Assembly: GCA_016874535.1 (NCBI GenBank)
Contig: VGUA01000001.1
Span: 41,188 to 105,187 of the forward strand
Length of the DNA: 64,000 bases
Direction: 5' to 3'
From: Gammaproteobacteria bacterium
Lineage (GTDB): Bacteria; Pseudomonadota; Gammaproteobacteria; Ga0077536
Shown: one piece after another, positions 1 through 64,000 of the stretch
Numbering within the stretch: the stretch's first letter is position 1
How the letters are laid out: each line of letters opens with the position of its first letter
Translations under genes and position numbers: made by a program
The notes under the pieces: generated by a model
Databases searched by the model: none
What the model saw: the letters and a program-made list of their open reading frames with translations, nothing else
What the model was told of the DNA's origin: nothing

Positions 1-194
1 AACTTGCGATCCTTCGCTTCGATGGGTGTGAGGCGATATTCGTTGATGAGCATGGTCTGATGCTTCAGCCATGCCGTCCAAGCCTCACGGGACACCTGTT
101 CCAGGATGCGCTTGCCGAGTTCCCCCGGGTAGGGCGCGCGCGGCAGACCTTCGGCTTCGCGGCCGAGCTTCACGCAATTCACCATTCGCGTCAT
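1..194 (-). CDS. yggX: Fe(2+)-trafficking protein YggX (partial, 3' end lies beyond window start)
   Basis: Reverse-strand translation from ATG at ~194 reads [57 protein letters not shown]... This matches the YggX signature (PGELGKRI...W..W...QTMLINE). The conserved yggX-mutY neighbourhood supports the call. It is absent from the ORF track because it is truncated. Confidence 0.75.
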
Positions 195-286
195 GGCAGG
201 GATCTCCGAAACAAGAAAGGGGCGCCAGCTTATACCAGAGCCCGGGTGGCGTGACCCCGGCAGATTTAAACGCAAGTCAGGCGCAC

Positions 287-1348
287 TCAGGACGGCTCAT
301 CGGCAACCAGCGCGGCCAGCAAGCGGCTCACCGGCGCGGCCAGCCCGATATCGGCAGGCGCCTCCGGTGAATACCAGCAAAGGCCGGCATCCTCCCGCAG
401 CATCTGCTCCGAGGCCTGTACCACGCCCTTGAGGGGTTCGATGCTCAGCCTGAAATGCGTGAAGGTGTGCGAGATCGCAGGTAACGCCTTCAGGCCCCCT
501 TGCAGTTCCAGTCCTTGCATGCGCGCCCAGGTCGCAGCCTCGTGTTCCTTTTCGAGCTCGGGAAAGCTCCACAGTCCTCCCCAGATGCCGCGTGGGGGAC
601 GCCGCTCCAGGAGCCATCGACCGTCTCCGTCGCTCAGCACCAGGAAGCGCGTTGATTTCTCCGGCAGTGCCTTGCGTGGCCTTGGCGTGGGCAGCTCACC
701 CGTACGTCCTTGGGCTTTCGCGAGGCAAGATTCAGCCACCGGACACCGCGTGCAAAGGGGACTGCCGCGCGTACAGAGCGTGGCCCCCAAATCCATGATG
801 GCCTGGGTGTAGACCGCCACGTCGGTCGTCGGAGTCAGGGTCTCTGCGAGCACCCACAGCTTCTTCTGCACGGCGGGGGCTTCCGGCCAGCCTTCGACCG
901 CAAAATGTCGCGTGAGCACGCGCTTCACGTTGCCATCGAGGATCGGGTGTCGTGCGTTCCGGCTGAGTGCAAGGATGGCTCCCGCGGTCGAGCGACCGAT
1001 TCCCGGCAAGGCCACCACCGCCTCGATGTCCTCGGGAAACTCGCCTTGATGCGAAGCAACCAGAATCTGTGCCGCGCGATGCAGGTTGCGACCGCGTGCG
1101 TAATAACCGAGGCCCGACCAGTGATGCAGCACTTCATCCACGTCGGCAGCAGCGAGCGTGAAGACATCCGGAAAGCGCTGCATGAAGCGTTCGAAATACG
1201 GGATGACCGTGGCCACCTGCGTCTGCTGCAGCATGATTTCGGATACCCACACCCGATACGGCGTGCGTGCTGTCTGCCAAGGCAGGCTGTGCCGCCCCTC
1301 CGCCGCATGCCAGGCAACGAGGCGCGCGCTGAACTGCGCCGCTTGCAT
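287..1348 (-). CDS. mutY: A/G-specific adenine DNA glycosylase MutY
   Basis: 353-aa ORF with HhH-GPD and Fe-S cluster motifs ([17 protein letters not shown]) and a C-terminal NUDIX-like domain. Its ATG overlaps the asmA stop by 1 nt. Confidence 0.9.
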
Positions 1349-4300
1349 CAGAATTCCAGCAGCTTCTTGATGGCCTTGCCGGCGCCGCCGGCCTTTTCCT
1401 CAATGAGTTTTTCCACGCCCTTCTGCAGCGCCTGGCCCGTCGCCTTGCCGGCGAGTCCGGCAAGATCCGGGGTGCAGCTCTTCACGGCGAGCGGGCCGCG
1501 ACAGCGAATCGGGATCTCGTAATCCCCCAGATTGTAGCGGTGGCCCTGCGTCTCACCGCTCGCTGGTGGCACGCGCAAACGCGCGACATAGTCCATCTGC
1601 GTGCGCGGCAGATCCGCCAATACACCTTCACCCGTGATCTGGAAGCCTTCACCTTCCATCAGGAGATCCCGGTTCCGCACCACACCCTTCTCGACGTTTA
1701 AGGATCCGGTGACGGAGCGGAAACGCGTGCTGCCCCCGGTCGGTGGCAGCTGGGGACGTTTGCTTTCCAGGGTGATCTCCGCCGCCCGCAGCACCGCAGG
1801 CAAGTCCAGCCCGCGCAATTCGCCGTCCGTGATGGCAAAGGAGGCCGGACCGTTGAGGCTTGCCAGCTGTTGCCGGGTATCGTTGCCGCGCATGGAGAGT
1901 CGGGCTTCAAAGTTCAGCACACCAGCGAGATCCTTGCTGTCCGCAACGTCCGTGAGCAAGGGCTCCAGATTGATCTTGGCGAGCGTCGTGTTGCTGTCGA
2001 GGATGGGCGTCTCGTCACGCACATCGAGCAGGAATTCTCCCTGGTAACGGCCACCGTAGAGCTGGGCCTTGACCGGTGCCAGGGCAAGCTTGCCAGCCTC
2101 CGCCTTCAGGCGGAGGTCGAGATCCGAAAGTCGCGCGCCGGCATACTGCAGGGTGCCGCAGTTGGCCTGGCCGTTGATATGCAGGGCGCGCAAACGCGCT
2201 TTTGGCAAACGCATCGCGCCGAGCGCGACAACCTCCGGAGTGATAACGTCCGCCTTGCCCTCTTTGTTCGCGCCGAGATACCGGTCGGCATCCAGCTTGT
2301 CGACTGACAGCGTGAAATCGATTCCGGGCGTGGCACCGGTCTCGAGCATCAGGTCCGCTTTCATCGTGGTCTCATCGATCGTCAGCACCATGCCTTTGAG
2401 CGCGTGCCGGACGGCATCGCCCTCCGTCCGCGCCTGCAGGCCTACCTTCGTCAACGCACGGGCATCACGCGTCTCTGGTGCAGGCTGCCCCAAAGTCATC
2501 AGCAAGCGTCGCAGATTGAATGGCGGAAGTTTCAGGTTGGACTCATAACCGGGCTCGCCGCCGGCGCGCGCGAACCTGCGAAAGCCGCCCGTGCCGGAAA
2601 GGCCGGGACCGGCCAGCACAATCTGGTCGAGGGTGAAGGTGCCGGTCTCCAGATTGGCGCTACCCTTGCCGCTGGACAACGACAGCTCAGCTGGTGCGGA
2701 ATCGCCCAATGGATGCAGCTTCACGCGCAGTGCCGAGGGCGCGAGAGTCAGGGCGCGCGTCGAACCGTCCACCGCCGCCTCCAGGCTGAGAGTGTCGACA
2801 CGCCCGGCGAACAACGGATAGTCCAGTGCGGCAAACAGGGGCTGCAGATCCTGTCCCTCGAGTGCGAGCTTGCCTTTGACCTTGCCGGCGCCATCGACGC
2901 CCGGGTTGGTCATTTGAAATTGCGCATTCAGGGACAGGCCAAAAGCGCTGGCACGAAGCGGCGCGAGCTCCAGCCTGCGCGCCGACGGGTCACGCTTCAG
3001 CCGCAGCTCTGTGGTGAAGGATTGATCCTTGGCCGTGGCGAGTCGGCGGGCTGTCTCAATCGCGGCAGGTGAGGCGCTGAGCGCACCCACGAGACCGAGC
3101 AGCGCAGGTAGATCCGGCCCTTGCAGCGAGAGATCTCCACTCAGCCCGGAAGCGGAAGCTACCGCCAGACCACCTTGCAACTGATTGCCAAGCACACTGC
3201 CTTGCAGGGCCTGCAACTGCAGATGTCGTTCGAAGAGATCGAGACCCAGCGCCGTCGTGAGTTCGTAGGCTCTGGACTTGCGTCCCGCCATGAGCGCTGC
3301 CAGAGCACCAAGGGAATCTTCATCCAGCCCCTGCAGGCTGCCACCAGCCAACACCAACGGCGTGAGGTCCCGTCCGCGCGAATCCAGCGTTCCCTGCAGG
3401 GTGGTCACCGCTTGCGGTGAGGGCAGATCGTCTCCCGTTGAAAGCCTTGTCGTTGTGCCGAACGCCTCCAAGGTAAGTTGTGGAAGCTTCAGCTCGTTGT
3501 TGCCGAGATCGCCCTTTAAGCGGGTCTTCAATGCGAAACGCCGATCTCCAGCCTTGCCCATGGCCTTGGCCAACGCACCGCGCGTCGGGGCCGTAGGATT
3601 CCGCAACTGGTTGAGAACCAGAATGAGGCCGGGAAGATCGTTGCCGCTGAGCTCCATCGCGCCTTCGAAGCGCGCCCGATCGCCGTCCAGCTCTGCCGCC
3701 TCTCCTTGCGCGGAGATCTGCACACCCAGTAATTGTCCTTTCAGGGACGTGAGCGACAGCGCGCCAGCGGCGGGCTCGAATTTGAACTCGCTGTCGATGT
3801 TGCTTGTCCGGCTTGCGAGCGATGCCACCCGCTCCGCGACCGGGAGCTCCAGCACACGCAGCAGACTCGCGAGATCCTGTCCGCGCAGCGCGAGCTTTCC
3901 CTCGATCGCGGGAAAGCCAGCACGAGGGAGGTCGAACGCCAAGGTGCCGGTGAGGCTGTGTCCCAGCCCTTCGAGGCTCAGGGCATCGACCAGCAATCGT
4001 TGCCGGCCGGGATCGAGCTTCACCTTGCTGCTGCCTTTCAGTGTAGCGCGCCCACCCGGCAGTTTCTTGCCACTGAGGCGGGCCTCGAAACCGAGAGGGG
4101 TTACCGAGTACCGGCGCTTCACCGGGTCGTACAGAGCAGTGCCACGCATCTCGACCGGCCCGCTGAGCGCAGGTTGACTGGCTGCAAGCTCGCCCTTGAG
4201 GGAAAACTCGACCGGCTCACCAAAGGCGAGGGGGGCTGATTGCAGGCTCGCTGCCGTGAGATGAGCCTCGCGGCCCGCCAGGCCATCTATCCAGTGGAGT

Positions 4301-4779
4301 TCGGTACCGGTGATATCCACCCCACCCAGCGCAAGCGCGGCCAGTTTGCCGAGGGCGTCGTTCTCCCCGGGAGTCTTCTTCTGTGCGACCAGGTCATCCC
4401 AGTTGGTGGAGCCATCGTTCCTGCGTTCGAGATTCACGGTGAGGCCACTTAGCCTGAGCGTGTCGAGCTCGAGTTCTCCGCGCAGCAGCGGAAATATCCC
4501 AACCGCCACTTCCAGCGTGTCCAGCGCCAGCATCGGTCGCGCATCGAAGCCCGGTGCATTTTCGAGCTCGAGTTGTTCCACCCTGAGCGAGAGCTTGGGC
4601 CAGTAGGCCAGCTGCAGGTCGCCGGCTATGGTCAGCGTGCGTCCTGTGGCCGCTTTAACACGCGCGACCGCCGCAGCCTTCAAGGTCTGGGGATCGAGAT
4701 TCACGACCACCAACCAGGTCCCCGTCAGCACCGCGCCCAGCAGGATGAACGCATGCAGCAGGCGTGGGCGGTAACGCAT
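1348..4779 (-). CDS. AsmA-family outer-membrane biogenesis protein
   Basis: 1143-aa ORF with an N-terminal signal anchor (LLHAFILLGAVLTGTWLVVV) and long repetitive beta-rich body typical of AsmA/TamB-like proteins. Position downstream of mutY matches Pseudomonas. Confidence 0.8.
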   Translation of the reverse strand: MRYRPRLLHAFILLGAVLTGTWLVVVNLDPQTLKAAAVARVKAATGRTLTIAGDLQLAYWPKLSLRVEQLELENAPGFDARPMLALDTLEVAVGIFPLLRGELELDTLRLSGLTVNLERRNDGSTNWDDLVAQKKTPGENDALGKLAALALGGVDITGTELHWIDGLAGREAHLTAASLQSAPLAFGEPVEFSLKGELAASQPALSGPVEMRGTALYDPVKRRYSVTPLGFEARLSGKKLPGGRATLKGSSKVKLDPGRQRLLVDALSLEGLGHSLTGTLAFDLPRAGFPAIEGKLALRGQDLASLLRVLELPVAERVASLASRTSNIDSEFKFEPAAGALSLTSLKGQLLGVQISAQGEAAELDGDRARFEGAMELSGNDLPGLILVLNQLRNPTAPTRGALAKAMGKAGDRRFALKTRLKGDLGNNELKLPQLTLEAFGTTTRLSTGDDLPSPQAVTTLQGTLDSRGRDLTPLVLAGGSLQGLDEDSLGALAALMAGRKSRAYELTTALGLDLFERHLQLQALQGSVLGNQLQGGLAVASASGLSGDLSLQGPDLPALLGLVGALSASPAAIETARRLATAKDQSFTTELRLKRDPSARRLELAPLRASAFGLSLNAQFQMTNPGVDGAGKVKGKLALEGQDLQPLFAALDYPLFAGRVDTLSLEAAVDGSTRALTLAPSALRVKLHPLGDSAPAELSLSSGKGSANLETGTFTLDQIVLAGPGLSGTGGFRRFARAGGEPGYESNLKLPPFNLRRLLMTLGQPAPETRDARALTKVGLQARTEGDAVRHALKGMVLTIDETTMKADLMLETGATPGIDFTLSVDKLDADRYLGANKEGKADVITPEVVALGAMRLPKARLRALHINGQANCGTLQYAGARLSDLDLRLKAEAGKLALAPVKAQLYGGRYQGEFLLDVRDETPILDSNTTLAKINLEPLLTDVADSKDLAGVLNFEARLSMRGNDTRQQLASLNGPASFAITDGELRGLDLPAVLRAAEITLESKRPQLPPTGGSTRFRSVTGSLNVEKGVVRNRDLLMEGEGFQITGEGVLADLPRTQMDYVARLRVPPASGETQGHRYNLGDYEIPIRCRGPLAVKSCTPDLAGLAGKATGQALQKGVEKLIEEKAGGAGKAIKKLLEF

Positions 4780-4791
4780 GGGAGCCGGGCC

Positions 4792-6243
4792 TCAGCGGAG
4801 CGCAGACAACCGTTGTCGCGCCCGGACACACGCCTTACGCACTTGGCGTGGCGCCGTGCCGCCGAGATGGTCTCGCGCGGCCACCACGTTCGCGATGTCG
4901 AGCACCGGATAGACCGCCTCGGTGATCTGCGGATGCAGGGCCTGGAAATCGCCGAGCGGGAGCGCTTCCAGGCGGCATCGCCGCTCGATGGCGAGCTTCA
5001 CGGCTGTCCCCACGATGGCATGGGCATCACGGAAGGGCACGCCAATACGCACCAGATAGTCGGCAAAATCCGTGGCATTGGTAAAACCTGCTTCGGCCGC
5101 CTCACGCATGCGCTCGCGCCGCACCTCAAGGCTGGGGATGAGATCGCCAAACGCCCGCAGGCAGGCCTGCAAGGTATCCACCGTATCGAACAGGGGTTCC
5201 TTGTCTTCCTGATTGTCCTTGTTGTAGGCGAGGGGCTGACTCTTCATCAGCGTGATGAGTGACATCAAATGCCCCACCACGCGGCCACTCTTGCCACGCA
5301 CGAGCTCGGGCACATCAGGGTTCTTTTTCTGCGGCATCATGCTTGAGCCGGTGCAGAAGGCATCGGCCAGATCGATGAAGCCGAACTGCTGCGAATTCCA
5401 CAGCACGAGTTCCTCGGACATGCGTGAGAGATGCACCATGATGAGGGCGCCTGCCGCGGTGAACTCGATCGCAAAATCGCGATCGGAAACAGCATCCAGC
5501 GAATTCTCCGCCACGGCCGCAAACCCCAGCAGCTCTGCGGTCAGCTCGCGCCGGATGGGAAAGCTGGTGCCGGCCAGCGCGCCCGCGCCCAGCGGCAGCA
5601 CGTTGATCCTGCGCCGTGCGTCCTGCAGACGTTCGCGATCCCGGAGCAGCATCTCGAACCAGGCGAGCATGTGATGGCCGAAAGTGATCGGCTGCGCTGC
5701 CTGCAGATGCGTGAAGCCCGGCATCACGGTCGCGGCCTCGCGTTCGGCGAGATCGATGAGCGCGGCGAGCAAGGTATCGAGGCGTGCGCAGAGGCTGTCC
5801 ACCTGGTCGCGCAGGTATAGCCGAATATCGGTCGCGACCTGATCGTTGCGTGAACGTGCGGTATGCAGCTTCTTGCCGACGGCACCGATGCGAGCCACCA
5901 GCGCACTCTCGATGTTCATGTGGACATCCTCCAGTGCCACCGACCACTGGAACTTCCCGGCTTCGCATTCGGCGAGGATGTCGGTGAGACCGGCGACTAT
6001 CGCCGCGCACTCCTCCGCGCTCAGGATCCCGCTGGCAGCCAGCATGCTCGCGTGTGCAATGGAGCCCTTGATGTCCTGCGCGTAGAGTCGTTGGTCGAAA
6101 CCCACGGAGGCGGTGAATTCGGCGACGAACGCATCGGTGGGGCCTTCGAAGCGACCGCCCCAGGCCGAGTTGGCGCCGCTGGGAGCTCCGGAGAGGCTGG
6201 CCTCCGGGGCCTTGCTCGATGAGGGATGGGAGGAATCTGTCAC
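4792..6243 (-). CDS. argH: argininosuccinate lyase
   Basis: Conserved WGGRF...SRNDQ...GSS(M)MPQKKNPD fumarase/lyase signature. The ORF-track frame stays open to 6393, but the nearest start upstream of WGGRF is a GTG at 6243, and the earlier ATG or GTG starts would add 50+ unconserved residues. The true start is uncertain. Confidence 0.8.
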
Positions 6244-6413
6244 GCTGGCAATCGCTTGGGTGAATCGAACTCCAGTATATCCTAGTGATCCATGACCACC
6301 CGGTAGCCGTCCGGGACCACGCGGGACTCCCTCCGGACCACCCGGGATGGCCGGTCCCATGATGCCCGGAAGGGAAACAGCGCGTGGTCGCACGGATGAA
6401 AGGGAGCAGACGC

Positions 6414-7466
6414 ATGGATCTCACAAAGCGCAGTCAAACCGAGAGCTTTCTGCCCGATCTGTGCGGCACCCGCGCGCTGTTCGTGGTGGTGATGGTGTCC
6501 GAACTGCTGGTATTCGTGCTCGTGGTGGCCGATAGCGGGCTCACGCTCGCGGCCCTGCCGGATCTCGCCCTGCTCTCGCTTTACGTGCAGCTGCTGACGC
6601 TTTCCGCGGCAGCCATCCTGTGTCTTGCGCGGCCCCACCTCGGTCGTCTTCCGCCAGCCCGGGGTGCCGCCTTCGGCTACCTGCTGGTGCTTTGCCTGGT
6701 GTGCGAGGCTGCGTGGTGGGCCCTCAGTCCCGTACCCGGGGAGCTCAGCCTGATCGAGCTTTCACACCCCCAGTTCTTCGGTCGCACCCTGGTGGTGGGA
6801 GCCATCGTGAGTGCGCTAATCCTGCGGTTCTTCCACGTGCAGCACCGTTGGGAACGACAGGTGGCGGCAGAGGCCAGGGCCCGGCTCTGTGCCTTGCAGG
6901 CGCGTATCCGCCCGCATTTCCTGTTCAACTGCATGAATTCCATCGCCAGCCTCACCCGCAGCAATCCGGCGGCAGCGGAGCAGGCGGTGGAAAATCTGGC
7001 GGATCTGTTTCGCGCCAGCCTGAAGGAGGGCTCTGGCCTCGTGACGGTGGCGGAGGAATGCGAGCTCGCCTCGCGTTATCTCGACATCGAAGCCCTCCGG
7101 CTGGGTGATCGGCTGCGACTCAGTTGGGATGTCACGGCCCTGCCGCGCGACGCCGTGCTACCGCAGTTCACCCTGCAGCCCTTGCTCGAAAACGCGGTCC
7201 TGCGCGGCATCGAGCCGCTGCCCGCCGGGGGTGCCATTTCCATTGTCGGCCGGCGCGACCGCAGTGGCTGCCTGGCGCTTGCAGTCCACAATCCGCGTGA
7301 CGCGACATTCACTCGCACCGAGGGTCACCAGCTTGCACAGGAGAACGTCAGGCAGAGACTGGAAGCCTGCTTCGGTTCACGCGGCCGCCTGACCCTCGAA
7401 GAAACGCCAACCAGCTACACCGTGACCGTGCAGTTTCCCGCCATGAGCCGCGAGGCACTGGGGTGA
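6414..7466 (+). CDS. algZ: LytS/AlgZ(FimS)-type sensor histidine kinase (non-canonical HisKA_3-like)
   Basis: Multi-TM N-terminus and the [15 protein letters not shown]-box typical of the LytS-YehU-AlgZ family. A strong RBS (AGGGAG) lies 6 nt before the ATG at 6414. The stop overlaps the algR GTG (GTGA). Divergent from argH, as in the Pseudomonas argH-algZ-algR locus. Confidence 0.75.
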
Positions 7467-8203
7467 GAATCCTCATCGTCGATGACGAACCGCTGGCGCG
7501 CAGCCGTCTCCGCGCACAATTGGCCGAACTGGGCGTGGGTGAAGTCGTGGGGGAGGCCGGGGATGGCGCTGATGCGCTCGCCAAAATCGCGGCACTCGCG
7601 CCGGAAGTGTTGCTGCTGGATATCCGCATGCCGGTCATGGACGGACTTGAGCTGGTGCGCCATCTGGCCGGCCTGCCGCAGAGACCGGCCATCATCTTCA
7701 CGACCGCGCATGATGAACATGCACTTGCCGCCTTCGAGGCGAATGCAATCGACTACCTGCTGAAGCCCGTGCGTGCCAGCCGCCTGCGCGAGGCCCTCGA
7801 CCGTGCGGCCCTGTTCAACACAGCGCGTTGGCGGGCGCTCGATGCAGTTGGCGATGCGGTGGCCCGCACGCATCTCAGTGCGCTCAGCAAAGGCGGCCTG
7901 CGCGTGGTATCCGTACGCGAAGTCCGCTATTTCCAGGCCGATCAAGGTTACGTGGCGGTGCGGTATCCCGAGGGAGAACTGCTCATCGAAGATTCGCTGC
8001 GCGTGCTGGAACAGGAATTCGGCAGCCTGTTTCTGCGGATACACCGCAATACGTTGGCAGCGCTCGCCTGGATTACCGCACTGGAGCGTGATGCGGGAGG
8101 CAACCATTTCATCCGCGTGAGGGATGTGCCGGACAGCCTGCCGGTCAGTCGGCGCCTGTTGGGCGAGGTGAGGCGCCGCCTGCGCCATCTCGTGCTGCCC
8201 TGA
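7463..8203 (+). CDS. algR: LytTR-family response regulator (AlgR-like)
   Basis: Receiver domain (ILIVDDEPLARSRL...LLLDIRMP) followed by a C-terminal LytTR DNA-binding domain. Translationally coupled to the upstream kinase. Confidence 0.8.
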   Translation: MRILIVDDEPLARSRLRAQLAELGVGEVVGEAGDGADALAKIAALAPEVLLLDIRMPVMDGLELVRHLAGLPQRPAIIFTTAHDEHALAAFEANAIDYLLKPVRASRLREALDRAALFNTARWRALDAVGDAVARTHLSALSKGGLRVVSVREVRYFQADQGYVAVRYPEGELLIEDSLRVLEQEFGSLFLRIHRNTLAALAWITALERDAGGNHFIRVRDVPDSLPVSRRLLGEVRRRLRHLVLP

Positions 8204-8215
8204 AGGTCACGCGCC

Positions 8216-8944
8216 TCACTGCGAGAGGTCTCCCGCCACAGACTGCAGCACCGAGAGCGCAACCAGCGCCGCGGTTTCCGTGCGCAGTATGCGGGGACCG
8301 AGGCGTACCCCGCGACAACCGGCGGCTATCAGGCGTTCAATTTCCAGTGGATCGAGGCCGCCCTCGGGGCCAATCACGAGACTGACGGACACCTTGCCCA
8401 CCACCGCACTGGCAAGAGTCTCCCGAGCAACCGGTGTGAGAGTCAGCTTGAGTGCCGCGCTATCACCTGTCATGAACTCCTGCAGTGACTGAATCTCTTC
8501 CAGCACCGGCAGGCGATCGCGCCCCGATTGTTCGCAGGCGTGGGTGATGATGCCCTGCCAATGCGCCAGACGGCGTGCGGCGCGCTCGCCGTCCAGCTTG
8601 ACCTGGCTGCGGGCGCTGGCGAGCGGGACGATGCGGGTAACCCCCAGCTCAACGGCTTTCTGCAGGGTGTAATCCATGCGCTCACCGCGCGAGATCCCCT
8701 GGGCGAGTGTTATCTGCAAGGGGGATTCGCGGACGACTTCCGCCCACTCGCCAAGCACCACTTCGACGCGATCCCGCTGACAGGCTTCCAGCACGCCCGG
8801 GTATTCGCCGCCCCGACCATCAAAGAGGGTGAGCGTGCTGCCAACACGGGCGCGCAGGACCTCGCGCACCTTGTGCGCGGCGCCCTCCGGCAGGATCACG
8901 CGGGTCTGCGGACTGAGTGCGACGGGAACGAAGAGGCGGGGCAT
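8216..8944 (-). CDS. rsmE: 16S rRNA (uracil1498-N3)-methyltransferase RsmE
   Basis: 242-aa SPOUT-fold protein with the C-terminal IGPEGG..E motif and RsmE-like N-terminal PUA-like region. Confidence 0.85.
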   Translation of the reverse strand: MPRLFVPVALSPQTRVILPEGAAHKVREVLRARVGSTLTLFDGRGGEYPGVLEACQRDRVEVVLGEWAEVVRESPLQITLAQGISRGERMDYTLQKAVELGVTRIVPLASARSQVKLDGERAARRLAHWQGIITHACEQSGRDRLPVLEEIQSLQEFMTGDSAALKLTLTPVARETLASAVVGKVSVSLVIGPEGGLDPLEIERLIAAGCRGVRLGPRILRTETAALVALSVLQSVAGDLSQ

Positions 8945-8962
8945 GTGGTCCCGGCTCAGGGA

Positions 8963-9020
8963 GATTCAGGGTGATTCAAGCCGATTCGGGGCAATTGCGG
9001 CAGATGCAGGCCGATTCAGG
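8963..9020. promoter_or_regulatory. Phased direct repeats GATTCRGG (x3 at 10-bp spacing, 4th copy 30 bp later) in the rsmE upstream / rsd 3' region
   Basis: GATTCAGG at ~8963, GATTCAAG at ~8973, GATTCGGG at ~8983 and GATTCAGG at ~9013. The one-helical-turn phasing suggests a multimeric regulator binding site. Confidence 0.3.
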
Positions 9021-9489
9021 CGGCGCTGGCGGTTCCCGGCACCTCGCCCAGCATGGCGATGATCAGGACGTCCTCGAGCTCGATGCGGTTGGAAAGGTTT
9101 TCAGCCAGACGCGACAGATCCTGCGCGAGGTGATCATTCAGCAATTGCGGCGGGGCAGACTCATAGCGCTCGCTGAAGCCGACGGCGCCGTCCGTGATGG
9201 CGGCGATTCGGGGGTAGATTTCCCGCGCAGCCTCCACCACCGGCTGGCGACGCTCCGTACCTTCGGCGAGACGCTGGTAAAGCCCGAAATGCCCCGCCGC
9301 GATGTAATCGACCAGGATGCTGAGGAATTCATCCAGCGTGTTGCGCACCCGCTCATCCACGTTGTGCAGGTTGAGCTTGATGAGATCGGCCAGCAGGCTC
9401 AGCACCTGTCGACCTTCCCGCAGCAGATCCTGGATGAGTTTGCGGGTTGCCGGCCGCGCATAGGCGGGATCCTTGGTCTGCTTGTCCAT
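9016..9489 (-). CDS. rsd: Rsd/AlgQ-family regulator of sigma-70
   Basis: 157 aa from the second Met, with GGAGA 7 nt upstream. The block DEFLSILVDYIAAGHFGLYQRL aligns with E. coli Rsd DDFCQSLVDYLSAGHFSIYERI. Confidence 0.8.
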   Translation of the reverse strand: MDKQTKDPAYARPATRKLIQDLLREGRQVLSLLADLIKLNLHNVDERVRNTLDEFLSILVDYIAAGHFGLYQRLAEGTERRQPVVEAAREIYPRIAAITDGAVGFSERYESAPPQLLNDHLAQDLSRLAENLSNRIELEDVLIIAMLGEVPGTASAA

Positions 9490-9610
9490 CCGAGTTCTCC
9501 GGTGCTGGGGAAATTCCGCCCTCACACGCAGGCGGACATGGCGGCTTCAAATCGCCCGCTACTGTAGCCAAAGGCGTCGTCGAACGCACGCCCGCAAGGC
9601 CGTGGCTATA

Positions 9611-10990
9611 ATGCGGCGCATGGATATCGCGGGCTACACGATCACGCGCTGCATCGCGCAGGGCGGCATGGCCGCGGCCTATCTCGCGGAGCAGAAATCG
9701 CTGGCCCGCGCGGTCGTACTGAAGGTCCTCGATACCCGCACCAATACTTCTCCGGTCGCACTCCAGCGCTTCCTGAGCGAAGGGCGGCTGCTGGCGGCCT
9801 TGCAACATCCCCACGTGATCACCCTCTACGACATTGGTGCCGTGGATGATTTCGCCTATCTCTCCATGGAATACGTGCCGGGGGGCGATCTCAAGGAGCG
9901 CCTCGGGGCCGGCCCTCTGGCTCCCGAGGAGGCGCTCACCATTCTGGAGCAGGTTGCACGCGGGTTGGGTGCCGCACACGCTCGCGGCATCGTGCATCGG
10001 GACGTGAAGCCCGGGAACATCCTGTTCCGTGCCGACGGCACGGCGGTACTCAGCGACTTCGGCATCGCCAAATCGCTTACCGGCAACACCAACGTCACTT
10101 CCAGCGGGGCCTTCGTCGGCAGCCCCAACTACATGGCTCCCGAACAGGCCAGGCAGGTGGAGATCGATCACCGCGTGGACATCTACGCGCTCGGCGTGAT
10201 CTTTCACGAGATGCTCACCGGCCGGAAACCCTATGCGGCGGACTCGATTGTGGAAGTGATACACCGGCATGCGCATGCGCTGTTGCCGCGCCTTCCGGCC
10301 GATCTGGCGCTCTTTCAGGAACTGCTGGATCGGATGCTCGCGAAAGATCGCACCCAGCGCTTTGGCGATGTGCCGGCGCTGCTCCATTCCCTGGCTTCCA
10401 CCCGCAGTGCGTGGCGACTGCACTTGGCGCAAGGTCAGGGCGAACCGCTGCATGGCAGACCCGTGCGGGTTACACAGCCGGCTGTCGGTGTGCCGCGCGA
10501 GCGACGTCTGCGCCGTTGGCTCCACGGCGTGCTCGCACTCACGCTTTGCGCACACGCCGTGCTCTATGTGCTCGGGGAACGTCTGATGGCACCCTCCAGC
10601 CCATTGCCTGCCACCGCGAGCAACAGCCCGAGCGATCCAGGATCGCCGCAACAGCTGGCTGCGGTGCAGGCCTTGCTGGTGCAGGCTCCACCAGCCCAGC
10701 TGCGTCAAGGCGATGAACTCGAGCGTGCAGGAATGATCAAGGCGCTGCTCTGGCTGGCAGCCCAGGCTCTTGCCGAAGGAAGGCTCACCCTGCCGGCCCC
10801 TGGCAGTGCGCTGTACTACTACGCGCGAGCGTTGCAGCTGGATGCAAGGAATTTGGCTGCAGCGCGTGGCATTGCGGCGATTGCCGCGCGCTACGGGCAA
10901 CTCGCAGAGCACGCGACGCGGGCCGGTGATTCGGTGCTGGCCGAGGCCTACAGGCGCCTGGCCCGCCGGATTGAAGGCATGGCCGGTTGA
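9611..10990 (+). CDS. Hanks-type serine/threonine protein kinase with C-terminal TM/TPR-like region
   Basis: Kinase subdomains are present: VLK (ATP-binding Lys), HRDVKPGNIL, DFGIAK and APE. Start taken at the ATG at 9611, with an alternative ATG at 9620. The track ORF upstream extension has no homology. Confidence 0.8.
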   Translation: MRRMDIAGYTITRCIAQGGMAAAYLAEQKSLARAVVLKVLDTRTNTSPVALQRFLSEGRLLAALQHPHVITLYDIGAVDDFAYLSMEYVPGGDLKERLGAGPLAPEEALTILEQVARGLGAAHARGIVHRDVKPGNILFRADGTAVLSDFGIAKSLTGNTNVTSSGAFVGSPNYMAPEQARQVEIDHRVDIYALGVIFHEMLTGRKPYAADSIVEVIHRHAHALLPRLPADLALFQELLDRMLAKDRTQRFGDVPALLHSLASTRSAWRLHLAQGQGEPLHGRPVRVTQPAVGVPRERRLRRWLHGVLALTLCAHAVLYVLGERLMAPSSPLPATASNSPSDPGSPQQLAAVQALLVQAPPAQLRQGDELERAGMIKALLWLAAQALAEGRLTLPAPGSALYYYARALQLDARNLAAARGIAAIAARYGQLAEHATRAGDSVLAEAYRRLARRIEGMAG

Positions 10991-11026
10991 ACCCGCCCGT
11001 GAGCCGGTACTTGCAAAGCGCCGAGG

Positions 11027-12388
11027 CTAGCGCTTCCCGGTAGGCTCAGGAGGTTCCAGGTGCACCAGCAGCGGTGCCGGTCCACTCTCGATGCGATGAA
11101 TGAGTTCCGTCTGCCGGTTGATCCCGGTCTTGTGGAAGATGTGCTTGAGATGGGTGCGCGCGGTGTTGACCGAAATCTGCAGCTCGTCTGCCGCGTCGTC
11201 CAGGGTCATCCCGTTGGTCATGAACTGCACCAGCTTCGCCTCGGTGTGGGTGAGGCCGTAGAGGCTCGTCAGCACGTCGAACGAGATCTGGCGCTGGGCG
11301 CCACTGTCGAACACGTATACCAGCACCATCGCAGGTTGCTCGCCCTCTGCCGGCGCAGGGACGGGCGCGATCATCAATTCCAGATTTGCGCTCGCGCTCG
11401 ATGAGCGCACCAGCATCACGCCGCTCGCCTTGTCCTCACCGGCCTGCGCCCGCTGCAGTGCAAGTTCCACGAGCTCGCGAAAGCGTTGGTCCTGTGCCTT
11501 GTCCGTGATACTCAGGATCTCATTGCGCAGCTCCAGGCCACGCTGCCGGGTGAGGGTATCGCGGGCACTGCGATTGCCATACTGCAGGCGTCTGGCGGCA
11601 TCGAGCACCAGTACGCCGTGCGGCACGGCATCCAGCGCCTTCAACAGCGCGCGATCGAGCCCGGAACGCTCGGGGGCGCGTCGCGTGCGCGCGGCAGCCA
11701 GGCGCAGCGCCAGTCCATAAGTCTGGCCCCGTGCATCCCGCAAAGGGGTGAGCGTGTCAGTGCATGATTCTGCGGGGCCCGAGCGCCCGCTGCGGGTGCG
11801 GACGAGCACTTCCTCCTGCCCGGTATTGATCACACGCATCACGGCATCCGCCGCAGCTTCCATCGACAGATCGTGGAGGCTTGCCAGCAGCTCGGCGAGC
11901 GGTCTGCCCACCCACTGCCTGCGCGGGATACCGGTCAGGTATTCAGCAGCCGCGTTGGCAAAACCGACCCGGCCTTCGTTGTCGGCCGTGATGACCCCCT
12001 CCTGATCCCGCTCATCTTGGGCCTGGGGGCCCGGTTCGCCGGGCGCGCCCGCGGGCCTGGCATGATTGAGCGCCAGATCGACGGCCGTGAGGAGATCCTT
12101 GGTGGTGAACGGTTTGTTGATGAACCCGGCGGGACGTGTGGCCCGGGCGCGCTCCAGCAGCTGCGCATCGACATGGGCCGACACATAGATCAACGGGAGA
12201 TCCGGGTGATGTTCGCGAATGCGGTGGGCCGCTTCGATGCCATCCATGCCTTCGCCGAGTCGTACATCCATGAGGACGAGATCCGGCTTGAGCTCGATCA
12301 CCTGTTCCAGCGCTTCGAAGCCATCCCGGGCGATTCCGGAGACGTCATAGCCAAGTCCGCGCAGGCGCAGTTTCAGCGCGCCTGCCAC
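11027..12388 (-). CDS. LuxR-family response regulator (receiver-PAS-HTH) with a disrupted receiver N-terminus
   Basis: Receiver core (LVLMDVRLGEGMDG...INKPF), a central PAS-like region and a C-terminal LuxR HTH (LTHTEAKLVQFMTNGMTLDDAADELQISVNTARTHLKHIFHKTG). The only in-frame start is the GTG at 12388. Immediately upstream lies a remnant MKK(I)LIV separated by an in-frame TAA and a frame offset. Confidence 0.65.
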   Translation of the reverse strand: MAGALKLRLRGLGYDVSGIARDGFEALEQVIELKPDLVLMDVRLGEGMDGIEAAHRIREHHPDLPLIYVSAHVDAQLLERARATRPAGFINKPFTTKDLLTAVDLALNHARPAGAPGEPGPQAQDERDQEGVITADNEGRVGFANAAAEYLTGIPRRQWVGRPLAELLASLHDLSMEAAADAVMRVINTGQEEVLVRTRSGRSGPAESCTDTLTPLRDARGQTYGLALRLAAARTRRAPERSGLDRALLKALDAVPHGVLVLDAARRLQYGNRSARDTLTRQRGLELRNEILSITDKAQDQRFRELVELALQRAQAGEDKASGVMLVRSSSASANLELMIAPVPAPAEGEQPAMVLVYVFDSGAQRQISFDVLTSLYGLTHTEAKLVQFMTNGMTLDDAADELQISVNTARTHLKHIFHKTGINRQTELIHRIESGPAPLLVHLEPPEPTGKR

Positions 12389-12455
12389 GGCGCGCTGGTC
12401 TTACACGATCAGGATTTTTTCATTGGCCAAACGGGATGACCCGTCGTGCACACAC

Positions 12456-13790
12456 CTAGTGGTCGTCCCTGAACTGCCGCTGCAGCAGTTCGCGGCGCTC
12501 CTGTGCGTCCACGGTCAGCGTTGCGATGGGGCGTGCCTCGAGGCGGCCGAGGCCGATCTCCTCGCCCGTCTCTTCGCAATAGCCATACGAGCCGTCTTCG
12601 ATACGTTTCAGCGCCTGCTCTATCTTGCTCAGGAGCTTTCGGTACCGGTCGCGCGTGCGCAGCTCGAGAATGTTGTCACTCTCGCGGCTCGCACGCTCGG
12701 CTTCGTCACCCACATCACGCGTTTCAGTGCGTAGATGTTCGAGGGTTTCCTGCGACTCGTTGATCAGATCCTGCCGCCAGTTTTCCAGTTTCTGCTTGAA
12801 GTACGCCAAGTGCTGGGCACTCATGTACTCCTCGCCGGGGGAGGGCCGATAGCCCTCGGGAAGTTTTATCTCGTCCAGATTGATGACCTTGCGAACAATA
12901 CTCACCGGCTTCGCTTCAGGCCTGGCGGGGGCCTTGCGGACCGGTTCTGATTTCAGTTTCCTGTCGGGGGTCGCCGGTGTCTTGGCGGCCACTACTTCGG
13001 GTTTTGCGGCCGCAGCCTTGGGGGCTTGCGGCAGGGCGGTTGGCTTTGAGACCGCAGCCTTGGCCGGGCTCGCGGGTACCGCCTGGGGTTTTGCATTCGG
13101 GGCCGCCACCTTGGCGGGTGTAGCCTTCGTTGCCGGAGCCTTGGCCGCCGCCGTCTTCACGGGCGCGGATTTGGCCGCAGGTCCTGTCGCTGCCTTGACC
13201 GGTGAAGCTTTGGCCGCCGATGCCTTGGGTGCAGCCGCCTTCGCAGGCACGGTTTTGACTGCAGGTTTGGCGGCAGGCTTTTTGGCCGGAGTCTTCGCTG
13301 GAGCTTTGGCCGCCGGCGCCTTCGCAGGCTTGGCAGCGGCTTTGGGCACTGCCTTGGCGACAGGCTTGGCAGCGGCTTTGGGCACCGCCTTGGCGACAGG
13401 CTTGGAAGCGGCTTTGGGCACCGCCCTGGCGACAGGCTTGGAAGCGGCTTTGGGCACTGCCTTGGCGACAGGCTTGGCAGCAGCTTTGGCCACCGGCTTG
13501 GCCGCTAGCTTCTTCGCGACCGCCTTTGGTGCGGCCTTGGCCGGGGCTTTCTTCGCCGGTGCAGGTTTTGCCGACTTGGCGGCAGGTTTGGGAGCAACCT
13601 TGGCAGCGGCCTTGGCTGCCGGGACTTTCTTCGCGGGTTTGGCGGCTGCGCTGGGCTTGGCCGGCGCCTTGCGGGCGGCCGAAGCAGATTTCTTGCTGGC
13701 CGGGGCCTTGGCTTTCGATGTTGCCACGCGCTTCCTCCGATCCGTTTCGAGATTCGCGGCAACTGCCGCCACGTTCCGAGTGACTGCCAT
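12456..13790 (-). CDS. dksA: DksA-domain protein (C-terminal 149 aa) fused in-frame to an N-terminal ~300-aa AKP/KPAA-repeat histone-H1/AlgP-like region
   Basis: The C-terminus aligns along its full length with E. coli DksA (PGEEYM..QLA.F...LE.WR..L, the CxxC...Cys4-like zinc ribbon with one Cys replaced, YGYCEETGEEIGLGRLEARP). No stop separates it from the upstream Lys/Ala/Pro repeat region, whose 36-bp DNA periodicity conserves 12-aa units (KPVAKAVPKAAA). The ATG at 13790 is preceded by AAGGTG. An alternative stand-alone DksA could start at the GTG at ~12905. Confidence 0.5.
   Translation of the reverse strand: MAVTRNVAAVAANLETDRRKRVATSKAKAPASKKSASAARKAPAKPSAAAKPAKKVPAAKAAAKVAPKPAAKSAKPAPAKKAPAKAAPKAVAKKLAAKPVAKAAAKPVAKAVPKAASKPVARAVPKAASKPVAKAVPKAAAKPVAKAVPKAAAKPAKAPAAKAPAKTPAKKPAAKPAVKTVPAKAAAPKASAAKASPVKAATGPAAKSAPVKTAAAKAPATKATPAKVAAPNAKPQAVPASPAKAAVSKPTALPQAPKAAAAKPEVVAAKTPATPDRKLKSEPVRKAPARPEAKPVSIVRKVINLDEIKLPEGYRPSPGEEYMSAQHLAYFKQKLENWRQDLINESQETLEHLRTETRDVGDEAERASRESDNILELRTRDRYRKLLSKIEQALKRIEDGSYGYCEETGEEIGLGRLEARPIATLTVDAQERRELLQRQFRDDH
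13327..13506. repeat. Tandem 36-bp repeats (about 5 copies, GGCTTGGCAGCGGCTTTGGGCACTGCCTTGGCGACA) encoding KPVAKAVPKAAS units
   Basis: Near-identical consecutive 36-mers with a few substitutions lie inside the N-terminal extension of the DksA-domain ORF. Confidence 0.8.
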
Positions 13791-14004
13791 ATTCAGCGGC
13801 GGCACCTTAATCATTTTCCCATGACAGCGCAACGACGCGGGTCGCGCGCTGGCTTTCACTCCCCCAACGCCTTTTAGTAGTATGCCGGCTGCTCTGGAGA
13901 CCTTCGTTGGGGGACGATCTCCGGACTTACTCTTCAGGATCAGACGAACTTCACGCGCCTCGGCCAGAACGAGCGAGCGAGCGCCGAGTTCGAGGAGCGA
14001 TTGA

Positions 14005-14343
14005 ATGAACAAGCGTTACATCCCGGGACTGCTCTCCAGTCTGCTCATCGCCCATGCCGGTTCGGTCATGGCGCAGGGCGCCTCAGCCGAGGGCGACGTG
14101 GTGGCTGGCCGCCTCGCCGCAGAAACCTGTCTCGGCTGCCATGCAGTCGAGGGCTACTTCAATGTGTATCCGTCCTACAAGGTGCCCAAACTCGGAGGAC
14201 AGCAGGCCGGTTACATCGCGTCAGCCCTCAAGGTCTACAAGGACGGGTCGCGCAAGCACGACACGATGCACGCCAACGCGGTTGCTCTCAGCGATGAGGC
14301 CATCGCCAACATCGCCGCCTATTTCGCCAGCCAGGGCAAGTGA
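14005..14343 (+). CDS. mono-haem c-type cytochrome (class I, c4/c553-like half)
   Basis: Signal peptide followed by a CLGCH haem-binding motif and a downstream Met ligand region. Confidence 0.8.
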   Translation: MNKRYIPGLLSSLLIAHAGSVMAQGASAEGDVVAGRLAAETCLGCHAVEGYFNVYPSYKVPKLGGQQAGYIASALKVYKDGSRKHDTMHANAVALSDEAIANIAAYFASQGK

Positions 14344-14388
14344 GCGGCAGCTGTCCGCACCGCTGCCAAGAATCCGGAGTATCCCAGC

Positions 14389-14739
14389 ATGATTTCACTG
14401 CGCCCCATCGTCCTTGCCGCCGGCCTCGCACTCTCAGTCCCCGCCCTGGCGACAGGAGAGGCAGCCGAAGGACCCGCCTTTGACCAGAAGCTCGCCGCTT
14501 GCGCCGCCTGTCATGGCGAGAATGGCGCCAAGCCCATCATGGCCGAATACCCGATTATCGCCGGTCAGTATGCCGACTATCTGGCGTCTGCACTGCGTGC
14601 CTACCGGGATGGTCGTCGCAACAACGCAGTGATGGCCTCGCAGCTGCTGGCACTGCAGCTCAGTGATTCCGATATCGACCGTCTCGCCGATCACTTCTCC
14701 AAACAGGCGAGCCCGTTGGCGGTACTCAAGGCTCGTTGA
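14389..14739 (+). CDS. mono-haem c-type cytochrome (class I)
   Basis: Signal peptide (LAAGLALSVPALA) and a CAACH motif. Paralogous to the upstream gene; together they resemble a split cytochrome c4. Confidence 0.8.
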   Translation: MISLRPIVLAAGLALSVPALATGEAAEGPAFDQKLAACAACHGENGAKPIMAEYPIIAGQYADYLASALRAYRDGRRNNAVMASQLLALQLSDSDIDRLADHFSKQASPLAVLKAR

Positions 14740-14753
14740 GCCATCCGTGATCT

Positions 14754-14782
14754 CCCCCATCAGCGGCATTCGCTGATGGGGG
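14754..14782. terminator. GC-rich hairpin between convergent genes (CCCCCATCAGCG-GCATT-CGCTGATGGGGG)
   Basis: Perfect 12-bp stem with a 5-nt loop located between the cytochrome c stop (14739) and the dienelactone hydrolase stop (14840). It is followed on the + strand by TCCTCTCC, a weak U-tract. Confidence 0.4.
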
Positions 14783-14839
14783 TCCTCTCCGCGTCGCAGC
14801 GGCGGCAAGTGGCGCGTGGCCGGGCACTCCGGCCGCATT

Positions 14840-15556
14840 TCAGTCGACCACTTCTTCCAGGAAATTGAGCAGGCTCTGCCAAGATCGCCTGTCCGCTGTC
14901 TCGCTGTAGGCATTGCCGGTCTCCGGCTGGCGCGCTTCCGGATTGGTGAAGGCGTGCAGCGTCCGGCCATAGGCATGCAGCTGCCAGTCCGCATCGGCAC
15001 GGGTCATTTCCTGCGCAAAAGCCACCACCTTCTCTGGTGGACAAAGCGGATCTTCGTGTCCGTGCAGGGCGAGCACCTTGGCCCGGATGCTTTTGCCGGC
15101 AGGCAGGTTGTCCGGTGCATCGAGCAGCCCGTGGAAGCTCACCACGCCCTGTACCGCAGCCCCGCTGCGTGCCATGTCGAGCACGCCTAGGCCGCCAAAG
15201 CAGAATCCGATGGCCACGATGCGGCGGGGATCCACGCCCGGCTGGCGCGCAAAACAGGTGAGCGCAGCCTTGAGGCAATCTTGGAGTTTCGCCCTGTCAT
15301 CCAGAAAAGGCTGCATGAGCGCGGCATTCTCTGCCGGCCCGGTGCCGAGCACGCCGCGGCCGTAGAGATCCGCGGCAAACGCGGCGTAACCCCTGGCTGC
15401 CAGCGCGCGGGCACGGTTGCATTCAAAGGCGGAACGGCCAGCCCAGGCGTGGACGATGAGCACGCCGGGCAATGGTCCCTGCCGGTTTTCCGGAGCGCAG
15501 AGCAAGCCCTCGAGAAGAGTCTCCTCGTGGGTGTATTCAAGCAGCTTTTCCAGCAT
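14840..15556 (-). CDS. dienelactone hydrolase family protein
   Basis: alpha/beta-hydrolase with the nucleophile motif GFCFGG and DLH-like LIVHAWAG...HGHEDP blocks. Start taken at the Met preceded by GAGGA. Confidence 0.8.
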   Translation of the reverse strand: MLEKLLEYTHEETLLEGLLCAPENRQGPLPGVLIVHAWAGRSAFECNRARALAARGYAAFAADLYGRGVLGTGPAENAALMQPFLDDRAKLQDCLKAALTCFARQPGVDPRRIVAIGFCFGGLGVLDMARSGAAVQGVVSFHGLLDAPDNLPAGKSIRAKVLALHGHEDPLCPPEKVVAFAQEMTRADADWQLHAYGRTLHAFTNPEARQPETGNAYSETADRRSWQSLLNFLEEVVD

Positions 15557-15663
15557 TCCCTTTGTCCTCGCAACAAGCCCCGGGGCGACGAAGTCTGCAG
15601 GATCCCGAGGAGACAGAGAAGCCGACAATCAACTGCGGGTTGACGCTCCCTCCTGCATCACCA

Positions 15664-16602
15664 ATGCTCGGCAGCATGCACCGTGCTCATCGTCTTTTGC
15701 TGTCTGGCCTGCTGCTCGTGTGGGTGGCTGCGCCACTGGGTGCACCCGTCACGCACAAGATCACGCTGGAAGAGCCCGCCCCCGGCCTCTTCGTCCATCA
15801 GGGGCAGTCGGTGGATACCGACAGTCCCGCCCGCGCCGACATGGCGAATATCGGATTCATCGTCGGCCGGAAATGCGTGGCCGTGATCGACACGGGGGGC
15901 AGTGTCGCAGTGGGCACCGCCTTGCGCGCACAGATCAGGCAACACACGGCCTTGCCCGTCTGCTTCGTCATCAATACCCATGGACACTTTGATCACGCAC
16001 TTGGCAACGCGGCCTTCGCGGAAGATCGTCCCGAGTACATCGGGCACGCCGAACTCGCGACGATGCTGGGCGGCAGCGAGGCTTTTTTTCATGAGCACTT
16101 CGCGGACGAACTGCGGGGTGTGCCTGAGCCCGCGATTGTCCTGCCCACGCGCACGGTGGAGGGGACACTGGAGCTCGATCTGGGTGAACGCGTGCTGCGC
16201 CTGCGGGCGCAGCCTGTTGCCCACAGCATGGCTGATCTGACCGTGGAAGACGTGACCACCGCGACCCTGTGGACGGGTGATCTGTTGTTCAACGGGCGCC
16301 TGCCGGTCCTCGATGGCAGTCTCCGTGGCTGGCAGGCCTGGATGCGGACGAATGCCTCAGCCGAGCACCCGCTCGTGATTCCCGGCCATGGGCCACTCAT
16401 CCACGATTGGCCGGCGCCACTGCGGCTACAGCAGGTCTATCTGGATGAACTGGAGCGCACGGTCCGTACGGCCATCGCCGAAGGTCTCTTTCTGGAAGAT
16501 CTGCTCGCGGCGGCATCCAACACCGCACCTGCAGGCTGGCAGATTGTTCGCCCGCATGCGCGCAATCTCGGCCGCGCCTGGCGGGAACTCGAGTGGGAGT
16601 GA
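15664..16602 (+). CDS. MBL-fold metallo-hydrolase (secreted)
   Basis: Signal peptide plus the HxHxDH zinc motif (NTHGHFDH) and downstream His/Asp ligands. Confidence 0.75.
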   Translation: MLGSMHRAHRLLLSGLLLVWVAAPLGAPVTHKITLEEPAPGLFVHQGQSVDTDSPARADMANIGFIVGRKCVAVIDTGGSVAVGTALRAQIRQHTALPVCFVINTHGHFDHALGNAAFAEDRPEYIGHAELATMLGGSEAFFHEHFADELRGVPEPAIVLPTRTVEGTLELDLGERVLRLRAQPVAHSMADLTVEDVTTATLWTGDLLFNGRLPVLDGSLRGWQAWMRTNASAEHPLVIPGHGPLIHDWPAPLRLQQVYLDELERTVRTAIAEGLFLEDLLAAASNTAPAGWQIVRPHARNLGRAWRELEWE

Positions 16603-16624
16603 GAGCAGACGGGGCGCAGTGCGC

Positions 16625-17347
16625 TCAGAATCTGGCGCCCAGGCTGCTGCACAGAAAGCGCATCAGCGGTGTCGCCGAGGCATAGGTTTCCAGCGCGAAA
16701 TCGAGCATCCCGGCATCGAACAGCAGGCCTTCCTCGAAGTGTCGCAGCACGATGAAATCCTTGCGCTTCAGATCTTCCTGCCACGGGTGCCCCTCGGGGA
16801 TGGGCAGATCAACCGGCAGGCGTTTCAACGCCTCGCCGTGAAAGCCGAAACCGCCCGCGCGCGTGAGTGCGCGTCGCACAGTGCCCCAGGCGCGCGGTTT
16901 TTCCACGATGGCCGAGCGCATGCGATTGAGTGCGGGACGTTCCGGATGCCACACGCCGCAGGCCAGGAAGCATTCGTCCACGCCGATGTGCAGGTAATAC
17001 CCGGGCGCGTGGACATCGAAGTTCGAGTCGTGCCTGAAGTGAATGCCGATATTGGTCTTGTAGGGGCGCTTGTCATGCGCGAAACGGGTGTCCCTCTGGA
17101 TCCGGAACAGCGAACCGCCCACCCGTTTCGGGATGCACAGGAAATGGGGTGAGATGCCGGCAAGGGGCGCTGCCATGCACTCGATGAAGTCGAGTGCCTT
17201 GGCGACCACTTCCTCCTCGAAGCGACTCTTGTTGGCCGCAAACCAGTCCCGGTTGTTGTTTTGCGCGAGCTGGTGCAGGAATTCCAGCATGGCCGGGGTA
17301 AAGCCCTTGAACGTGGGCACGCTGCGGGCAACGACTTTCTTTTTCAT
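16625..17347 (-). CDS. DUF2461 (TIGR02453) family protein
   Basis: Motif SLFRIQRDTRFAHDKRPYKTNIGIHF is typical of the DUF2461 family. Start taken at MKKKV. Confidence 0.65.
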   Translation of the reverse strand: MKKKVVARSVPTFKGFTPAMLEFLHQLAQNNNRDWFAANKSRFEEEVVAKALDFIECMAAPLAGISPHFLCIPKRVGGSLFRIQRDTRFAHDKRPYKTNIGIHFRHDSNFDVHAPGYYLHIGVDECFLACGVWHPERPALNRMRSAIVEKPRAWGTVRRALTRAGGFGFHGEALKRLPVDLPIPEGHPWQEDLKRKDFIVLRHFEEGLLFDAGMLDFALETYASATPLMRFLCSSLGARF

Positions 17348-17361
17348 GGAGGAAGATCCGC

Positions 17362-18855
17362 TCAGGAATGCTGCCAATGTCCGGCACGACCGACGGCCTC
17401 GTGCCAGCGTGAGATCAACGGCGCCCACACTGCACCCGCTTCAGTGACAGGGCGGTATTCGCGCACGCCTTGGCCCAGCAGGTTTGCAAGCTGCGCGGTA
17501 TCCGACCACAGTCCGCAGCCGATGCCCGCCATGGCCGCGGCGCCGCGCGCAGTCGTTTCGAGATCCGCAGGCTGACGCAGCGTGCAGCCGAGCACATCGG
17601 CCTGCATCTGCATGAGCAAGGCATTGGCCGAGGCGCCACCATCCACCTTGAGTGTGGACAGCGCAACACCGGTGTCGCGTGTCATGGCGCTGAGCACATC
17701 GTGGATCTGCAGCGCGATCGCCTCGAGTGCGGCCCGCGCGAGGTGAGCGCGCCCGGTGCCGCGGGTGAGGCCGATGATGAGGCCACGCGCTTCTGCATCC
17801 CACCACGGCGCACCGAGCCCCGTGAAGGCTGGCACCAGCACCACGCCGTCGCTGTCCTTCACCGAGGCCGCGAGGGCTTCGATGGCAGCTGCACTGTCGA
17901 TGATGCCGAGGCCGTCCCGCAACCATTGCACCAAGGCGCCACCCATGAACACGCTGCCTTCGAGAGCGAATTCGCGCTCGCCTGCGCGTGACCAGGCCAC
18001 CGTGGTGAGCAGCCGGTTGGCCGAGCATGGGATATTGCGCCCGGTGTGCTGAAGAATGAAACAACCCGTGCCATAGGTGCACTTGGCCTCACCCGGGCTG
18101 AAGCAGCCTTGACCGAAGAGTGCCGCCTGCTGATCCCCGGCAAGGCCCGCCAACGGTGCATCCACGCCCGGGAGCGCGGTGATCGTAGCGATTGTGCCGA
18201 TGGAATCGGTGATTTCGGGCAAGACTTCCACAGGAATGTTCCACCAGCGCAGCAATTCGGGATCCCAGCTGCCTGTGTGCAGGTTGTAGAGCTGGGTCCT
18301 GGAGGCATTGCTGGCATCGGTGATGTGCGTGCGCCTGCCGGACAACTGCCAGATGAGCCAGGTGTCGATGGTGCCTGCGGCAAGTTCACCGCGCGCCGCG
18401 CGCGCCCTGGCACCCGGGCAGTGATCGAGCAACCAGGCGAGCTTGCTGGCACTGAAGTAGGGATCGATCACGAGGCCCGAACGGGCCTGAATCTCCGCTT
18501 CCAGTCCTTCCGCCCGCAAGCGTTGACAGGCATCCGCGGTGCGGCGGTCCTGCCACACCAAGGCCCGGTGCAGCGGCTCGCCGGTACGGCGATCCCACAG
18601 CACCAGCGTTTCCCGTTGGTTGGTGATCCCCACGGCCTCGATGCTGGAGGCCGGAATTCCAGCATTCGCAATCGCGGCCATAGCCACGTCACGCTGATCC
18701 TGCCAAAGGCCGAGCGCGTCCTGCTCCACATGCCCGGGCTCGGGAAAATATTGCGCAAGCGGCTTCGCCGCGTGTCCACGCACGGTCAGTGTCTCGTCGT
18801 AGACGATGGCCCGGGAACTGGTGGTGCCCTGGTCCAGGGCGAGCAGGAATGGCAT
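17362..18855 (-). CDS. glpK: glycerol kinase
   Basis: 497 aa with FGGY kinase motifs (LALDQGTTSSR, GTSCF-like) aligned along its full length to GlpK. Confidence 0.9.
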   Translation of the reverse strand: MPFLLALDQGTTSSRAIVYDETLTVRGHAAKPLAQYFPEPGHVEQDALGLWQDQRDVAMAAIANAGIPASSIEAVGITNQRETLVLWDRRTGEPLHRALVWQDRRTADACQRLRAEGLEAEIQARSGLVIDPYFSASKLAWLLDHCPGARARAARGELAAGTIDTWLIWQLSGRRTHITDASNASRTQLYNLHTGSWDPELLRWWNIPVEVLPEITDSIGTIATITALPGVDAPLAGLAGDQQAALFGQGCFSPGEAKCTYGTGCFILQHTGRNIPCSANRLLTTVAWSRAGEREFALEGSVFMGGALVQWLRDGLGIIDSAAAIEALAASVKDSDGVVLVPAFTGLGAPWWDAEARGLIIGLTRGTGRAHLARAALEAIALQIHDVLSAMTRDTGVALSTLKVDGGASANALLMQMQADVLGCTLRQPADLETTARGAAAMAGIGCGLWSDTAQLANLLGQGVREYRPVTEAGAVWAPLISRWHEAVGRAGHWQHS

Positions 18856-19098
18856 GTCGGCAGTATAGGACTTCAGGCCTCTTCGCTCGAACCGGCACTA
18901 ACCCATTCAGGCGATGACCGCAGCGTGCGACCGCCGCCTAGACTGCAGGCGCCCGGCGGAGGGGAATGCGGCAGGTCATTGCTGCATTGCCGTCGGGTAC
19001 CGGTTCCTCGCGGAATCGGGGTGGAAACCGTATCTCCGCATCGGCTTCGTGCCGGCGTGGAGAGACCGGACCACAGGCCCTTTCACTGCCTGACCTTG

Positions 19099-19131
19099 GC
19101 GCCCGGGGGTCATACCCCGGGCGCAATTTTT
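19099..19131 (+). terminator. Orphan rho-independent terminator (GGCGCCCGGGGGT-CATA-CCCCGGGCGC followed by AATTTTTCAATT)
   Basis: 10-12 bp GC stem, 4-nt loop and a T-run. It sits ~130 nt upstream of the hpaB-like ATG, with no + strand gene upstream. It may be the end of a small RNA or an attenuator. Confidence 0.45.
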
Positions 19132-19259
19132 CAATTCTCCTTTACCTCCCCGACAGGACGCCTGTGGCATGCGCCCGGGTGTCAGCCCGGCACGTGCATG
19201 CCTACAATCGACCGCACAAGAATGCAGATACAGGCCGCAGGAACCGGGGGGCAGAACCG

Positions 19260-20675
19260 ATGGGATTGATGACCGCCGCGCACTACCGCGCTTCGCTGGA
19301 TGATGGACGGGTGATTCATTGGGGGGGCGAGAAGATTGCAAAGCCATCCACGCATCCGCGCTTTCGCGTGCCCCTGGAAGTGGCGGCCCGGGACTATGCC
19401 TACGATGACCCGACGCTGCGTGATCTGCTGGTCTACGAGACCGAGGAAAACCAGCTCGCCAACCGCATCTTCCAGGTCCCTCGTACGCCGGAGGAGCTGT
19501 CGCTGCGACTCGCGCTCGGCAAGCACATGAGCATCGTGGGCGGCGTGACCGGCGTATACATGGCCCTGCTGCAGATCCGGGAGAAGGTGGCCGCCGTCAA
19601 TCCGCTCTACGGGGAGAACATCGAGCGCGTCTACCGCAACGCCCGCCAGCATGATCTGCGTGCCGCGGAGGTCATCACGGACGCCAAGGGAGATCGTTCA
19701 AAAAAGGCCCACGAGCAACTGGACCCGGATCTGTATCTGCGCATCGTGGAACGCCGGCCGGAGGGCATCGTGGTGCGTGGCGCCAAGCTCCACATCACGG
19801 GCGCCGCACTGGTGCACGAGCTGGTCGTGATGCCGACCAAGGCGATGCGTGCCGAGGAAGCGGACTATGCGGTGGCTTTCTGCATCCCGGTCAATACGCC
19901 CGGCGTGCGCATCATCAATCGCAGTTTCGCGCCCGCTGATCTGAACGAATTCGACTATCCGGCCAGCGCACACCACAGCATTCCCGAAGGCTTCGTGGTC
20001 TTTGATGATGTGCTGGTGCCGTGGGATCGCGTGTTGCTTGCCGGTGAATACCAGCTCGCGGGAGCTTTCGCGGCGGCGCTCGGCCTGTGGGAGCGCACCT
20101 TGGGTCTCGTGCTCGCCGAACGTGAGGCCGAAATCATGGTGGGCCTGGCCGATCTCGTCACCGAACAGCAGGGCAAGGAACGCGATCCGCATGTGCAGGA
20201 TGCGCTGGCGGAACTCATGTGCTATGCGGAAACCATCCGCATGGGCCTTGATCACGCAGTTCGCCATTACGAGAGCACGGCGAGCGGCATGCTGCATCCC
20301 AATACGCTCAGCATCAACGTCACCAAGTATTACTACGCCTCGCACTTCCACCAGATGGTGGGCAAGCTGCACGACGTGGCGGGCGGACTCACCATCACCT
20401 TGCCGGAGGAAGCGGACCTCAGGGATCCGGAGTCAGGCCCGTACCTGCGCAAATACCTGGCGGCCAAACCGGGCACGGACATCGAGCAACGCATGCGGGT
20501 GTACACACTGATCCGCGATCTCACGGCGGATGCCTATGGCGGCTGGAATCTCGTCACCGCCCTGCAGGCGGGAGGCGGACTCAAGGCCCAGCGCATCATG
20601 ATGGCCCGCACCTACGACATGCCGCGTGCCCGCAGATCCGCGCTTGCTGCCGCGGGCGCACTCAAGGACCACTGA
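19260..20675 (+). CDS. HpaB-family flavin-dependent oxygenase component (4-hydroxyphenylacetate 3-monooxygenase / 4-hydroxybutyryl-CoA dehydratase family)
   Basis: 471 aa from the ATG at 19260. The N-terminal track extension contains the terminator and has no homology. Full-length HpaB/AbfD-like fold signatures are present. The exact subfamily was not resolved. Confidence 0.6.
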   Translation: MGLMTAAHYRASLDDGRVIHWGGEKIAKPSTHPRFRVPLEVAARDYAYDDPTLRDLLVYETEENQLANRIFQVPRTPEELSLRLALGKHMSIVGGVTGVYMALLQIREKVAAVNPLYGENIERVYRNARQHDLRAAEVITDAKGDRSKKAHEQLDPDLYLRIVERRPEGIVVRGAKLHITGAALVHELVVMPTKAMRAEEADYAVAFCIPVNTPGVRIINRSFAPADLNEFDYPASAHHSIPEGFVVFDDVLVPWDRVLLAGEYQLAGAFAAALGLWERTLGLVLAEREAEIMVGLADLVTEQQGKERDPHVQDALAELMCYAETIRMGLDHAVRHYESTASGMLHPNTLSINVTKYYYASHFHQMVGKLHDVAGGLTITLPEEADLRDPESGPYLRKYLAAKPGTDIEQRMRVYTLIRDLTADAYGGWNLVTALQAGGGLKAQRIMMARTYDMPRARRSALAAAGALKDH

Positions 20676-20701
20676 TCATCATCCCTCAACCGCCCGCTGT
20701 C

Positions 20702-21925
20702 GTGAGGTTCCTGGGATGGCGGGTGGTGGCCGCCGCCTTCGCGGTGATGTTCTTCGCCTATGGCCTGCAATTCAGCTTCGGGGTGATAGCCACCGGCATG
20801 GGTGAGGATCTCGGCTGGAGTCGTGCGCAGACGGCCCTGCCATATTCGGTCTATGTGTTCCTGTACAGCGCCTTGTCGGCAGTGACCGGCCACGCCACCG
20901 ATCGCTTCGGCCCGCGTGCGGTGATCGGGGCCGGCGCACTCATCATCGGCATCGGCTGGGGCGGAAGTGCCCTCGTCACCCAGCCCTGGCACCTGATGGC
21001 GAGCCTCGGTGTCATCGCTGCAATTGGCATGAGCGTGGCATGGGTGCCCTGCAACGCCACGGTTGCACGCTGGTTCACGCGTCGGCGCGGGACGGCTGTC
21101 GCCATCGCTTCCACTGGCGCCAGCCTCGGCAATTTCCTGGGGCCCGCGCTGACGGCCTTGATGATGCAGGCTTGGGGGTGGCGCATCGCGCTCGCGGCAC
21201 TTGCCCTCGTGAGTGCTGTTGCAATCCTCATCGCCTCCCGTTTCATGCTGCGTGATCCGGAATCCTTCGGGCAGTGGCCCGATGGGGATGAGGTCTCGCC
21301 CGCGCCCCACCTGCTGGGTGCCGGGTTGCGCGTCCGCGAGCTGTGGAAAGATCTGCGTTTCCTCCTCGTGATCATCATCTATTTCTTCACCTGGCTCGCG
21401 ATCTTCGTGCCCTTCATGCACGCCCCCGCCCACGCCGGGGATCTGGGTTTGGGCGATCTGGTTGGCGCCTCGCTCCTGAGCGCCATCGGGATTGGCGGCA
21501 TGGTGGGGCGTCTTTTCACCGGCTCAGTCTCCGACCGCTTCGGTCGCGCGCCCACATTGCTCTCCATCTGCCTCCTGCAGGCGTTGAGCTTCCTGCTCTT
21601 TGCCGTCCTTCAGGATGTCGCCGGCCTTTGGCTCGCGGCGCTGGTATTCGGCGTGTCCTATGGTGGGGGTGTGGTTCTGCTGCCGGCGCTTTGCGGAGAT
21701 CTCTTCGGCCGCGCGCATGTGGCGAGCGTCGTCGGGGTGATCTTCGCGGTGGCGGGCGCGCCCGCCGCTTTCGGGCCATGGTTCGCGGGTTGGCTGTATG
21801 ACATCAGTGGGCATTATCAGGGGGCATTCCTGTTCTCTGCCGCAATGAATGCCTGCGCGTTCCTTTTCACCCTGCTGCTTGCCTGGCATCTGCACCGTCG
21901 CGCCCGGCGTGAAGCCGGCACATGA
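20702..21925 (+). CDS. MFS transporter
   Basis: 407 aa with 12 predicted TM segments and the MFS motif after TM2 (GHATDRFGPR). GTG start. Confidence 0.8.
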   Translation: MRFLGWRVVAAAFAVMFFAYGLQFSFGVIATGMGEDLGWSRAQTALPYSVYVFLYSALSAVTGHATDRFGPRAVIGAGALIIGIGWGGSALVTQPWHLMASLGVIAAIGMSVAWVPCNATVARWFTRRRGTAVAIASTGASLGNFLGPALTALMMQAWGWRIALAALALVSAVAILIASRFMLRDPESFGQWPDGDEVSPAPHLLGAGLRVRELWKDLRFLLVIIIYFFTWLAIFVPFMHAPAHAGDLGLGDLVGASLLSAIGIGGMVGRLFTGSVSDRFGRAPTLLSICLLQALSFLLFAVLQDVAGLWLAALVFGVSYGGGVVLLPALCGDLFGRAHVASVVGVIFAVAGAPAAFGPWFAGWLYDISGHYQGAFLFSAAMNACAFLFTLLLAWHLHRRARREAGT

Positions 21926-21947
21926 TTCAATCCCGCTACTGTCCTGC

Positions 21948-23636
21948 CTACTGACTGTCCGGCAGACTGAAATGGAAGGGGCCATCCAGCGCCTCCAGCA
22001 CCTTTGCGTCCCGCCGATAGACATCGTCGCGAAAGTTCACGGCGTTCTCCGCATCCACATAGGCGGTGAGATACAGCAACAGGATGGGTAAAGGGTCGCG
22101 CAAGGCGATGGGCGTGCGCACGCCGCTGTCGAGCGTCGCCTGCACCTTCTCCGGTGGCCAGGCCGGATCTCCAGCCAGCAACAGATGCGCGAGTTCGAAA
22201 GGTCGCTCCAGACGGATGCAGCCGGAACTGAATACCCGGGACTCCTGTGCGAAGAGATCGCGCGCCGGGGTGTCGTGCAGGTACACGGTGTACGGATTGG
22301 GGAACAGGAATTTGATGCGCCCCAGGGAGTTGTCGTCTCCCGGAGGCTGTCTCAGCACGTAGGGGAAAGCGCCGGTTGCGAGTGTGGTCCAGTCCAGCGT
22401 GGCGGGATCGACCGGCGCGCCTGTCCGATCGAATACCTGCAAACCCTTCGCCTGCAGGTAAGCCGGATCGCGCCTCAGTGCGGGCAACACATCCTGCCTG
22501 AGGATGCCGGGTGGCACCGTCCAGGTGGGATTGATTTCGAGTGAGGTGATTTGCGCGCGAAAGACCGGAGTCTGGCGATAGGGCCTGCCCACTATCGTGC
22601 GGGCTCGCCAGAGAAGCTTGCCGTCGGCAATGAGGCCGGCTTCGAATGCTGCGATATTCACGGCCAGGAAACGCGCTGGAAGGTCGCGTGCTATCCAGCG
22701 CAGACGCTCCAGGTTCACACGCAACTGATCAATCCGGCGCGCGCGCGGCACATTGAGCGCGGCGCGCGTGCGCGGACCTACCACGCCATCGACGCTGAGG
22801 CCATGCGTGGCCTGGAACGCCCGGACCTGCGCTTCCAGCGCCGCGTCGTAGAGTGTGAAAGGTGTCTGCTGCTGCGGCTTTGTCCGCCCATCCGCCGCGA
22901 GGCGCAGCCTCAACGTGGCAACCGCGGGATTCTCCTCACCCGGACGCAGTGAAGGCCCATCCTCCAGTTGTGGCCCTTCGGGCTACCGTGCCTCTGCGAG
23001 CAGGGTGGCGTGGGCCTCGCGCAGGATGTGATACCAGGAAGCATCGGGACGCAGGGCAGACAAGGCCTCGGTCACCCTGCCGGTACGCAGGGTCTGCACC
23101 AGCCAGTCCGCCGCCTGCTCCCGACCCAGATGACGCGGGTAATTCCAGGTGCGACTGAGTTCGCGCGGATCAGTGCGCCCGAAGCGCAGGCTGTAAGCGA
23201 GCCTCAGCAGGCTTTCACTGGAAACGATTTCCCGGGCAGCACACGCCGATGAGCCGGGCTCCTGCGTAAGCCCCGGGAGCGGATAATCTCGAGGACGCAG
23301 ACCATCGTTGACGCTGTCGGCAATGGCGGCCACCAGTTGAGCGTTGGTATCGGGGCTCCACAGCGGCTGGTAATCGATGCGGGCGTAGATCTGCTCAAGC
23401 AGGGTGCGCGCCTTGATTTCAACACCTTCGACGCTGAGCGATGCGACGGGCGAAGCCAGCTGGCGGCGCAACTCGGCCGCGCAGGGCTCGTGCCACTCCT
23501 GACTTGGACTGGCCTGTCCGGGCGCCACGCCCGGACCTGGCAGGAAAATGACCAGCAATGCGAAGCGACCGCGCACCGTCAGAGTTCCCTTGTGGGTGGC
23601 ATGGCCCGGAATTGTGCACTTATACTGAAGACCCAT
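21948..23636 (-). pseudogene. YcbB/LdtD-like L,D-transpeptidase interrupted by an in-frame TAG
   Basis: Track ORFs 22983..23771 (N-terminal YcbB domain, signal peptide at M46) and 21948..22913 (PG-binding plus YkuD catalytic domain HDTP...SSGCIRL) are in the same frame. They are separated only by TAG at 22983-22985 and 23 sense codons. Confidence 0.6.
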
Positions 23637-23659
23637 CCTCCCGGACTCCTCAGGTTTGC

Positions 23660-24208
23660 ATGATGCAGGCATCTCCGTCGCGCGGAACTTCGCGCAGGAA
23701 TTTCCTTCGCCTCTCGGGGCTTCTCTGTGCGACTGCCACCACGCGCGCCCTGGCCATGGCGGCCCCCGCACGTGATCTTGCCTTCGCCCATACCCATACC
23801 AGCGAGACGCTTGCGGTGACGTACTGGCGCGGTGGTGCCTACGATCGTCCCGCGCTCGCCTCCATCAATCATCTGCTGCGCGACTTCCGTACGGGACAGG
23901 TCCACGCCATCGAACCAAATCTGCTGGACTACCTTCACGCCGTGCGCTGCGTGCTCGATTGCGATGCCCCGTTTGAAGTGATTTCCGGCTTCCGCAGTCC
24001 GGCCACCAACGAGATGCTGCAACAACGCAGCGGTGGCGTCGCCACCTACAGCCTGCACATGGAGGGGCGCGCCATCGACGTGCGCGTGCCGGGCGTTCCC
24101 ACCTCACGCCTGCGAGATGCCGCCGCCAGCCTCAAGCTGGGTGGCGTGGGGTATTACGCGTCCTCCGGTTTTGTGCATCTGGATACCGGGCGTTTCCGTC
24201 AGTGGTGA
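23660..24208 (+). CDS. DUF882/YcbK(MepK)-like peptidase M15 family protein, Tat-secreted
   Basis: Twin-arginine signal (SRRNFLRLSGLL) followed by the DUF882 zinc D,D-peptidase fold. Divergent partner of the ycbB-like gene, as in E. coli ycbB-ycbK. Confidence 0.75.
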   Translation: MMQASPSRGTSRRNFLRLSGLLCATATTRALAMAAPARDLAFAHTHTSETLAVTYWRGGAYDRPALASINHLLRDFRTGQVHAIEPNLLDYLHAVRCVLDCDAPFEVISGFRSPATNEMLQQRSGGVATYSLHMEGRAIDVRVPGVPTSRLRDAAASLKLGGVGYYASSGFVHLDTGRFRQW

Positions 24209-25110
24209 TCGGCGCAGTGCGCGCCCGCGCTCTGCTGCTGCTTCTGGTGCTCGCGCTGTTAAGTGCTTGCAGTACCGTTCGTCTCACCTATAACCAGGCA
24301 CCTACGCTCGCCTGGTGGTGGATGGATGGCTATCTCGATTTCAACGAAGTGCAGGCGGTCACGGCGCGACAGGGCTTGCAGGACTGGTTCGCCTGGCATC
24401 GCCGGTATGAGCTGCCGGCGTATGCGGATCTCCTCGTCGAAATACGCGAGGGGCTCAAGGGTGAAGTGGACGGCGCGAAAGTGTGCGCCTGGCGCTCCGC
24501 ACTCACCGCGCATCTCCTCACCGCCTTCGAGGCCGGTGTACCGCCCTTGTCCCGTCTTGCGGCCACCTTCGAACCTGCGCAGGTCGCTCACCTGGAAGAA
24601 CGCTTCCGCACCTCCAACGAAGAATTGCAGAAGGAGTATGGCAGCGGGTCACTGGAAGCGCGGACCGCACGCTCGCGCAAGCGGACCGAAGGTTTTCTGA
24701 AGCGCCTGTATGGCCGGCTGGACACCCCGCAGCGGGAGCATATTCTCCGGCACACGCGAGAGACGTCCTTTGATCCTGTGCGCTGGCTGGATGAACGTGC
24801 CCATCGCCAGGCCTTCGTGCTGTCGGAGCTGCGTGCAGTGGTGGCGATGAAAGGGAAGAGTGCCGAGGCCGCGCCGCTTGCCAGGGCGGAGCAGATGCTG
24901 CGCGCCTATGCGGCGCTTTATGCGGAGTCCCCGCGGGCCGACTACCAGACTTACCGCGAGCAGCTCATCGAGCGTAACTGCGCGCTGTTTGCAGAAGTCC
25001 ATGCCATGGCGAGTCCACGGCAACGCCAACGCGCAGAGAAGACGCTGCGCGGATGGGAGAAGGATCTGCGCCTGCTTGCCAGCCAGTCCGCCGCCGTCCC
25101 GGCTGATTGA
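24202..25110 (+). CDS. lipoprotein of unknown function
   Basis: Lipobox signal (LLLVLALLSAC); no recognisable domain. GTG start overlapping the ycbK-like stop. Confidence 0.55.
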   Translation: MVIGAVRARALLLLLVLALLSACSTVRLTYNQAPTLAWWWMDGYLDFNEVQAVTARQGLQDWFAWHRRYELPAYADLLVEIREGLKGEVDGAKVCAWRSALTAHLLTAFEAGVPPLSRLAATFEPAQVAHLEERFRTSNEELQKEYGSGSLEARTARSRKRTEGFLKRLYGRLDTPQREHILRHTRETSFDPVRWLDERAHRQAFVLSELRAVVAMKGKSAEAAPLARAEQMLRAYAALYAESPRADYQTYREQLIERNCALFAEVHAMASPRQRQRAEKTLRGWEKDLRLLASQSAAVPAD

Positions 25111-25113
25111 GGC

Positions 25114-25371
25114 TCAGCGCTCCCTGCGCCCCGCCGGACGTCGCGCCGGCTGGATATCCACCGATCCCAGGCGAGGCTCGAAGACTATCTCGGCCTCACC
25201 CCGCTCAAGCTGCGCCAGCACGTGATCCACTTTTTCGGCCAAGGTGAATTCGTGCGCACCGTAATCGGTGCCCTCGCGCAGCACTAAAGCCTCCACCACG
25301 CCGCGCAGGGCTTCATTCGTGAGTGCGGTCCACGGCACGAGGACCGGACTGTCATCGATGTCCTCAGTCAC
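25114..25371 (-). CDS. yheU: YheU-family (UPF0270) protein
   Basis: 85 aa. The block VLVPW..L..E.L.G..E..VLREGTDYG.HE.TL..KV aligns with E. coli YheU. Confidence 0.7.
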   Translation of the reverse strand: MTEDIDDSPVLVPWTALTNEALRGVVEALVLREGTDYGAHEFTLAEKVDHVLAQLERGEAEIVFEPRLGSVDIQPARRPAGRRER

Positions 25372-26320
25372 ATTGATGAATCTCGGCGGTCACATGCGCA
25401 ATCTCGTCATGAATACGCAGGCGCTGGCGGATGATCTCCGCGGTGAGCGTGCGCTCGTGCGTCACCACGCTGACGGCCACGGCATAAGCTCGCTTGCCCA
25501 CACGCCAGACATGCAGATCGGTAATGCGGGTATCACCCTGATCGGCTCCGGTCTCCACGGCCTCCCGGATTTCCGCCACCACCGGATCATCCATCTCGCG
25601 GTCGAGCAGCACCCGGCTGGATTGCCGAATGGGGCCCAGCGCCCACACCGAAACCACCACCGCACCCACGAGCCCCATCACCGGGTCCAGCCACTGCCAG
25701 CCGAACAGGGCGCCACCGGTCAACGCAAGCATGGCGAGAATGGAGGTGGCCGCATCGGCCAGCACATGCAGATAGGCGGCGCGGAGATTGAGATCCGCGT
25801 GATGCCCGGCGTGTGTGTCGCCGTGGTCGTGATCATGGTGATGATGGTGGGCGTAGTCGTGGTGATGGGCGAGGCCAAGAATGCGTGCGCACAGCAGATT
25901 GACCACAAAGCCTGCGGCCGCCACCCACAGCGCGGGGCCGTAATCGATGGCCTGTGGCGCGAGCAGGCGATGGATGGCGCCGGCCGCCATCAGGGCTGCC
26001 ATCACCAGCAGCAGCACGGCGCTGGTATAGGCACCCAGGATTTCGATCTTCCAGGTTCCAAAGGCATAACGGGGATCTGCGGCGAGGCGACGGGCTGCCA
26101 CATAGGCAAAGGCCGTGAGCCCGATGGCAAAAGCATGCGAACCCATGTGAATGCCGTCGGCGAGCAAGGCCATGGAGTTGAACCACCAGCCGGCGACGAT
26201 TTCGACCACCATCATGGCCAGCGTAATGGCGGCGACCAGACGGGTGCCGCGCTCGGCAGCGGCCGTCGCCGAGTGAAAATGATGCTCGTGAGTCCACGGC
26301 GAAAGGTCATGGGTGTGCAT
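25364..26320 (-). CDS. cation diffusion facilitator (CzcD-like) metal efflux transporter
   Basis: 6-TM CDF core, a His-rich cytoplasmic loop (HHHDYAHHHHHDHDHGDTHAGHH) and a C-terminal cytoplasmic domain. Confidence 0.85.
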   Translation of the reverse strand: MHTHDLSPWTHEHHFHSATAAAERGTRLVAAITLAMMVVEIVAGWWFNSMALLADGIHMGSHAFAIGLTAFAYVAARRLAADPRYAFGTWKIEILGAYTSAVLLLVMAALMAAGAIHRLLAPQAIDYGPALWVAAAGFVVNLLCARILGLAHHHDYAHHHHHDHDHGDTHAGHHADLNLRAAYLHVLADAATSILAMLALTGGALFGWQWLDPVMGLVGAVVVSVWALGPIRQSSRVLLDREMDDPVVAEIREAVETGADQGDTRITDLHVWRVGKRAYAVAVSVVTHERTLTAEIIRQRLRIHDEIAHVTAEIHQCD

Positions 26321-26471
26321 GGGGGAGACCTGATGATGGGGCGTGGGCCGATCCTAGCAGCTGACCGTCCCTACGCCCGAATTGAATGCGAGTTGCGGTC
26401 ACGGCCAACCCTGACTGCCCCGGGGCTTTCTGCCACAATCGGCAATCACTCCGTCGCAGGCCCGCATCCCC

Positions 26472-27644
26472 ATGGTTTGCCCAAGCACGTCCCGGCTCCC
26501 GTCTCCGTACAGGTTCGTCCTTCCTGCGGCGCTGGCATCGCTGTTCTCCCTTGGCGTGCAGGGCGCGTTCGCCGCCGATGCGCCTGCCGCCGCGCCGCCG
26601 CCCGCGGTCACGGTGGCTAAGCCCGCGTTCAAGGAAGTCACCGAATGGGACGAATACACGGGCCGCTTCGTCGCCCAGCAGCGTGTGGATGTGAGGGCTC
26701 GTGTCTCGGGCTATCTGCAGGAAGTGGTGCTCTCCGAGGGCCACATGGTGGAAGAAGGGCAGGTGCTTTTCCGGATCGATCCCGAACCCTTTGAAGCCGA
26801 AGTGGCGCGGGCCGAGGCCAAGGTCGCGCGAGCGAGCACTACGTTGAAAGTGGCCGAGCTCGAGTTCGAACGTGGTGAGCGGCTGGCGTCCTCCAAGGCC
26901 ATGAGTCGCGAGACCATGGAAGAACGCAGGGCCAACCGGGACGCGGCCAAGGCCGACGTGGAAGCCGCCAGGGCGGAGCTGCGCCTCGCCCGGCTCAATC
27001 TCGACTACACCGAAGTGCGGGCCCCGATCTCCGGCCTCGCCTCCGATGTGCGTGTGGATCGCGGCAATCTCATCTCCGGTGGCAGCGCCGATTCCACCGT
27101 ACTCACGACCATCCTGAAGCTGGACCCCATCGAACTCGAGATTGAGGCCTCGGAGAGCGAGTTTCTGCGCTATTCACGCCTCGAAACTGCGGGCACCCGG
27201 CAATCCTCGCGCAACATCGCCAATCCCGTGGAAGCCATGCTGATCGACGAGGACGAGTGGGCGCACAAGGGCCAGATGACCTTTGTCGACAACGAAATCG
27301 ATGTGAACACCGCGACCATGCGTGGCCGGGCGACCTTCGCCAATCCGGGGCATGTACTGCTGCCCGGCATGTTTGCCCGGGTGCGCCTGCTCGGTGCTGG
27401 CGCACATGAGGCGATACTGGTGCCGGAAGAGGCCATCGTTGCCGATCAGGCCCGCAAGCTCCTCATGGTGGTGGGCAAGGACAACATCATCGAGGCCCGC
27501 CCCGTGGTTCTGGGACCGATGATTGATGGCCTGCGCCTGATCCGGGAGGGCTTGGCGCCCGAGGAGAGCATCGTGGTCAATGGAGTCCAGCGCGCCCACC
27601 CCGGCAAGCCGGTCACTCCCCAAGAAGCTTCGGCGCCGCGCTAG
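26472..27644 (+). CDS. RND efflux periplasmic adaptor (membrane fusion protein)
   Basis: Signal peptide, coiled-coil hairpin and lipoyl/beta-barrel domains typical of the HlyD/AcrA family. Confidence 0.85.
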   Translation: MVCPSTSRLPSPYRFVLPAALASLFSLGVQGAFAADAPAAAPPPAVTVAKPAFKEVTEWDEYTGRFVAQQRVDVRARVSGYLQEVVLSEGHMVEEGQVLFRIDPEPFEAEVARAEAKVARASTTLKVAELEFERGERLASSKAMSRETMEERRANRDAAKADVEAARAELRLARLNLDYTEVRAPISGLASDVRVDRGNLISGGSADSTVLTTILKLDPIELEIEASESEFLRYSRLETAGTRQSSRNIANPVEAMLIDEDEWAHKGQMTFVDNEIDVNTATMRGRATFANPGHVLLPGMFARVRLLGAGAHEAILVPEEAIVADQARKLLMVVGKDNIIEARPVVLGPMIDGLRLIREGLAPEESIVVNGVQRAHPGKPVTPQEASAPR

Positions 27645-27658
27645 CCGGCGGCTCCCGC

Positions 27659-30600
27659 ATGCGGATTTCCCACTTCTTCATCGAGCGGCCAATCTTTGCG
27701 GCGGTGATCTCCATCGTGATCACCCTGACCGGGGCCATCGCCTATCTCTCGCTGCCGGTCTCGCAATATCCGGAAATCGTGCCACCGACGATCGACGTCA
27801 CCGCCACCTACCCGGGTGCCGGTTCGGAGACGGTTGCAGCCACTGTGGCCACTCCCATCGAGCAGGAGATCAACGGCGTCGATGACATGCTCTTCATGCA
27901 GTCCTCGGCCACCAACGACGGACGGCTGCAGATCCGCGTGACCTTCGAACTGGGTACCAACCTCGATCTCGCCCAGGTGCTGGTGCAGAACCGGGTTGCG
28001 ATCGCCTTGCCGCGTCTGCCCGAGGAAGTCCGGCGACTGGGCGTGAACGTGGCGAAGAATTCGCCGGACATGCTGCTGTCGATGCACATCTACTCACCCG
28101 ACCGCTCGCGGGATGGCGCCTACCTCTCCAATTTCGCCCGCACCCAGGTCGTTGATCGCATCGCGCGCCTGAAAGGCGTGGGCCAGCTCGCGATTTTCGC
28201 CGAGCGCGCCTATTCCATGCGGATCTGGATTGATCCCGAGCGGGCGGCAGCGCGCGATCTCACGGCGACCGAAGTGGTGGATGCCGTGCGCCAGAACAAT
28301 GTGCAGGTGGCCTCTGGCGCCCTGAACCAGCTACCGGTGCCCAACGCGCCTTCCTTCGAAGTGCCAATCGAATCGCAAGGGCGTTTCATCGAGCCGGAGC
28401 AGTTCGGCGATATCGTGGTGAAGCGCGGTGCCGGTGGGCGCGTGACCCGGCTGAAGGATGTGGCGCGCGTGGAACTGGGTGCCCAGGATTACTCGACAGT
28501 GGGCTACCTCGATGGCAAGCCGGCGCTGCCCATCCCCACCTTCCAGCGCCCCGGCTCCAATGCGCTCGAGACACTCGCGGCGATCAAGCGGGAACTCGAA
28601 CTGATCCGGGCCGAGATGCCGCCGGGGGTGGCCGCGGAAATCGCCTTCAATCCCACCCAGTTCATCGCGGAATCCGTGCAGGAAGTGTATTTCACGATCT
28701 TCGAGGCCGTGCTGCTGGTGGTCGTGGTGATCCTGCTGTTCCTGCAGTCCTGGCGCGCAGCCATCATTCCCATCGTGGCCATTCCCATCTCGCTCATCGG
28801 CACCTTTGCGGTGATGCAGGTGTTCGGCTTTTCCATCAACAACCTCACCTTGTTCGGGCTGGTGCTGGCGGTGGGTATCGCGGTGGACGACGCCATCGTG
28901 GTGGTGGAGAACATCGCCCGCTACCTGGGGGCGGGACTCGCGCCGCGCGAAGCCGCCCACAAGACCATGGATGAAGTGGGCGGGGCGCTCATTGCCATTG
29001 CGCTTGTGTTGTGTGCGGTGTTCGTGCCGGCGGCCTTCATCACCGGTATCTCCGGTGCTTTCTACCGCCAGTTCGCGCTGACCGTCGCGAGCGCCACCGT
29101 GATCTCGGCCATCGTGTCCCTCACCCTCTCCCCTGCGTTGGGGGCGTTGCTGCTGCGCCCGCACGGCGAGGCCGTGGCAGCCCATGCCCGCAAGCCGCAC
29201 CCGTTGATGCTGCCATTCGCGATGATCGGGCGAGGCTTCAACCTCGGTTTCACGCGTTTCGCCCATCGCTACTCCTGGCTCACCGCCCGGGTGCTGCGCA
29301 TGGCGAGCTTCATGCTCATCCTCTATGCGGGCCTCGTGCTGCTTACCGGCGTGAGTTTCACGGCCACGCCCACCGGCTTCATCCCGCAGCAGGATCAGGG
29401 CTACATCATCACCACCTACCAGCTGCCGCCGGGCGCTTCCGTCGCGCGCACTGATGCCGTCGTGCGGCATGCGGTGAAGCTCCTCATGGACATGCCGGAA
29501 GTGGAGCACACGGCCGGGTTTGCCGGGTTTGATGGCGCCACTCGCACCAATGCGCCCAACGCCGGGGCCATCTTCACGCCACTCAAGCCTTACGCCGAGA
29601 GGCGCCGGCTGGGTATCACTTTTGAAGAGACGGTAGCGGAGGCACAGAAGCGCCTCGGCACCATCAAGGAAGCCAACGCCTTCGTGGTCCCGCCTCCGCC
29701 TGTGCGCGGCATTGGCACCAGTGGCGGATGGAAGCTCTTCATCCAGAATCGGGTCGGGCACCCCATCGGCGATCTGGAAAAAGTGACCCAGGCGTTCATC
29801 GAGCGTTGCGCCACGGAGCCTGCGATCACGCGGGTCTTCACCTCATTCAATACCAAGACACCCAAGGTGTTTGCAGACATCGATCGCACCCGTGCAGAAA
29901 AGCTCGATGTGCCTGCCGAGCGCGTGCTCGATACCCTCGAGATCTACCTCGGCTCGGCGTATGTGAATGACTTCAATTTCCTTGGCCGAACCTACCGCGT
30001 CACGGCACAAGCCGAAGGTGGCTATCGTGATCAGCGCGAGGATCTGATGAAACTGCGCACGCGATCCGAGCGCGGCGCGATGGTGCCGCTGGGCTCGCTC
30101 ACCACCTTGCGCGACATCACGGGCCCGCATCGCGTCTCCCGCCACAATCTCTACACGGCCGTTGAAGTGCAGGGCGTGGCAGCGCCGGGGTATTCCACCG
30201 GGCAGGCCATTGCCGCGGTTGAACGCATCGCGGCCGAGGTCCTCCCGGAAGGCTACGGTTATGAATGGACCGATCTCGCCTTGCAGGAGAAGATGGCGGG
30301 CAACACCGCCCCCATCGCCTTCGGTCTCGCGGTGGTGTTCGTGTTCCTCGTGCTTGCCGCGCTCTATGAGTCCTGGATGATGCCGCTCGCGGTGGTGCTC
30401 ATCGTACCCATGTGCCTGCTGGCGTCCCTCATCGGTATCAATCTGCGCGGCATGGACAACAACATCCTGGTGCAGGTGGGGCTGGTGGTGCTCATCGGGC
30501 TTGCCGCCAAGAACGCCATTCTGATCGTGGAATTTGCACGTCAGGCCGAGAAGTCGGGGATGGATCGCCGCGCGGCAGCCCAGCGCGCCGCCGAAACACG

Positions 30601-30832
30601 CCTGCGACCCATCGTCATGACTTCCATCGCCTTCATCATGGGCGTGCTGCCCTTGATGACCGCCACGGGCGCGGGTGCCGAGATGCGCCAGTCGCTGGGC
30701 ACGGCCGTCTTCTCGGGCATGCTGGGCGTGACCCTGTTTGGGCTGGTGTTCACGCCCATCTTCTATCTGGTCTGTGGCGCAGCAGGAGAGCACTTCTCAC
30801 GCGGGCGGCGCAAGCGCGGAGAAACGACGTGA
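27659..30832 (+). CDS. RND multidrug/HAE1 efflux permease (AcrB family)
   Basis: 1057 aa with the 12-TM RND architecture and two large periplasmic loops. Conserved AcrB blocks throughout. Confidence 0.9.
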   Translation: MRISHFFIERPIFAAVISIVITLTGAIAYLSLPVSQYPEIVPPTIDVTATYPGAGSETVAATVATPIEQEINGVDDMLFMQSSATNDGRLQIRVTFELGTNLDLAQVLVQNRVAIALPRLPEEVRRLGVNVAKNSPDMLLSMHIYSPDRSRDGAYLSNFARTQVVDRIARLKGVGQLAIFAERAYSMRIWIDPERAAARDLTATEVVDAVRQNNVQVASGALNQLPVPNAPSFEVPIESQGRFIEPEQFGDIVVKRGAGGRVTRLKDVARVELGAQDYSTVGYLDGKPALPIPTFQRPGSNALETLAAIKRELELIRAEMPPGVAAEIAFNPTQFIAESVQEVYFTIFEAVLLVVVVILLFLQSWRAAIIPIVAIPISLIGTFAVMQVFGFSINNLTLFGLVLAVGIAVDDAIVVVENIARYLGAGLAPREAAHKTMDEVGGALIAIALVLCAVFVPAAFITGISGAFYRQFALTVASATVISAIVSLTLSPALGALLLRPHGEAVAAHARKPHPLMLPFAMIGRGFNLGFTRFAHRYSWLTARVLRMASFMLILYAGLVLLTGVSFTATPTGFIPQQDQGYIITTYQLPPGASVARTDAVVRHAVKLLMDMPEVEHTAGFAGFDGATRTNAPNAGAIFTPLKPYAERRRLGITFEETVAEAQKRLGTIKEANAFVVPPPPVRGIGTSGGWKLFIQNRVGHPIGDLEKVTQAFIERCATEPAITRVFTSFNTKTPKVFADIDRTRAEKLDVPAERVLDTLEIYLGSAYVNDFNFLGRTYRVTAQAEGGYRDQREDLMKLRTRSERGAMVPLGSLTTLRDITGPHRVSRHNLYTAVEVQGVAAPGYSTGQAIAAVERIAAEVLPEGYGYEWTDLALQEKMAGNTAPIAFGLAVVFVFLVLAALYESWMMPLAVVLIVPMCLLASLIGINLRGMDNNILVQVGLVVLIGLAAKNAILIVEFARQAEKSGMDRRAAAQRAAETRLRPIVMTSIAFIMGVLPLMTATGAGAEMRQSLGTAVFSGMLGVTLFGLVFTPIFYLVCGAAGEHFSRGRRKRGETT

Positions 30833-32316
30833 GGCATCGCGGTAACGGCCGGTTGCTGAGTTTGATGATCTTCGCCGGACTCGCTGGTTGCCAGGCGGTT
30901 GGACCCGATTACGAAGGCGCACCTGCCGGCACCGCGGCCGGAGTGTCACGCTACCCGTCTGCCGGGACTGCGCCCACCGCGGTTGCACCCACAAGCATTC
31001 GGGCAGACGCGGCTGCCGTCGAGGTGCGCACCGAAGCCCCGGCAGCGAGCTGGTGGCAGGAACTCCACGATCCGGAGCTCGACGCGCTGATCGAGAACGC
31101 CCGCAGCGTGAACTACGACCTGCGCGTGGCGGCGGCCAATGTGGAAGCGGCCCGCGCGACGCTGGCCCAGACACTCACCCGCCGCCTGCCCACGCTGGAT
31201 GCCAACGCCTCGGTGACCGAGCGCCGCAATTCCTCGGCCTTGTTCCCCATTGGGAGCCGGGCCGAAAATCCGCTGCCGACACTGCTCGGCGGCACCTTCG
31301 GCTTCGATCTGACTTGGGAGATAGATCTCTTCGGTCGCGTGCAGCGGAGCATCGAAGCAGCCAGCGCGGATCTCGGCACGGTCGAGGCACTGCGTGAGGA
31401 TGTGATGGTGTCCGTGCTCGCCGGCGTCGCGCGGGCCTACATCGATTTGCGCGGCAGCCAGACGCGCCTCGATGTGGCGGCACGCAATGTCACCGTGCAA
31501 CGCCAGACCCTCGAGCTGGTGGATCTGTTGTATCGCGAGGGCGTGGCCACCGAGCTGGATGTCGCCCGCGCACGCACGCAGCTCCTGGCGAGCGAAGCGA
31601 CTATCCCGCCACTGGAAGCTGCGGTGACCGCGGCGCTGAACCGGCTCACCACGTTCACGGCGCAGGCGCCCGGCGCTTTGGCCTCGCGCCTCGGAACGGC
31701 GAAGCCGCTGCCAGCGATGCCGCCCTTCGTCGCGGTGGGGGAACCTGTCGATCTCCTGCGGCGCAGGCCTGATATCCGTGCCGCTGAACAAGCCTTGGCG
31801 GGCGCCACCGCGCGTGTGGGTGTGGCAACCGCCGATCTCTTTCCCACCGTGCGCTTCGGGGCGCTCGGAGGGGTGGGGGCTGTCAAGCTCTCCAATCTCA
31901 CCTCCCCGGGTGCGCCTTTCCTCACGGTGGGCCCGGCGCTGACGTGGAATCTGTTCGACCGCGGTGCAATCCGTGCCCGCATCCGCGCCGCGGATGCCTC
32001 TACCGAGGCCGCCCTCGCGAGCTACGAGGCAACCGTCACGCGTGCCCTGGAAGAAGTCGACAGCGCACTCAGTGCCTACCGCAACGAACAGCAGCGCGCC
32101 ACCCGGCTGGAAGCGGCACTGGGCGCCAGTCGGGAGGCCTCGGCCCTCGCCAATCTGCGCTATCGCGAAGGCGTGGAGGATTTCCTGACGGTGCTGGATG
32201 CCGAACGCAGCCTGCTCGATGTGGAAGATCAGCTGGCCCAGTCACGGGTGGCGGTCGCGCAGTTCCTCATCGACATCCATCTCGCACTCGGGGGTGGTTG
32301 GCAGGCCGAGCCCTGA
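30829..32316 (+). CDS. RND efflux outer-membrane factor lipoprotein (NodT/OprM family)
   Basis: GTG at 30829 (overlapping the RND stop as GTGA) is preceded by GGAGAAA and gives MRHRGNGRLLSLMIFAGLAGC, a lipoprotein signal. The TolC-like repeats follow. Confidence 0.8.
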   Translation: MRHRGNGRLLSLMIFAGLAGCQAVGPDYEGAPAGTAAGVSRYPSAGTAPTAVAPTSIRADAAAVEVRTEAPAASWWQELHDPELDALIENARSVNYDLRVAAANVEAARATLAQTLTRRLPTLDANASVTERRNSSALFPIGSRAENPLPTLLGGTFGFDLTWEIDLFGRVQRSIEAASADLGTVEALREDVMVSVLAGVARAYIDLRGSQTRLDVAARNVTVQRQTLELVDLLYREGVATELDVARARTQLLASEATIPPLEAAVTAALNRLTTFTAQAPGALASRLGTAKPLPAMPPFVAVGEPVDLLRRRPDIRAAEQALAGATARVGVATADLFPTVRFGALGGVGAVKLSNLTSPGAPFLTVGPALTWNLFDRGAIRARIRAADASTEAALASYEATVTRALEEVDSALSAYRNEQQRATRLEAALGASREASALANLRYREGVEDFLTVLDAERSLLDVEDQLAQSRVAVAQFLIDIHLALGGGWQAEP

Positions 32317-32406
32317 TCTGCACCCGGGGTGCGTGAGCCTGCTAAGCTCCGGGAACCCGGGGGCGGTGCAATTCGTCCCCTCCACCCCGACGCGTGAGGA
32401 AACCCG

Positions 32407-32847
32407 ATGAACGAACAACAGCTGCAGGACCTCGAGGACATTCGCCAACTGAAGTCGCGCTACTTCCGACTCATGGATACCCAGCAGTGGGAGCCTTGGA
32501 AGGAATGTTTCACCGAGGACATCTCCGCCCGCTACGAAGGAGCGCCACGGGCCCGGCCGGACATGAGCACGGACATCGGCTGCGAAGGCCGCGCGGCGCT
32601 GTACGACGGCGTGAAAGGCCTGCTCACTGGCGCTGTGTCCATGCATCAGGGCTTCATGCCCGAGATCACGCTCACCAGTGCCACCACCGCACGCGCCATC
32701 TGGGCGATGTTCGACTACGTGCGCCTGCCCACCTGTCACTTCAAGGGCTGGGGCCATTACCACGAGGAATACGTGAAAGAGGCGAGCGGCTGGAAAATCC
32801 GCCGCATCCATCTCACCCGCCTGCACACCGAGGAAATCTGGGTCTGA
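32407..32847 (+). CDS. SnoaL/NTF2-like (BaiE-like) family protein
   Basis: 146 aa with the NTF2-like alpha+beta cone fold pattern. The motif LEDIRQLKSRYFRLMDTQQWEPW is typical of the family. Confidence 0.6.
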   Translation: MNEQQLQDLEDIRQLKSRYFRLMDTQQWEPWKECFTEDISARYEGAPRARPDMSTDIGCEGRAALYDGVKGLLTGAVSMHQGFMPEITLTSATTARAIWAMFDYVRLPTCHFKGWGHYHEEYVKEASGWKIRRIHLTRLHTEEIWV

Positions 32848-32861
32848 GCACCAGCCCTCAG

Positions 32862-33737
32862 GTGCCGTGGCAGGGCATCGTCAAAGCCGCTCTCATCGGC
32901 ATCGCCTTCGCCGCCAATTCCACGCTTGCTGCTGCCGCCTGCGCAGGCGGCAGCAATCCCTTCACGGTACTGGTGCTGCGTGCGGGTGTGGCGTTTCTCA
33001 CGCTTTACCTCCTGCTGGCCCGACGCGGTATTCCGCGCCACCTGCCGGTGCCCCAGCGTTGGCAGGCCATCGGGCTCGGGGTCTTGTTCGGCTCCTACTC
33101 CTGGGCCGTGTTGCAGGCCTTTGCCTACATGCCGGTCGCTCTCGTCGTGGTGACCTTCTACACCTATCCGCTGATGGTGGCGGGTTATGCGTGGTGGCGG
33201 GGCTGGGAGCGGTTTTCCCTGGCAACCGGATTAGCCTTCATGACGGCCTTCGCCGGCATCATGCTGGCGCTGGATGTTTTCGGCGCACATCCGGATCCGC
33301 GCGGGGTGATCATGGTGCTGGTTTCCGCAGTGGTGGTGACCATCGTGCTGACCCTGAGCCCGCGCGTGCGCGGCCAAGGGGACTCCCGTCCGGTCACGCT
33401 GCACATGCTGGGCACCGCCTGCGGTCTCTTCATGCTGGGACTCATCACCAGCAGCGAATTTTCACTGCCGGTGACGACGCTCGGCTGGTTCGGATTGATC
33501 GGTGCGCCGGTCTTCTACACCTGGGCCGTGATCGCGCTGTTCGAGGTTCTGGCGGTGATCGGTCCGTTCAGGATGTCACTGGTGATGAACGTCGAGCCCG
33601 TTGCCTCGGTGCTGTTGAGCTTTCTGCTCCTCGGCGAGCAGCTGCGCCAGTTGCAGTTGGTGGGCGTGGCACTGGTGGTGGCTGCGGTGGTCCTGCTCGA
33701 AGGCTCGCGTTTGCGCCGCGCCCGCGCGGAGGCTTGA
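32862..33737 (+). CDS. EamA/DMT-family transporter
   Basis: 10-TM protein with duplicated EamA domains. GTG start at 32862 within the longer track ORF. Confidence 0.7.
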   Translation: MPWQGIVKAALIGIAFAANSTLAAAACAGGSNPFTVLVLRAGVAFLTLYLLLARRGIPRHLPVPQRWQAIGLGVLFGSYSWAVLQAFAYMPVALVVVTFYTYPLMVAGYAWWRGWERFSLATGLAFMTAFAGIMLALDVFGAHPDPRGVIMVLVSAVVVTIVLTLSPRVRGQGDSRPVTLHMLGTACGLFMLGLITSSEFSLPVTTLGWFGLIGAPVFYTWAVIALFEVLAVIGPFRMSLVMNVEPVASVLLSFLLLGEQLRQLQLVGVALVVAAVVLLEGSRLRRARAEA

Positions 33738-33769
33738 ACCCGGGATCCCGGCCTTTGCCAGGCAGTGGT

Positions 33770-34531
33770 TCAATGTGCCAGTAACACATTGCAGTCCTCC
33801 CGGTTGATGAAACGACGCGTGAAGCCGCCGAAGAAGATCTCCTGCAAGCGAGGCATGGAGTACGCGCCCATCACCAGCAGATCCGCGCCGGTCTCACGAT
33901 AAAACCCTTGCAGCTGGTCTGCCGGACTGTCGGCGGCTCGCAGACCCACCGCTTCCACGCGCACGTTGTGGGCCTCCATCAGGTGCTCTGCCATCTCCTG
34001 CGCCGTGGGAAGGTTCTTTTCTCCGTGCTCCTCGATGGCCACAAGGTAGACCTGGCGTGCCCGACTGAGCATGTCGAGCCCGCGGTCGAGCGCACGTCTC
34101 GCAGCCGGCGAGGGTTTCCACGCGACCACCAAGGTGCTGTCTTCCAGTCGCGCCCGTGCGGGCGCGGTCGCGATGAGCGCCACCGGCGTACCGGTGCCCA
34201 TGAGCACGCATTTTTGCACCAGCTCGCGCACGCCGCGATTCAAGGCAAAGCCGGCCATGAGCAGGTCCCGGCGGTAGGCGAGCGAATCGAGTACTTCTGC
34301 GGCATTGCAGCCGAGATCCAGTGGCTTGCCCCAAGCGAGATGACGACTGGCCGGGGAGCCACGGAAGTCTTGCGCGGCTTGCCCGGCATCTTCCGCGAGT
34401 TCCTTGCGAAAGGTTTCCGCCAGATATCGGTGAGCATGGTCCCAGCCACCGAGTTCCAGCAGATTGCGGTATTGCGCCCGCTGCTCCTCATCCAGCACGC
34501 CGAGCGGATCGCGGGCATAGCGCACCTCCAC
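33770..34531 (-). CDS. universal stress protein family (C-terminal UspA domain; N-terminal half degenerate)
   Basis: The C-terminal ~130 aa shows the Usp fold motif (QVYLVAIEE...ADLLVMGAYSMPRLQEIFFGGFTRRFINREDCNVLLAH). GTG start. Confidence 0.6.
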   Translation of the reverse strand: MEVRYARDPLGVLDEEQRAQYRNLLELGGWDHAHRYLAETFRKELAEDAGQAAQDFRGSPASRHLAWGKPLDLGCNAAEVLDSLAYRRDLLMAGFALNRGVRELVQKCVLMGTGTPVALIATAPARARLEDSTLVVAWKPSPAARRALDRGLDMLSRARQVYLVAIEEHGEKNLPTAQEMAEHLMEAHNVRVEAVGLRAADSPADQLQGFYRETGADLLVMGAYSMPRLQEIFFGGFTRRFINREDCNVLLAH

Positions 34532-34777
34532 ACGCGCCTCCAGACTGGCCCCGAGCCAAGCCGCGTAATCAAGCGCAGCTTGCTCGGCCGATGTTCCGCC
34601 CTAGAGCAGTGAGATATTTGCCGGCACGACACTTCCCCCTTGGACTGTGCACATCTGGCCCCATCCTACCCCGCCCGGGCTTGACCAGCTTGATCGAGAA
34701 CAAGGCACGAGCCGGCGCGTGTCCGGTCGGTGCTGGGTGATTTATGCTCCCACGGTTTCCGCCCCAAGCATCCGCTC

Positions 34778-36223
34778 ATGCAAAAGCCTGCCAGATTCGG
34801 CCATACCAAGATTCTCTGCACCCTCGGGCCCGCCAGTGCGGGTGTGGCCCGCATCCGTCAGCTGATCGACGCCGGCATGGACGTCGCCCGCCTCAATTTT
34901 TCGCACGGCAGTCATGAGGCGCATCGCGACACGCTGACGAATCTGCGGACTGCGGCCGCCGCCAGCGGGGAGGCAATCGCCGTGCTTCAGGATTTGAGCG
35001 GTCCGAAGATCCGTATCGGTGAGGTTCAGGGCGGATCCGTCGAACTCGAAGAAGGGCAGAAGCTCGTCATCACCACCGCGGAGGTGATGGGCACCCGGCA
35101 TCGGGTCTCGACGGTCTACACCGCGCTTCCCTCGGATGTGGTCGCAGGCGACACCATCCTTCTCGATGACGGCAAGATTCGTCTGAGGGTGGAGGGCATC
35201 GAGAACGACGAAGTCATCACCACCGTCATGAACGGCGGGCCGCTGTCTTCGCACAAGGGCATGAATCTCCCCGGTGTGAAAATCAGCGCCCCCGCGCTGA
35301 CTGACAAGGACGTCGAAGATCTGCGCTTCGGCCTCGCCAACGGTGTGGACTATGTCGCGCTGTCCTTCGTGCGGGCGGCGGAGGACGTGCGTCACCTGCG
35401 CGCGGTGATTGCGCGGGAGAGCCCTGATGGGCGACGCGTCCCGATCGTCGCCAAGATCGAGAAAGGCGAAGCGCTCGAGGATATCGACAGCATCATCGAG
35501 GCCGCGGACGCCATCATGGTGGCGCGCGGTGATCTCGGCGTGGAAATGCCGCCGGAGGATGTGCCTCTGCTGCAGAAGATGATCGTGCGCAAGTGCAATG
35601 ACGCCGGCAAGCCCGTGATCATCGCGACCCAGATGCTGGAATCCATGATCCTGAATCCAAGACCGACGCGGGCTGAGGCCAGCGACGTGGCCAACGCCGT
35701 GCTCGATGGCGCCGATGCCGTGATGTTGAGCGCCGAGACTTCGGTCGGTGCGTGGCCGGTGGAAGCGGTACAGACCATGGACAACATCATCTGTCGCGCG
35801 GAGCAGAACAGGGTTGATCGCCTGGGGACCGCGCCTCAAGCCGCGGATGCCGCGCCCGATCTGTCCGATGCGGTGGCGCGGGCAGCCTGCATCCTCGCGC
35901 GCCAGCTGCGGCCCGCCGCCATCGTCACCATCACTCACTCGGGGGTCACCGCCCAGCAGCTCGCACGCTATCGGCCGCTGTGTCGAATCATCGGTGTGAC
36001 ACGGCATGCAGACACCTTGCGCCGGTTGAACCTGGTGTGGGGTGTACGCGGATTGTTGGTACCGGATCTGTCAGATGAGATCGATCACGCTTACCAACAG
36101 GTGCAGGATGCCATGGTCGCGCAAGGCCTGGTCGGTGCGGGAGATCAAGTGGTCTATACCGCCGGCTTGCCGCTCAGCGGCAAAGGTGTCACCAACTCGC
36201 TGAAGATCGCCCATATCGACTGA
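34778..36223 (+). CDS. pyk: pyruvate kinase
   Basis: 481 aa with TKILCTLGPAS, the NFSHGSHEAH active-site region, MVARGDLGVE and a C-terminal allosteric domain. Confidence 0.9.
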   Translation: MQKPARFGHTKILCTLGPASAGVARIRQLIDAGMDVARLNFSHGSHEAHRDTLTNLRTAAAASGEAIAVLQDLSGPKIRIGEVQGGSVELEEGQKLVITTAEVMGTRHRVSTVYTALPSDVVAGDTILLDDGKIRLRVEGIENDEVITTVMNGGPLSSHKGMNLPGVKISAPALTDKDVEDLRFGLANGVDYVALSFVRAAEDVRHLRAVIARESPDGRRVPIVAKIEKGEALEDIDSIIEAADAIMVARGDLGVEMPPEDVPLLQKMIVRKCNDAGKPVIIATQMLESMILNPRPTRAEASDVANAVLDGADAVMLSAETSVGAWPVEAVQTMDNIICRAEQNRVDRLGTAPQAADAAPDLSDAVARAACILARQLRPAAIVTITHSGVTAQQLARYRPLCRIIGVTRHADTLRRLNLVWGVRGLLVPDLSDEIDHAYQQVQDAMVAQGLVGAGDQVVYTAGLPLSGKGVTNSLKIAHID

Positions 36224-36224
36224 G

Positions 36225-37850
36225 TCAGTGCGGCGGGGGAGAGGCTTCAGTCTGGTGCGTGGCGATGGCCCAGCGACCGGTCAGCCACAGGAATACCGCG
36301 CACAGCAGATAGGCTAGAGCCCAGGACCAACCCGCGCCGGGCGCGATGACGTAAGTGGCACCTGCTGCGCCGAGTGTGCCGGCGTGCATGAAGCCGAAGA
36401 ATGAAAGCGCCGCACCCACCAGCATGAAGCCCGCGGCTGCGTTGAAGCGCCGATCGATGAGCAGCGCGCTGCTGGCGGCCCATACTAGGCACGTCAGCAT
36501 GAAACCTTGCGACAGCGCGACGAGCCCATCCAGATGGGCGCCGGTGGCAAGGAATGCTGCAGGATTGGCGAGGGTGCGGTCTGCGAGTGAGGCATCTCCG
36601 GCCACGATGCCCGCCGCATTGAGCGCCTGGGTCAGGACCAGCGTGCCCCAGGCGGCGATGGCTGGAAAAAGTCCCAAGGCCACGGCCGGCGCGTGACGGG
36701 CAGGTGTTGCGACGAAAGCCTGGGCCGTGATGACGATGCCAATCCACAGGATGATCGCCATCCCCGCCTCAACCGGAATCAGCGCGCTCACCGCAGAAGA
36801 CAGTCCGAAGAAGGCAATCACGGCGAAGAACACGCCGGTGAAGCTGGAGTAGGCGGCGCGCGCGCCCAAGGCCTTCCAGCCCGGATGGCCGATGTAGATG
36901 GTGGTGGGGAAGCAGGAGCCGAATCCCGCGGCTGCGAGTGAGCCGAGGCCATTCACCAGCATGCAGGGCGTGGAGGGATAGCGGTCGCCGGCAGCTTCTG
37001 CGGATTCCAGATTCTGCAGCGAACCCAGTACGTTGAAGAGCCCCATCGGGAGGATTACGGGAATGAGGAAATCCCGGGTCATGGGGTGCATGAGTCCGGC
37101 CCACAGATCTCCCAGCACCGGCACCGGCGGGCAAAAACCCACCTGCGCAAAAGCGCCCGGCACCGCGGACGCCGCGACCGGTGTGCCGGACTCCGGCCAG
37201 AGTGTCATCACCCAAGCAGCCAATGTGCCGAGCAGGAGTGCCCAGGCGCCGCCCGGGATCCGCCAAGGCAATCGCACCCCTGAGAAGTAGGTCACCAGCA
37301 GCACCGCAAGCGGCAGCATCGCGATCAAGGGCCGCTCGAAGGTGCGCACCGCGAAGTCAATCGCGATGAAGCTGATGGCGATACCGCTGAGCGTTGCTAG
37401 CAGCGCAGCGCGTGGCGTGTGCCGACGAATCCAGTCCGCGCAGGGAGCGCCGAGAATTTCGATCACCGCGGAGCAGAAGCAGGCAGCGAGGCCCACCTGC
37501 CAGGCAAGCCGGGCGGCCTCCTCGGCACTCGCACCACCGGCTTCCGCCGTGAGCTTGGCGGGCAACATGACGAGGAAGATGAAGGCGAACAGGGAAACGG
37601 TATTGATGCCGTAGGGCAGGGCGGTGACATCCTCGCGCCCGGAACGCTCGGCCAGCTGCCGCGCGAGTCGCGCGTAGTAGAGGTTGCCCACCAGAATCGA
37701 CAGTGCGGCGGCGGGCAGCACCTGCCCTAGCAGCAGGCTGGTGGGAAAACCCAGCACTCCGCCGCACAGGCCGAGAATCAGCAGAAACTGGATGAGATTG
37801 TCGACCGCGAGGCCGAAGAAACCGTCGATGTCTCCCGCATGTACCTTCAT
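36225..37850 (-). CDS. polytopic permease (NCS2/AzgA-like nucleobase transporter family, tentative)
   Basis: About 540 aa with 12 or more TM segments. The start MKVHAGDIDGFFGLAVDNLIQ and overall topology resemble AGZA-type purine permeases. Family assignment is weak. Confidence 0.5.
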   Translation of the reverse strand: MKVHAGDIDGFFGLAVDNLIQFLLILGLCGGVLGFPTSLLLGQVLPAAALSILVGNLYYARLARQLAERSGREDVTALPYGINTVSLFAFIFLVMLPAKLTAEAGGASAEEAARLAWQVGLAACFCSAVIEILGAPCADWIRRHTPRAALLATLSGIAISFIAIDFAVRTFERPLIAMLPLAVLLVTYFSGVRLPWRIPGGAWALLLGTLAAWVMTLWPESGTPVAASAVPGAFAQVGFCPPVPVLGDLWAGLMHPMTRDFLIPVILPMGLFNVLGSLQNLESAEAAGDRYPSTPCMLVNGLGSLAAAGFGSCFPTTIYIGHPGWKALGARAAYSSFTGVFFAVIAFFGLSSAVSALIPVEAGMAIILWIGIVITAQAFVATPARHAPAVALGLFPAIAAWGTLVLTQALNAAGIVAGDASLADRTLANPAAFLATGAHLDGLVALSQGFMLTCLVWAASSALLIDRRFNAAAGFMLVGAALSFFGFMHAGTLGAAGATYVIAPGAGWSWALAYLLCAVFLWLTGRWAIATHQTEASPPPH

Positions 37851-37911
37851 CAACCCTCTCCCCCGGGGCCCGGCAAGCCCCCGGCTGCCCGGCCCCATTA
37901 ACTTAAAGGCC

Positions 37912-37944
37912 TTGATAACCTAAACGAGAATTCTTATCATTCAC
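37912..37944. promoter_or_regulatory. Putative Fur box upstream of bfd-bfr
   Basis: TTGATAACC...GAGAATTCTTATCATTCAC matches the GATAATGATAATCATTATC consensus at 13/19 positions. It lies ~25 nt upstream of bfd. Confidence 0.35.
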
Positions 37945-37965
37945 CCAGACTTGGAGGTCTGGACC

Positions 37966-38232
37966 ATGATCGTCTGCGTTTGCCATCGCGTCAGTCATAA
38001 AACCATCGAGCAATGCGCTCGGGCCGGCGCCCACTTCGATGACATCCGCGCCGAGCACAAGCTTGGCTCCCAGTGTGGTCAGTGCGAGCATACCGCGCGA
38101 CGCATCTGGGACTCTGCCTACGGCTGCACGGAGGCGAAATCTGAGGCGGTGAGAACAAACCAGCCCACCCGAGCACTGATCCGGACCACGACTTGCGGAG
38201 CCCAGTCTCCCGCATCCGCCTTGCATCCCTGA
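37966..38232 (+). CDS. bfd: bacterioferritin-associated ferredoxin (Bfd, [2Fe-2S])
   Basis: MIVCVCHRVSHKTIEQCARAGAHFDDIRAEHKLGSQCGQCEH carries the Bfd C-x-C...C-x2-C signature. Located directly upstream of bfr. Confidence 0.75.
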   Translation: MIVCVCHRVSHKTIEQCARAGAHFDDIRAEHKLGSQCGQCEHTARRIWDSAYGCTEAKSEAVRTNQPTRALIRTTTCGAQSPASALHP

Positions 38233-38355
38233 CGACCTCGGCCACGTCGAGGTTTACAACCAGCGCCTGATCCCTGATCGTTCGCCCCATTGCGCAGGGT
38301 GGCGCTTGCCGTCACGCGCGCTCCCGAATTTTGGCTAACGTCAGGAAGGTATCCC

Positions 38356-38832
38356 ATGAAAGGCGACCCTCAGGTCATCACGCACCTGCAGGCCCAGCTC
38401 AAGAACGAGCTCACGGCCATCAACCAGTATTTTCTGCATTACCGCATCCTGAAGCATTGGGGCCTCGACAAGCTCGCCAAGAAGGAACACGAGGAGTCCA
38501 TGGGCGAGATGCGGCATGCCGACAAGCTCATGGACCGTATCCTCATGCTGGACGGGCTGCCTAACTTGCAGGATCTCGGCAAGCTCGCCATCGGCGAAGA
38601 CGTGCAGGAAATCCTGACTTGCGATCTGTCTGCCGAGCGCACGGCCCAGGCGACCATCAAGGAAGGTATCGCGCACTGCGAAAGCGCGCGTGACTACGTC
38701 TCACGGGATCTGCTGCTCGAGATCCTCAACGACACCGAGGAGCACATCGACTTCCTCGAAACACAGCTCGAACTCGTGGCCAAGGTTGGCCTGCAGAATT
38801 ACCACCAGAGCATGATGGGCGAGATGGCCTGA
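38356..38832 (+). CDS. bfr: bacterioferritin
   Basis: 158 aa from MKGDPQVITHLQ, with the ferroxidase-centre residues and haem-ligand Met52 (EESMGEMRHADKL). RBS GGAAGG. Confidence 0.9.
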   Translation: MKGDPQVITHLQAQLKNELTAINQYFLHYRILKHWGLDKLAKKEHEESMGEMRHADKLMDRILMLDGLPNLQDLGKLAIGEDVQEILTCDLSAERTAQATIKEGIAHCESARDYVSRDLLLEILNDTEEHIDFLETQLELVAKVGLQNYHQSMMGEMA

Positions 38833-38856
38833 AGCGCTCAGAGAGGAATCAGACCC

Positions 38857-39264
38857 ATGCCACTGAACATCAAGAAAGGCATCAAGCAACTGGTCGCCGA
38901 GGCCAATGCAGAAATCGAAACCTTGACCGTCGACCAAGCCAAGACGCTACACGGCCGTGACGATGTGACCTTCATAGACTTGCGGGATCCGCGCGAACTC
39001 TGGCGCGATGGCGGTGTGCCGGACGCGGTCAATGTGACGCGCGGGATGCTGGAATTCTGGATCGATCCGGAGAGCCCCTACTACAAGGAGTTCTTCGCCT
39101 CCGGCAACAAATTCGTGTTCTTTTGCGCGGGCGGCATGCGCTCGGCGCTCGCCGCCAAGACCGCCCAGGACATGGGGCTCACGCCGGTGTGCCACATCGA
39201 AGGTGGCTTCGGCGCCTGGAAGAAGTCCGGCGCGCCCGTGGTTCCGGTCGAACCGAAATCCTGA
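38857..39264 (+). CDS. rhodanese-domain sulfurtransferase
   Basis: Single rhodanese domain with the active-site Cys loop FFCAGGMRS. Confidence 0.8.
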   Translation: MPLNIKKGIKQLVAEANAEIETLTVDQAKTLHGRDDVTFIDLRDPRELWRDGGVPDAVNVTRGMLEFWIDPESPYYKEFFASGNKFVFFCAGGMRSALAAKTAQDMGLTPVCHIEGGFGAWKKSGAPVVPVEPKS

Positions 39265-39305
39265 GTCTCTCTGTGAACGCGCGGCGTCACTGGGCGCCGC
39301 GCCGC

Positions 39306-40799
39306 TCAGCGCTTGGCGAAGATGTAGTTGTTCATGCTCACCAAGTGACTGCGCAGCCACATCCCTAACTGGGTTGCCGGCCGGATGAGGGGCACGTCCC
39401 CATGCTTGTCGTAGTAATACGAGCGCGATGAAGCGCAGTTGCCAAAGAACATCACCTGATTCCGGCGACGTTTCATCACATGCTCGAAGTCGTCCTCGAA
39501 CGCCTGTTGCTTCACTTCGATGAAATTGGCGTTCTGCTCTCGCGCGGCCCGCAGGCAGCGACTCATGTGCCGTACCTGGGTGTCGATCATCCCGAACCAT
39601 GACGCACTGGCCGCTGAATACGGCCCGAAGATCATGAAGTAATTGGGATAGCCCGGCACCGTGATCCCCTGGAAGGCGCGAAAGCGGTTCTCGTTCCAGT
39701 AGTCACCAATCTCGACGCCGTTCAGTCCGTAAGTGCTGAAAGCCGGCACGATGCCCTTCTCAAACACGCTATAGCCGGTGGCGCAGATGAGCACATCGAT
39801 GGGACGCTCGACGCCTCCTGCCACCACCCCGCCCGGCGTGATCCGCTCAATGGCCTCCGTTACCAGGGTCACATCCGGCCGGTTGAACACCGGGAAGTAG
39901 ACATTGGAGAAGCTCGGCCGCTTGCAGAAGAAGCTGTACTTGGGTGTGAGCTTCTGCTGCAGCACAGGGTCATGCACCTGTTTGCGGATATGCTCCACGC
40001 CGAGCTTCTCCAGCCAGCGGAAGATCCACGGTACCTGGCGGAAGTGGGAGAAGCCAATCCCGAACAGAATCTCGTTAAGCGTGTGTGTGACAAGGCGCGT
40101 CGCGCGCTGCGCCAGCGGGAAGCGGCGAAACAACTGCCTCACCCGCTCGCTCATCGCGAAATCGGGCTTGGGCAGCAACCAGATGGCCGTGCGCTGGTAG
40201 ACATCCAGATGTTCAACCTTCTCCACAATCTCGGGGATCACCTGGATGGCCGTGGCGCCCGTGCCGATGACTGCAACCCGCTTGCCTGTGAGGTCGAAGC
40301 CGTGGTCCCAGTGGCCGGTATGCATGACCTTGCCTGCGAAGGATTCCACGCCCGCGATATCCGGCAGCTTCGGCGGACCGAACAGCCCGGTGGCGCTCAC
40401 ATAATAACGCGCGGTGTGCGTGGCGCCCGAGTCGAGCTTCAGGGTCCACAGATTGTCCTCTGCGCAATAGCGCGCTTCCTGCACCCGTTGACCGTAGCGC
40501 AGGTGTGGCAGCACGCCATATTTGCCCGCGCAGTGATCCGCATAAGCCTTCACCTCGCTCCCCGGAGCATAAAGCCTGGACCAGTCGGGATTCGGTTCAA
40601 AGCCGTAGGAATAGGAGGTGGAGGCCACGTCCACCGTGAGCCCGGGGTAGGTGTTGTCGCGCCAGGTACCGCCGAGGTCATCCGCTGCTTCCAGGATCAC
40701 GAAATCGTGGATGCCGATGCGCTTGAGCTCGATGCCGGCGCCCAGCCCGGAGAACCCGGCGCCCACGATGATCACTTCAAAATCCGGTCGCTGCGCCAT
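39306..40799 (-). CDS. flavin-containing / Baeyer-Villiger-type monooxygenase (EthA-like)
   Basis: Two Rossmann motifs (IIVGAGFSG, VIGTGATA) and the BVMO fingerprint FAGKVMHTGHWD. Start taken at MAQRPDFEV (ATG 40799). The 62-aa upstream extension in the ORF track has no homology. Confidence 0.8.
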   Translation of the reverse strand: MAQRPDFEVIIVGAGFSGLGAGIELKRIGIHDFVILEAADDLGGTWRDNTYPGLTVDVASTSYSYGFEPNPDWSRLYAPGSEVKAYADHCAGKYGVLPHLRYGQRVQEARYCAEDNLWTLKLDSGATHTARYYVSATGLFGPPKLPDIAGVESFAGKVMHTGHWDHGFDLTGKRVAVIGTGATAIQVIPEIVEKVEHLDVYQRTAIWLLPKPDFAMSERVRQLFRRFPLAQRATRLVTHTLNEILFGIGFSHFRQVPWIFRWLEKLGVEHIRKQVHDPVLQQKLTPKYSFFCKRPSFSNVYFPVFNRPDVTLVTEAIERITPGGVVAGGVERPIDVLICATGYSVFEKGIVPAFSTYGLNGVEIGDYWNENRFRAFQGITVPGYPNYFMIFGPYSAASASWFGMIDTQVRHMSRCLRAAREQNANFIEVKQQAFEDDFEHVMKRRRNQVMFFGNCASSRSYYYDKHGDVPLIRPATQLGMWLRSHLVSMNNYIFAKR

Positions 40800-40924
40800 G
40801 TGCGGAAAACCCCAAGCCCTGCTGAACACTGGCCCGGAGTATAGGCAAGGTACAAGCCTTTTTCGACGCAGAGTCGTAGCGTAGTCAGCGGGCCCACGAC
40901 GGATGCGACACGCAGTCGCCCGCT

Positions 40925-40930
40925 TATAAT
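40925..40930 (+). promoter_or_regulatory. Candidate -10 hexamer TATAAT inside the inverted repeat CCGCT-TATAATG-AGCGG, 48 nt upstream of the acyl-CoA dehydrogenase ATG
   Basis: Perfect TATAAT in a divergent intergenic region. The flanking 5-bp inverted repeat could be an operator. No clear -35 element. Confidence 0.25.
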
Positions 40931-40978
40931 GAGCGGCTGAAAACACGCACGAATACCCACTGATCCGGAGCACCGCGC

Positions 40979-42184
<1,206 letters not shown>

Positions 42185-42334
42185 GCCCCCCGCTCTCCGG
42201 GGTGCCTCATGCCGAGGCGCCCCGGCCCGTCATTTATTCATCATCAAATCTTCATGTGACCTTCACGGTCACGTCACGGCCGATGCGGTGGCGTGGGCGC
42301 GCACCGGTAAGGACGTTGCCTGAGAGACTTCGGG

Positions 42335-42772
42335 GTGGCGCAGCCGCGTTTGGTGTTGGACACGAATCTGGTGCTTTCGGCACTGGTGTGCAGTTCCGAG
42401 CGCGCGGCGCGCTGGCGGATGATGTGGCAACGCAGGCTCATCCTGCCCTTGGTATCGCAGGCCACTGCCGCGGAGCTCATGCGGGCTTTGGCGTATCCCA
42501 AGTTCAAGCTCGGCAGCGCGGAGCAGGAGGAATTGCTGGCCGACTATCTGCCCAGCTGTGAGGTGGTGTCTGTGCCGCAGCCGCCCCCGGTCACGCCACC
42601 CTGCAGAGATCCAGCCGATACCGCATTTCTGATCCTGGCGTTGGCCGGGAAGGCAGATGCAATCGTCACCGGTGACAAGGACTGGCTTGCCTTGGCTGGT
42701 ATTTTCGCATGCCCAATCTTGACCACCGAGGCGGGCCTGCAGGTCTCCGAAAAATGGGTGACAGTTACCTGA
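42335..42772 (+). CDS. PIN-domain protein (putative TA-system toxin, TIGR00305-like), orphan
   Basis: LVLDTNLVLSAL... and DPADTAFLILALAGKADAIVTGDKDW match the PIN acidic-residue pattern. GTG start. No antitoxin ORF is evident upstream. The stop codon lies inside repeat copy 1. Confidence 0.6.
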   Translation: MAQPRLVLDTNLVLSALVCSSERAARWRMMWQRRLILPLVSQATAAELMRALAYPKFKLGSAEQEELLADYLPSCEVVSVPQPPPVTPPCRDPADTAFLILALAGKADAIVTGDKDWLALAGIFACPILTTEAGLQVSEKWVTVT

Positions 42773-42818
42773 TTTCTGGAAATAGGGTAACTGTCACTAA
42801 TTTATGTCACCAATTTAT
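42754..42818. repeat. Palindromic repeat family, copy 1 (GGGTGACAGTTACCTGATTTCTGGAAATAGGGTAACTGTCACTAATTTATGTCACCAATTT)
   Basis: Imperfect palindrome of the GGTGACAGTTACCC...GGGTAACTGTCACC unit plus an extra GTCACCAATT half-site. It lies between the convergent PIN gene and amidase 3' ends. Confidence 0.85.
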
Positions 42819-44212
42819 CTGGGGTGCTGGCGGTGCCAGTGGGTCGCCCGCTGGAAGGCCCAGCCCGCGCGGACCAGCAGCGATTCTTCGAAGTTGGGCG
42901 CCACGAACTGAATGGCGACTGGAATGCCTTCCGGGTTCACGCCACCCGGCAGGGTGAGTGTGGGGCTGCCAGAGGAATCAAACGGGCAGGTGTAGCGCAG
43001 CGCGCCCGCAAGCAGGGCGGCATCTTCGCCCAAGGTCGCCATCATCGCGTGCGTGGGAGCCGCAAAAGGCATGGCCGGGATGAGTAACAGATCGACGTCC
43101 TGCCACAGCGCATTCACGCGCCCGGTGAAGTCCGCTCGCCGCAGCGCGAGACGCTGGTAGTCCATCGCACTCATCGACCGCCCGAGCTCGATGAGCCCAC
43201 TCAATCCCGGACCATATTCCGCCTTGCGCGCAGGAAAGGTGTCTGCATGCGCCACTGCGGTTTCCACTGCACACAACGGCACCCAATCCGCAACGGTCTG
43301 CGTGGTGTCCGGCATGGAGATGTCCTTCAGCTCCGCGCCCAATGACTGCACAACCTGCATCGCCTCCAGCAAGGCCTTGCGCGTGGGCTCATCCACAAAA
43401 TCCACGGTCCACGCACGAGCGACACCCACGCGCAAACCCTTGAGGCCCCGGGTCATCAGCGAGAGATAGTCTGGCACGGGGATTTGTGACGCGGTGGGAT
43501 CAAGCACATCAGCGCCAGCGATGGCGGCGAGCATCGCCCCGGCGTCCGCGGCGCTGCGCGTCATTGGGCCAATGTGATCGAGTGATGCGGCAAGTTCGAA
43601 CGCCCCATAGCGGCTCACGCGCCCCCAGGTAGGCTTGAGTCCGGTGATGCCGTTCGCTGCGGAAGGAAAGCGGATGGAGCCGCCCGTGTCCGTGCCGAGC
43701 GACCCAAAGCAGAGTCCGGCGGCCGTGGCCACGCCCGAACCACTGGAAGACGCACCGGACCACAGGCCCTGGCCCCACGGGTTGCGCGGCGCTTTCACCT
43801 GCGGGTGATGATCCGCAAAGGCGCCTTCCGTCTGCTGCAGCTTGCCGAGGATGACCGCGCCCGCCTCACGCAGGCGGCGCACGGTGGTCGCATCTTCCTT
43901 GGGCCGAAAATCCTTGTGGATAGGCATGCCGTGACCAGTTGGCACGCCGGCCGTCCACAGCAAATCCTTGACCGCCACCGGCACGCCATGCAGCGGGCCG
44001 CGCGCGTTGCCTGCCGCCATCTCCTGATCCGCGCGCCGCGCATCCGAAAGGGCTTGTTCTGCCATGAGGGTGACGAAGCTGCCGAGCGCCGGCTCTTTCT
44101 CTTCGATGCGTGCGAGCTGGGCCTTGGTAACTTCCTCCGAAGAGATCGCGCGGGTCTGGATCAATCGACCCACTTCCAGCAGTTCAAGGTAATGAAGATC
44201 TGAATCAGCCAT
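42815..44212 (-). CDS. amidase (amidase-signature family)
   Basis: 465 aa with the AS signature GGSSGGS-like region (GASSSGSGVATAAGLCFGSLGTDTGGSIRFPSA) and catalytic Lys (VKDL). Confidence 0.85.
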   Translation of the reverse strand: MADSDLHYLELLEVGRLIQTRAISSEEVTKAQLARIEEKEPALGSFVTLMAEQALSDARRADQEMAAGNARGPLHGVPVAVKDLLWTAGVPTGHGMPIHKDFRPKEDATTVRRLREAGAVILGKLQQTEGAFADHHPQVKAPRNPWGQGLWSGASSSGSGVATAAGLCFGSLGTDTGGSIRFPSAANGITGLKPTWGRVSRYGAFELAASLDHIGPMTRSAADAGAMLAAIAGADVLDPTASQIPVPDYLSLMTRGLKGLRVGVARAWTVDFVDEPTRKALLEAMQVVQSLGAELKDISMPDTTQTVADWVPLCAVETAVAHADTFPARKAEYGPGLSGLIELGRSMSAMDYQRLALRRADFTGRVNALWQDVDLLLIPAMPFAAPTHAMMATLGEDAALLAGALRYTCPFDSSGSPTLTLPGGVNPEGIPVAIQFVAPNFEESLLVRAGWAFQRATHWHRQHPR

Positions 44213-44482
44213 CTCGCCCTCCGGCAGGTTTTGGGTGTAGGTGGCGCCAAGCAGCGCCAGTGAAATACTCGCTGTTATTCGTATGGTGGCTGCAATATAC
44301 CTGCTGCGTCTGCCGTTCAGGTGTAAGTCACAATCGCGTAACGGATGTTTGAAGTGTGACCAAGGCTACGGGCTGCCGTCCATCGGCGCGAGGCCTGTTC
44401 GGCTCGCGCTGAACGACAAGCACAGGCGATGGGTTACGTTCCATCAGCGCCGGGAGCATCAAGTCCGCGTCTGACCAAAAGC

Positions 44483-44992
44483 TCATGCAAACGGACTGCT
44501 CTCGTCCTCCGCGCGCTCCGCCTTCCGCCAGGACAAACGCGGCCGCCACACGCCCACCACGATGTTTGCGACAGACAAGGCCACGATCATCCACACGCCT
44601 GCGCGCTCATGCCGCAGCAGCTCTGCAAGCGCAGCGGGATCTCCCTTACCCGACAAAGCCGTCGCCGCAAGCTCGGCGCCCCGTCGTGCGTTGGACTGCA
44701 CTGCGAGCAGCGTCCCCTCAAACATCGCAAGCCCCATCAGCGCCTTGAGCCACGGCCAGCCGAGGTTCATGAATGGACGATGCACGGCGATGGATAAGAG
44801 CCCACTCACCAATGCGAGCAGCAGCGAGGGCAAGATGAGCCATTCGGCGACGAGATGGATGCCCCGACGGATGGCGGCGAATTCGGCAGGCGATTCGCCG
44901 GGTGCCAGCATAGCGAGCACCAGATAGGTCGCCAGCCCTCCTAGCAGGCCGGCGCTCGCGACCAGATGCAGGAACTTGAGGGTTTTCTTCAT
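44483..44992 (-). CDS. small integral membrane protein (4 TM), unknown function
   Basis: 169 aa from MKKTLKF. Hydrophobic helices. It is downstream of, and likely co-transcribed with, the amidohydrolase gene. Confidence 0.5.
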   Translation of the reverse strand: MKKTLKFLHLVASAGLLGGLATYLVLAMLAPGESPAEFAAIRRGIHLVAEWLILPSLLLALVSGLLSIAVHRPFMNLGWPWLKALMGLAMFEGTLLAVQSNARRGAELAATALSGKGDPAALAELLRHERAGVWMIVALSVANIVVGVWRPRLSWRKAERAEDESSPFA

Positions 44993-45015
44993 GCAACGAG
45001 TGCTCCACTCCGCGC

Positions 45016-46698
45016 TCAAGCTGAGCCGTGCACAACCACTCCGTCAAGCATCGTCATCTCCACCTTGAGATCCTTGATGGCCTCCTCGGCACAGGTCATG
45101 GGGTCGCCCTCCAGCATCACCATGTCCGCGCGCTTGCCGGGTTCCAGCGAACCTATCTCATGCTCCATCCGCAGCGCCCATGCGCCATTCCAGGTGAAAC
45201 AGCGCAGTGCCTCTTCCCGGGTGATGCGCTGCTCCGGCCCAATCATCTCGCCCGTAAGTCCCGCCTGTCTTGCAAGGGATTGCCAGACGGTGAAGAGACC
45301 TTCGTGCGGTCCCCAGTCCGTGCTCTGCGAGACGGGCACGCCTCCATCCAGCCAGTCGCGCAGTGGAATGGCGACCTTGGCATACGCGTCGCCGAGGCGT
45401 CGTTTGTAGACCTCCTCGCCCTTGCCCCAGATGAAGTTGGTGCTGGTGGTAGGCGCCACACCCAGCCGGGCGCACAGCGCAATCTGCTCGCGGGTAGGGA
45501 ACTCGCAATGCTCCAGCACATAGCGCTTGTCGCGCACGGGCGTTTCCCGATTGATCTCTTCAAACGCCGCGAGTGCGATGCCGATGGAGCCGCGCCCCGC
45601 CGCCTCGGCGTGAATGCGGAAATTCAGCCTTGCAGCGAGACGAAGGATCTCCAGGTAGTGCTCGCGGGGAATGAGCGGTCCGGGATTCACGATATCGCCG
45701 AATGGGCCGGGATAAGGGGCGTCGTTGCAGGCCGCACCATGCCAGTAAGGCCCATCCAGACCCACCGAGCATCCAATCACCTTGAGCTGCGCATTGCCAA
45801 AGCCCCCGTTTGCGGCAAAGCGGATGGTCTTGAGATACGCCTCGATCTCACTCAGCGACTGCCGGCCATCAATCTCGAAAGTGTAGAACACGCGTACCGG
45901 CAGCCTGCCTTCGCCCAACAGCTCTGCATAGGCACGCAGCTCCTGCGGATCTGTGAGGTGCGCTTCCAGCAGGGTGGTGGTGCCGTGCGCCGCAAACTTG
46001 GGCGCGAGCAGGGCAATGCCTTCCCGCACATCCTCATAAGTAATCTGCGGAGCTGCGCGCTCCACGCATTGATAGAGCGGATCCAGGTTGTAGATGGGCT
46101 GCATTGCGCCCTGGACGATGCCAGTGGGACGGCCATTGGTATCGAGCTCCACCTGCGTATGTGGCGAGAGCGCACAACCAGCGCCTATGCCGGCCGCACG
46201 CATGGCGGCGCTGTTCAGCACGGCGAAATTCGGCACCCGGTTGGTGGGCGCCTGGATGTAGACGGGATGATCAGGTGCCAGCGCATCCAGTTCGGCGAGG
46301 TTTGGCACCGCCCCCGCAGCGCGCAGCGCCTCGGCATTGAGAAAGTAGGGCGGATCACCGATGGGCATGGCAACCACCCACGATCCTTTTGGCGTGGCGG
46401 CTATACGTTTCTGCAAACGGCCCAGTATCTCCGCGCGACTGGTGGCGCCTGTGAGCGAAACCTTGTGCTCATCCAGACCAAACAGCGCCACGTGGCCATG
46501 GGTATCGACAAAACCCGGGATGAGGGTACGCCCTGCGAGATCCACCTCGCGCGCGCCGGGGCCCTTGAAGCGCCGGATCTCCTGCGTGCTCCCCACGGCG
46601 AGAATCCGATCCCCCTGCACTGCCAGTGCCTCGGCGCGGCTGAACTGCCGGTCCACCGTCAGCACATTGCCGTTCACGAAAAGCGTTACCCCGGTCAT
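45016..46698 (-). CDS. amidohydrolase-3 family metal-dependent hydrolase (NfdA/YtcJ-like)
   Basis: 560 aa. The N-terminus VNGNVLTVD...ILAVG and the metal-binding PGFVDTHGH plus distal His/Asp motifs are typical of the Amidohydro_3 family. Confidence 0.8.
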   Translation of the reverse strand: MTGVTLFVNGNVLTVDRQFSRAEALAVQGDRILAVGSTQEIRRFKGPGAREVDLAGRTLIPGFVDTHGHVALFGLDEHKVSLTGATSRAEILGRLQKRIAATPKGSWVVAMPIGDPPYFLNAEALRAAGAVPNLAELDALAPDHPVYIQAPTNRVPNFAVLNSAAMRAAGIGAGCALSPHTQVELDTNGRPTGIVQGAMQPIYNLDPLYQCVERAAPQITYEDVREGIALLAPKFAAHGTTTLLEAHLTDPQELRAYAELLGEGRLPVRVFYTFEIDGRQSLSEIEAYLKTIRFAANGGFGNAQLKVIGCSVGLDGPYWHGAACNDAPYPGPFGDIVNPGPLIPREHYLEILRLAARLNFRIHAEAAGRGSIGIALAAFEEINRETPVRDKRYVLEHCEFPTREQIALCARLGVAPTTSTNFIWGKGEEVYKRRLGDAYAKVAIPLRDWLDGGVPVSQSTDWGPHEGLFTVWQSLARQAGLTGEMIGPEQRITREEALRCFTWNGAWALRMEHEIGSLEPGKRADMVMLEGDPMTCAEEAIKDLKVEMTMLDGVVVHGSA

Positions 46699-46829
46699 CG
46701 AGCCCCCTGTTCAAGAACGCCGACATTGGTGGCCAGAGCATACCCCCGGCCAGCAACCAACCGCCATTGCAAAAGACTTGAAGCGACGCAGCGTGGCCAT
46801 TAGTCTCCAAGGCTCTCCACCACGGTGCG

Positions 46830-48151
<1,322 letters not shown>

Positions 48152-48184
48152 GGGCTCGGTTGCCCGTGCACAGGAATCACTGAG

Positions 48185-49018
48185 ATGCCTCTGGTAGCCG
48201 CCATGCTTGTGCCGGGATCGCCGCTGCCCATGCTGCGACCGGACAATCCGCCTTGGCAGCCTTTGGTCCAAGGCTTTGCGCAGGCACGCGAAAGACTCGC
48301 GGCAAGCCAGCCCGAAGTGCTGCTGCTCTATTCCACGCAATGGATCGCGGTGCTCGATCAACTCTGGCAGACCCGCGCGCATCTCCAGGGGCTGCATGTG
48401 GACGAGAACTGGTATGAGTTTGGCGATCTGCCGTTTGATCTCCGGGTGGATACCGCGCTGGCGGAGGCCTGCGTGGAGGGCACTCGCGCGCTGGGCGTGA
48501 ACGCCAAGGGCGTGGACTACGACGGCTTTCCGCTCGATACCGGCACCATCGTGGCCTGTCGCATGCTCGATCCGGAAGGGCGACTCCCCATCGTGCTTGC
48601 GGCCAACAATCTCTATCACGACTGGGCCCAGACCAAGCGGTTGGGAGCGATGGCTGCAGAGCAGGCAGAACGGGCAGGCAAGCGCTATGCGGTGATCGGT
48701 ATCGGTGGCCTGTCCGGCACGGTATTCCGGCACGAGATAAGCATCGAGGATGACCACTTCGCAACGCCGGCGGACGATGCACTCAACCAGCAGTTGTTTG
48801 CGGCACTCGCGCGCGGCAATGAATCGGGTCTGGAGGCAGAGTGTGCTGCTTATGCCGGCGCGGCGCGGGCGGACATGGGCCTCAAGCATCTGGCCTTTGT
48901 GCTCGGTGCGATGGGCAATCGCGGATTTGGCACCGAAGTGCTGGGCTATGGACCGGTGTGGGGCAGTGGAGCCGCGGTGATCGACTTCACGGGGGCGGGC
49001 CTTGCTCAAGGAATATGA
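48185..49018 (+). CDS. LigB-like paralogue lacking metal ligands (non-catalytic alpha-type subunit)
   Basis: 277 aa. Clear paralogue of the upstream gene, but the His motifs are replaced (MLVPGSPLP, LLLYSTQW). This matches the AmnA/CnbCa-type alpha subunits. RBS AGGAA. Confidence 0.65.
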   Translation: MPLVAAMLVPGSPLPMLRPDNPPWQPLVQGFAQARERLAASQPEVLLLYSTQWIAVLDQLWQTRAHLQGLHVDENWYEFGDLPFDLRVDTALAEACVEGTRALGVNAKGVDYDGFPLDTGTIVACRMLDPEGRLPIVLAANNLYHDWAQTKRLGAMAAEQAERAGKRYAVIGIGGLSGTVFRHEISIEDDHFATPADDALNQQLFAALARGNESGLEAECAAYAGAARADMGLKHLAFVLGAMGNRGFGTEVLGYGPVWGSGAAVIDFTGAGLAQGI

Positions 49019-50405
49019 AGATCTCGATGCAATAGGACTGACCGAGTGGATACGCTCGGGTGAGGTGAGCGCGGCGGAAGTGCTGGAAGAAGCGATCCGG
49101 CGCGCGGAGGCGGCCAATGTCTCGCTCAATTTCATCGCCCACCGCGCCTATGACGAGGCGCGCAAGCGTGTAGGCGATGGCACTTTGCCACGCGGTCCGC
49201 TGCACGGCGTGCCGTGGTTGGTGAAGGAGCTCGCCACGCTCTGGCAAGGCCAACCTTTCACCAACGCCCTGCCGTGGATGCGCGGGGTGGTGGCGCCCTG
49301 CGATTCTGAAATCCTCTCCCGGCTCAAGCATGCAGGCATGGTGCCGTTCGCCAAATCCACCGCACCCGAAAACGGCTGGATGCTGGCAACAGAGTCATCT
49401 CTGCACGGCATCACCCGCAATCCTTTCAATCTGGACAGAACACCCGGCGGATCGAGCGGCGGCTCTGCCGCAGCGGTTGCGGCGCGCGTGGTGCCGATGG
49501 CGGAAGCCTCGGACGCCGGGGGATCGATTCGGGGGCCCGCTGCAAACTGCGGCCTGGTTGGCCTCAAACCCGCGCGCGGACGCGTGAGCTTGGCGCCCGC
49601 CCTGGGTGATTTCTGGCATGGCGGCGCAACGATTCTTGGCGTTACCCGCACCGTGCGCGACACCGCCCTACTGCTGGATGTGACACAAGGGCAGTTGCCC
49701 GGAGATCCTTACCAGTTGCCGCCTCCTGCGCGGCCCTATCTCGAAGAAGTCGGGATCCCGCCGGGCAAGCTGCGCATCGCCATCGTCACGAATACGCCCG
49801 CGGGTGGCACGCCACTCGATCCACAAATCGCTGCGGCCGTTGTGGCCACCGGTGCCTTGCTGGAAAGTCTGGGTCACCTGGTGGAGCCGCAGGTGGTGCC
49901 GTATGACTATCCGCGTCTGCTGGAGACCTATACCGCCATCGCCGCCACGGAGACAGCGGCTTTCTTCGAGGCCGTCATTCCCATGGTCGGAAGATCTGCG
50001 GAGCGCGCGGACATGGCGCCGATGTACTGGTCCATGTGTGAGAAGGGTCGGGCCACCACCGGCGTACAGCACGCGGCGAATATCGAAGCCATGCGGCAGA
50101 TCGCGCGCGACATCATGGGCCGCATGAACACCTACGATGCGTGGTTGATGCCTGTGCTACCGATGCTGCCGCGTGCGCACGGCTATTACGACATGTCCCG
50201 CGACGTGGACTATTACAACCGCGAGCTGCTGGGGCCGGACTGCTGCTACACGATGCCCTTCAACGTGAGCGGCGCACCGGCCATCGCCATGCCCGCCGGC
50301 TTCTCACGCGACGGGCTGCCGATAGGCGTTCAATTCGTGGGCCGGGATTGTGACGAAGCCACCCTCATCCGGCTGGCCGCGCAGCTCGAGCGCGCCCGGC
50401 AATAG
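49002..50405 (+). CDS. amidase (amidase-signature family)
   Basis: 467 aa with GGSSGGSAAAVAARVVPMAEASDAGGSIRGPA and the catalytic Lys in LVKEL. Overlaps the preceding gene by 17 nt (same operon). Confidence 0.85.
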   Translation: MLKEYEDLDAIGLTEWIRSGEVSAAEVLEEAIRRAEAANVSLNFIAHRAYDEARKRVGDGTLPRGPLHGVPWLVKELATLWQGQPFTNALPWMRGVVAPCDSEILSRLKHAGMVPFAKSTAPENGWMLATESSLHGITRNPFNLDRTPGGSSGGSAAAVAARVVPMAEASDAGGSIRGPAANCGLVGLKPARGRVSLAPALGDFWHGGATILGVTRTVRDTALLLDVTQGQLPGDPYQLPPPARPYLEEVGIPPGKLRIAIVTNTPAGGTPLDPQIAAAVVATGALLESLGHLVEPQVVPYDYPRLLETYTAIAATETAAFFEAVIPMVGRSAERADMAPMYWSMCEKGRATTGVQHAANIEAMRQIARDIMGRMNTYDAWLMPVLPMLPRAHGYYDMSRDVDYYNRELLGPDCCYTMPFNVSGAPAIAMPAGFSRDGLPIGVQFVGRDCDEATLIRLAAQLERARQ

Positions 50406-50410
50406 GAAAA

Positions 50411-50576
50411 TTGGTGGGAAATTGGTGACAGTTACCCCATTTCGGAATTCGTGACAGTTACCTCATTTCGGAATTCGTGACAGTTACCTCATTTCCGCAA
50501 ATAGGGTGACTGTCACGGTATGTACGTCACGGTACCGCCACTGGCTGGGGAAATAGGGTAACTGTCACCCATTTCC
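50411..50576. repeat. Palindromic repeat family, copy 2 (compound: three tandem 27-30-bp half-units GTGACAGTTACCYCATTTCGGAATTC plus inverted half-units)
   Basis: TTGGTGACAGTTACCCCATTTCGGAATTC, GTGACAGTTACCTCATTTCGGAATTC, GTGACAGTTACCTCATTTCCGCAAATAGGGTGACTGTCAC ... GGAAATAGGGTAACTGTCACCC. It is directly followed by the AAGGAG RBS of the hydantoinase-like gene. Confidence 0.85.
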
Positions 50577-50597
50577 CAAGCCTAAGGAGTCACGACC

Positions 50598-51988
50598 ATG
50601 CATGATCTCGTCCTGCGTAACGGTTTGGTAGTGACGCCCGCGGGCAGCTGTGGGGAGGAGTCGCAGTAGACGGCGAGCGCATCACACGGGTGGGCGCCGA
50701 TGCGGAGCTTCGACAAGGGCGCCGGGAAATCGACCTCAACGAACGCATCCTGCTACCAGGCGTATTCGATCCTCATATTCATTTTGAGGTTGGAGAGCGC
50801 TTCGGTGACGAAGCGATGGCGGAAGATTTCCGACACGACAGCAGGGACTGCCTGATTGGGGGCGTGACCTCCATTGCCACTACAACCGTTCTGGGGCGCG
50901 ACCCCTTGCCTGAACTGGTGGCGCGCGGAATCAAGGCGGGCACGGGCCAGGCTTGGTGTGACTTCAAATTCACCGGCGTTGTGATGACGCGCGAACACGT
51001 TCGCGAGATCGAGGCTGCCGCACACGCTGGAGCCACTTCATTCAAATTCTTCACCGGCTATGTGGGAGAGCAGGCAGAGGGCTTCGGGATGTCCAAGGAA
51101 GGGATACCACCGGACATGTTCTACGAGGCCTGCGAGGCGCTGGCGCGCTGCGAGCGCCCGGTATTCGCCAAGATTCATGCTGAGGATCCATACGTTCGCG
51201 GGCTGCTGGTTGACCGACTGCGACGCAGTGGCCGCGCCGATCAGCTTGTTGCCTGGGCCGAATCCACCCCGGAATGGGCCGAAGCCGTCCAGATCTTCAC
51301 CTATGGCTGCATCGCGCATGATTTCCGTATCCCACTTTACCCGGTGCACATCAGTGCCGCGTACACGGTGCGCTTTCTTGAGTACTTCATGCAGCAGGGC
51401 GTGAACGTGGTACCCGAGACTGTGACGAGTTTCCTCGCCACCACGGCGCATCAGATGGATGCGCACGGCATGGGATGTAAGGCCAAGATTCAGCCGCCGA
51501 TTCGCTTTGCCGAGGACAAGGAGCGACTGTGGCGTGGCGTGCGTGAAGGTGTCATCAAGGTCGTCGGCACCGACAGCATTCCTTATTCCAGTGGCTTCAA
51601 GGAAGGAGCCGATTTCTGGGAATGTCGCGTCGGCTTAAACCTCCAGATGGCGGACACACTGCCCCTCTTGTTTGATGAAGGAATCAACCAACGTCGCATA
51701 GACCTCAACCGTCTGGCGGAGATTACCTCTACCAACGCGGCGAAACTCTATGGGCTCTATCCCAAAAAGGGCGCGATTGCCCCGGGGAGTGATGCGGATC
51801 TGGTAGTCGTCGATCCCGAGCGCACCGCGGTGCTGGGCGTCAACAGAATGCGTTCCCGTGCCGACTACTCGATGTGGCACGACCGTCGCCTCAAAGGCAT
51901 TCCGGTAATCACCGTCCTGCGTGGCCGGGTTGTGATGGAGGATGGTGAGATCGTGGCCAATGAACCAACCGGCCGTTTCATCCACTGA
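50598..51988 (+). pseudogene. hydantoinase/dihydropyrimidinase-like cyclic amidohydrolase with an apparent -1 frameshift near 50640-50670
   Basis: A perfect RBS (TAAGGAGT) plus ATG at ~50598 encodes the canonical N-terminus MHDLVLRNGLVVTPAG and then hits TAG after 23 codons. The rest (GVAVDGERITRVGADAEL...LLPGVFDPHIHFE, carboxylated-Lys site SFKFF, VGTDSIPY) continues in another frame (track ORF 50690..51988). Confidence 0.6.
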
Positions 51989-52112
51989 GACCGTCAAGAT
52001 CCGGGTCCATCGGCAAAGGCTCTTCTATGACCTCTGACAGCACGCGCAAGCTTTACCGCGAAGCCAGCATCGGGCACGTATTGGGATTTGTCAACGCCCG
52101 GCCCTGATCGTC

Positions 52113-52681
52113 GTGGACATGCAGTACGGATTCACGGACCCCGCACGTTCGTCACTGGCCGCGGATTGTTCGCGCGAGATACCGCAGATGAACGCGCTGG
52201 TGGATGCGATGCGCTCCCGTGGCGCCCCTATTTTCTGGTCCGTGATTGCCTATCGCGACAGCGAGGTGCGTGATGCGCGCCTGTGGTCACGCAAGGCCCC
52301 CCCTTGGGCGTGCTGGTCGAGAACACAGCGATGACGGAGATCGATGCCCGCATGCACTTTGCCCCTGAAGACTTCCTCATCGTGAAGAAGCATGCATCGG
52401 CCTTCTTTGGCACCCCCTTGGCTTCCATGCTCACGGCCAGCACAGTCGACACCACTGTGGTGGTTGGTTGCACGACCAGTGGCTGCGTACGGGCAACGGT
52501 CACGGATGCAATCGCGCATGGTTTTCGACCCATCGTCCCGCGGGAGGCGGTTGCAGACCGGGCGCCTGAACCGCATCTGGCGAGTCTTTTCGACATGGGC
52601 GCGAAATATGCCGATGTGATGACGGTGGAAGAGACCCTCCAGGCCATTTGCGCCTGCCCGCATACGCATCCCGGAAATTAG
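52113..52681 (+). pseudogene. isochorismatase-family hydrolase with a frameshift at a C7 homopolymer (~52297-52303) and no canonical upstream start
   Basis: The N-terminal part (ALIVVDMQYGFTDP...) is in frame 0 (52113..52334). The C-terminal part (FLIVKKHASAFFGTPL...VVVGCTTSGCVRATVTDA with catalytic Cys) is in frame 2 (52283..52681). One extra C in the GGCCCCCCCTT run would join them. The stop codon lies inside repeat copy 3. Confidence 0.6.
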
Positions 52682-52762
52682 TGACAGTTACCCTATTTCC
52701 TGAAATAGGGTAACTGTCACCAATTCCCAAAAAATGGGGTAACTGTCACCAATTTCTCATGG
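52672..52762. repeat. Palindromic repeat family, copy 3
   Basis: GGAAATTAGTGACAGTTACCCTATTTCCTGAAATAGGGTAACTGTCACCAATT plus an extra half-site GGGGTAACTGTCACCAATTT. It lies between convergent 3' ends (isochorismatase-like gene and cytochrome c). Confidence 0.85.
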
Positions 52763-53152
52763 CCAGTGACGCGTAGGCACTCCGAATGGTGCGCGCAGTT
52801 GCTGCAGGTAACTCACCAGCTGCCAGATGGAGTTCTCAGGCAGGAGTTCGCCGTAGGCGGGCATGCCATGCGGGCGTCCATTGGCGATGGAGTGGAACAG
52901 CGCGTCAGCATCTCCGCCAAAGCGCCAGCGCCCGTCAGCGAGGCTGGGGCCGACCCAACCCGATCCCCCTCCGCCGTGGCAGCCGTCGCAGTTCATGCTG
53001 GAGAAGAGTGCTTCGCCAGCAGCCACTGCACCGGGCTCCCCCGCGAGCGGATTGCCGGCGGGCGCTTCATCTGCGATGACCGTAAAAGCAGCCACTGCCA
53101 CCGCCATCGCGCAGACCACCGAAGACCAGAGCCTCACAGCGCAAACACCCAC
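52757..53152 (-). CDS. c-type cytochrome (ExaB/c550-like electron acceptor of the adjacent PQQ dehydrogenase)
   Basis: 131 aa with a signal peptide and a CDGCH haem motif. The start overlaps the PQQ-ADH stop by 19 nt. Confidence 0.75.
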   Translation of the reverse strand: MGVCAVRLWSSVVCAMAVAVAAFTVIADEAPAGNPLAGEPGAVAAGEALFSSMNCDGCHGGGGSGWVGPSLADGRWRFGGDADALFHSIANGRPHGMPAYGELLPENSIWQLVSYLQQLRAPFGVPTRHWP

Positions 53153-54924
53153 ACCATGCCACCTTGGCTGGTGTACCGCGCGAGATCGGGCGCGAAATCG
53201 GTGGGCGGTCGCACATCAGCCGGATCTGCCGAATTCACGTCACCCGCCACCAGTGACCAGTCGCCGCCGATCCCGGAGTACACCGCGATGTACTGTCGTC
53301 CATCAGGTCCGCGATAACTGATGGGTGCACCGATCACCCCCGACCCCACCTTGAACTTCCACAGTGGCTTGCCGGTGTTGGCATCAATCGCCTTGAACCA
53401 GCCATCGAGCGTGCCGTAGAACGCCACGTCACCGGCCGTGACCAAGCTGCCGCTCCACACAGGGAAGCGCTCGTTTACTTCCCACTTCTTGCGGCCGGCC
53501 GCTGCATCCCAGGCCATGAACCCTCCCAGATGAGGGCCTGCACCCGGATGATAGGGAATGGTGGCGCCGACATACGGCGTGCCTTTGACGTAAATCGCGT
53601 CAGCCGATTGCCAGTCCATGCAGAGATTTAGCGTGGGTACATAGAAGAGCTTGGTGCGCGGAGACCAGGCAGCGGGCGCAGATGGCCCTTTGCCGCCTTC
53701 GAGCGTCGGGCAGATGTTCTTTACCAGACCGTGCGATTTGCCGGTCAATTTTTCCGGCACCACCAGCGGTCGGCCCGTGGTCTTGTCGACACCCGTCGCC
53801 CAGTTCACCGGCACATAAGGCTCGGCGACCAGCACCTCGCCAGTCGCGCGATCGAGTGCGTAGGCAAAGCCGTTCTTGTCGAAATGCACCAAGGCCTTAC
53901 GCACCCGGCCATCAATCTCCAGATCGACCAGGATGTTCTCCGCCGTCGCGTCGTAATCCCAGTTGTCGAAGGGCGTGAACTGATAAGCCCACACCAGCGA
54001 GCCGTCACCCGGCTTGCGGGCCATCACGCTCGCACTCCACTTGTTGTCGCCGAGACGCTGTTCCGCGTTGTAGGGGCCGGGGTTGCCGGTGCCGTAGTAC
54101 ACGAGATCAAGCGCCGGGTCATACGACAGCCAGCCCCATACCGGCGCACCACCGCGCTCCCAGCTTTCTTCGGCCCAAGTGTCCGTGCCGGCGTTCGGTG
54201 CTGGCGGGTAGGAAGGTTTGAAAGTTTCCTGCTTTACGCCCATTCCGGTATCAGGCCCCAGATTGCGCATCTGCCAGACAATCGCGCCAGTTTCCAGATC
54301 AAGCGCCTTCAATGAGCCGCGAATCCCGAACTCCCCGCCGGAGGGCCCCACCAGCACGCGGTTTCCCGCCACCAGCGGCGCCATGGTCAGGGTTTCGCCG
54401 CTGGCGAGATCCGCGACAGTGGTCTTCCAGAGTTCCTGCCCGGTTTTCGCGTCCACCGCCACCGTGCGGCCATCGAGCAGGTTGTAAACGATCTTGCCGT
54501 CGGCATGCACGGCCCCGCGATTCACGGCATCACAACAGGCGATACCAATCGCGGCGGGATTGGCATCCGGCCGGTACTTGAACCGCAGGGGATAGTCTTC
54601 CTGAGTCAGATCGAAGGCATACAGCACATTGGGCCACGGCGTGACGACATAGAGCGTGTCATCCACCACCAAAGGCTGGCCCTCATGTCCGCCCAGCACG
54701 CCGGTGGAGAAATTCCAAACCATGCGCAGCTTGCCGGCGTTCTCGGGCGTGATCTCGGCCAGCTCGCTGTAGCGCGTGCCGGCCATGTCCCCACCGGGCT
54801 GCGTCCACTCCTCACCCGCACCCGCCTGAACCTCGCCGGCGCCTAACAGCAGCCCCACCAGAAAAATGGGTGACAGTAACCCTATTTCCCGGAATCGGAT
54901 GGCTGTCGCGGTTTTTCCAGGCAT
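53134..54924 (-). CDS. PQQ-dependent alcohol/methanol dehydrogenase, type I, probable lanthanide-dependent (XoxF/ExaF/PedH-like)
   Basis: Eight-bladed propeller with the vicinal disulfide CC (IACCDAV) and a catalytic Asp in WDYDA, which has the extra Asp characteristic of Ln-dependent enzymes (Ca-type MxaF has WDYAG). Start taken at M16, giving the signal peptide MPGKTATAIRFREIGLLSPIFLVGLLLGAGEVQA, part of which is encoded by repeat copy 4. Confidence 0.8.
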   Translation of the reverse strand: MPGKTATAIRFREIGLLSPIFLVGLLLGAGEVQAGAGEEWTQPGGDMAGTRYSELAEITPENAGKLRMVWNFSTGVLGGHEGQPLVVDDTLYVVTPWPNVLYAFDLTQEDYPLRFKYRPDANPAAIGIACCDAVNRGAVHADGKIVYNLLDGRTVAVDAKTGQELWKTTVADLASGETLTMAPLVAGNRVLVGPSGGEFGIRGSLKALDLETGAIVWQMRNLGPDTGMGVKQETFKPSYPPAPNAGTDTWAEESWERGGAPVWGWLSYDPALDLVYYGTGNPGPYNAEQRLGDNKWSASVMARKPGDGSLVWAYQFTPFDNWDYDATAENILVDLEIDGRVRKALVHFDKNGFAYALDRATGEVLVAEPYVPVNWATGVDKTTGRPLVVPEKLTGKSHGLVKNICPTLEGGKGPSAPAAWSPRTKLFYVPTLNLCMDWQSADAIYVKGTPYVGATIPYHPGAGPHLGGFMAWDAAAGRKKWEVNERFPVWSGSLVTAGDVAFYGTLDGWFKAIDANTGKPLWKFKVGSGVIGAPISYRGPDGRQYIAVYSGIGGDWSLVAGDVNSADPADVRPPTDFAPDLARYTSQGGMVWVFAL

Positions 54925-55012
54925 GGGGTGGCTTTCGGAAATGGGGTAACTGTCACGAATTTCCGTCACGAATTTCCGGTGAGCGCGGAAATAGGGTAAC
55001 TGTCACCCATTT
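54862..55012. repeat. Palindromic repeat family, copy 4 (compound, about 150 bp)
   Basis: GGGTGACAGTAACCCTATTTCCCGG ... GGAAATGGGGTAACTGTCACGAATTTCCGTCACGAATTTCC ... GGAAATAGGGTAACTGTCACCC. It spans the PQQ-ADH start and 5' region, and lies downstream of the BVMO gene. Confidence 0.85.
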
Positions 55013-56838
55013 ATTTCGCAGCCGGGCAGGTCTCCGGCTGCGCGCCACCCGCGCAGGATGTCGAAAAACCGGAGCGGTCCTCCGCCATAGGAATAGGCGA
55101 AGAAACTGTTGCGGTTACCCGTGCGGCCCTCGTTGTTGTAGTAGCCCGGTGTGCACTCCTGCCGGAACTGCTCACCCATGCTGGCCTTGCTCTCCATCTC
55201 CGCCACCCAGGCGGCTTCGCCTTCCTCGGTGGCTTCCACCTTGCTGGCACCCCGCTGCCGCAACTCATTCAAGATATAGGTCACGTGTCGCGCCTGTTCA
55301 TCCAGCGTCTGCGGCACGTTCACCGTCACGGCACTCTGCGTGAAGCCGAGGAAAAAGCAGTTAGGAAAACCGTGCGTCTGCAACCCGTGCAGGGTGCGCA
55401 GGCCCTCGGCCCATTTCTGGCTCAAGCGGCGTCCATTGCGCCCGACGATGTCATAACCGGCGCGACGGGTGTATCCGGTGCCCACCTCGAAACCGGTCGC
55501 GAAGATGAGGCAGTCGAGTGCGTACTCCTGACCATCCACCACCACCCCGTGTTCGGTGATCCGCTCCACGCCTTTGCCGGCAGTGTCGATCAGATGCACA
55601 TTTGGGCGATTGAAGGTGGGCAGATAATCGTCGTGAAAACACGGGCGTTTGCAGAACTGGCGATACCAAGGCTTCAGCTTCTCGGCGGTGGCCGCATCCT
55701 GCACGATGGATTCCGCGCGAGCGCGCACGGCATTCATCTTCTGGTAGTCCGCGATCTCCATCAGCAGATCGCGCTCTTCGCCGGTGAGTCGGCGGCCAAT
55801 CTTGCGTGAGGCGGTCTTGGCTGCGATGGCGGTGAGGTTGCGGAAGATGTCCGTCCAGCCATCGGAGACGAGATCGACTTCCTGATCTCCACCGGAAACC
55901 AGAATGTTGAAATTCTCCATGCGGCGATACTGCCAGCCGGGCTCGAGCGAGGCGGCCCATTCGGGATCCGTCTCGCGATTGTTGCGGACATCAATGGAGC
56001 TGGGCGTGCGCTGGAATACATGGAGCGATTTGGCCGAGGCGCCGAGATGTGGGATGCACTGCACGGCCGTCGCACCGGTGCCGATGATGCCGACGCGCTT
56101 GTCCTTGAGCCCATGTAGATTGCCAGTGCTGTCGCCACCGGTGTACGCATAATCCCAGCGACTGGTGTGGAAGGTATGGCCCTTGAAGCGGTCGATGCCG
56201 GGTATTCCCGGCAGTTTGGGACGGCTGAGCGGCCCGTTGGCCATGGCGACGAAACGCGCCCGCATCTTGTCGCCGCGATCGGTCTCGATGATCCAGTAGC
56301 CGGATGCCTCATTCCAGTTCATGGCGGTCACCGAGGTCTGCAGCAACGCATCGTCATACAGACGGTAGAGACGAGCGATGTTGCGGGAATGCTCGAGGAT
56401 CTCCGGCGCGTACGAATATTTATGCTTGGGGATGTAGTTCAGCTCCTCCAGCAGCGGCAGGTAGCAGTAGGACTCCACATCGCACATCGCGCCCGGGTAG
56501 CGGTTCCAGTACCAGGTCCCGCCAAAGTCGCCGCCTTGTTCGATGACGCGGATGCTCTCGAAGCCGGCCTCGCGCAGTCGCCCGCCCATCAAGAGGCCAC
56601 CAAATCCGCCACCGATGATGACCACCTCCACCGTGTCGTTCACCGGTGCGCGCTCGATGCGCGGCGTATAGGGATCATCGATGTAGTTGGAGAAGTCGCC
56701 TTTGACCTCCAAGTATTGGTCGTTGGCGTCCTCGCGCAGCCGGCGGTCGCGTTCGGCGAGATAGCGGGCCTTGAGCGCCTGCGGGTCGAAATCGATTTCG
56801 CCAAGCACCTGGCGGATGACGTGCATTGCCTCGGACAT
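55003..56838 (-). CDS. type I Baeyer-Villiger monooxygenase (CPDMO/HAPMO-like, with N-terminal extension)
   Basis: 611 aa with FAD and NADPH Rossmann motifs (IIGGGFGG, IIGTGATA) and the BVMO fingerprint FKGHTFHTSRWD. Confidence 0.85.
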   Translation of the reverse strand: MSEAMHVIRQVLGEIDFDPQALKARYLAERDRRLREDANDQYLEVKGDFSNYIDDPYTPRIERAPVNDTVEVVIIGGGFGGLLMGGRLREAGFESIRVIEQGGDFGGTWYWNRYPGAMCDVESYCYLPLLEELNYIPKHKYSYAPEILEHSRNIARLYRLYDDALLQTSVTAMNWNEASGYWIIETDRGDKMRARFVAMANGPLSRPKLPGIPGIDRFKGHTFHTSRWDYAYTGGDSTGNLHGLKDKRVGIIGTGATAVQCIPHLGASAKSLHVFQRTPSSIDVRNNRETDPEWAASLEPGWQYRRMENFNILVSGGDQEVDLVSDGWTDIFRNLTAIAAKTASRKIGRRLTGEERDLLMEIADYQKMNAVRARAESIVQDAATAEKLKPWYRQFCKRPCFHDDYLPTFNRPNVHLIDTAGKGVERITEHGVVVDGQEYALDCLIFATGFEVGTGYTRRAGYDIVGRNGRRLSQKWAEGLRTLHGLQTHGFPNCFFLGFTQSAVTVNVPQTLDEQARHVTYILNELRQRGASKVEATEEGEAAWVAEMESKASMGEQFRQECTPGYYNNEGRTGNRNSFFAYSYGGGPLRFFDILRGWRAAGDLPGCEING

Positions 56839-57106
56839 GGAACAAGCCCTGCGGAAAGGGTCGACGACCCGGACGGGCCATCATACCCCGAGGCCGGGGT
56901 CTCGATCGCCGCCGCCGCAGCCACCTGCGGCAGACTGGCCTTGCAGACCCGGTGCGGGATGCATAGTGAATGCGCTGCAGCATCTCTTTGCTGAGGTGTG
57001 CAACGCTTGACGAGTCCTTCGCAAACCGCGATACGAGCCGAGGAGACCACACAAGCACCGGCGCGGGGTCGCACTTCGCGCACATGAGCCTAAAAAGGAA
57101 GCCACC

Positions 57107-58153
57107 ATGCGCTTTGGACTGCTCTACCCGCCCACGTTCGACGCCGCCACGCACTGCGACTCCGCCACCCTCTACCAACAGATCTGCGAGCAGGTGGAAC
57201 TGGGCGAAACCTTGGGCTACGGGGCGGTGTGGCTGGCGGAACATCACTTCACGCCCTATGGCGGCGACATACCCAACCCGCCGCTGCTGCTGGCTGCGCT
57301 CGCGCAGAGAACGAGAAAGATGCGCCTTGGCACGGCCGGCGTCGCGCTTCCACTCAACCGCGCACTGAACATTTCGTAGCAACTCGCGATGGTTGATGCC
57401 CTCTCGGGGGGACGCCTTGATATCGGCGTGGTGCGAGCATTCCTCGATTTCGAATTTGAGGCGCTGCAGGTGGACATGGGCGAGTCCCGCGATCGCTTCA
57501 ACGAGGCGGTCGAGATTCTGCTCGGCACTTGGGCGAACGAACGCTTCAGTTATCAGGGCCGCCATAACCGGTTTGAGAACGTGATGATGCGGCCCCGTCC
57601 TGTCCAGCGTCGGCCGCGGATCATCGTCGGCACGGTGCTGAGCCCTGAGTCCGCGCGCTACGCCGGGCTGAACGGCTTTGGTCTCATGGTGATTCCCTAC
57701 GCGGTGACGCTGGAGGGCGTGAAACAGAGCGTCAAGATCTACCACGAGGCATTGCTTGGGGCTGGGCACAACATTGAAGACCACACGGTGCAGGCCACTT
57801 TCCATCTCTACGCCGCCTCCACTGAAGCTGAGGCGAAGGCCGCCGCGCGCGAGCCGATGGAACGTTATGTGCAGTATTTCGCGGATGCGATCGCGGGTGA
57901 TCGCTGGTCCAAGGATTACGTGGGCTACCAGGGGATGGCAGAGAAGGTCCTGGGCCTCAAGAACTTTGATGTGCTCTACGACGGTCGCGTGATGATCGGC
58001 GATCCGCCACGGCTGCACGCAATGATGGAGCGGGCTCTGGAAGCCGGCATCGGGGAACTGTCATTCATCACCATGCTGCCCGGCCTGGAACAGGCAAAAG
58101 TGCTGGATTGCCTGCGGCTCTTTGCTGAAGAAATCATGCCGCGCTATCGGTAA
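57107..58153 (+). pseudogene. LLM-class (luciferase-like) flavin-dependent oxidoreductase interrupted by in-frame TAG at 57377-57379
   Basis: Track ORFs 57107..57379 and 57389..58153 are in the same frame and are separated only by TAG plus 3 codons. The stop falls in the conserved ...LPLNRAL/NIS*QLAMVDALSGGRLDIGV region of the TIM barrel. Confidence 0.6.
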
Positions 58154-58267
58154 GCCGCGACACTCGTGAAAGTCGTCGGTGGGATGTGCAAGGCCGTAGC
58201 AGTGTTCGCGATTCAACAAGGCCATGGTGTCCTGGGCGCCGAGCCCCGAATCCCCGCAGCTCCGGGC

Positions 58268-58377
58268 AATTGGTGACGGAAATTGGTGACAGTTACCCTA
58301 TTTCCGGAAATGAGGTAACTGTCACCAATTTGGGGGTGCTACCTAATCTTCCGAAATGGGGTAACTGTCACGAATTA
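58268..58377. repeat. Palindromic repeat family, copy 5
   Basis: AATTGGTGACGGAAATTGGTGACAGTTACCCTATTTCCGGAAATGAGGTAACTGTCACCAATTT plus a downstream half-site GGGGTAACTGTCACGAATT. It lies between convergent 3' ends (LLM gene and FkbM-like gene). Confidence 0.85.
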
Positions 58378-58385
58378 TCATGCGG

Positions 58386-59264
58386 TCAGGCGTACCAGCA
58401 CTCGGAAAGCACGCGATTGGGATGCATCAGGCTATTGGGCTGGTCCAGTGGGTGGGGGAAAACCCGCGCCGGTCGGCTTTGCGTGATGCGATCCCGGCGC
58501 AGCAGCGTGAACTCCATCGCACGCGATACGGCGTAACCGGCCACGTGTGAGATGGGCGAATGATTGTTGGGATGAATGTGAACCACCGCGAAATCATCGA
58601 GCAGAGGCTCGATGCAGCGGGGGATGCGTCTGTTCACCACGCCGCCGTTCAAGTTGGTCAGCTGGTCGAGCTGATGCAGCTCCATGACGATGATGCGGAA
58701 GCGCTTGAACAAGGACGGGTCCGTCGCAGCCAGCACCGGGTACTCGGCACCCTCGATGTCCATCTGCAGCAGGAGATCGTTGTCCCCGGGTGCGGCATGC
58801 CGGTTCACCCAATCGGCGAGCGACACCACCCCGTCGCCAGTCTGCGCGCCCAGATTCAACTTCTCGAAGGTCATCAGCGAATGCGTGAAGGAGGGGCCCT
58901 CCACCGTGCCATCGGCGAGGTGACACGGGATCCCCCGTTCCAGCAGGGAGTTCTCGAACGCCGAAGTGGGACCCACGCCGGGAGAGAAACAGCGCTGGAT
59001 TCCTGCGAGGTCGTCCGGGACGAGATAGCCGCCGTCGCCGTCTCCCCCGAGGCGGATGAGCTTGTGCTCGGTTTCCACCGGCTTCAGGCGTTGGATGAAT
59101 GGCCCGAGCAACAGCGGTACCAGCAGGCGGCGCAGAATGCGCTCGCCCAGGGGCAGCTTCTCGCGGAACCGCTTGCGGTTGACCTTTCCGGTCTTGGGAT
59201 TGCCAGACATACCCGGATAGCGGCGATTCCAAGCATTCTCTTGAAGAGATTCCGGGCTCCTCAC
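58386..59264 (-). CDS. hypothetical protein with FkbM-methyltransferase-like core (tentative)
   Basis: Motif LLQMDIEGAEYPVL resembles the KIDVEGAE block of FkbM-family methyltransferases, with a Gly-rich region LGGDGDGGYL. The true start may be an internal Met (~59210). Assignment is weak. Confidence 0.4.
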   Translation of the reverse strand: MRSPESLQENAWNRRYPGMSGNPKTGKVNRKRFREKLPLGERILRRLLVPLLLGPFIQRLKPVETEHKLIRLGGDGDGGYLVPDDLAGIQRCFSPGVGPTSAFENSLLERGIPCHLADGTVEGPSFTHSLMTFEKLNLGAQTGDGVVSLADWVNRHAAPGDNDLLLQMDIEGAEYPVLAATDPSLFKRFRIIVMELHQLDQLTNLNGGVVNRRIPRCIEPLLDDFAVVHIHPNNHSPISHVAGYAVSRAMEFTLLRRDRITQSRPARVFPHPLDQPNSLMHPNRVLSECWYA

Positions 59265-59394
59265 CGGTAGGTCGCCCGCTGCGGGTGCGAAGGGGCGGAA
59301 GTGAGCAAACTGTCACACAAACTTCACTTGCAACGCGTGTTCACCCGTGGTCTCATCCCCAGCATTTGAAAGCGCGCCTTGGCGCCGGGAAACC

Positions 59395-60474
59395 ATGCCC
59401 AAATTGACCTTCACCGAAACCAGGCTGTCTCTGTCGCGGACCTACGCGCTCCCTGAGAGAGAAGACGCGCCAACGACAGCCCCGGTAGCGCTCACCCCGG
59501 TTGGCTACGAGCACCTGTCCCTGTTGCCCGAGGCTCTGGAACCGGCGATGGAGGTTCCCTCCTCAGAGGACCCTCCGCCAGCCGATAGCCGCCTGGCCAA
59601 TCCCAATCCCTACGGATTCACGCCATCGCTGCCGGAAATCTTCTACGCACAGGAACCCATCCTTGCGGAAGACGGCACAGTCATCGGTTACCTCGATACC
59701 TGCACTTGGCAACAGGACGGATACACCTCCACCTTCGTAGTCGAGTACGACGCTGACTTCAATGTGGTGAGCACGCTCTACTACGACAGCGCGGGATATT
59801 CGTCCTACAGCCTGTTCTACGCCGTCGTCGATGAGGAAGGCAACATCACGGGCTACGAAAACTTCTCTTCCTGGACAGATGGCACCGGAGCATGGGGCGA
59901 GTCGGTGAACGTGTACGACGCGTCTTGGCAGTTCCTCGGCAGTGAATATCGTGACTCCTGGGGCAATATCGTCAATACCGTCTACTTCTATGCGGAAGAC
60001 GGCAGCCGGGCAGGCCAAGAGGTCCGCGCGAGCTGGACGGACGCCGAGGGCGGCGTGACGGAAACCACCACTGTCTACGACGCCAACTGGCAGTGCATCT
60101 ATACCGAATCCCGGGACAGCTGGGGTACCACGGTCACCACGCAGTACATCTACGGCGAAACTGGAGAACTGGTGGCGCTGGAGATTACCGCCTCAGGCGT
60201 GGACGAGAACGGAGAAGCCTGGAGCAGCTACACCTGGCAGCCAATGGTTGAGGTGGATACGGGTGGAATCGACTGGGTCGATTTGCTGCCTGTCACGGAG
60301 GTGCCGCCGGAGGAGCCGCGGCCGGAGGAAATCCCGCAGATCATCATCTGTGAATTCCTGGTGCCTCATCCGGAGACTATCGACCTCGACCTTCAACCCC
60401 CGGAAGCCATCGAACCGATTCCGGTCGAGTGGCTGCGCCCTGCAGAGCTCGTCGGCGTACCCGGAAATTGGTGA
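59395..60474 (+). CDS. acidic Tyr/Trp/Thr-rich protein with internal ~43-aa tandem repeats, unknown function
   Basis: Repeats such as YDASWQFLGSEYRDSWGNIVNTVYFYAEDG and YDANWQCIYTESRDSWGTTVTTQYIYGETG. No signal peptide. A/T-ending codons (AAT, TAT, GAA) are more frequent than in neighbouring genes. The stop codon lies inside repeat copy 6. Confidence 0.5.
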   Translation: MPKLTFTETRLSLSRTYALPEREDAPTTAPVALTPVGYEHLSLLPEALEPAMEVPSSEDPPPADSRLANPNPYGFTPSLPEIFYAQEPILAEDGTVIGYLDTCTWQQDGYTSTFVVEYDADFNVVSTLYYDSAGYSSYSLFYAVVDEEGNITGYENFSSWTDGTGAWGESVNVYDASWQFLGSEYRDSWGNIVNTVYFYAEDGSRAGQEVRASWTDAEGGVTETTTVYDANWQCIYTESRDSWGTTVTTQYIYGETGELVALEITASGVDENGEAWSSYTWQPMVEVDTGGIDWVDLLPVTEVPPEEPRPEEIPQIIICEFLVPHPETIDLDLQPPEAIEPIPVEWLRPAELVGVPGNW

Positions 60475-60531
60475 AAGTTACCCTATTTCTTCGTTGATCG
60501 GCAGAAATTGGTGACAGTTACCCTATTTCTT
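60462..60531. repeat. Palindromic repeat family, copy 6 (two direct half-units)
   Basis: GGAAATTGGTGAAAGTTACCCTATTTCTTCG ... GAAATTGGTGACAGTTACCCTATTTCTTTG. Confidence 0.8.
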
Positions 60532-60728
60532 TGAGCAGAGCCCCGCTCAGTATCCCCAACCGGTCCCGGTCCCGGCCCCTTCGCCTCATTGCCACGTCCA
60601 GTGGCATGCAAGCCATCAACACTCACCGTCGAAAACAGCCTTTCGGTGCGCTGCAGTGCGAGGTGCGTCTGTAACGCTTTGATGTCAGGATTCCGGGACA
60701 AAGAGCGAACGGCGAGGATCAGAATCCC

Positions 60729-61538
60729 ATGGGACGCATGCCACCAGAAGTAATGATGAGCGAGCTCAGTCTGCTGTGGCAGAACGTGTTCAGCTGGGTA
60801 AGTTGGGGCTTGGTCTTGATCATGCTTCTGGTAGCGTTCGTTCTGGGCCGTCGCCACCGCACGCCTTTTTATGTATTCGCGATCATTGCTGCAGGCATGG
60901 GAGCCTGGGCTGAGCCCTTGTACGACGTTGCTTTCGATTTGTGGTTTCACGACGTGCATGACGGTCAACCCGGTGCGATGTTTTCGCATTTCACGGCATT
61001 TGGTGTGGTTCAACCGTACTGGTCCCACAGCGGTTACATCATCTTGTATGCCGCGGCATGCCTCTACGCGGGCAAGAGGATGTATGACGGCGGAATTTCG
61101 CCGACTCTGTTGGGGGTGATCTGGGTGGCCGAAATCTTCGCGTCCTGTCTCTTCGAAGTAATAGGCACGAGCACCGGGGTATATACCTACTACGGGCCCT
61201 ACGTGATGCGACTGTGGAATTACCCGTTTGTCATCGGGGTGCTGGAGGGCACACAGACCACGCTCTTCACGGTTCTGGCGGTGCTCTGGTGGCGCAAAGC
61301 CACACGGCCCATCGAGCTCGCGGGCCTCATCCTCTTGTTCCCTGTGACCATGCTGGGCGCGAATTTCGGGCTGGGCTGGCCGATCATCATCGCCCTGCAT
61401 CTCGCGGAGCCTACCTTCAGCCCAGCCTTGGTCTGGCTGGGCACGCTCTTGAGCATCGCACTATGTTCACTGGCGGTTCTCTGCATCAGCCGATTTCTAC
61501 CCCGCGCTGGTGACGCAGCACTCCCGGCGAGGGGATGA
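60729..61538 (+). CDS. polytopic membrane protein, unknown function
   Basis: 269 aa with about 7 hydrophobic helices rich in Trp and Tyr. No recognisable family. Confidence 0.5.
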   Translation: MGRMPPEVMMSELSLLWQNVFSWVSWGLVLIMLLVAFVLGRRHRTPFYVFAIIAAGMGAWAEPLYDVAFDLWFHDVHDGQPGAMFSHFTAFGVVQPYWSHSGYIILYAAACLYAGKRMYDGGISPTLLGVIWVAEIFASCLFEVIGTSTGVYTYYGPYVMRLWNYPFVIGVLEGTQTTLFTVLAVLWWRKATRPIELAGLILLFPVTMLGANFGLGWPIIIALHLAEPTFSPALVWLGTLLSIALCSLAVLCISRFLPRAGDAALPARG

Positions 61539-61692
61539 CCGTCCCCGTTTTTCAGGGATTCCCCAGAACTTTCCACCCCTGACAACACCCGAGGCTCACC
61601 TCCGGCCACGGTGATACGCTATCACCTCGCGGGACCCGGCCGACAAGGCCGGCCACTGAGTCTACGTCGGCGGCACGGGCCGCGTCGGAGGT

Positions 61693-62004
61693 GTGCTGGT
61701 CAATGTGATCGAGCAACATCTGGCCGAAGTCGCCGAGCTATGTAGACGCGCAGGTGCACGAAGGCTTGATGTGTTCGGCCCAGCTGCGCGGGGAGAATTC
61801 GACCCGTCGGCCAGTGATCTCGACTTCGTCGTCGAGTTCGATGAGCTTCCGCCAGCACGCTATGCCGACGCCTTCTTTGCTCTTAAAGAGGGCCTGGAGG
61901 CACTTTTCGGTCTACCGGTCGATCTCGTTACCGAGGCCAGCTTTGCCAACCCGCACTTCCGCGAACGGGTATATGCCGAGAAGCGCGCGGTCTATGCACG
62001 CTGA
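61693..62004 (+). CDS. nucleotidyltransferase-domain protein (MntA-type antitoxin of an MNT/HepT pair)
   Basis: 103 aa with the minimal nucleotidyltransferase motif GPAARGEFDPSASDLDFVVEF (GS...D.D). GTG start. Overlaps the downstream HEPN gene by 11 nt. Confidence 0.75.
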   Translation: MLVNVIEQHLAEVAELCRRAGARRLDVFGPAARGEFDPSASDLDFVVEFDELPPARYADAFFALKEGLEALFGLPVDLVTEASFANPHFRERVYAEKRAVYAR

Positions 62005-62608
62005 CAGCCGCAAACTGCTCTGGGATGCACTGAGAGCAGCCGAGCGCGTACGCCGTTTCACCCAAGGCAAAACCTTCGAGCACTATCAGACCGATGACTT
62101 GCTGAGCTCAGCCGTGGAACGGCAACTCGGGATTGTGGGTGAGGCTCTGAGCCAGCTCCGGCGCATTGACCCGGAGAGTGCCAACCGGATTGAAGGGCTG
62201 TCCCGCGCAGTCGGTTTTCGAAACGTTCTGGTCCATGGATATCAGGCTGTGGATAACCGCCTGGTATGGGGTGTCGTCGATGGCAGTCTGGGCGACCTGA
62301 TGACATCGCTAGCCGCGCTGCTGAAAGTTCCCCGAGGTTCAGGGCCGCACCGGCAGCACGAATCGCAAGGTATGTCGCCACGAGTCATCTCCCAGATGCT
62401 CGGTCAGTGCCGAGCCGGTCGCGCCGGAGAACCTGCCCGAGCCGCCGATGATGGGACGCACCAGGTCGAGGCCGCCGGCAATCGTGCCCTGCCGCCGAGG
62501 GTAGAAGCCGCTCCCGCTGACGAAGATCTGGTCAGGCGAGCCCGCCAGGGTGCCACTGCTGTCGCCAAACACGAAGTTGAGCGTCGTCATTCGCACTTCA
62601 TCCCCTGA
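61994..62608 (+). CDS. HepT-like HEPN-domain toxin (DUF86), 3' end uncertain
   Basis: HEPN Rx4HxY motif FRNVLVHGY about 80 aa from the ATG at 61994. The frame has no stop until 62608. This gives a ~90-aa C-terminal extension that overlaps the convergent gene 62339..62914. Confidence 0.65.
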   Translation: MHADSRKLLWDALRAAERVRRFTQGKTFEHYQTDDLLSSAVERQLGIVGEALSQLRRIDPESANRIEGLSRAVGFRNVLVHGYQAVDNRLVWGVVDGSLGDLMTSLAALLKVPRGSGPHRQHESQGMSPRVISQMLGQCRAGRAGEPARAADDGTHQVEAAGNRALPPRVEAAPADEDLVRRARQGATAVAKHEVERRHSHFIP

Positions 62609-62914
62609 AGCGGGATAGTCGACGCTGGTGGTGAGCAATTGCGCATCCAGTCGGCCTACCTCACGCGCCCGCCGATCAAAGATGGGTGTTGCCGTGAGCA
62701 CGCGCTGGTCGCCCAACTGATGCCCATCAGACCCTGGTGTGGTCAGCTGCGTTGCCACGGGACCATGGGTCACAACCAAAACCTTGGTCGCGCCATTCGC
62801 TTCCCGCCCGGTCGGCTTGTCGCCGGCAGCCAGCACCGTAATGGCGGCGAGCAATCCGGAAACCAGCGTCAGCCAGTAAACGACATGTCTCGTCCCAATG
62901 CTTGTCTGGGGCAT
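62339..62914 (-). CDS. secreted or membrane-anchored hypothetical protein
   Basis: 191 aa with an N-terminal signal/anchor (VVYWLTLVSGLLAAITVLAAG) and a Gly/Thr-rich beta-type body. No family recognised. Confidence 0.5.
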   Translation of the reverse strand: MPQTSIGTRHVVYWLTLVSGLLAAITVLAAGDKPTGREANGATKVLVVTHGPVATQLTTPGSDGHQLGDQRVLTATPIFDRRAREVGRLDAQLLTTSVDYPASGDEVRMTTLNFVFGDSSGTLAGSPDQIFVSGSGFYPRRQGTIAGGLDLVRPIIGGSGRFSGATGSALTEHLGDDSWRHTLRFVLPVRP

Positions 62915-63037
62915 GCCGGCATCTCCACAATCTTGCAGACTGCGACCATAGCCGAGGCCTCATGGGCTCTCCAGATCCACGGCCGACCAATCTCGGAAAA
63001 TGCCAACTGGCGCACGCCCCTGAAATGGGCGACGGGA

Positions 63038-63131
63038 AAGTGGTGGGGAAATTGGTGACAGTTACCCTATTTCCGGAAATAGGGTAACTGTCACCAATTA
63101 CGGACGTCACCAATTACGGACTGTCACCGAT
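63038..63131. repeat. Palindromic repeat family, copy 7 (contains the perfect 50-bp palindrome AATTGGTGACAGTTACCCTATTTCC/GGAAATAGGGTAACTGTCACCAATT at ~63051-63100)
   Basis: The two 25-nt halves are exact reverse complements. It is followed by two extra half-sites (GTCACCAATTACGGAC x2). Confidence 0.9.
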
Positions 63132-63144
63132 ATCGCCGATGGGA

Positions 63145-63360
63145 TCAGCCTTCCCGCTCCGTGGCGCGCTTGAGTGTGTCTCCGTCGCGGAGCCGCGCGG
63201 CTTCTTCCTCGTATTCATTGGCCTCGACCTTCAGCTGGAAGAGATGCCAAGCAAGCCACAGCACGCCGGCCACCACCACCATGAAGAGTTCGCTGCCCAC
63301 GAAAGGGTAGAGCGGTCCGATGTCGGTGATTGTGCCGCTCCAGGATTGAACAGTAGCCAT
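63145..63360 (-). CDS. small membrane protein (71 aa) downstream of the ammonium transporter gene
   Basis: Strong RBS (GAAGGAGA) 6 nt before the ATG. One TM helix (LFMVVVAGVLWLAWHLF) and an acidic C-terminus. Confidence 0.5.
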   Translation of the reverse strand: MATVQSWSGTITDIGPLYPFVGSELFMVVVAGVLWLAWHLFQLKVEANEYEEEAARLRDGDTLKRATEREG

Positions 63361-63387
63361 GTCGATTCTCCTTCGGTTGCTCGGGGA

Positions 63388-64000
63388 TCAGGCGTGCGCT
63401 GCGGGTGCTGCAGCGATTTGCTCTGCGACGTCTTTCCTGATTTCCGTCGCATCGACTTCTCTCTGCAATTCCAGTGACAGGTCCAGGCCGGCGAGTTCGA
63501 CCTCGCGCGGGATGCGCAGCAATCCCAGACGATCAAGAATCTTTGCGGCGACATATCCGGGCAGCAGGCCGAGCCCACCGAACATGATCACGGCGCCGAT
63601 GAAGTTCCCCCAAGGCGTGATCGGCGCGTATCCCTCGGTCGGCGACGAGGGGTAGCCCCACAGCATGAATCCCGCGATCACGACACCCAGGAACCCAGCA
63701 TAGCCGTGGACCGCCACTGCGCCCACCGCACTGTCGAGCTTGAAGCGTCGCTCCGCGTAGTAATGAAGCTTGTAGGCGATAACCGGGACGATTGCGCCGA
63801 TCAGGAATGCCTGAAGTGGGTGATAGAGGTCATTCCCGGCTGAAGCTGCGATGACCCCCGCCAAGCCACCCGAGTAAGTCCAGAACGCATCGCCCTTGGA
63901 GACCAGATAAGTGGCGAGCATCCCGCCGGAAAGCGCCATCAGGAAATTGAATGTGATGGCCGAAAGGGAGGTGGGCGTCAGGTAGATTGTCGTCGCCGAG
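63388..64000 (-). CDS. amtB: ammonium transporter Amt family (partial; 5' end beyond window end)
   Basis: The C-terminal ~200 aa has the Amt signature helices (VAVHGYAGFLGVVIAGFML, GGLGLLPGY) and a cytoplasmic tail. The reading frame is open to position 64000. Confidence 0.8.
   Translation of the reverse strand, partial: SATTIYLTPTSLSAITFNFLMALSGGMLATYLVSKGDAFWTYSGGLAGVIAASAGNDLYHPLQAFLIGAIVPVIAYKLHYYAERRFKLDSAVGAVAVHGYAGFLGVVIAGFMLWGYPSSPTEGYAPITPWGNFIGAVIMFGGLGLLPGYVAAKILDRLGLLRIPREVELAGLDLSLELQREVDATEIRKDVAEQIAAAPAAHA

Follow-up and report, generated by a model that had tools for sequence, protein, structure and literature searches.

DksA is known from textbooks as ppGpp's partner, and almost all studies of its mechanism have used the 151-aa protein of Escherichia coli. 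Residues 1-18 of this protein are dispensable, and a D-to-E change at D74 inactivates it, whereas the D80E tip variant of Rhodobacter sphaeroides DksA still works. The four positions that are Cys in E. coli read C/T/T/A in the R. sphaeroides protein (RSP2654, 158 aa), which has been validated in vitro as a zinc-independent DksA that binds to the secondary channel and works synergistically with ppGpp. DksA2 of Pseudomonas aeruginosa (solved chain 136 aa) is also zinc-independent and reads C/T/C/A at the same positions.

A DksA with a long N-terminal extension is known from Xanthomonas euvesicatoria, where Abendroth et al. (2017, PMC5559785) lengthened the annotation of XCV2556 from 147 to 256 aa. 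The long form was proven by the MS peptide AAPAAAKPAAKPVASK and by start-codon mutagenesis, and it starts at a GTG followed by AAKKP; a processed, shorter DksA was also seen in native-promoter constructs. An antisense artefact, XCV2557, had been annotated opposite the gene, and its deletion was later proposed. The accessible part of the report treats the case as an annotation correction and is silent on the nature of the extension. In X. citri, a member of this long-form lineage, a dksA mutant shows stringent-type and virulence phenotypes.

Basic tails of similar kind are also carried by other bacterial proteins. Streptomyces coelicolor DdbA (SCO2075) has an N-terminal histone H1-like tail that binds and condenses DNA, an activity that the DksA-like half lacks (Aldridge et al. 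2013, PMC3643593); the protein was proposed to couple nucleoid state with transcription, and its tail length varies among orthologs (PMC3643593). The KPAA tail of AlgP (AlgR3) from P. aeruginosa binds DNA, localises to polyphosphate granules and spaces them, and the disordered KPAA region of PhaF binds specific mRNAs.

The window analysed here, a stretch of 64,000 nucleotides from a gammaproteobacterial contig (VGUA01000001.1), contains a gene of comparable design. We consider it probable, at roughly 0.7, that it encodes one 423-aa DksA with a long basic tail that acts as a polyanion-binding arm. The long-tailed design as such occurs widely in uncultured and Xanthomonas-like bacteria and resembles DdbA; the locus is interesting, not new. 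Like the genes of X. euvesicatoria and other Lysobacterales, it has an in-frame K/A/P-rich extension before the DksA core, and as in X. euvesicatoria the GTG start is followed by A-A/T-K/S-K and the antisense strand has a spurious ORF. However, its tail is about 2.5 times longer than that of X. euvesicatoria (274 versus about 109 aa) and has a recent 36-bp array, its core is only 62-69% identical to those of the Lysobacterales loci, and its neighbours are cytochrome c, REC-PAS-LuxR and algQ genes instead of cysS and pyrC.

The likeness to DdbA, drawn from the published description of that protein, lies in the architecture and probably in the mode of action. DdbA differs in belonging to another phylum and being reported as streptomycete-specific, and is therefore probably an independent fusion. 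It has a 93-aa tail of (S/T)(A/T)AKK pentapeptides where the window protein has repeats of AKPVAKAVPKAA, its locus is ftsZ-proximal in contrast to the neighbourhood found here, and it still has the Cys4 zinc finger in its core; the window core reads C/T/T/A and scores above the proteobacterial dksA equivalog cutoff. Judged from these sequence features, membership of the window protein in the DdbA family, or orthology with it, is not supported. With AlgP it shares a disordered Lys/Ala/Pro tail, alike in length and composition and encoded by short direct repeats that differ in number from isolate to isolate, and a position near algQ and algR. In AlgP, however, the tail is C-terminal, follows a 124-aa helical domain unrelated to DksA and holds at least 25 perfect KPAA units, whereas the N-terminal tail of the window protein holds only 2. 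By sequence, the two tails are compositional analogues and not demonstrable homologues. RSP2654 and DksA2 differ from the window protein in having no long basic tail.

Reading frame, start codon and DksA core

The minus strand is open throughout 12456..14012 (518 aa counted from the first TTG), and within it we place the coding sequence of the long DksA at 12456..13727 (423 aa plus stop, GTG start, 43.8 kDa, pI 10.4), on the basis of ortholog alignment, Shine-Dalgarno context and substitution patterns. The start codon is most likely the GTG at 13727 (13725..13727). The product then begins M-ATSKAKAPASKK and aligns with the MAK.K and VAAKK starts of relatives. A GGAGG (13734..13738) stands 6 nt upstream of the GTG and is conserved in the related contigs L081, L084 and L085; from this motif through the first 17 codons, the three strains compared (window, L081 and L084) do not differ. 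The earlier note had placed the start at an ATG at 13790-13788 accompanied by AAGGTG at 13808-13803. Both motifs exist, but the likely start lies 63 nt further downstream. Neither ATG 13790 nor ATG 13814 was retained as a start, since 13728-13814 lacks codon bias and GTG 13727 marks the place where orthologs start. The 87 nt from ATG 13814 to this GTG have variable sites of 5/2/4 by codon position, which is non-coding behaviour, and ATG 13790 is replaced by GTG in L084.

Upstream, the gene shares an intergenic region (13728..14004) with a divergent cytochrome c gene. This non-coding stretch is conserved to an unusual degree, with 28 of 269 columns variable among the three strains versus 64 of 149 third positions in the core, and has no codon periodicity; presumably it holds promoters and operators. 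A search of this conserved leader for structured RNAs or riboswitches gave no Rfam match at E <= 1, and its fold z-score (0.29) is not significant. Scans of 12300-14100 yielded zero matches to the sigma-70 consensus, and terminator-like matches no commoner than in shuffled sequence.

An open frame in a single sequence is only modest evidence for translation, because when the 822-nt tail was shuffled 20,000 times by mononucleotides, 152 of the products (0.76%) likewise had no in-frame stop; the case for a translated fusion becomes decisive only when comparative data are added. Among window, L081 and L084, the variable columns of the core fall 5/2/64 by codon position (64 of 71 at third positions). 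In the tail 49% of the columns vary, yet the frame stays open and all 15 indels within the ORF are multiples of 3. Moreover, 28 genome loci from Lysobacterales, Woeseiaceae, Chromatiales and Burkholderiales have in-frame basic tails of 99-327 aa, and their starts, mostly preceded by a Shine-Dalgarno motif, read M/V-A-(A/K)-K-K. We defined a Xanthomonas-type long DksA by an in-frame basic extension of at least 100 aa and a Shine-Dalgarno-preceded M/V-A-(A/K/T)-(K/S)-K start. The window gene is of this type, with GGAGG-N6-GTG followed by ATSKAKAPASKK and a basic K/A/P-rich tail of 274 aa and charge +61, and the pattern of Shine-Dalgarno motif, start motif and tail recurs in L004, L007, L026, L027, L038 and others. 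On this comparative sequence evidence, tail and core are one translated reading frame.

The last 149 aa (12459..12905, minus strand) were held by the earlier note to form a complete DksA, and this is borne out. They comprise an N-terminal region, a coiled-coil hairpin, a zinc-free globular region (C/T/T/A) and a C-terminal helix, match the Pfam models DksA_N (PF21157, E 4.9e-27; 94.4 bits, cutoff 27) and zf-dksA_traR (PF01258, E 2.8e-11; 43.6 bits, cutoff 24.9), and reach 144.5-148.4 bits against NCBIfam TIGR02420 dksA (cutoff 115.5), which places them in the DksA family. The alignment with E. coli DksA (1TJL) is gapless (E 3.6e-34), and AlphaFold2 predicts a two-helix hairpin at 304-337 and 345-377. 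The acidic coiled-coil tip DVGDEAERA is invariant in 17 relatives and contains a literal DxxDxA (DVGDEA). The residues that face D71/D74/A76 of E. coli when the two proteins are aligned without gaps are, however, D/E/A; the window protein thus naturally has Glu at the D74 equivalent, where RSP2654 tolerates a D-to-E change. The Cys4 zinc finger of E. coli (C114, C117, C135, C138) is replaced by C/T/T/A, exactly as in RSP2654. In its sequence the core thus has the hallmarks of a working zinc-independent DksA.

Composition, repeats and distribution of the tail

The N-terminal tail (12906..13724, minus strand; 274 aa counting the start codon) contains 104 Ala, 60 Lys and 47 Pro but only 4 Asp plus Glu and no aromatic residues, and has a pI of 11.6. 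Lys accounts for 22%, Arg for 1.8% and Asp plus Glu for 1.5%, compared with 2.9%, 8.0% and 11% in the other proteins of the same 63% GC window. The net charge of such tails lies between +0.10 and +0.44 per residue across loci of 50-72% GC. The tail is predicted to be disordered, since the AlphaFold2 model shows no secondary structure and pLDDT is below 50 over most of residues 1-300. The earlier note's description of a basic extension in frame with DksA is upheld, while its length, put at about 300 aa, was too high.

Searched alone, the tail gave no match to Pfam or NCBIfam at E <= 10, and among 5.8 billion proteins it retrieved only its own orthologs and marginal low-complexity matches, with neither a histone H1 relative nor an AlgP at E <= 1e-3. 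The histone H1-like HC2 model PF07382 did not match the window tail even at E <= 10; precomputed PF07382 matches exist for some homologues and reflect composition. Thus the label 'AlgP-like' fits composition and neighbourhood but does not extend to detectable homology. Next to the core, a linker segment RKLKSEPVRKAPA (12924..12962, minus strand) contains a semi-conserved K.K.EP..K motif. It is missing in the same-species contig L085 through a 39-bp in-frame deletion flanked by CAGG microhomology.

Within the tail lies an array of 36-bp tandem units (13325..13502, minus strand), each encoding the 12-aa unit AKPVAKAVPKAA; Tandem Repeats Finder reports 4.9 copies with 92% matches, no indels and a score of 300. 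The substitutions between units are conservative, as the earlier note had read them (A/S, K/R and one synonymous GCA/GCG), but its notion of a tail made of these repeats was too wide, as the array encodes only about 60 aa of it. The suspected length variation was found: L085, with just 2 mismatches to the window gene over 1,344 aligned nt, has 6.9 copies (+72 bp, in frame). Copy number thus differs between strains, and since the 36-bp unit is a multiple of 3, this is expected to modulate length and not to switch the gene on and off. Both the +72 bp variant and the 39-bp deletion are frame-neutral, and a phase-variable contingency locus is not indicated by these variants. Multiple-of-3 indels would also be mechanically favoured in DNA made of 12- and 36-bp units. 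Metagenome assemblies are interrupted by the repeats, and several related contigs stop inside the tail. P0269 (234 aa), considered as a short-tail allele, is merely a truncated gene call identical to the window. In sum, tandem duplications and deletions that respect the frame make the tail evolve fast, but its charge and composition persist.

An unbiased search with the core only was assessed on its 150 nearest representatives of 50%-identity clusters: 72 of them have an N-terminal extension of at least 60 aa, 54 of these 72 have at least 20% Lys plus Arg, and their median Asp plus Glu content is 3%. Wenzhouxiangella, the closest named genus, has no tail, with a stop 2-52 codons upstream of the core, and the tail is hence dispensable for DksA function as such. 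A long, basic, disordered N-terminal tail is therefore a common feature of proteobacterial DksA, including that of the plant pathogens in Xanthomonas, and one that has been recurrently gained or lost. Cultured carriers include Arenimonas daejeonensis KACC 14631 and Lentisalinibacter orientalis.

Possible functions of the tail

In the reading that we favour, the coiled coil would insert into RNA polymerase's secondary channel, as in E. coli, and the tail would extend from the dispensable, solvent-facing N-terminus at the rim of the channel as a non-specific polyanion-binding arm. The 'nucleoid-binding' role given to the tail by the earlier note, or more widely its binding to DNA or another polyanion, is inferred by analogy with DdbA, AlgP and PhaF. 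By the example of DdbA, AlgP and the tail of histone H1, DNA would be the likeliest ligand, although RNA or polyphosphate may serve as well. With such a tail, DksA would stay enriched on the nucleoid, close to polymerase engaged in transcription, and could there couple DNA compaction to stringent-type control. The repeat number (4.9 versus 6.9) would shift the tail in steps of 12 residues (+3 charges each) while the gene stays on.

Several alternatives to a translated, polyanion-binding tail were weighed. One, also raised by the earlier note, is a stand-alone 149-aa DksA started at the in-frame GTG at 12905-12903, in which the repeat region would be an untranslated leader that merely happens to be open. 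Such a codon does exist, GC-rich and T-poor DNA is fairly often open (the 0.76% of shuffles given above), and the original annotation of X. euvesicatoria dksA was similarly short (147 aa). Yet this GTG reads GTA in L081 and has no preceding Shine-Dalgarno motif, for which reasons we rejected it as the start. The frame survives 15 indels and about 30 lineages, no stop separates tail from core in any tail-carrying relative, the conserved Shine-Dalgarno and start motif sit at the far end of the tail, and MS and mutagenesis showed that in Xanthomonas the short form is not the primary product. We thus regard the leader reading as very improbable and the alternative of a true fusion as well founded. 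Another idea is that the tail is a regulated pro-region, whose cleavage releases an active short DksA and so lets proteolysis control activity or level. Disordered basic tails make good protease substrates. The processed form in X. euvesicatoria suggests that some of the DksA molecules may lose their tail, but the mutagenesis in that species gives the full-length form as the major product, and we consider a pro-region quite improbable.

A translated tail could also lack a specific function and be a drifting low-complexity expansion, produced by replication slippage and tolerated at a permissive N-terminus. Its very fast turnover (49% variable columns among close relatives) would agree with this, as would the lineage-specific repeats, the copy-number variation between strains, the L085 deletion that removes the semi-conserved linker motif, the complete loss in Wenzhouxiangella and the dispensable N-terminus of E. 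coli DksA. However, Lys is enriched about 7-fold against GC pressure and favoured over Arg, the reverse of the genome background, while acidic and aromatic residues are nearly absent. Lineages with GC contents of 50-72% keep similar tails, as do roughly half of the DksA clusters closest to this one, and equivalents occur on unrelated RNA polymerase-associated proteins, namely DdbA, another DksA/TraR clade (P0272) and a sigma-70 factor (P0271). A tail without function is therefore rather improbable in our view. A further reading accepts a working tail but has it bind mainly RNA or polyphosphate, with DksA placed at polyphosphate granules or on nascent or 5'-UTR RNA. This would accord with the granule localisation of AlgP and the mRNA binding of PhaF. 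An algQ homologue lies near the gene, one study linked P. aeruginosa AlgQ to polyphosphate levels, and polyphosphate accumulation in E. coli is reportedly under DksA regulation. In contrast, DdbA, the closest architectural analogue, binds DNA, and the tail has just the two perfect KPAA motifs; we take RNA or polyphosphate as the main ligand to be unlikely.

Should the tail indeed tether DksA to one of these polyanions (DNA, RNA or polyphosphate), current models of how the protein reaches RNA polymerase, and of the way in which the state of the nucleoid acts on stringent control, would have to be extended. It is conceivable, though unlikely, that DksA does not diffuse freely as a secondary-channel factor, as it does in E. 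coli, in many Proteobacteria (roughly half of the DksA clusters closest to this one) but is held on the nucleoid, polyphosphate or a condensate by a histone H1-like tail, with strain-level repeat number tuning both the retention and, through it, the set-point of stringent control.

Gene neighbourhood and antisense frame

The algR/algQ-like neighbourhood described in the earlier note is indeed present in the window, as argH (4792-6393, minus strand), an algZ-type His_kinase (6384-7466, plus strand), REC-LytTR (7463-8203, plus strand) and Rsd_AlgQ (9016-9525, minus strand). Because the order argH-algZ-algR...algQ...K/A/P-tailed gene echoes the algP-algR/algQ linkage of Pseudomonas, one might speculate that the tails of AlgP and of the window DksA share an origin by local domain shuffling.

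Opposite the tail, a G/A/L-rich shadow ORF of 314 aa (12880..13824, plus strand) mirrors the tail codons and is not a gene. Long dksA genes are easily mis-annotated in this way, as a short DksA plus a false antisense ORF. A poly-A frameshift considered at the 5' end of the downstream regulator was discarded, as relatives start at TTG; the true lesion there is a GAA-to-TAA nonsense change at codon 9. When the window was searched for a further DksA/TraR gene, the sole weak match (E 0.06), located near 37.95 kb, was a small Cys-rich ORF that resembles a bfd-type ferredoxin and adjoins a bacterioferritin-like ORF.

Reading frame and translation of long dksA

The minus-strand frame from 14012 to 12456 is open, and its last 149 codons encode a complete DksA, as the earlier note had proposed. 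This core matches both Pfam models (DksA_N and zf-dksA_traR), scores 144-148 bits against NCBIfam TIGR02420 (cutoff 115.5) and gives a gap-free alignment with E. coli DksA (PDB 1TJL; E = 3.6e-34). A Lys/Ala/Pro-rich, coding-like stretch is located upstream with no stop in between, and the repeat region is thus joined to DksA as previously described. Shuffling the 822-nt tail 20,000 times gave 152 sequences free of in-frame stops, and the open frame by itself is only modestly unlikely. The E. coli zinc ligands C114, C117, C135 and C138 are aligned with C/T/T/A, exactly the pattern of R. sphaeroides DksA (RSP2654), which binds the secondary channel, makes open complexes less stable, acts in synergy with ppGpp and is still active as the tip variant D80E. 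The coiled-coil tip DVGDEAERA is invariant in 17 relatives, Glu occupies the D74-equivalent position in the gapless alignment, and AlphaFold2 predicts helices 304-337 and 345-377 with the loop of residues 338-344 connecting them. The core (pI 5.15) can be assigned by its sequence to the validated zinc-free type of DksA. Residues 1-18 at the N-terminus of E. coli DksA are dispensable, and hence an N-terminal appendage is plausibly compatible with RNAP binding.

L081 and L084, the two relatives closest in protein sequence, were aligned to the window at the DNA level. Third codon positions account for 64 of the 71 variable columns in the core; in the tail, 49% of columns are variable, all indels (15/15) are multiples of three and the frame stays open. 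The 87 nt from the conserved ATG 13814 to GTG 13727 behave as non-coding (5, 2 and 4 variable sites by codon position). All three sequences are identical from GGAGG (13738-13734) to the 17th codon after GTG 13727, and homologous proteins start MAK(A/P/S)K.K, aligned with V-ATSKAKAPASKK at this GTG. The earlier candidates, ATG 13790 (with AAGGTG at 13808-13803) and an internal GTG 12905 for a stand-alone DksA, are present in the sequence but not conserved, being GTG in L084 and GTA in L081, respectively. From this, together with the substitutions in 13814-13727 that lack codon bias, the identity from GGAGG to codon 17 and the homologue starts, we place the start at GTG 13727 and reject the other two. 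This gives a protein of 423 aa (274-aa tail, 149-aa core), translated from one gene. The antisense ORF 12880-13824 (+; 314 aa, G/A/L-rich) mirrors the tail codons and is an artefact.

The same tail type and start motif are found in the long DksA of X. euvesicatoria. In that proteogenomic study, peptides are reported upstream of the annotated dksA start, the gene is re-annotated from 147 to 256 aa, a processed DksA variant is noted, and the antisense gene XCV2557, equivalent to the shadow ORF in the window, is proposed for deletion (Abendroth et al. 2017, PMC5559785). Its supplement gives the diagnostic peptide as AAPAAAKPAAKPVASK and a mutagenesis primer in which the used GTG is followed by GCT GCT AAA AAA CCT (AAKKP). 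Moreover, Streptomyces DdbA (SCO2075), reported as streptomycete-specific, joins a 93-aa H1-like N-terminal domain, which binds and condenses DNA (EMSA, AFM), to a DksA-like C-terminal domain (Aldridge et al. 2013, PMC3643593). Tailed DksA has experimental confirmation in Xanthomonas and a functional parallel in Streptomyces, and is therefore an already-known type.

Composition and length variation of the tail

The tail consists largely of A (104), K (60) and P (47), without aromatic residues, Cys or His (pI 11.6, net charge +61). Its K, R and D+E contents are 22%, 1.8% and 1.5%, against 2.9%, 8.0% and 11% in the other proteins of the window (63% GC); this composition is maintained against mutational bias, indicating compositional selection. 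AlphaFold2 gives no secondary structure in the tail (pLDDT < 50 for most of residues 1-300), which is predicted to be disordered. No Pfam or NCBIfam model matched the tail alone at E <= 10, AlgP was not found in a tail-only search of 5.8 billion proteins, and only two perfect KPAA motifs occur; hence the suggested likeness to AlgP holds for composition but not for homology. That search returned the tail's own orthologs and otherwise marginal matches. Among the latter, P0271 is a primary sigma factor (Sigma70 region 1.2 match) with a K/A/P-rich N-terminal tail, and P0272 belongs to a distinct DksA/TraR-family clade (YGVCRVTG...-type core) with a KPAA N-terminal tail; together they suggest repeated, independent tail addition to RNA-polymerase-associated proteins.

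The 36-bp tandem units with conservative substitutions were recovered by Tandem Repeats Finder as 4.9 copies at 13325-13502 (92% matches, no indels, score 300). They encode AKPVAKAVPKAA and differ by A/S and K/R exchanges and one synonymous change. The exact unit is present in one metagenome contig of the same species, L085; over 1,344 aligned nt, its gene carries 2 substitutions relative to that of the window. There the array has 6.9 units (+72 bp, 24 aa), 39 bp corresponding to 12924-12962 (RKLKSEPVRKAPA, flanked by CAGG microhomologies) are missing, and the product is 434 rather than 423 aa. Repeat number in the tail is thus polymorphic in frame, as had been anticipated, and because both changes keep the frame they represent length modulation, not on/off phase variation. 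Analogous repeat-number rearrangements occur in AlgP of clinical isolates, and in more distant relatives the repeats are of other, lineage-specific kinds. A linker motif at the tail-core junction, K.K.EP..K (12924-12962; columns ~418-432 in the alignment of relatives), is semi-conserved in most close relatives and is exactly the segment lost in L085.

Distribution and possible role of the tail

We scanned one genome per species and followed every DksA match (80 loci) upstream as far as the first stop. In-frame K/A/P- or K-rich tails of 100-270 aa were observed in Lysobacterales (Arenimonas daejeonensis, Chiayiivirga, Aquimonas and Lysobacter), Woeseiaceae and Lentisalinibacter, Chromatiaceae, Rariloculaceae and several Burkholderiales. 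In most tailed loci the start follows an SD sequence and reads M/V-A-(A/K)-K-K, with GTG as start codon in many Lysobacterales. The stop codon sought between repeats and core is thus lacking in many lineages, but lies 2-52 codons upstream of the tailless core in Wenzhouxiangella, whose core shows the highest identity among named genera, and in most alphaproteobacteria. When only the core served as query in an unbiased HMMER search of 1.84 billion cluster representatives, N-terminal extensions of at least 60 aa were seen in 72, and of at least 100 aa in 57, of the 150 nearest clusters evaluated. At least 20% K+R is seen in 54 of the 72 (median D+E 3%), and the remainder appear to be miscalled starts or fusions. 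Four contigs of related genomes (L001, L002, L003 and L052) end inside the tail region, consistent with repeats breaking short-read assemblies, and for this reason tail lengths and frequencies are probably underestimated in MAG-derived protein sets. The architecture is abundant in databases, mostly labelled plain DksA; this commonness is under-appreciated, and we infer the function of proteobacterial tails by analogy.

The core would act within the secondary channel of RNAP, and the tail would project from the channel rim, binding polyanions non-specifically, most likely DNA; it may retain DksA at the nucleoid, or link compaction with transcription, a role proposed for DdbA. DNA is a known ligand of such tails in DdbA, AlgP peptides and P. 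putida PhaF, but RNA or polyP could take its place, since AlgP also binds polyphosphate granules and P. aeruginosa PhaF specific mRNAs. A neutral, tolerated expansion is less likely, given a composition held against mutational bias and a net charge of +0.10 to +0.44 per residue kept over 28 loci of 50-72% GC. The tail might also be a cleavable pro-region, for which the processed X. euvesicatoria variant speaks. Between the two alternatives of the earlier note, the in-frame indels, the conserved start and the Xanthomonas precedent favour the fusion, and a short DksA behind an untranslated leader is essentially excluded by these and by the loss of the internal GTG in L081.

Gene neighbourhood and flanking DNA

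The long dksA (12456-13727, -) is preceded in the window by argH (4792-6393, -), an algZ-type histidine kinase (6384-7466, +), an algR-like REC-LytTR gene (7463-8203, +), rsmE (8216-8944, -), Rsd/AlgQ (9016-9525, -), a Ser/Thr kinase (9473-10990, +) and a REC-PAS-LuxR gene (11027-12388, -), and followed by two divergent cytochrome c genes (14005-14739, +) and a dienelactone hydrolase (14840-15628, -). Since the algR-like and Rsd/AlgQ genes are present and the order is kept in L081, the remark on an algR/algQ-like neighbourhood was correct. The order echoes Pseudomonas, where algP is linked with algR and algQ, and that of 4792-9525 presumably matches the argH-algZ-algR region there. The K/A/P-tailed dksA is three genes beyond algQ, a positional echo of algP that might reflect shared ancestry.

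The REC-PAS-LuxR regulator (within 11027-12430, minus) lies 25 nt downstream of dksA, with which it was probably co-transcribed. Its start is TTG in L081 and L084 (M-ANEKILIVEDQRAV). In the window and L085, GAA is changed to the nonsense codon TAA at the acidic-pocket Glu (12401-12403), which is not a sequencing error because two independent assemblies share it; the regulator is either a pseudogene or is re-initiated at GTG 12388, in which case it lacks strand beta-1 and the acidic pocket.

The 277 bp between dksA and the cytochrome c genes (13728-14004) vary in 10.4% of columns among the three strains, against 43% of core third positions, being more conserved than synonymous sites and free of codon periodicity. 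They gave no Rfam match, significant RNA fold or sigma-70 consensus match, and are probably dense regulatory DNA. A (CGCT)n repeat at ~13970-13983 is shorter in L084 (2.5 units) and L081 (1.5 units) than in the window and L085 (~3.5 units each); its copy number could alter the spacing of the divergent promoters. In Woeseiaceae and Chromatiales (L042, L048, L040, L031, L044, L043 and L059), a conserved TATAAT (often TGTATAAT) is located ~40-60 nt upstream of the long-dksA start, followed by a GC-rich CCCGCGCT; Lysobacterales have GGCTATAACACGCG in its place. TATAAT with CCCGCGCT resembles the -10 element and GC-rich discriminator of promoters under stringent control, and DksA/ppGpp autoregulation might lie behind it.

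Follow-up and report, generated by a model that had tools for sequence, protein, structure and literature searches.

What kind of element is the palindromic repeat that recurs in the spacers of a 64,000-nt stretch of gammaproteobacterial contig VGUA01000001.1 (hereafter the window), and how did it come to lie where it does? The first-pass annotation had described it as a novel family confined to one island, where it would have served as recombination joints and bidirectional terminators or, alternatively, as operator sites. We place a probability of about 85% on the repeats being REP/REPIN-type non-autonomous elements of a Y1 (HUH/tyrosine) single-stranded DNA transposase of the RAYT/TnpA-REP lineage. 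This supports the earlier suggestion of a REP-like non-autonomous family and removes its novelty as a kind, given that the RAYT search proposed as a check was positive in relatives. Small non-coding REP/REPIN-type mobile elements are commonplace among bacterial repeats; the particular family appears to be undescribed so far and unusually widespread.

The repeat unit and its seven loci

The basic unit, (G)AAATTG-GTGACAGTTACC-CTATTTC(C), is a half-unit of about 26 bp that occurs 20 times at seven loci between 42,752 and 63,133. A search of the window with GGTGACAGTTACCC, allowing up to two mismatches, returned 20 matches, all within 42,757-63,095, versus 0.21 expected by chance, confirming that the repeats are real. 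An HMM scan of positions 1-42,700 yielded no credible unit (the best scores, 7-10 bits, are chance near-matches), in agreement with the reported absence from the first 42.7 kb, and the 7.1 kb to the right of the window, taken from the extension in contig L105, contain no additional unit. The local clustering is likewise upheld, with seven loci in 20.4 kb out of 71.1 kb (p = 0.003). The loci are listed below, with each core given by its position and strand.

42752-42816, unstranded: REPIN-like doublet (+ -, 42,752-42,803; fold -14.9 kcal/mol, z -7.8) with cores at 42758-42769 (+ unit) and 42786-42797 (- unit) and a partial outer-end copy, GTCACCAATTTAT, at 42805-42816; between convergent PIN (+) and amidase (-) genes.
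50417-50576, unstranded: compound cluster of five units (+ + + - -; fold z -5.8) with cores at 50425+, 50451+, 50477+, 50505- and 50557- and, at about 50526, the partial outer-end copy GTCACGGTAC; flanked by an amidase and an amidohydrolase gene that are co-directional.
52673-52756, unstranded: three units (+ - -; fold z -7.2) with cores at 52681+, 52709- and 52738-, the first pair forming a tight doublet; between convergent isochorismatase-like (+) and cytochrome c (-) genes.
54864-55012, unstranded: wide doublet (+ - - plus a decayed unit; fold z -6.4) whose outer units, 54870+ and 54995-, enclose the decayed unit at ~54893-54915, the inner - unit at 54945 and, at 54964-54977, the partial copy GTCACGAATTTCC; flanked by a BVMO gene (3' end) and a PQQ-dehydrogenase gene (5' end), both on the - strand.
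58265-58378, unstranded: tight doublet (58286+, 58314-) and third unit (58360-), together + - - over 58,278-58,378 (fold z -7.6) and preceded at 58267-58277 by the partial outer-end copy AATTGGTGAC; between convergent luciferase-like monooxygenase (+) and FkbM-like (-) genes.
60463-60531, + strand: two direct units (+ +) with cores at 60471+ (mutated to GTGAAAGTTACC) and 60511+, forming no hairpin (fold z -2.3, not significant).
63047-63133, unstranded: doublet (+ -, 63,047-63,101; fold -24.6 kcal/mol, z -11.7) of units 63055+ and 63083- that contains the exact 50-bp palindrome, 63050-63099, and is followed at 63100-63133 by two partial outer-end copies, GTCACCAATTACGGAC and TGTCACCGAT.

The exact palindrome thus lies one base from its noted coordinates, and the second, near-perfect one is also confirmed (58,280-58,331, 92% complementarity). 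At 50,417-50,576, where three half-units had been claimed, the cluster is real and holds five units; public assemblies end at this cluster (contigs L079, L080, L109 and L110). The pair at 60,463-60,531, listed earlier among the full, half or compound copies, is in direct orientation and is not a palindrome; its first unit is missing at the orthologous site of relative L055. That unit supplies the last five codons and stop of the ORF at 59,347-60,474, and the PIN stop codon (42,770-42,772) falls within the + unit of the leftmost doublet. The statement that every copy is intergenic therefore holds in that copies sit at gene 3' ends or between genes, but not at these two units, within which an ORF ends.

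A strict orientation rule emerges when adjacent units no more than 200 bp apart are pooled over all loci: '+-' pairs number 86, '++' 24, '--' 20 and '-+' 0. Doublet anatomy is REPIN-like, with facing units, strong single-stranded hairpins (z -6 to -12) and unconserved spacers that vary from copy to copy, even inside one MAG; a lone unit is a poor hairpin (z -1.9, not significant). Each unit is composed of ~12-bp quasi-symmetric quarter sites (GAAATTGGTGAC / GAAATAGGGTAAC), and a tandem partial outer-end copy lies beside 22 of 265 units, with a period of 13-16 and GTGAC as its invariable end. The 12-nt core is invariant across MAGs labelled to five phyla.

A Y1 transposase bracketed by the same units

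Unbiased clustering of all ORFs in 77 repeat-selected GTDB loci singled out one protein as the most recurrent, present in 5 genomes. It is a Y1/HUH transposase of ~220 aa, and its gene is the only one found enclosed by the repeats. In related genomes the gene is placed between a + unit and a - unit, and the same units bracket it at 10 or more independent loci, which come from several phyla and from both related and unrelated MAGs. All protein-selected loci from P0002 to P0006 (P0002, P0003, P0004, P0005 and P0006) carry units ~100 bp or less from the gene ends. The protein matches Pfam Y1_Tnp (E 1e-10 to 1e-14) and scores 70-80 bits with NCBIfam REP_Tyr_transpos (cutoff 80) and just 16-21 bits with the IS200 model, far under its cutoff. 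It is similar to TnpA-REP by both sequence and predicted fold: its sole PDB sequence match is 4ER8 (TnpA-REP), with the HUH and Tyr residues aligned and conserved, and 4ER8 is also the top Foldseek match of its AF2 model (pLDDT 87.8; E 1.7e-8, TM 0.70), followed by ISDra2 and IS608 TnpA.

The motifs NHVH, WQ, Y[VI]E[RL]NP and WSS and a length of 219-234 aa match TnpA-Y1 subclass 2.1 (Table 1 of PMC6006769), and the transposase would fit that subclass by motifs and length rather than by a tree. A 61%-identical homologue has the published TIRYT repeat motif GGGGWSAS, with which GGGGACAGTATAC in L120 (P0016) is consistent (PMC3733652). Ca. Multivoradales holds the transposase gene in two ~98% identical copies, i.e., it is IS-like and not domesticated. 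As the first-pass annotation had stated, the window lacks a RAYT (best tblastn E-value 0.25); transposase genes are absent both from it and from the adjoining 7 kb on the right. A single RAYT was recovered from the same lake series (P0006, L086-L089), and the unit that flanks it is a variant, GTGACAGTTACTGTATATCG; none with the window-type unit was recovered from that series, and the host's cognate gene was not found.

From these features a route of spread can be proposed. The replicating entity is most likely a pair of units placed head to head around a short, freely varying spacer; as single-stranded DNA such a doublet forms a long hairpin. The invariant 12-nt core, when single-stranded, would be the site that a transposase, presumably encoded elsewhere in the same genome, recognises, cuts and rejoins. 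The predicted cut probably lies between GTGAC and AGTTACC, given that tandem partial copies invariably end at that point. Doublets would spread into permissive spacers downstream of genes, adding stable hairpins to transcript 3' ends; copies would also act as homologous or transposase-made breakpoints, and synteny would therefore end at them. Some observations run against the REP/REPIN reading. They include the lack of a transposase gene in and to the right of the window, the variant unit around the lake-series RAYT and the paired, IS-like gene copies of Ca. Multivoradales. Units lack the GT[AG]G head canonical for REPs, a single unit folds poorly, and no REPs lie beside subclass 2.1 genes according to Quentin et al. 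2018 (PMC6006769). Moreover, the roughly random scatter of Pseudomonas REPINs over extragenic space (PMC3116915) does not predict strong regional clustering here.

Distribution, gene context and alternative explanations

The exact 22-mer occurs on at least nine other contigs of the same metagenome series, which do not overlap the window and have a similar composition, and the family is found on 12-13 contigs per MAG in JBDLQR and JAURMM and across MAGs whose labels span five phyla, from uncultured freshwater and sediment lineages. The repeat is therefore not island-specific, contrary to the supposed confinement. Relatives also have dense REPIN neighbourhoods, both near and away from the transposase gene. 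Comparable REPIN-dense surroundings were observed around L117 and L042. The most fitting reading of the seven-locus cluster is a neighbourhood dense in REPINs within a loosely packed, accessory stretch, not a trait that defines an island.

Among the alternatives, the proposal that the repeats are recombination joints of a mosaic island built from six gene modules, now acting as bidirectional terminators, is possible but doubtful. Synteny with two relatives, L099 (91% nt identity over window positions 42,822-49,727) and L011, stops at the leftmost repeat, and the L099 break falls inside the doublet, leaving the '-' unit alone. This lends limited support to joints; the comparison covered one of the seven boundaries, and contigs L109 and L110 keep the module order unchanged across the repeat at 52.7 kb. 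Within 42.7-63.2 kb every clear junction of convergent genes carries the repeat, GC falls from 0.64 on the left to 0.61 in the repeat-bearing part, and gene content there is accessory-type, versus housekeeping-type on the left. That GC shift is the sole compositional difference, however: tetranucleotide signatures of the two window halves are indistinguishable and equally like a related MAG, and the repeat-bearing stretch has no mobility genes. Intergenic spacers tolerate both breakpoints and REPs, so their coincidence is expected without causation. For terminators, the strong hairpins of the doublets are offset by a scan in which no repeat locus has a T-run or was called terminator-like. Less likely still, the stretch could have come from a REPIN-rich donor, its repeats being inert passengers in a host that lacks a cognate transposase. 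Its sharp edges, its lower GC, the identical 50-bp palindrome in MAG JAURMM (L045) and the lack of a window-type RAYT from the lake series would suit such an origin; the very good preservation of the units, including a perfect 50-mer, argues instead for recent copying or selection, and the similar contigs of the sample series, the non-foreign tetranucleotide signature and the dense neighbourhoods of relatives also speak against it.

Two further readings are very improbable. Arrays of operator or binding sites for an unlinked double-stranded DNA-binding regulator or nucleoid protein would be in keeping with the quarter sites and with the additional ones spaced at 13-16 bp beside full units. Such a role is unlikely because copies are placed downstream of genes and at convergent junctions; the three divergent (promoter) spacers of the region have no intact unit, and one has a possibly decayed copy only. 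Pfam, which confirmed the gene names assigned earlier, shows the flanking genes to be functionally unrelated, a transposase gene is enclosed by these units in more than one phylum, and relatives differ in copy number and position. A classical MITE of a DDE-transposase insertion sequence would account for ~26-bp terminal inverted repeats around a short interior, and either a MITE or integron attC sites for gene groups separated by repeats, one of which holds a toxin-antitoxin pair. However, flanking direct repeats are absent at the three tight doublets, the interior is not conserved among copies, and the enclosed gene is of the Y1 type; as for attC, the order GTTACCC...GGGTAAC runs opposite to R''(RYYYAAC)...R'(GTTRRRY) and the sequence is a poor match; in addition, the genes point in mixed directions, each module comprises several genes and no integrase is present.

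Comparison with known systems

As REP/REPIN-type elements, the repeats share features with several described systems. With IS200/IS605 the system has in common the catalytic fold of the transposase, the lack of target-site duplication and ends recognised as DNA structure plus short sequence; unlike in that family, the protein falls far under the IS200 model cutoff, the ends are true inverted repeats and the majority of copies are gene-less. E. coli TnpA-REP with its REP/BIME elements (PDB 4ER8; PMC3479197, PMC8266576) is the best structural and sequence match and is likewise embedded among its own repeats (REPtron), yet shares just ~19% identity with the present protein, and the REPs of E. coli take the form of G+C-rich hairpins tagged with GTAG.

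In Pseudomonas and Enterobacteria, REPIN-RAYT systems (Bertels & Rainey 2011, PMC3116915; Nunvar et al. 2010, PMC2817692) resemble this family in their extragenic, mostly inverted hairpin-forming doublets, arms more conserved than the spacer, singlets and higher-order clusters, and non-autonomous elements that also flank a Y1 transposase gene. In contrast, the present units lack the GT[AG]G head and fold poorly alone, their arms are A+T-rich within a 64% G+C genome, copies are regionally clustered, and the transposase falls in another RAYT group and carries an extra ~80-aa tail. The '-+' (tail-to-tail) arrangement of alternating BIMEs is never seen.

TIRtrons, the TIR repeat families associated with TIRYTs (Di Nocera et al. 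2013, PMC3733652), correspond to TnpA-Y1 subclass 2.1 (Quentin et al. 2018, PMC6006769) and RAYT Group 1 (Bertels et al. 2017, PMC5581495). Shared features are a RAYT-like Y1 transposase of ~220-240 aa with NHVH, W[EQ], YxExNP and an SS-containing tail, long inverted repeats in place of GTAG hairpins around the gene, repeats that also occur on their own as dimers and clusters, and a wide, patchy taxonomic spread. The repeat start GGTGACAG fits GGGGWSAS at 7 of 8 positions, and GGGGACAG itself is present in L062, L024 and L120. Whereas the published families are 'moderately abundant' and come from cultured species (PMC3733652), the present one is locally dense (one locus per ~3 kb), has an invariant 12-nt core and belongs to uncultured lineages.

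Repeat Loci in the Window

With up to two mismatches, GGTGACAGTTACCC matches the window 20 times, always within 42,757-63,095, against 0.21 matches predicted from shuffles. The seven repeat loci proposed by the first-pass annotation were borne out by reading of the loci and by an HMM scan, and are given below as successions of a ~26-bp half-unit (the unit) in + or - orientation. An inverted-repeat scan likewise recovered the 50-bp palindrome described there, with an exact copy at 63,050-63,099 and a near-perfect copy at 58,280-58,331.

Repeat loci of the window and orientation of their units
42,752-42,803: + -
50,417-50,576: + + + - -
52,673-52,756: + - -
54,864-55,012: + - -, plus one decayed unit
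58,278-58,378: + - -
60,463-60,531: + + (direct pair)
63,047-63,101: + -

Left of the cluster, the absence of repeats noted earlier holds, as an HMM scan of positions 1-42,700 gave nothing credible. To the right, a 99.6% identical metagenome contig (L105) overlaps the window end and adds 7.1 kb, in which no further unit was found; a seeming extra unit at L105 8706, 7.8 kb right of the cluster, is a chance one-mismatch match within a coding region. Seven loci thus lie inside 20.4 kb of 71.1 kb (p = 0.003). Rfam at gathering thresholds identified no family anywhere in the window.

The gene names assigned in the first-pass annotation proved right. Its statement that every copy is intergenic holds for the units in spacers and fails for two that overlap ORF ends. 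The TGA stop of the PIN gene (42335-42772) sits inside the repeat sequence ACCTGATTTC, and at ORF 59347-60474 a unit supplies the last five codons and the stop, the protein reading ..VPGNW at its end. Repeats can rewrite the last codons of genes. The orthologue of the latter ORF on another compared contig (L055 5881-6150) ends ..ILPPEI and has no unit downstream, a presence/absence difference from which it follows that units are gained and lost from one lineage to another. A possibly decayed unit (59296-59320, GAAGTTTGTGTGACAGTTTGCTCACTTCCG, 12 bits) is located where the FkbM-like gene and ORF 59347-60474 diverge.

Unit Anatomy and Orientation

The unit reads (G)AAATTG-GTGACAGTTACC-CTATTTC(C) over ~26 bp and is quasi-symmetric in itself, with GGTGAC-A-GTTACC set between GAAAT...ATTTC flanks. 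Orientation was tallied over a pool of the window, 77 loci from GTDB (one genome per species), and 17 metagenome loci. Among neighboring units at most 200 bp apart, '+-' occurs 86 times, '++' 24 times, '--' 20 times, and '-+' never, so that the side starting AAATTGGTGAC is always the outer end. As single-stranded DNA, doublets, that is, '+-' pairs, form much more stable folds than shuffled sequences (z -5.8 to -11.7; -24.6 kcal/mol for the 50-mer). A single unit (-4.1 kcal/mol, z -1.85) does not do much better than shuffles, and the direct pair at 60.5 kb has no fold clearly better than them. The sequence between the arms is not conserved, even among copies of one MAG. Along L117 4124-18026, left and right arms are systematically unlike (..CAGTGACAGTTACCGTATT.. 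and ..CGGTGACAGTAACTGTATTTCC.., respectively), which recalls the Y and Z REP subtypes of E. coli.

Just outside 22 of the 265 distinct units, part of the outer end is repeated in tandem. Four such units are in the window, where the sites below were recorded, and 18 further cases are outside it (e.g., in L045, L043, L042, and L108). Each partial copy is made up of ATTGGTGAC and 3-7 nt of flank, the period being 13-16 nt, and in every case its junction comes immediately after GTGAC. These copies may be the footprint of a cut-and-join point.

Partial outer-end copies in the window
63100-63133: partial copy
42805-42816: partial copy
54964-54977: partial copy
50526-50535: partial copy
58267-58277: partial copy

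The Associated Transposase

No RAYT or Y1 transposase gene lies within the window, as the first-pass annotation had stated; the RAYT search that it proposed led to a Y1 gene between units in relatives. When all ORFs of at least 70 aa in the 77 GTDB loci were clustered without prior assumption, the most recurrent protein was a ~220-aa ORF located between a + unit and a - unit in five genomes. This protein matches Pfam Y1_Tnp (E 1e-10 to 1e-14) and scores 70-80 bits on the NCBIfam model 'REP-associated tyrosine transposase' (cutoff 80) and only 16-21 on the IS200 model. Its sole PDB sequence match is 4ER8, the E. coli TnpA-REP, to which both the HUH motif and the catalytic Tyr align. An AlphaFold model (pLDDT 87.8) also retrieved 4ER8 as the top Foldseek match (E 1.7e-8, TM 0.70), followed by ISDra2 and IS608 TnpA. 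The family comprises at least 7,988 proteins at E ≤ 1e-20, and an alignment of 20 homologues (218-240 aa) displays invariant N59-H60-V61-H62, W99-Q100, Y119-x-E121-x-N123-P124, and W138-S139-S140. The last ~82 aa gave no Pfam match even at E ≤ 10; the AF2 model places four or five short helices at residues 156-204 (pLDDT 71-86).

The + and - units bracket the transposase gene in L007, L012, L042, L084-L086, and L117. Repeats flank this TnpA-REP-like gene across phyla, in five GTDB genomes and in five metagenome or MAG loci selected by protein; in all five of the latter, chosen on the protein only (P0002, P0003, P0004, P0005, and P0006), units lie within ~100 bp of the gene ends. In several genomes, from different phyla, the transposase ORF ends ..EIG or ..ENR and takes its TAA stop from the GGTAAC of the unit downstream. 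Distant members keep a sub-core only, GGTGACAGTATAC in Thiohalocapsa marina and GGGGACAGTATAC beside the homologue P0016. The RAYT of a REPIN system is typically single-copy and vertically inherited; as a hint on this point, P0016 was found in one conserved context in several samples. The Ca. Multivoradales chromosome OZ245024 holds two ~98% identical transposase copies with units, one of them frameshifted, and the element there resembles an insertion sequence more than it does a single, domesticated gene.

Transposase ORFs in other genomes
L012 4721-5407: ORF with its stop inside a unit
L007 1059-1877: ORF with its stop inside a unit
L042 5517-6206: ORF with its stop inside a unit
L048 3161-3850: ORF with its stop inside a unit
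L020 6864-7604: Ca. Multivoradales transposase copy
L051 1728-2461: Ca. Multivoradales transposase copy
L020 6688-6876: duplicated C-terminal fragment, Ca. Multivoradales

Look-up of P0002, P0003, P0004, P0006, and P0016 did not find the Y1 gene of the window organism itself. Of these five, P0006 alone belongs to the lake series of the window, and a different variant of the unit flanks it. None of the 17 metagenome loci with the window-type 22-mer encodes the transposase. A transposase whose gene lies elsewhere in the window's genome would mobilize the repeats in trans; it would recognize the invariant core on single-stranded DNA and cleave between GTGAC and AGTTACC.

Distribution of the Family

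When 185,579 species-representative genomes were scanned with GTGACAGTTACCYNATTTC, 77 stretches matched, where ~35 isolated matches are expected by chance according to an estimate that we made from base counts. Some 15-20 of these stretches are chance-like singletons without A/T flanks and were left out as family members; the remainder consist of paired units with several copies per MAG. The MAGs are labeled Gammaproteobacteria/Pseudomonadota, Acidobacteriota (Thermoanaerobaculia, including Ca. Multivoradales), Desulfuromonadales, Bdellovibrionales, and Polyangiaceae. Taxon counts from such labels need care, since L015 3552-3682 and L037 40-170 are identical in MAGs labeled Desulfuromonadales and Desulfobacula, respectively, and probably represent the same organism, differently binned or named.

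The exact window-type 22-mer occurs in 17 metagenome stretches, 10 of which come from the window's Ga01941xx sample series and only two of which overlap the window. Units are dispersed over 12-13 contigs each in the MAGs JBDLQR and JAURMM. In JBDLQR, the closest GTDB relative, the amidase C-terminus shows 86% amino acid identity and a repeat stands at the same place. Plasmids searched for the transposase family yielded only homologues of at most 36% identity, and viral contigs gave two single matches, at chance level, so no vector for horizontal spread has been identified. In L067 1134-2849, L038, L047, and L025 (Chromatiales MAG CAKZML; JBFFTZ), a second, related repeat, GGTACCTGTCCCC / GGTGCCTGTCCCC and often ttaaggtacctgtcccctta, is interleaved with the first; it may belong to another repeat-transposase pair that shares the genome with the first.

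The Proposed Island, Joints, and Terminators

The first-pass annotation regarded the repeats as confined to a mosaic island, as its recombination joints, and as bidirectional terminators. Confinement does not stand, as the family is present on many other contigs; the local clustering is real. Housekeeping-type genes (AsmA, ArgH, DksA, GlpK, AcrB, pyruvate kinase) occupy the left 42.7 kb, where about eight convergent junctions are free of repeats. The right part carries accessory-type genes at a GC content 2-3% lower. Tetranucleotide signatures did not separate the window halves and are too noisy at 10-14 kb to reveal foreign origin. Dense neighborhoods also occur in relatives: the transposase gene of L117 (GCA_030429865.1) is surrounded by eight repeat loci within 18 kb, and L042 has five within 8 kb.

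Support for joints is partial. L099, a contig from another study, is 91% identical to window 42,822-49,727 and shares the amidase-LigB module; left of the repeat it bears GDP-fucose genes, a ParE/RelE pair, and a small gene between repeats, and it keeps just the '-' unit of the window's doublet. Homology between L011 and the window is likewise lost at the repeat. Both breaks fit repeat-associated rearrangement, at one boundary only and in spacers, which tolerate breakpoints anyway. Gene order across the 52.7-kb repeat is unchanged in other samples, and a look-up of the amidohydrolase module for other contexts returned the same gene order only.

The small gene of L099 is a 139-aa ORF (3181-3600, - strand) with a doublet at 3123-3174 on one side and a lone unit at 3614 on the other, the whole spanning 3123-3640; the ParE/RelE-like pair is not far off, at 1303-1898. 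It seems that small addiction-type genes adjoin these repeats, as PIN and HepT do within the window.

At the five-unit cluster at 50.4 kb, short-read assemblies of several samples stop. The repeats fragment assemblies of the window's lineage and explain why those of the lineages that carry them break up.

Contig ends at the 50.4-kb cluster
L079, L080: end ~63 bp beyond the amidase
L109, L110: begin 225 bp ahead of the amidohydrolase

The terminator claim found no support: no repeat locus coincides with any of the 16 terminator-like sites in 44-64 kb, and the hairpins lack a following T-run. A promoter scan showed no coincidence with the repeats either. Without further evidence, such repeats are not to be taken as island boundaries or terminators; roles as breakpoints and as transcript 3' hairpins would be secondary.

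Comparison with Known Systems

We consider the repeats a Y1-transposase-associated, REPIN-like family with a probability of about 0.85, and hold any specific cellular function with much lower confidence. A seemingly orphan palindrome family thereby becomes an identifiable repeat-transposase pair. Two other origins were weighed and judged very unlikely. A MITE of a DDE insertion sequence is at odds with tight doublets that lack flanking direct repeats and have a variable interior, and with a Y1 transposase as the sole enclosed gene. An integron attC array would present R'' RYYYAAC ... R' GTTRRRY cores, which misfit in order and sequence; gene orientations are moreover mixed, modules are multi-gene, and no integrase domain was found among the scanned ORFs.

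Within the REPIN-like reading, one point of comparison is the REP/REPIN-RAYT pairs as defined by Nunvar (2010) and Bertels and Rainey (2011), whose extragenic repeats, mostly inverted hairpin doublets with variable spacer, flank a Y1 transposase (PMC2817692, PMC3116915). An over-represented extragenic repeat, hairpin doublets, and a variable spacer recur here, whereas the GT[AG]G foot on a stable hairpin is absent: the consensus GAAATTGGTGACAGTTACCCTATTTC contains neither GTAG nor GTGG, and the single unit is weak. Di Nocera (2013) described RAYT-like genes between long inverted repeats with GGGGWSAS as 'TIRYT' and 'TIRtron', some of whose repeats form moderately abundant families in dimers or clusters (PMC3733652). 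Most TIRYTs fall in TnpA-Y1 subclass 2.1, equivalent to Bertels Group 1 (Quentin 2018, PMC6006769), which is characterized by NHVH, W[EQ], YIELNP, an SS tail motif, a median of 238 aa, and 'REP: no' (PMC6006769). The transposase agrees at the motif level with Table 1 of that study in NHVH, WQ, YxExNP, WSS, and a length of 218-240 aa. The unit start GGTGACAG matches seven of the eight positions of GGGGWSAS, and an exact GGGGWSAS-type GGGGACAG is present in L120, L062, and L024. On account of these protein motifs, the protein length, and the GGGGWSAS-like start, we file the repeats as a putative new TIRYT-type, REPIN-like family, placed by motifs and not by a tree. In a TIRYT, a C-terminal helix-turn-helix-like domain (Bac_DnaA_C, HTH_23, or HTH_28) would be expected. 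A full-text literature search for the core sequence retrieved only unrelated primers and constructs, and TIRYT is named in the literature searched only in PMC3733652 and PMC6006769.

For the little-studied TIRYT/Group 1 transposases, the repeats supply a clear and abundant DNA partner, one whose 12-nt core is invariant and in which a candidate cleavage point can be named. Subclass 2.1/Group 1 is the second-largest TnpA-Y1 group. A novel, though rather doubtful, reading is that these enzymes keep dense REPIN-like populations in many uncultured lineages; it would then follow that the recognition core GTGACAGTTACC has remained invariant in five phyla, that the cut falls mid-core (GTGAC^AGTTACC), and that REPIN-dense neighborhoods such as the present one are preferred break-and-join points for the exchange of accessory modules. 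For specialists, the points of interest are the dense repeats beside a Group 1/subclass 2.1 enzyme, the five-phyla core, and the partial copies hinting at a cleavage site. The literature on subclass 2.1/Group 1 records no REPs, or at most 'moderately abundant' TIR families, whereas the population described here is dense.

Follow-up and report, generated by a model that had tools for sequence, protein, structure and literature searches.

Does the interval of about 15 kb at 42.8–58.2 kb in this DNA encode one catabolic pathway, and if not, which of its genes belong together and what might they do? The window, the whole 64-kb stretch of DNA that was analyzed, comes from an uncultured freshwater gammaproteobacterium. 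A sequence-only reading had taken the interval for a single pathway, and while every domain family it named was found in its place using Pfam and NCBIfam, the proposed unity did not survive: only the AH3 <> AmnD-AmnB-AmnA(-amidase) part is syntenic in relatives, three of the genes are pseudogenes and the PQQ enzyme is a predicted XoxF.

A seven-gene core and its neighbors

The interval contains one functional unit, a core of seven genes in two divergent operons (42815–50405; Amid2-DUF2269-AH3 <> AmnD-AmnB-AmnA-Amid1), besides unrelated neighbors. It joins what is predicted to be a genuine 2-aminophenol dioxygenase, with its deaminase, to three uncharacterized amide-bond hydrolases. All seven open reading frames are intact with their catalytic residues present, and comparison with L098, a 91% identical relative (dS 0.25–0.52), indicated purifying selection on each of them, with dN/dS ranging from 0.02 to 0.14 (AmnB 0.020, Amid2 0.042, AH3 0.044, DUF2269 0.065, Amid1 0.077, AmnA 0.080, AmnD 0.136); by these ratios all seven genes are judged functional. 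It is extremely improbable that the core is a canonical amn/cnb operon in decay, stripped of its regulator and lower pathway and no longer functional: canonical partners are indeed missing and the surroundings are REP-rich with three pseudogenes and toxin-antitoxin genes, but intact frames, catalytic residues and low dN/dS argue against decay, as does the same reduced architecture in nine other lineages at 62–89% identity.

The neighboring genes are in a different state. A dihydropyrimidinase/hydantoinase-like gene (50598–51988, forward strand) matches TIGR02033 from profile position 29 only, owing to a frameshift near 50645, and its N-terminus MHDLVLRNGLVVTPAGS lies in another frame. The isochorismatase-like hydrolase that follows (52027–52681, forward) covers only profile positions 67–175 of PF00857; it is frameshifted twice, near 52100 and at a C7 run close to 52295, and its upstream parts lie in two other frames. 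Contigs from two other samples (L001 and L004) carry exactly the same lesions in both genes. The luciferase-like monooxygenase (LLM; 57107–58153, forward) carries an in-frame TAG at 57377–57379. All three had been listed as genes, their broken state being overlooked. On the reverse strand, 53134–54969 encodes a lanthanide-dependent PQQ methanol dehydrogenase of the XoxF type (598 bits with TIGR03075, which exceeds the cut-off), whose best solved match is 4MAE (E = 3e-186) alongside named XoxF entries and which has a WDYD motif at residue 337. It is followed by a gene for a XoxG-like c-type cytochrome (52757–53107, reverse) with a CDGCH motif; PF13442 was found on the gene as called in L001. 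XoxF with its cytochrome c is predicted to be a periplasmic methanol dehydrogenase. A type I Baeyer-Villiger monooxygenase (BVMO; 55003–56838, reverse) has the FxGxxxHxxxWD motif at residue 218 and scores 834 bits with the PtlE-like NF045818, below the cut-off of 1100.

The cytochrome gene had gone unmentioned before, as had clusters of a palindromic repeat (REP, repetitive extragenic palindrome) at five module junctions inside the interval. Seven clusters with 20 copies lie in 42.7–63.1 kb and none in 1–42.7 kb; 0 are expected by chance. A hairpin-forming doublet (42750–42802) delimits the core module on the left and a cluster of three direct and two inverted copies (50414–50568) on the right; further clusters are located at 52670–52756, 54859–55012 and 58275–58376. 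In the 79–91% identical relatives L098 and L103 the modules are arranged differently, with other neighbors at the same junctions, and the homology of L098 to the window begins just inside the 42750–42802 doublet, its left neighbors being different (gmd/fcl genes). In L093, single same-orientation copies separate three toxin-antitoxin cassettes of ~700 bp, resembling a cassette array.

The hydantoinase and isochorismatase pseudogenes, xoxF-xoxG, the BVMO and the LLM pseudogene are separate modules within a flexible part of the chromosome that is rich in REPs. The contrary view treats 42.8–58.2 kb as one regulator-less island, its four amide hydrolases working in sequence with the hydantoinase, isochorismatase, PQQ dehydrogenase, BVMO and LLM on a single aminoaromatic or N-heterocycle that bears an amide or lactam. 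It could draw on the adjacency of all these families and the lack of a detected regulator. Furthermore, eight other MAG loci have an isochorismatase-like gene immediately upstream of AmnD-AmnB-AmnA, and a BVMO and an LLM are found near the L013 cluster, although the former is only ~32% identical to the BVMOs of the window and the latter has no match to its LLM. The view is decisively weakened by the three pseudogenes, two of them with lesions shared by independent samples; together with the assignment of the PQQ enzyme to XoxF plus a cytochrome c, the REP hairpins bounding each module and the exchanged neighbors in L098 and L103, this makes a single island very unlikely. Comparison of genomic context gave a split result, as the AH3 <> AmnD-AmnB-AmnA(-amidase) arrangement is kept whereas the remaining modules are not syntenic with the core in any of the nine relatives.

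The dioxygenase and its deaminase

AmnB (47258–48151, forward) and AmnA (48185–49018, forward) are LigB-family paralogs matching the two chains of a solved aminophenol dioxygenase (3VSG_B, E = 8e-166, 80% identity; 3VSG_A, E = 9e-90), with AmnA sharing 52% identity with CnbCa. The iron ligands are all intact in AmnB (His15, His64, Glu253), the catalytic beta subunit of a 2-aminophenol 1,6-dioxygenase, whereas AmnA, the non-catalytic alpha subunit, lacks them (Gly, Gln and Asp at the same three positions), just as the His motifs had been described as present in the first copy and replaced in the second. Together with Tyr131 and His197, the AmnB ligands correspond to H13, H62, E251, Y129 and H195 of CtAPD (PMC5291488). 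Enzymes with proven activity on plain 2-aminophenol or 2-amino-5-chlorophenol are 80–89% identical to AmnB and share its first- and second-sphere residues. Among the matches listed for the pair, the other extradiol dioxygenases are marginal, reaching E = 4e-6 at best, and none is a protocatechuate or gallate enzyme. Because the pair matches aminophenol dioxygenases, the clustering with protocatechuate or gallate enzymes that had been named as evidence against an aminophenol type was not found, and a true AmnB/AmnA (CnbCb/CnbCa) pair is strongly indicated.

The first gene of this operon, amnD (46839–47261, forward), has a stop codon overlapping the amnB start (ATGA) and encodes a RidA-family protein of the AmnD/AmnE 2-aminomuconate deaminase type. 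It matches PDB 6IZH over its full length (E = 1.3e-49) and is predicted to be an ortholog of this solved deaminase from Pseudomonas sp. AP-3. The proposal that RidA, dioxygenase and paralog copy the 2-aminophenol 1,6-dioxygenase system is thus well founded.

The amide-bond hydrolases and their linkage to AmnBA

AH3 (45016–46698, reverse) is an uncharacterized YtcJ-type metal amidohydrolase (Amidohydro_3; PF07969, E = 5e-68) in which H67, H69, H363, H397 and D461 are invariant among 33 homologs. The nearest solved folds to its AlphaFold model (pLDDT 92), 3ICJ and 3IGH, share 21% identity and are likewise uncharacterized, and no characterized member was found in its clade. Characterized YtcJ/PF07969 enzymes include N-substituted formamide deformylase (NfdA), epsilon-lysine acylase and a bile salt hydrolase that depends on metal (BwBSH1), each of which frees an amine from an amide and so sets a precedent for the chemistry proposed for AH3. 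The last gene of the AH3 operon encodes the amidase-signature (AS) amidase Amid2 (42815–44212, reverse; PF01425, E = 4e-101), with the motifs VKD81, GASSSGS153 and GGSIRFP177 and with GatA and biuret hydrolase as best solved matches. Between the two lies a gene for an integral membrane protein of 169 aa (44483–44992, reverse; DUF2269, PF10027, E = 5e-7), which is called in L001–L006 and restricted to this lineage. Amid1 (49002–50405, forward; PF01425, E = 8e-90) shares its first 17 nt with the end of amnA and is a NylA-like AS amidase (VKE74, GGSSGGS149, GGSIRGP173) that best matches the solved 6-aminohexanoate cyclic dimer hydrolase 3A2P (E = 4e-81); L013 and L025 have its orthologs (68–69% identity) at the corresponding place.

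The AH3 <> AmnD-AmnB-AmnA arrangement recurs in nine other proteobacterial loci (L009, L011–L014, L019, L020, L025 and L119/L120), joined by an Amid1-family amidase in L011, L012, L013, L020, L025 and L119; the association of dioxygenase and amide hydrolases asserted earlier is real and conserved. AH3 was linked to AmnBA in 12 of the 20 loci examined, a count biased by the finding of nine of the 12 through the AmnB search. Eleven loci were reached from the AH3 side, three with AmnBA and four with an AS amidase (one locus having both), one with another LigAB pathway and four without any of these. The AmnBA-linked proteobacterial AH3 sequences form a single clade. Sinosporangium, Streptomyces and Rhizohabitans have AH3 genes translationally coupled to those of AS amidases, and arylacetamide-deacetylase-type Abhydrolase_3 genes adjoin AH3 in four loci. 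Since the amidases linked to AH3 are not orthologs from one locus to the next (27–45% identity), the pairing could reflect several different chemistries.

Control region and missing genes

The two operons diverge from a control region at 46699–46838, which had been correctly noticed although its length is 140 bp rather than 130 bp. A promoter-like TTGAAG-N17-TAGTCT lies at 46778–46806, and by eye the pattern TTGA(A/T)G-17-TAG(T/G)CT is seen in L098, L013, L011 and L019, which have different intergenic sequences apart from it. A generic consensus scan found nothing, and no conserved palindromic operator was seen. The reported lack of a local regulator and of the downstream enzymes was borne out: no DNA-binding Pfam domain was detected in the open reading frames tested at about 37–64 kb or in the precomputed domain calls for L001, and the whole 64-kb window held no homologs of the aldehyde dehydrogenase AmnC, hydratase, decarboxylase, tautomerase or MarR even at E ≤ 10, nor aldolase, acetaldehyde dehydrogenase or other lower-pathway genes. 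Of the eight AH3-bearing MAG relatives that the AmnB search turned up, seven likewise had no AmnC inside 10 kb, as did L119. The substrate of AmnD must therefore come from an enzyme not yet seen.

Proposed pathway

We favor, with a probability of roughly 0.6, a pathway in which the hydrolases free an o-aminophenol from an N-acylated precursor, its ring is opened by AmnBA and ammonia is then released by AmnD, the peripheral modules taking no part. An N-acylated, N-formylated or carbamoylated o-aminophenol would be taken up, and AH3 and/or the AS amidases would hydrolyze its C–N bond(s) to a free 2-aminophenol-type compound. Ring opening by AmnA2B2, as close homology and intact catalytic residues show, would give 2-aminomuconate 6-semialdehyde. 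An AmnC-type dehydrogenase encoded elsewhere would oxidize it to 2-aminomuconate, failing which part of the semialdehyde would cyclize spontaneously to picolinate. By homology, the AmnD-type RidA would then yield ammonium and 4-oxalocrotonate, to be consumed by a general meta-cleavage lower pathway encoded elsewhere.

The missing AmnC also invites two other explanations. Quite unlikely is a truncated pathway serving only detoxification or picolinate production, the semialdehyde cyclizing by itself to this metal chelator. Non-enzymatic picolinate formation is documented in LB400 and JS45 and AmnC is absent from the 64 kb, but AmnD, the first operon gene and under purifying selection, would be left without a substrate unless it acts on the semialdehyde like the Bordetella 10d deaminase, and picolinate inhibited growth of the LB400 producer. 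It is also unlikely, if somewhat less so, that the hydrolases act after ring cleavage. Here a substituted o-aminophenol or hydroxy-aminopyridine would give a fission product with an amide or N-formyl group instead of an aldehyde, and AH3 (as a deformylase) and an AS amidase would replace AmnC in feeding 2-aminomuconate to AmnD, comparable to NicX, NicD and NicF in nicotinate degradation. This would suit the lack of AmnC in the window and most AH3-type loci, the translational coupling of Amid1 to AmnA, the N-substituted formamide deformylase in the AH3 family, and the isochorismatase-type amidases, a family that includes NicF, which stand in for AH3 in a sister group of loci. Against it, AmnB has the same first- and second-sphere residues as the proven 2-aminophenol and 2-amino-5-chlorophenol enzymes, a bona fide AmnC shares one operon with AH3 and amidase in L020 (AmnC-AH3-AmnD-AmnB-AmnA-amidase; AmnC fragment 61% identical to CnbD; PDB 4U3W, E = 2e-87), and the Pseudonocardia AH3 lies outside the microcompartment operon, beside a regulator.

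If N-acyl hydrolysis does precede ring cleavage, the net role would be salvage of nitrogen and carbon from conjugated aminophenol, with no build-up of the toxic free compound. In the ARO microcompartment study the precursor of 2-aminophenol was unknown, and 2-aminophenol was toxic and not the inducer (PMC10470539); the proposed hydrolase step would address this question of the precursor.

Comparison with known systems

The repeats resemble RAYT-mobilized REP/REPIN elements in being ~26-nt imperfect palindromes outside genes, with inverted doublets forming 23-bp hairpins, and on a related contig this repeat flanks a Y1_Tnp gene, which recalls the REP-associated tyrosine transposases (RAYT, IS200-like Y1) of such systems. 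Unlike in those systems, the window has no RAYT gene and all 20 copies lie in its right-hand third.

The known clusters closest to the core are those for 2-aminophenol meta-cleavage (amn/cnb), namely amnBACFEDHG of Pseudomonas sp. AP-3, amnRJBACDFEHG of Burkholderia xenovorans LB400 and cnbR-orf-cnbCbCa... of Comamonas pCNB1. The window shares with them an alpha2beta2 LigB-type dioxygenase (beta 80% and alpha 52% identical to CnbCb and CnbCa), a RidA deaminase orthologous to AP-3 AmnE/AmnD and the RidA-beta-alpha order, which in itself is not unusual but canonical (pCNB1, LB400). It differs in lacking the MarR regulator, AmnC, decarboxylase, hydratase, aldolase and acetaldehyde dehydrogenase, in having a deaminase-type rather than AmnJ-type RidA upstream of amnB (only 27% identity to the AmnJ-like RidA of pCNB1), and in its divergent YtcJ amidohydrolase operon and NylA-like amidase at the operon end (Amid1 being only 27–29% identical to the amidase of the pCNB1 cluster).

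With NfdA, epsilon-lysine acylases and BwBSH1, AH3 shares PF07969 and the metal-ligand set (HxH, His, His, Asp), whereas its close sequence relatives are all uncharacterized. The actinobacterial ARO microcompartment locus as it occurs in two cultured Pseudonocardia (P. asaccharolytica and Pseudonocardia sp. T1-2H; Doron et al. 2023, PMC10470539) encodes shell proteins, an AmnC-type dehydrogenase, PEP-utilizing enzymes and an IclR regulator directly upstream of AH3, and has an Abhydrolase_3 gene where the window, with neither shell genes nor regulator, has AS amidases. Common to both are the AmnB/AmnA pair (58% and 41% identity) and, directly beside it, an AH3 ortholog (53% identity), which with IclR is divergent from the AmnB-AmnA microcompartment operon in Pseudonocardia.

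Ring-cleavage dioxygenase and deaminase

The core module (42815–50405) consists of two divergent groups of genes, the first encoding the AS amidase Amid2 (42815–44212, minus strand), a DUF2269 protein and the YtcJ-type Amidohydro_3 protein AH3 (45016–46698, minus strand), and the second encoding the RidA-family deaminase AmnD (46839–47261), the LigB pair AmnB (47258–48151) and AmnA (48185–49018), and a further AS amidase, Amid1 (49002–50405, plus strand). Every domain listed by the sequence-only reading of this DNA was found in the place it had assigned (Pfam, NCBIfam). When compared to solved structures, AmnB was closest to the beta subunits of 2-amino-5-chlorophenol/2-aminophenol 1,6-dioxygenases (3VSG_B, E 8e-166; 8IHG_A, E 6e-163), sharing 80% identity with a solved aminophenol dioxygenase beta subunit. 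The next family was HpaD (E 4e-6), the remaining extradiol dioxygenases scored no better, and neither LigAB nor gallate dioxygenase gave a match to AmnB in this search. His15, His64 and Glu253 are the predicted iron ligands of AmnB, and Tyr131 and His197 the predicted second-sphere residues; the local motifs are identical to those of CtAPD from Comamonas, with iron ligands His13, His62 and Glu251 and second-sphere residues Tyr129 and His195 (PMC5291488). AmnA matched the alpha subunit 3VSG_A (E 9e-90, 52% identity; other extradiol dioxygenases ~1e-3), and its ligand columns hold Gly, Gln and Asp, so that the metal ligands are missing from this adjacent, paralogous alpha subunit. The earlier description of a pair with His motifs intact in the first copy and replaced in the second is thus borne out, as is the assignment to aminophenol dioxygenases; the clustering with protocatechuate or gallate dioxygenases that had been set against this assignment was not observed.

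AmnD aligned over its full length to the 2-aminomuconate deaminase of Pseudomonas sp. AP-3 (6IZH, E 1.3e-49); judged by sequence, the core RidA protein is of the 2-aminomuconate deaminase type and not a generic Rid protein. Close homology shows o-aminophenol ring opening by AmnA2B2 and hydrolytic deamination by the AmnD-type protein as the predicted activities. The public record of AmnB (MBM4226206.1, 47258–48151) carries the wrong name 'tRNA U-34 5-methylaminomethyl-2-thiouridine biosynthesis protein'.

Conservation and distribution of the core genes

All seven core genes are found in the same arrangement in L098, a related metagenome contig, at 91% DNA identity. Between this contig and the window, every core gene showed a dN/dS of 0.02–0.14 at a dS of 0.25–0.52. 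Identical copies of the locus are carried by freshwater metagenome contigs of several samples, and the public proteins MBM4226202-214 belong to the source contig of 163 kb, of which the window is a part.

To our knowledge, work on 2-aminophenol dioxygenases has been done almost solely in pollutant degraders (of nitrobenzene and chloronitrobenzene). A scan with AmnB, using one genome per species, returned 350 relatives, and neighbourhoods were counted in the best 80 of the 350, which shared 82–89% identity and came from Gamma- and Alphaproteobacteria, Binatia, Myxococcota and others. With AmnB proteins at this identity in at least 80 MAG species of several phyla, 2-aminophenol dioxygenases are widespread. 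Among these best 80 loci, AmnB was adjoined by an AmnD-type RidA in 44, by an AmnC-type dehydrogenase in 17, by a hydratase and decarboxylase in six and by MarR in four; based on these counts, reduced AmnD-AmnBA loci are common. A second reduced architecture, in which an isochorismatase-like hydrolase precedes AmnD-AmnB-AmnA amid housekeeping genes, was seen in gammaproteobacterial MAGs (L027, L045, L059, L065, L080, L083 and L085; ~9150–11900), and alphaproteobacterial loci such as L030 encode a LysR protein divergent from AmnB-AmnA, an ABC transporter and a second AmnA-like gene.

An AH3 orthologue (67–78% identity) lies beside AmnD-AmnB-AmnA in eight MAG loci (L009, L011–L014, L019, L020 and L025), five of which also encode an Amid1-family amidase, with 68–69% identity in L013 and L025 and 36–37% in L011, L012 and L020. 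No further gene families recurred across the AH3-AmnBA MAG loci. In L119/L120, which represent another abundant freshwater lineage, the arrangement is exactly AH3 divergent from RidA-LigB-LigB-amidase. In L020, a locus of the Panacagrimonas MAG, all are transcribed in one direction as the operon AmnC-AH3-AmnD-AmnB-AmnA-amidase, surrounded by glmU and atp genes; the AmnC fragment encoded there shares 61% identity with CnbD, and its match to solved 2-aminomuconate semialdehyde dehydrogenases scored E 2e-87.

The amidohydrolase AH3 and its partners

PF07969 (YtcJ-like, COG1574) spans the full length of AH3 (E 5e-68), and the metal ligands H67 and H69 (HxH), H363, H397 and D461 are invariant across 33 homologues. 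The names given to AH3 homologues in their sources go no further than "amidohydrolase" or "YtcJ". The predicted model has a pLDDT of 92, and its nearest solved folds, 3ICJ and 3IGH, are both functionally uncharacterised. Assigning a function from structure was dropped, with TrzN, AtzA, prolidases and the benzoxazole-forming amidohydrolase 6SJ0 all at an uninformative ~15% identity. Among the characterised PF07969/YtcJ-like enzymes are N-substituted formamide deformylase, epsilon-lysine acylases and a metal-dependent bile salt hydrolase, all of them amide hydrolases that free an amine.

Eleven AH3 homologue loci were examined from the AH3 side. In Pseudonocardia asaccharolytica and Pseudonocardia sp. 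T1-2H, IclR-AH3 is divergent from an AmnB-AmnA-BMC shell operon, the aminophenol microcompartment locus (ARO), with an Abhydrolase_3 gene in between. Sinosporangium, Streptomyces and Rhizohabitans encode an AS amidase translationally coupled to AH3, an actinobacterial MAG has an Abhydrolase_3-AH3 arrangement, and one gammaproteobacterium has a LigA-LigB/HpaB homoprotocatechuate-type cluster and an Abhydrolase_3 gene beside AH3. L119, with the layout given above, also belongs to the eleven, and three of them showed no AmnBA, amidase or esterase link. In a neighbour-joining tree, AmnBA-linked proteobacterial AH3 proteins formed one clade, with two exceptions nested within, and the actinobacterial proteins formed another. 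Over 20 distinct AH3 loci, AmnBA lies beside AH3 in 12, a figure inflated by the nine of those loci that were found via AmnB; an AS amidase is present in 10 and an arylacetamide-deacetylase-type esterase in four.

Both AS amidases of the window keep the Ser-cisSer-Lys signature, Amid1 with K75 (VKE74), GGSSGGS149 and GGSIRGP173 (Pfam E 8e-90) and Amid2 with K82 (VKD81), GASSSGS153 and GGSIRFP177 (Pfam E 4e-101). Amid1 was closest to the 6-aminohexanoate cyclic dimer hydrolase 3A2P (E 4e-81), with aryl acylamidase at E 6e-41, and Amid2 was closest to GatA and biuret hydrolase. The AH3-attached amidases of different loci share 27–45% mutual identity. An orthology of Amid1 to the CnbZ-type deaminase was rejected, and neither Amid1 nor Amid2 is an orthologue of the amidase in the pCNB1 cnb cluster, with which they share only 27–29% identity.

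Pathway gaps and regulation

Searches of the 64 kb with tblastn (E <= 10) gave no match to the AmnC/CnbD dehydrogenase, using CnbD as the query, to the decarboxylase, hydratase or tautomerase of pCNB1, or, using the pCNB1 protein, to MarR regulators of the AmnR/CnbR type. Domain calls revealed no aldolase or acetaldehyde dehydrogenase domains among the annotated ORFs of the window, and no DNA-binding domain in any ORF tested between ~37 and 64 kb. The sequence-only reading had likewise found the dehydrogenase, hydratase and aldolase genes absent and no regulator encoded, and on these points it agrees with the searches.

The divergent region of 140 bp contains a promoter-like TTGAAG-N17-TAGTCT (46778–46806), which recurs in L098 and in the MAG loci L013, L011 and L019 despite differing surroundings. 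A generic promoter scan of this region scored nothing, and no conserved operator or palindrome was seen in it. The genes may be controlled by a regulator acting in trans, with none encoded nearby.

Genomic surroundings and junction repeats

The left 36 kb of the window is ordinary chromosome, encoding mutY, asmA, argH, rsmE, rsd, a Ser/Thr kinase, a response regulator, dksA, a glycerol-kinase-like gene, an RND efflux pump and pyruvate kinase. The DksA-ended ORF (12456–14012, minus strand) has a 400-residue upstream extension, which contains an Ala/Lys/Pro-rich tandem repeat at 13325–13502 (36-nt unit, 4.9 copies) and coincides with a strong AT-skew anomaly. An oxygenase of the HpaB family (4-hydroxyphenylacetate 3-hydroxylase-like, 569 aa) and, after it, an MFS transporter are encoded at 18966–21925, 26 kb from the amn genes; in L111, another AH3 locus, an HpaB gene is found near the AH3 orthologue. 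Immediately to the left of the core, and outside the unit bounded by the repeats described below, a second flavin monooxygenase gene (FMO/BVMO-like, 497 aa) and an acyl-CoA dehydrogenase gene are transcribed divergently (39306–42184). The window has neither a tRNA nor any Rfam match that could mark an island boundary, the searches for both having found nothing.

A palindromic repeat of 26 nt, GGAAATTGGTGACAGTTACCCTATTTCC, is confined to the right-hand third of the window, where its 20 copies mark seven module junctions from 42.7 to 63.1 kb (42750–42802, 50414–50568, 52670–52756, 54859–55012, 58275–58376, 60460–60529 and 63044–63099); the first 42.7 kb hold none. Inverted doublets fold to 23-bp hairpins (-36 kcal/mol, z = -8), and the strand of the repeat matches the preceding gene, plus copies following plus genes and minus copies following minus genes with few exceptions. 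The same repeat was found on 18 other metagenome contigs. On one of these related contigs (L096), an IS200-like Y1 transposase at 3528–4193 (PF01797, E 1e-10) is flanked by the repeat, the hallmark of a REP/RAYT system, which favours repetitive extragenic palindromes (REP/REPIN-RAYT) as the identity of the junction repeats; no such transposase gene lies in the window itself. Integron attC sites would be an alternative, and the layout of another related contig, L093, resembles a cassette array: at 1–2754 (minus strand), three toxin-antitoxin cassettes of ~700 bp (AbrB-type+PIN, RHH+PIN and Phd+YoeB) are each followed by one same-orientation copy. This layout remains slightly odd, although the repeat itself is unlike attC, being found on either strand and also as perfect palindromes placed back to back, with a unit of ~26 nt versus an imperfect R''-L''/L'-R' structure of at least 55 nt and a GTTACCC versus a GTTRRRY core, and the attC reading was rejected. 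Of the ORFs annotated in the window, none carried an integrase domain. Recombination sites of the Xer/pdif type were rejected alongside attC, the repeat-flanked Y1 transposase favouring REP/REPIN.

Three genes to the right of the core are disrupted, the hydantoinase by one frameshift, the isochorismatase by two and the luciferase-like monooxygenase (LLM) by an in-frame TAG; the hydantoinase and isochorismatase lesions are base-for-base the same in contigs of two other samples. The PQQ dehydrogenase matched the XoxF structure 4MAE (E 3e-186) and next the named XoxF entries, with ExaA-type enzymes at E 1e-85 to 2e-88, and has a WDYD motif at residue 337. The extra Asp (DYD) binds the lanthanide and is a mark of lanthanide-dependent PQQ enzymes. 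As its best solved relatives are XoxF and a c-type cytochrome gene follows, the two genes are read as a xoxF-xoxG pair (52757–54969). The xoxF ORF, as annotated, shares its 5' end with one REP copy, and an orphan PIN_3 toxin gene (42335–42772) overlaps another with its 3' end.

In place of the acyl-CoA dehydrogenase and PIN genes of the window, L098 encodes a GDP-mannose dehydratase and a fucose synthase, and in place of the LLM pseudogene, the related contig L103 encodes a cytochrome and a Na/Ca exchanger. The right flank holds an FkbM methyltransferase, a YD-repeat-like ORF, a membrane protein, an MNT-HepT toxin-antitoxin pair (61693–62608; MNT 61693–62004, HepT-like from ~61994) and an ammonium transporter. 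An ORF of 375 aa at 59347–60474 has YD-repeat-like periodicity (…YDASWQ…SWG…), an acidic Pro-rich tail and no Pfam match. An in-frame stop in the ammonium transporter was found in L105, a 99.6% identical contig (1787–1789), and is a population variant; the window has a Tyr codon at 63982–63984.

Given the rearranged junctions, the genes of the right flank and the three pseudogenes, the surroundings of the core are a flexible, partly decaying region and not a pathway island. The single catabolic island proposed by the sequence-only reading does not survive the three broken genes, the XoxF identity of the PQQ enzyme, the repeats at the junctions and the rearrangements in relatives. Its observations were largely right, with the pseudogenes, the xoxG-type cytochrome and the 26-nt repeats missed, and half of its interpretation, the aminophenol module, stands. 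More generally, catabolic-looking domains can lie densely packed and still be a mosaic of unrelated, partly dead modules, which calls for caution when inferring function from gene content.

Proposed role of AH3 and comparison with known 2-aminophenol pathways

The conserved linkage and the chemistry of the families suggest that AH3 and the amidases precede the dioxygenase in the pathway, where they would free o-aminophenol from an N-acyl, N-formyl or carbamoyl conjugate, and hydrolysis beside ring opening would keep the toxic, auto-oxidising aminophenol low. AmnA2B2 would then open the ring to give 2-aminomuconate 6-semialdehyde, to be oxidised by an enzyme encoded outside the window; without oxidation, some of the semialdehyde would be lost to picolinate by cyclisation, as it is in LB400 and JS45. 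Deamination at the semialdehyde stage has a precedent in the Bordetella 10d pathway. As the main alternative, the hydrolases could act after ring cleavage, in an amide bypass of AmnC, in line with the lack of this dehydrogenase from the window. Two findings weaken this ordering: AmnB is nearly identical to enzymes acting on plain aminophenols, and L020 retains AmnC along with AH3 and the amidase. We tentatively propose that the upper-pathway enzyme missing from natural 2-aminophenol catabolism is AH3, acting with a partner of the aryl-acylamidase type (an AS amidase or Abhydrolase_3) and releasing the toxic aminophenol beside the dioxygenase from a natural conjugate (N-acyl, N-formyl or carbamoyl), and give this proposal a probability of roughly 0.35. 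If true, AH3 would point to the physiological feedstock of the widespread orphan AmnBA, since the same orthogroup adjoins AmnBA in freshwater and groundwater Proteobacteria and the ARO operon in Pseudonocardia. Conserved and linked to the dioxygenase genes in two phyla, AH3 is a concrete candidate for the substrate-supplying step, and this cross-phylum link is the part of the locus most worth experimental follow-up. The hypothesis is experimentally accessible, as P. asaccharolytica and other cultured actinomycetes carry orthologues.

The study describing the ARO locus states the precursor of 2-aminophenol as unknown, names HyuAB as the sole upper-pathway candidate, mentions no amidohydrolase and notes that the stretch upstream of IclR differs in Pseudonocardiales (PMC10470539). 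The order RidA-beta-alpha is common to the window, pCNB1 and the LB400 cluster amnRJBACDFEHG and is thus itself canonical, although the AmnJ-like RidA preceding cnbCb on pCNB1 is of another RidA type, with 27% identity to the window AmnD. In the amn and cnb operons the divergent gene encodes a MarR-type regulator, whereas in the window it encodes AH3. With no regulator, dehydrogenase or lower pathway of its own, the locus is a variant of the known 2-aminophenol pathway that ties the dioxygenase and deaminase to uncharacterised amide hydrolases.
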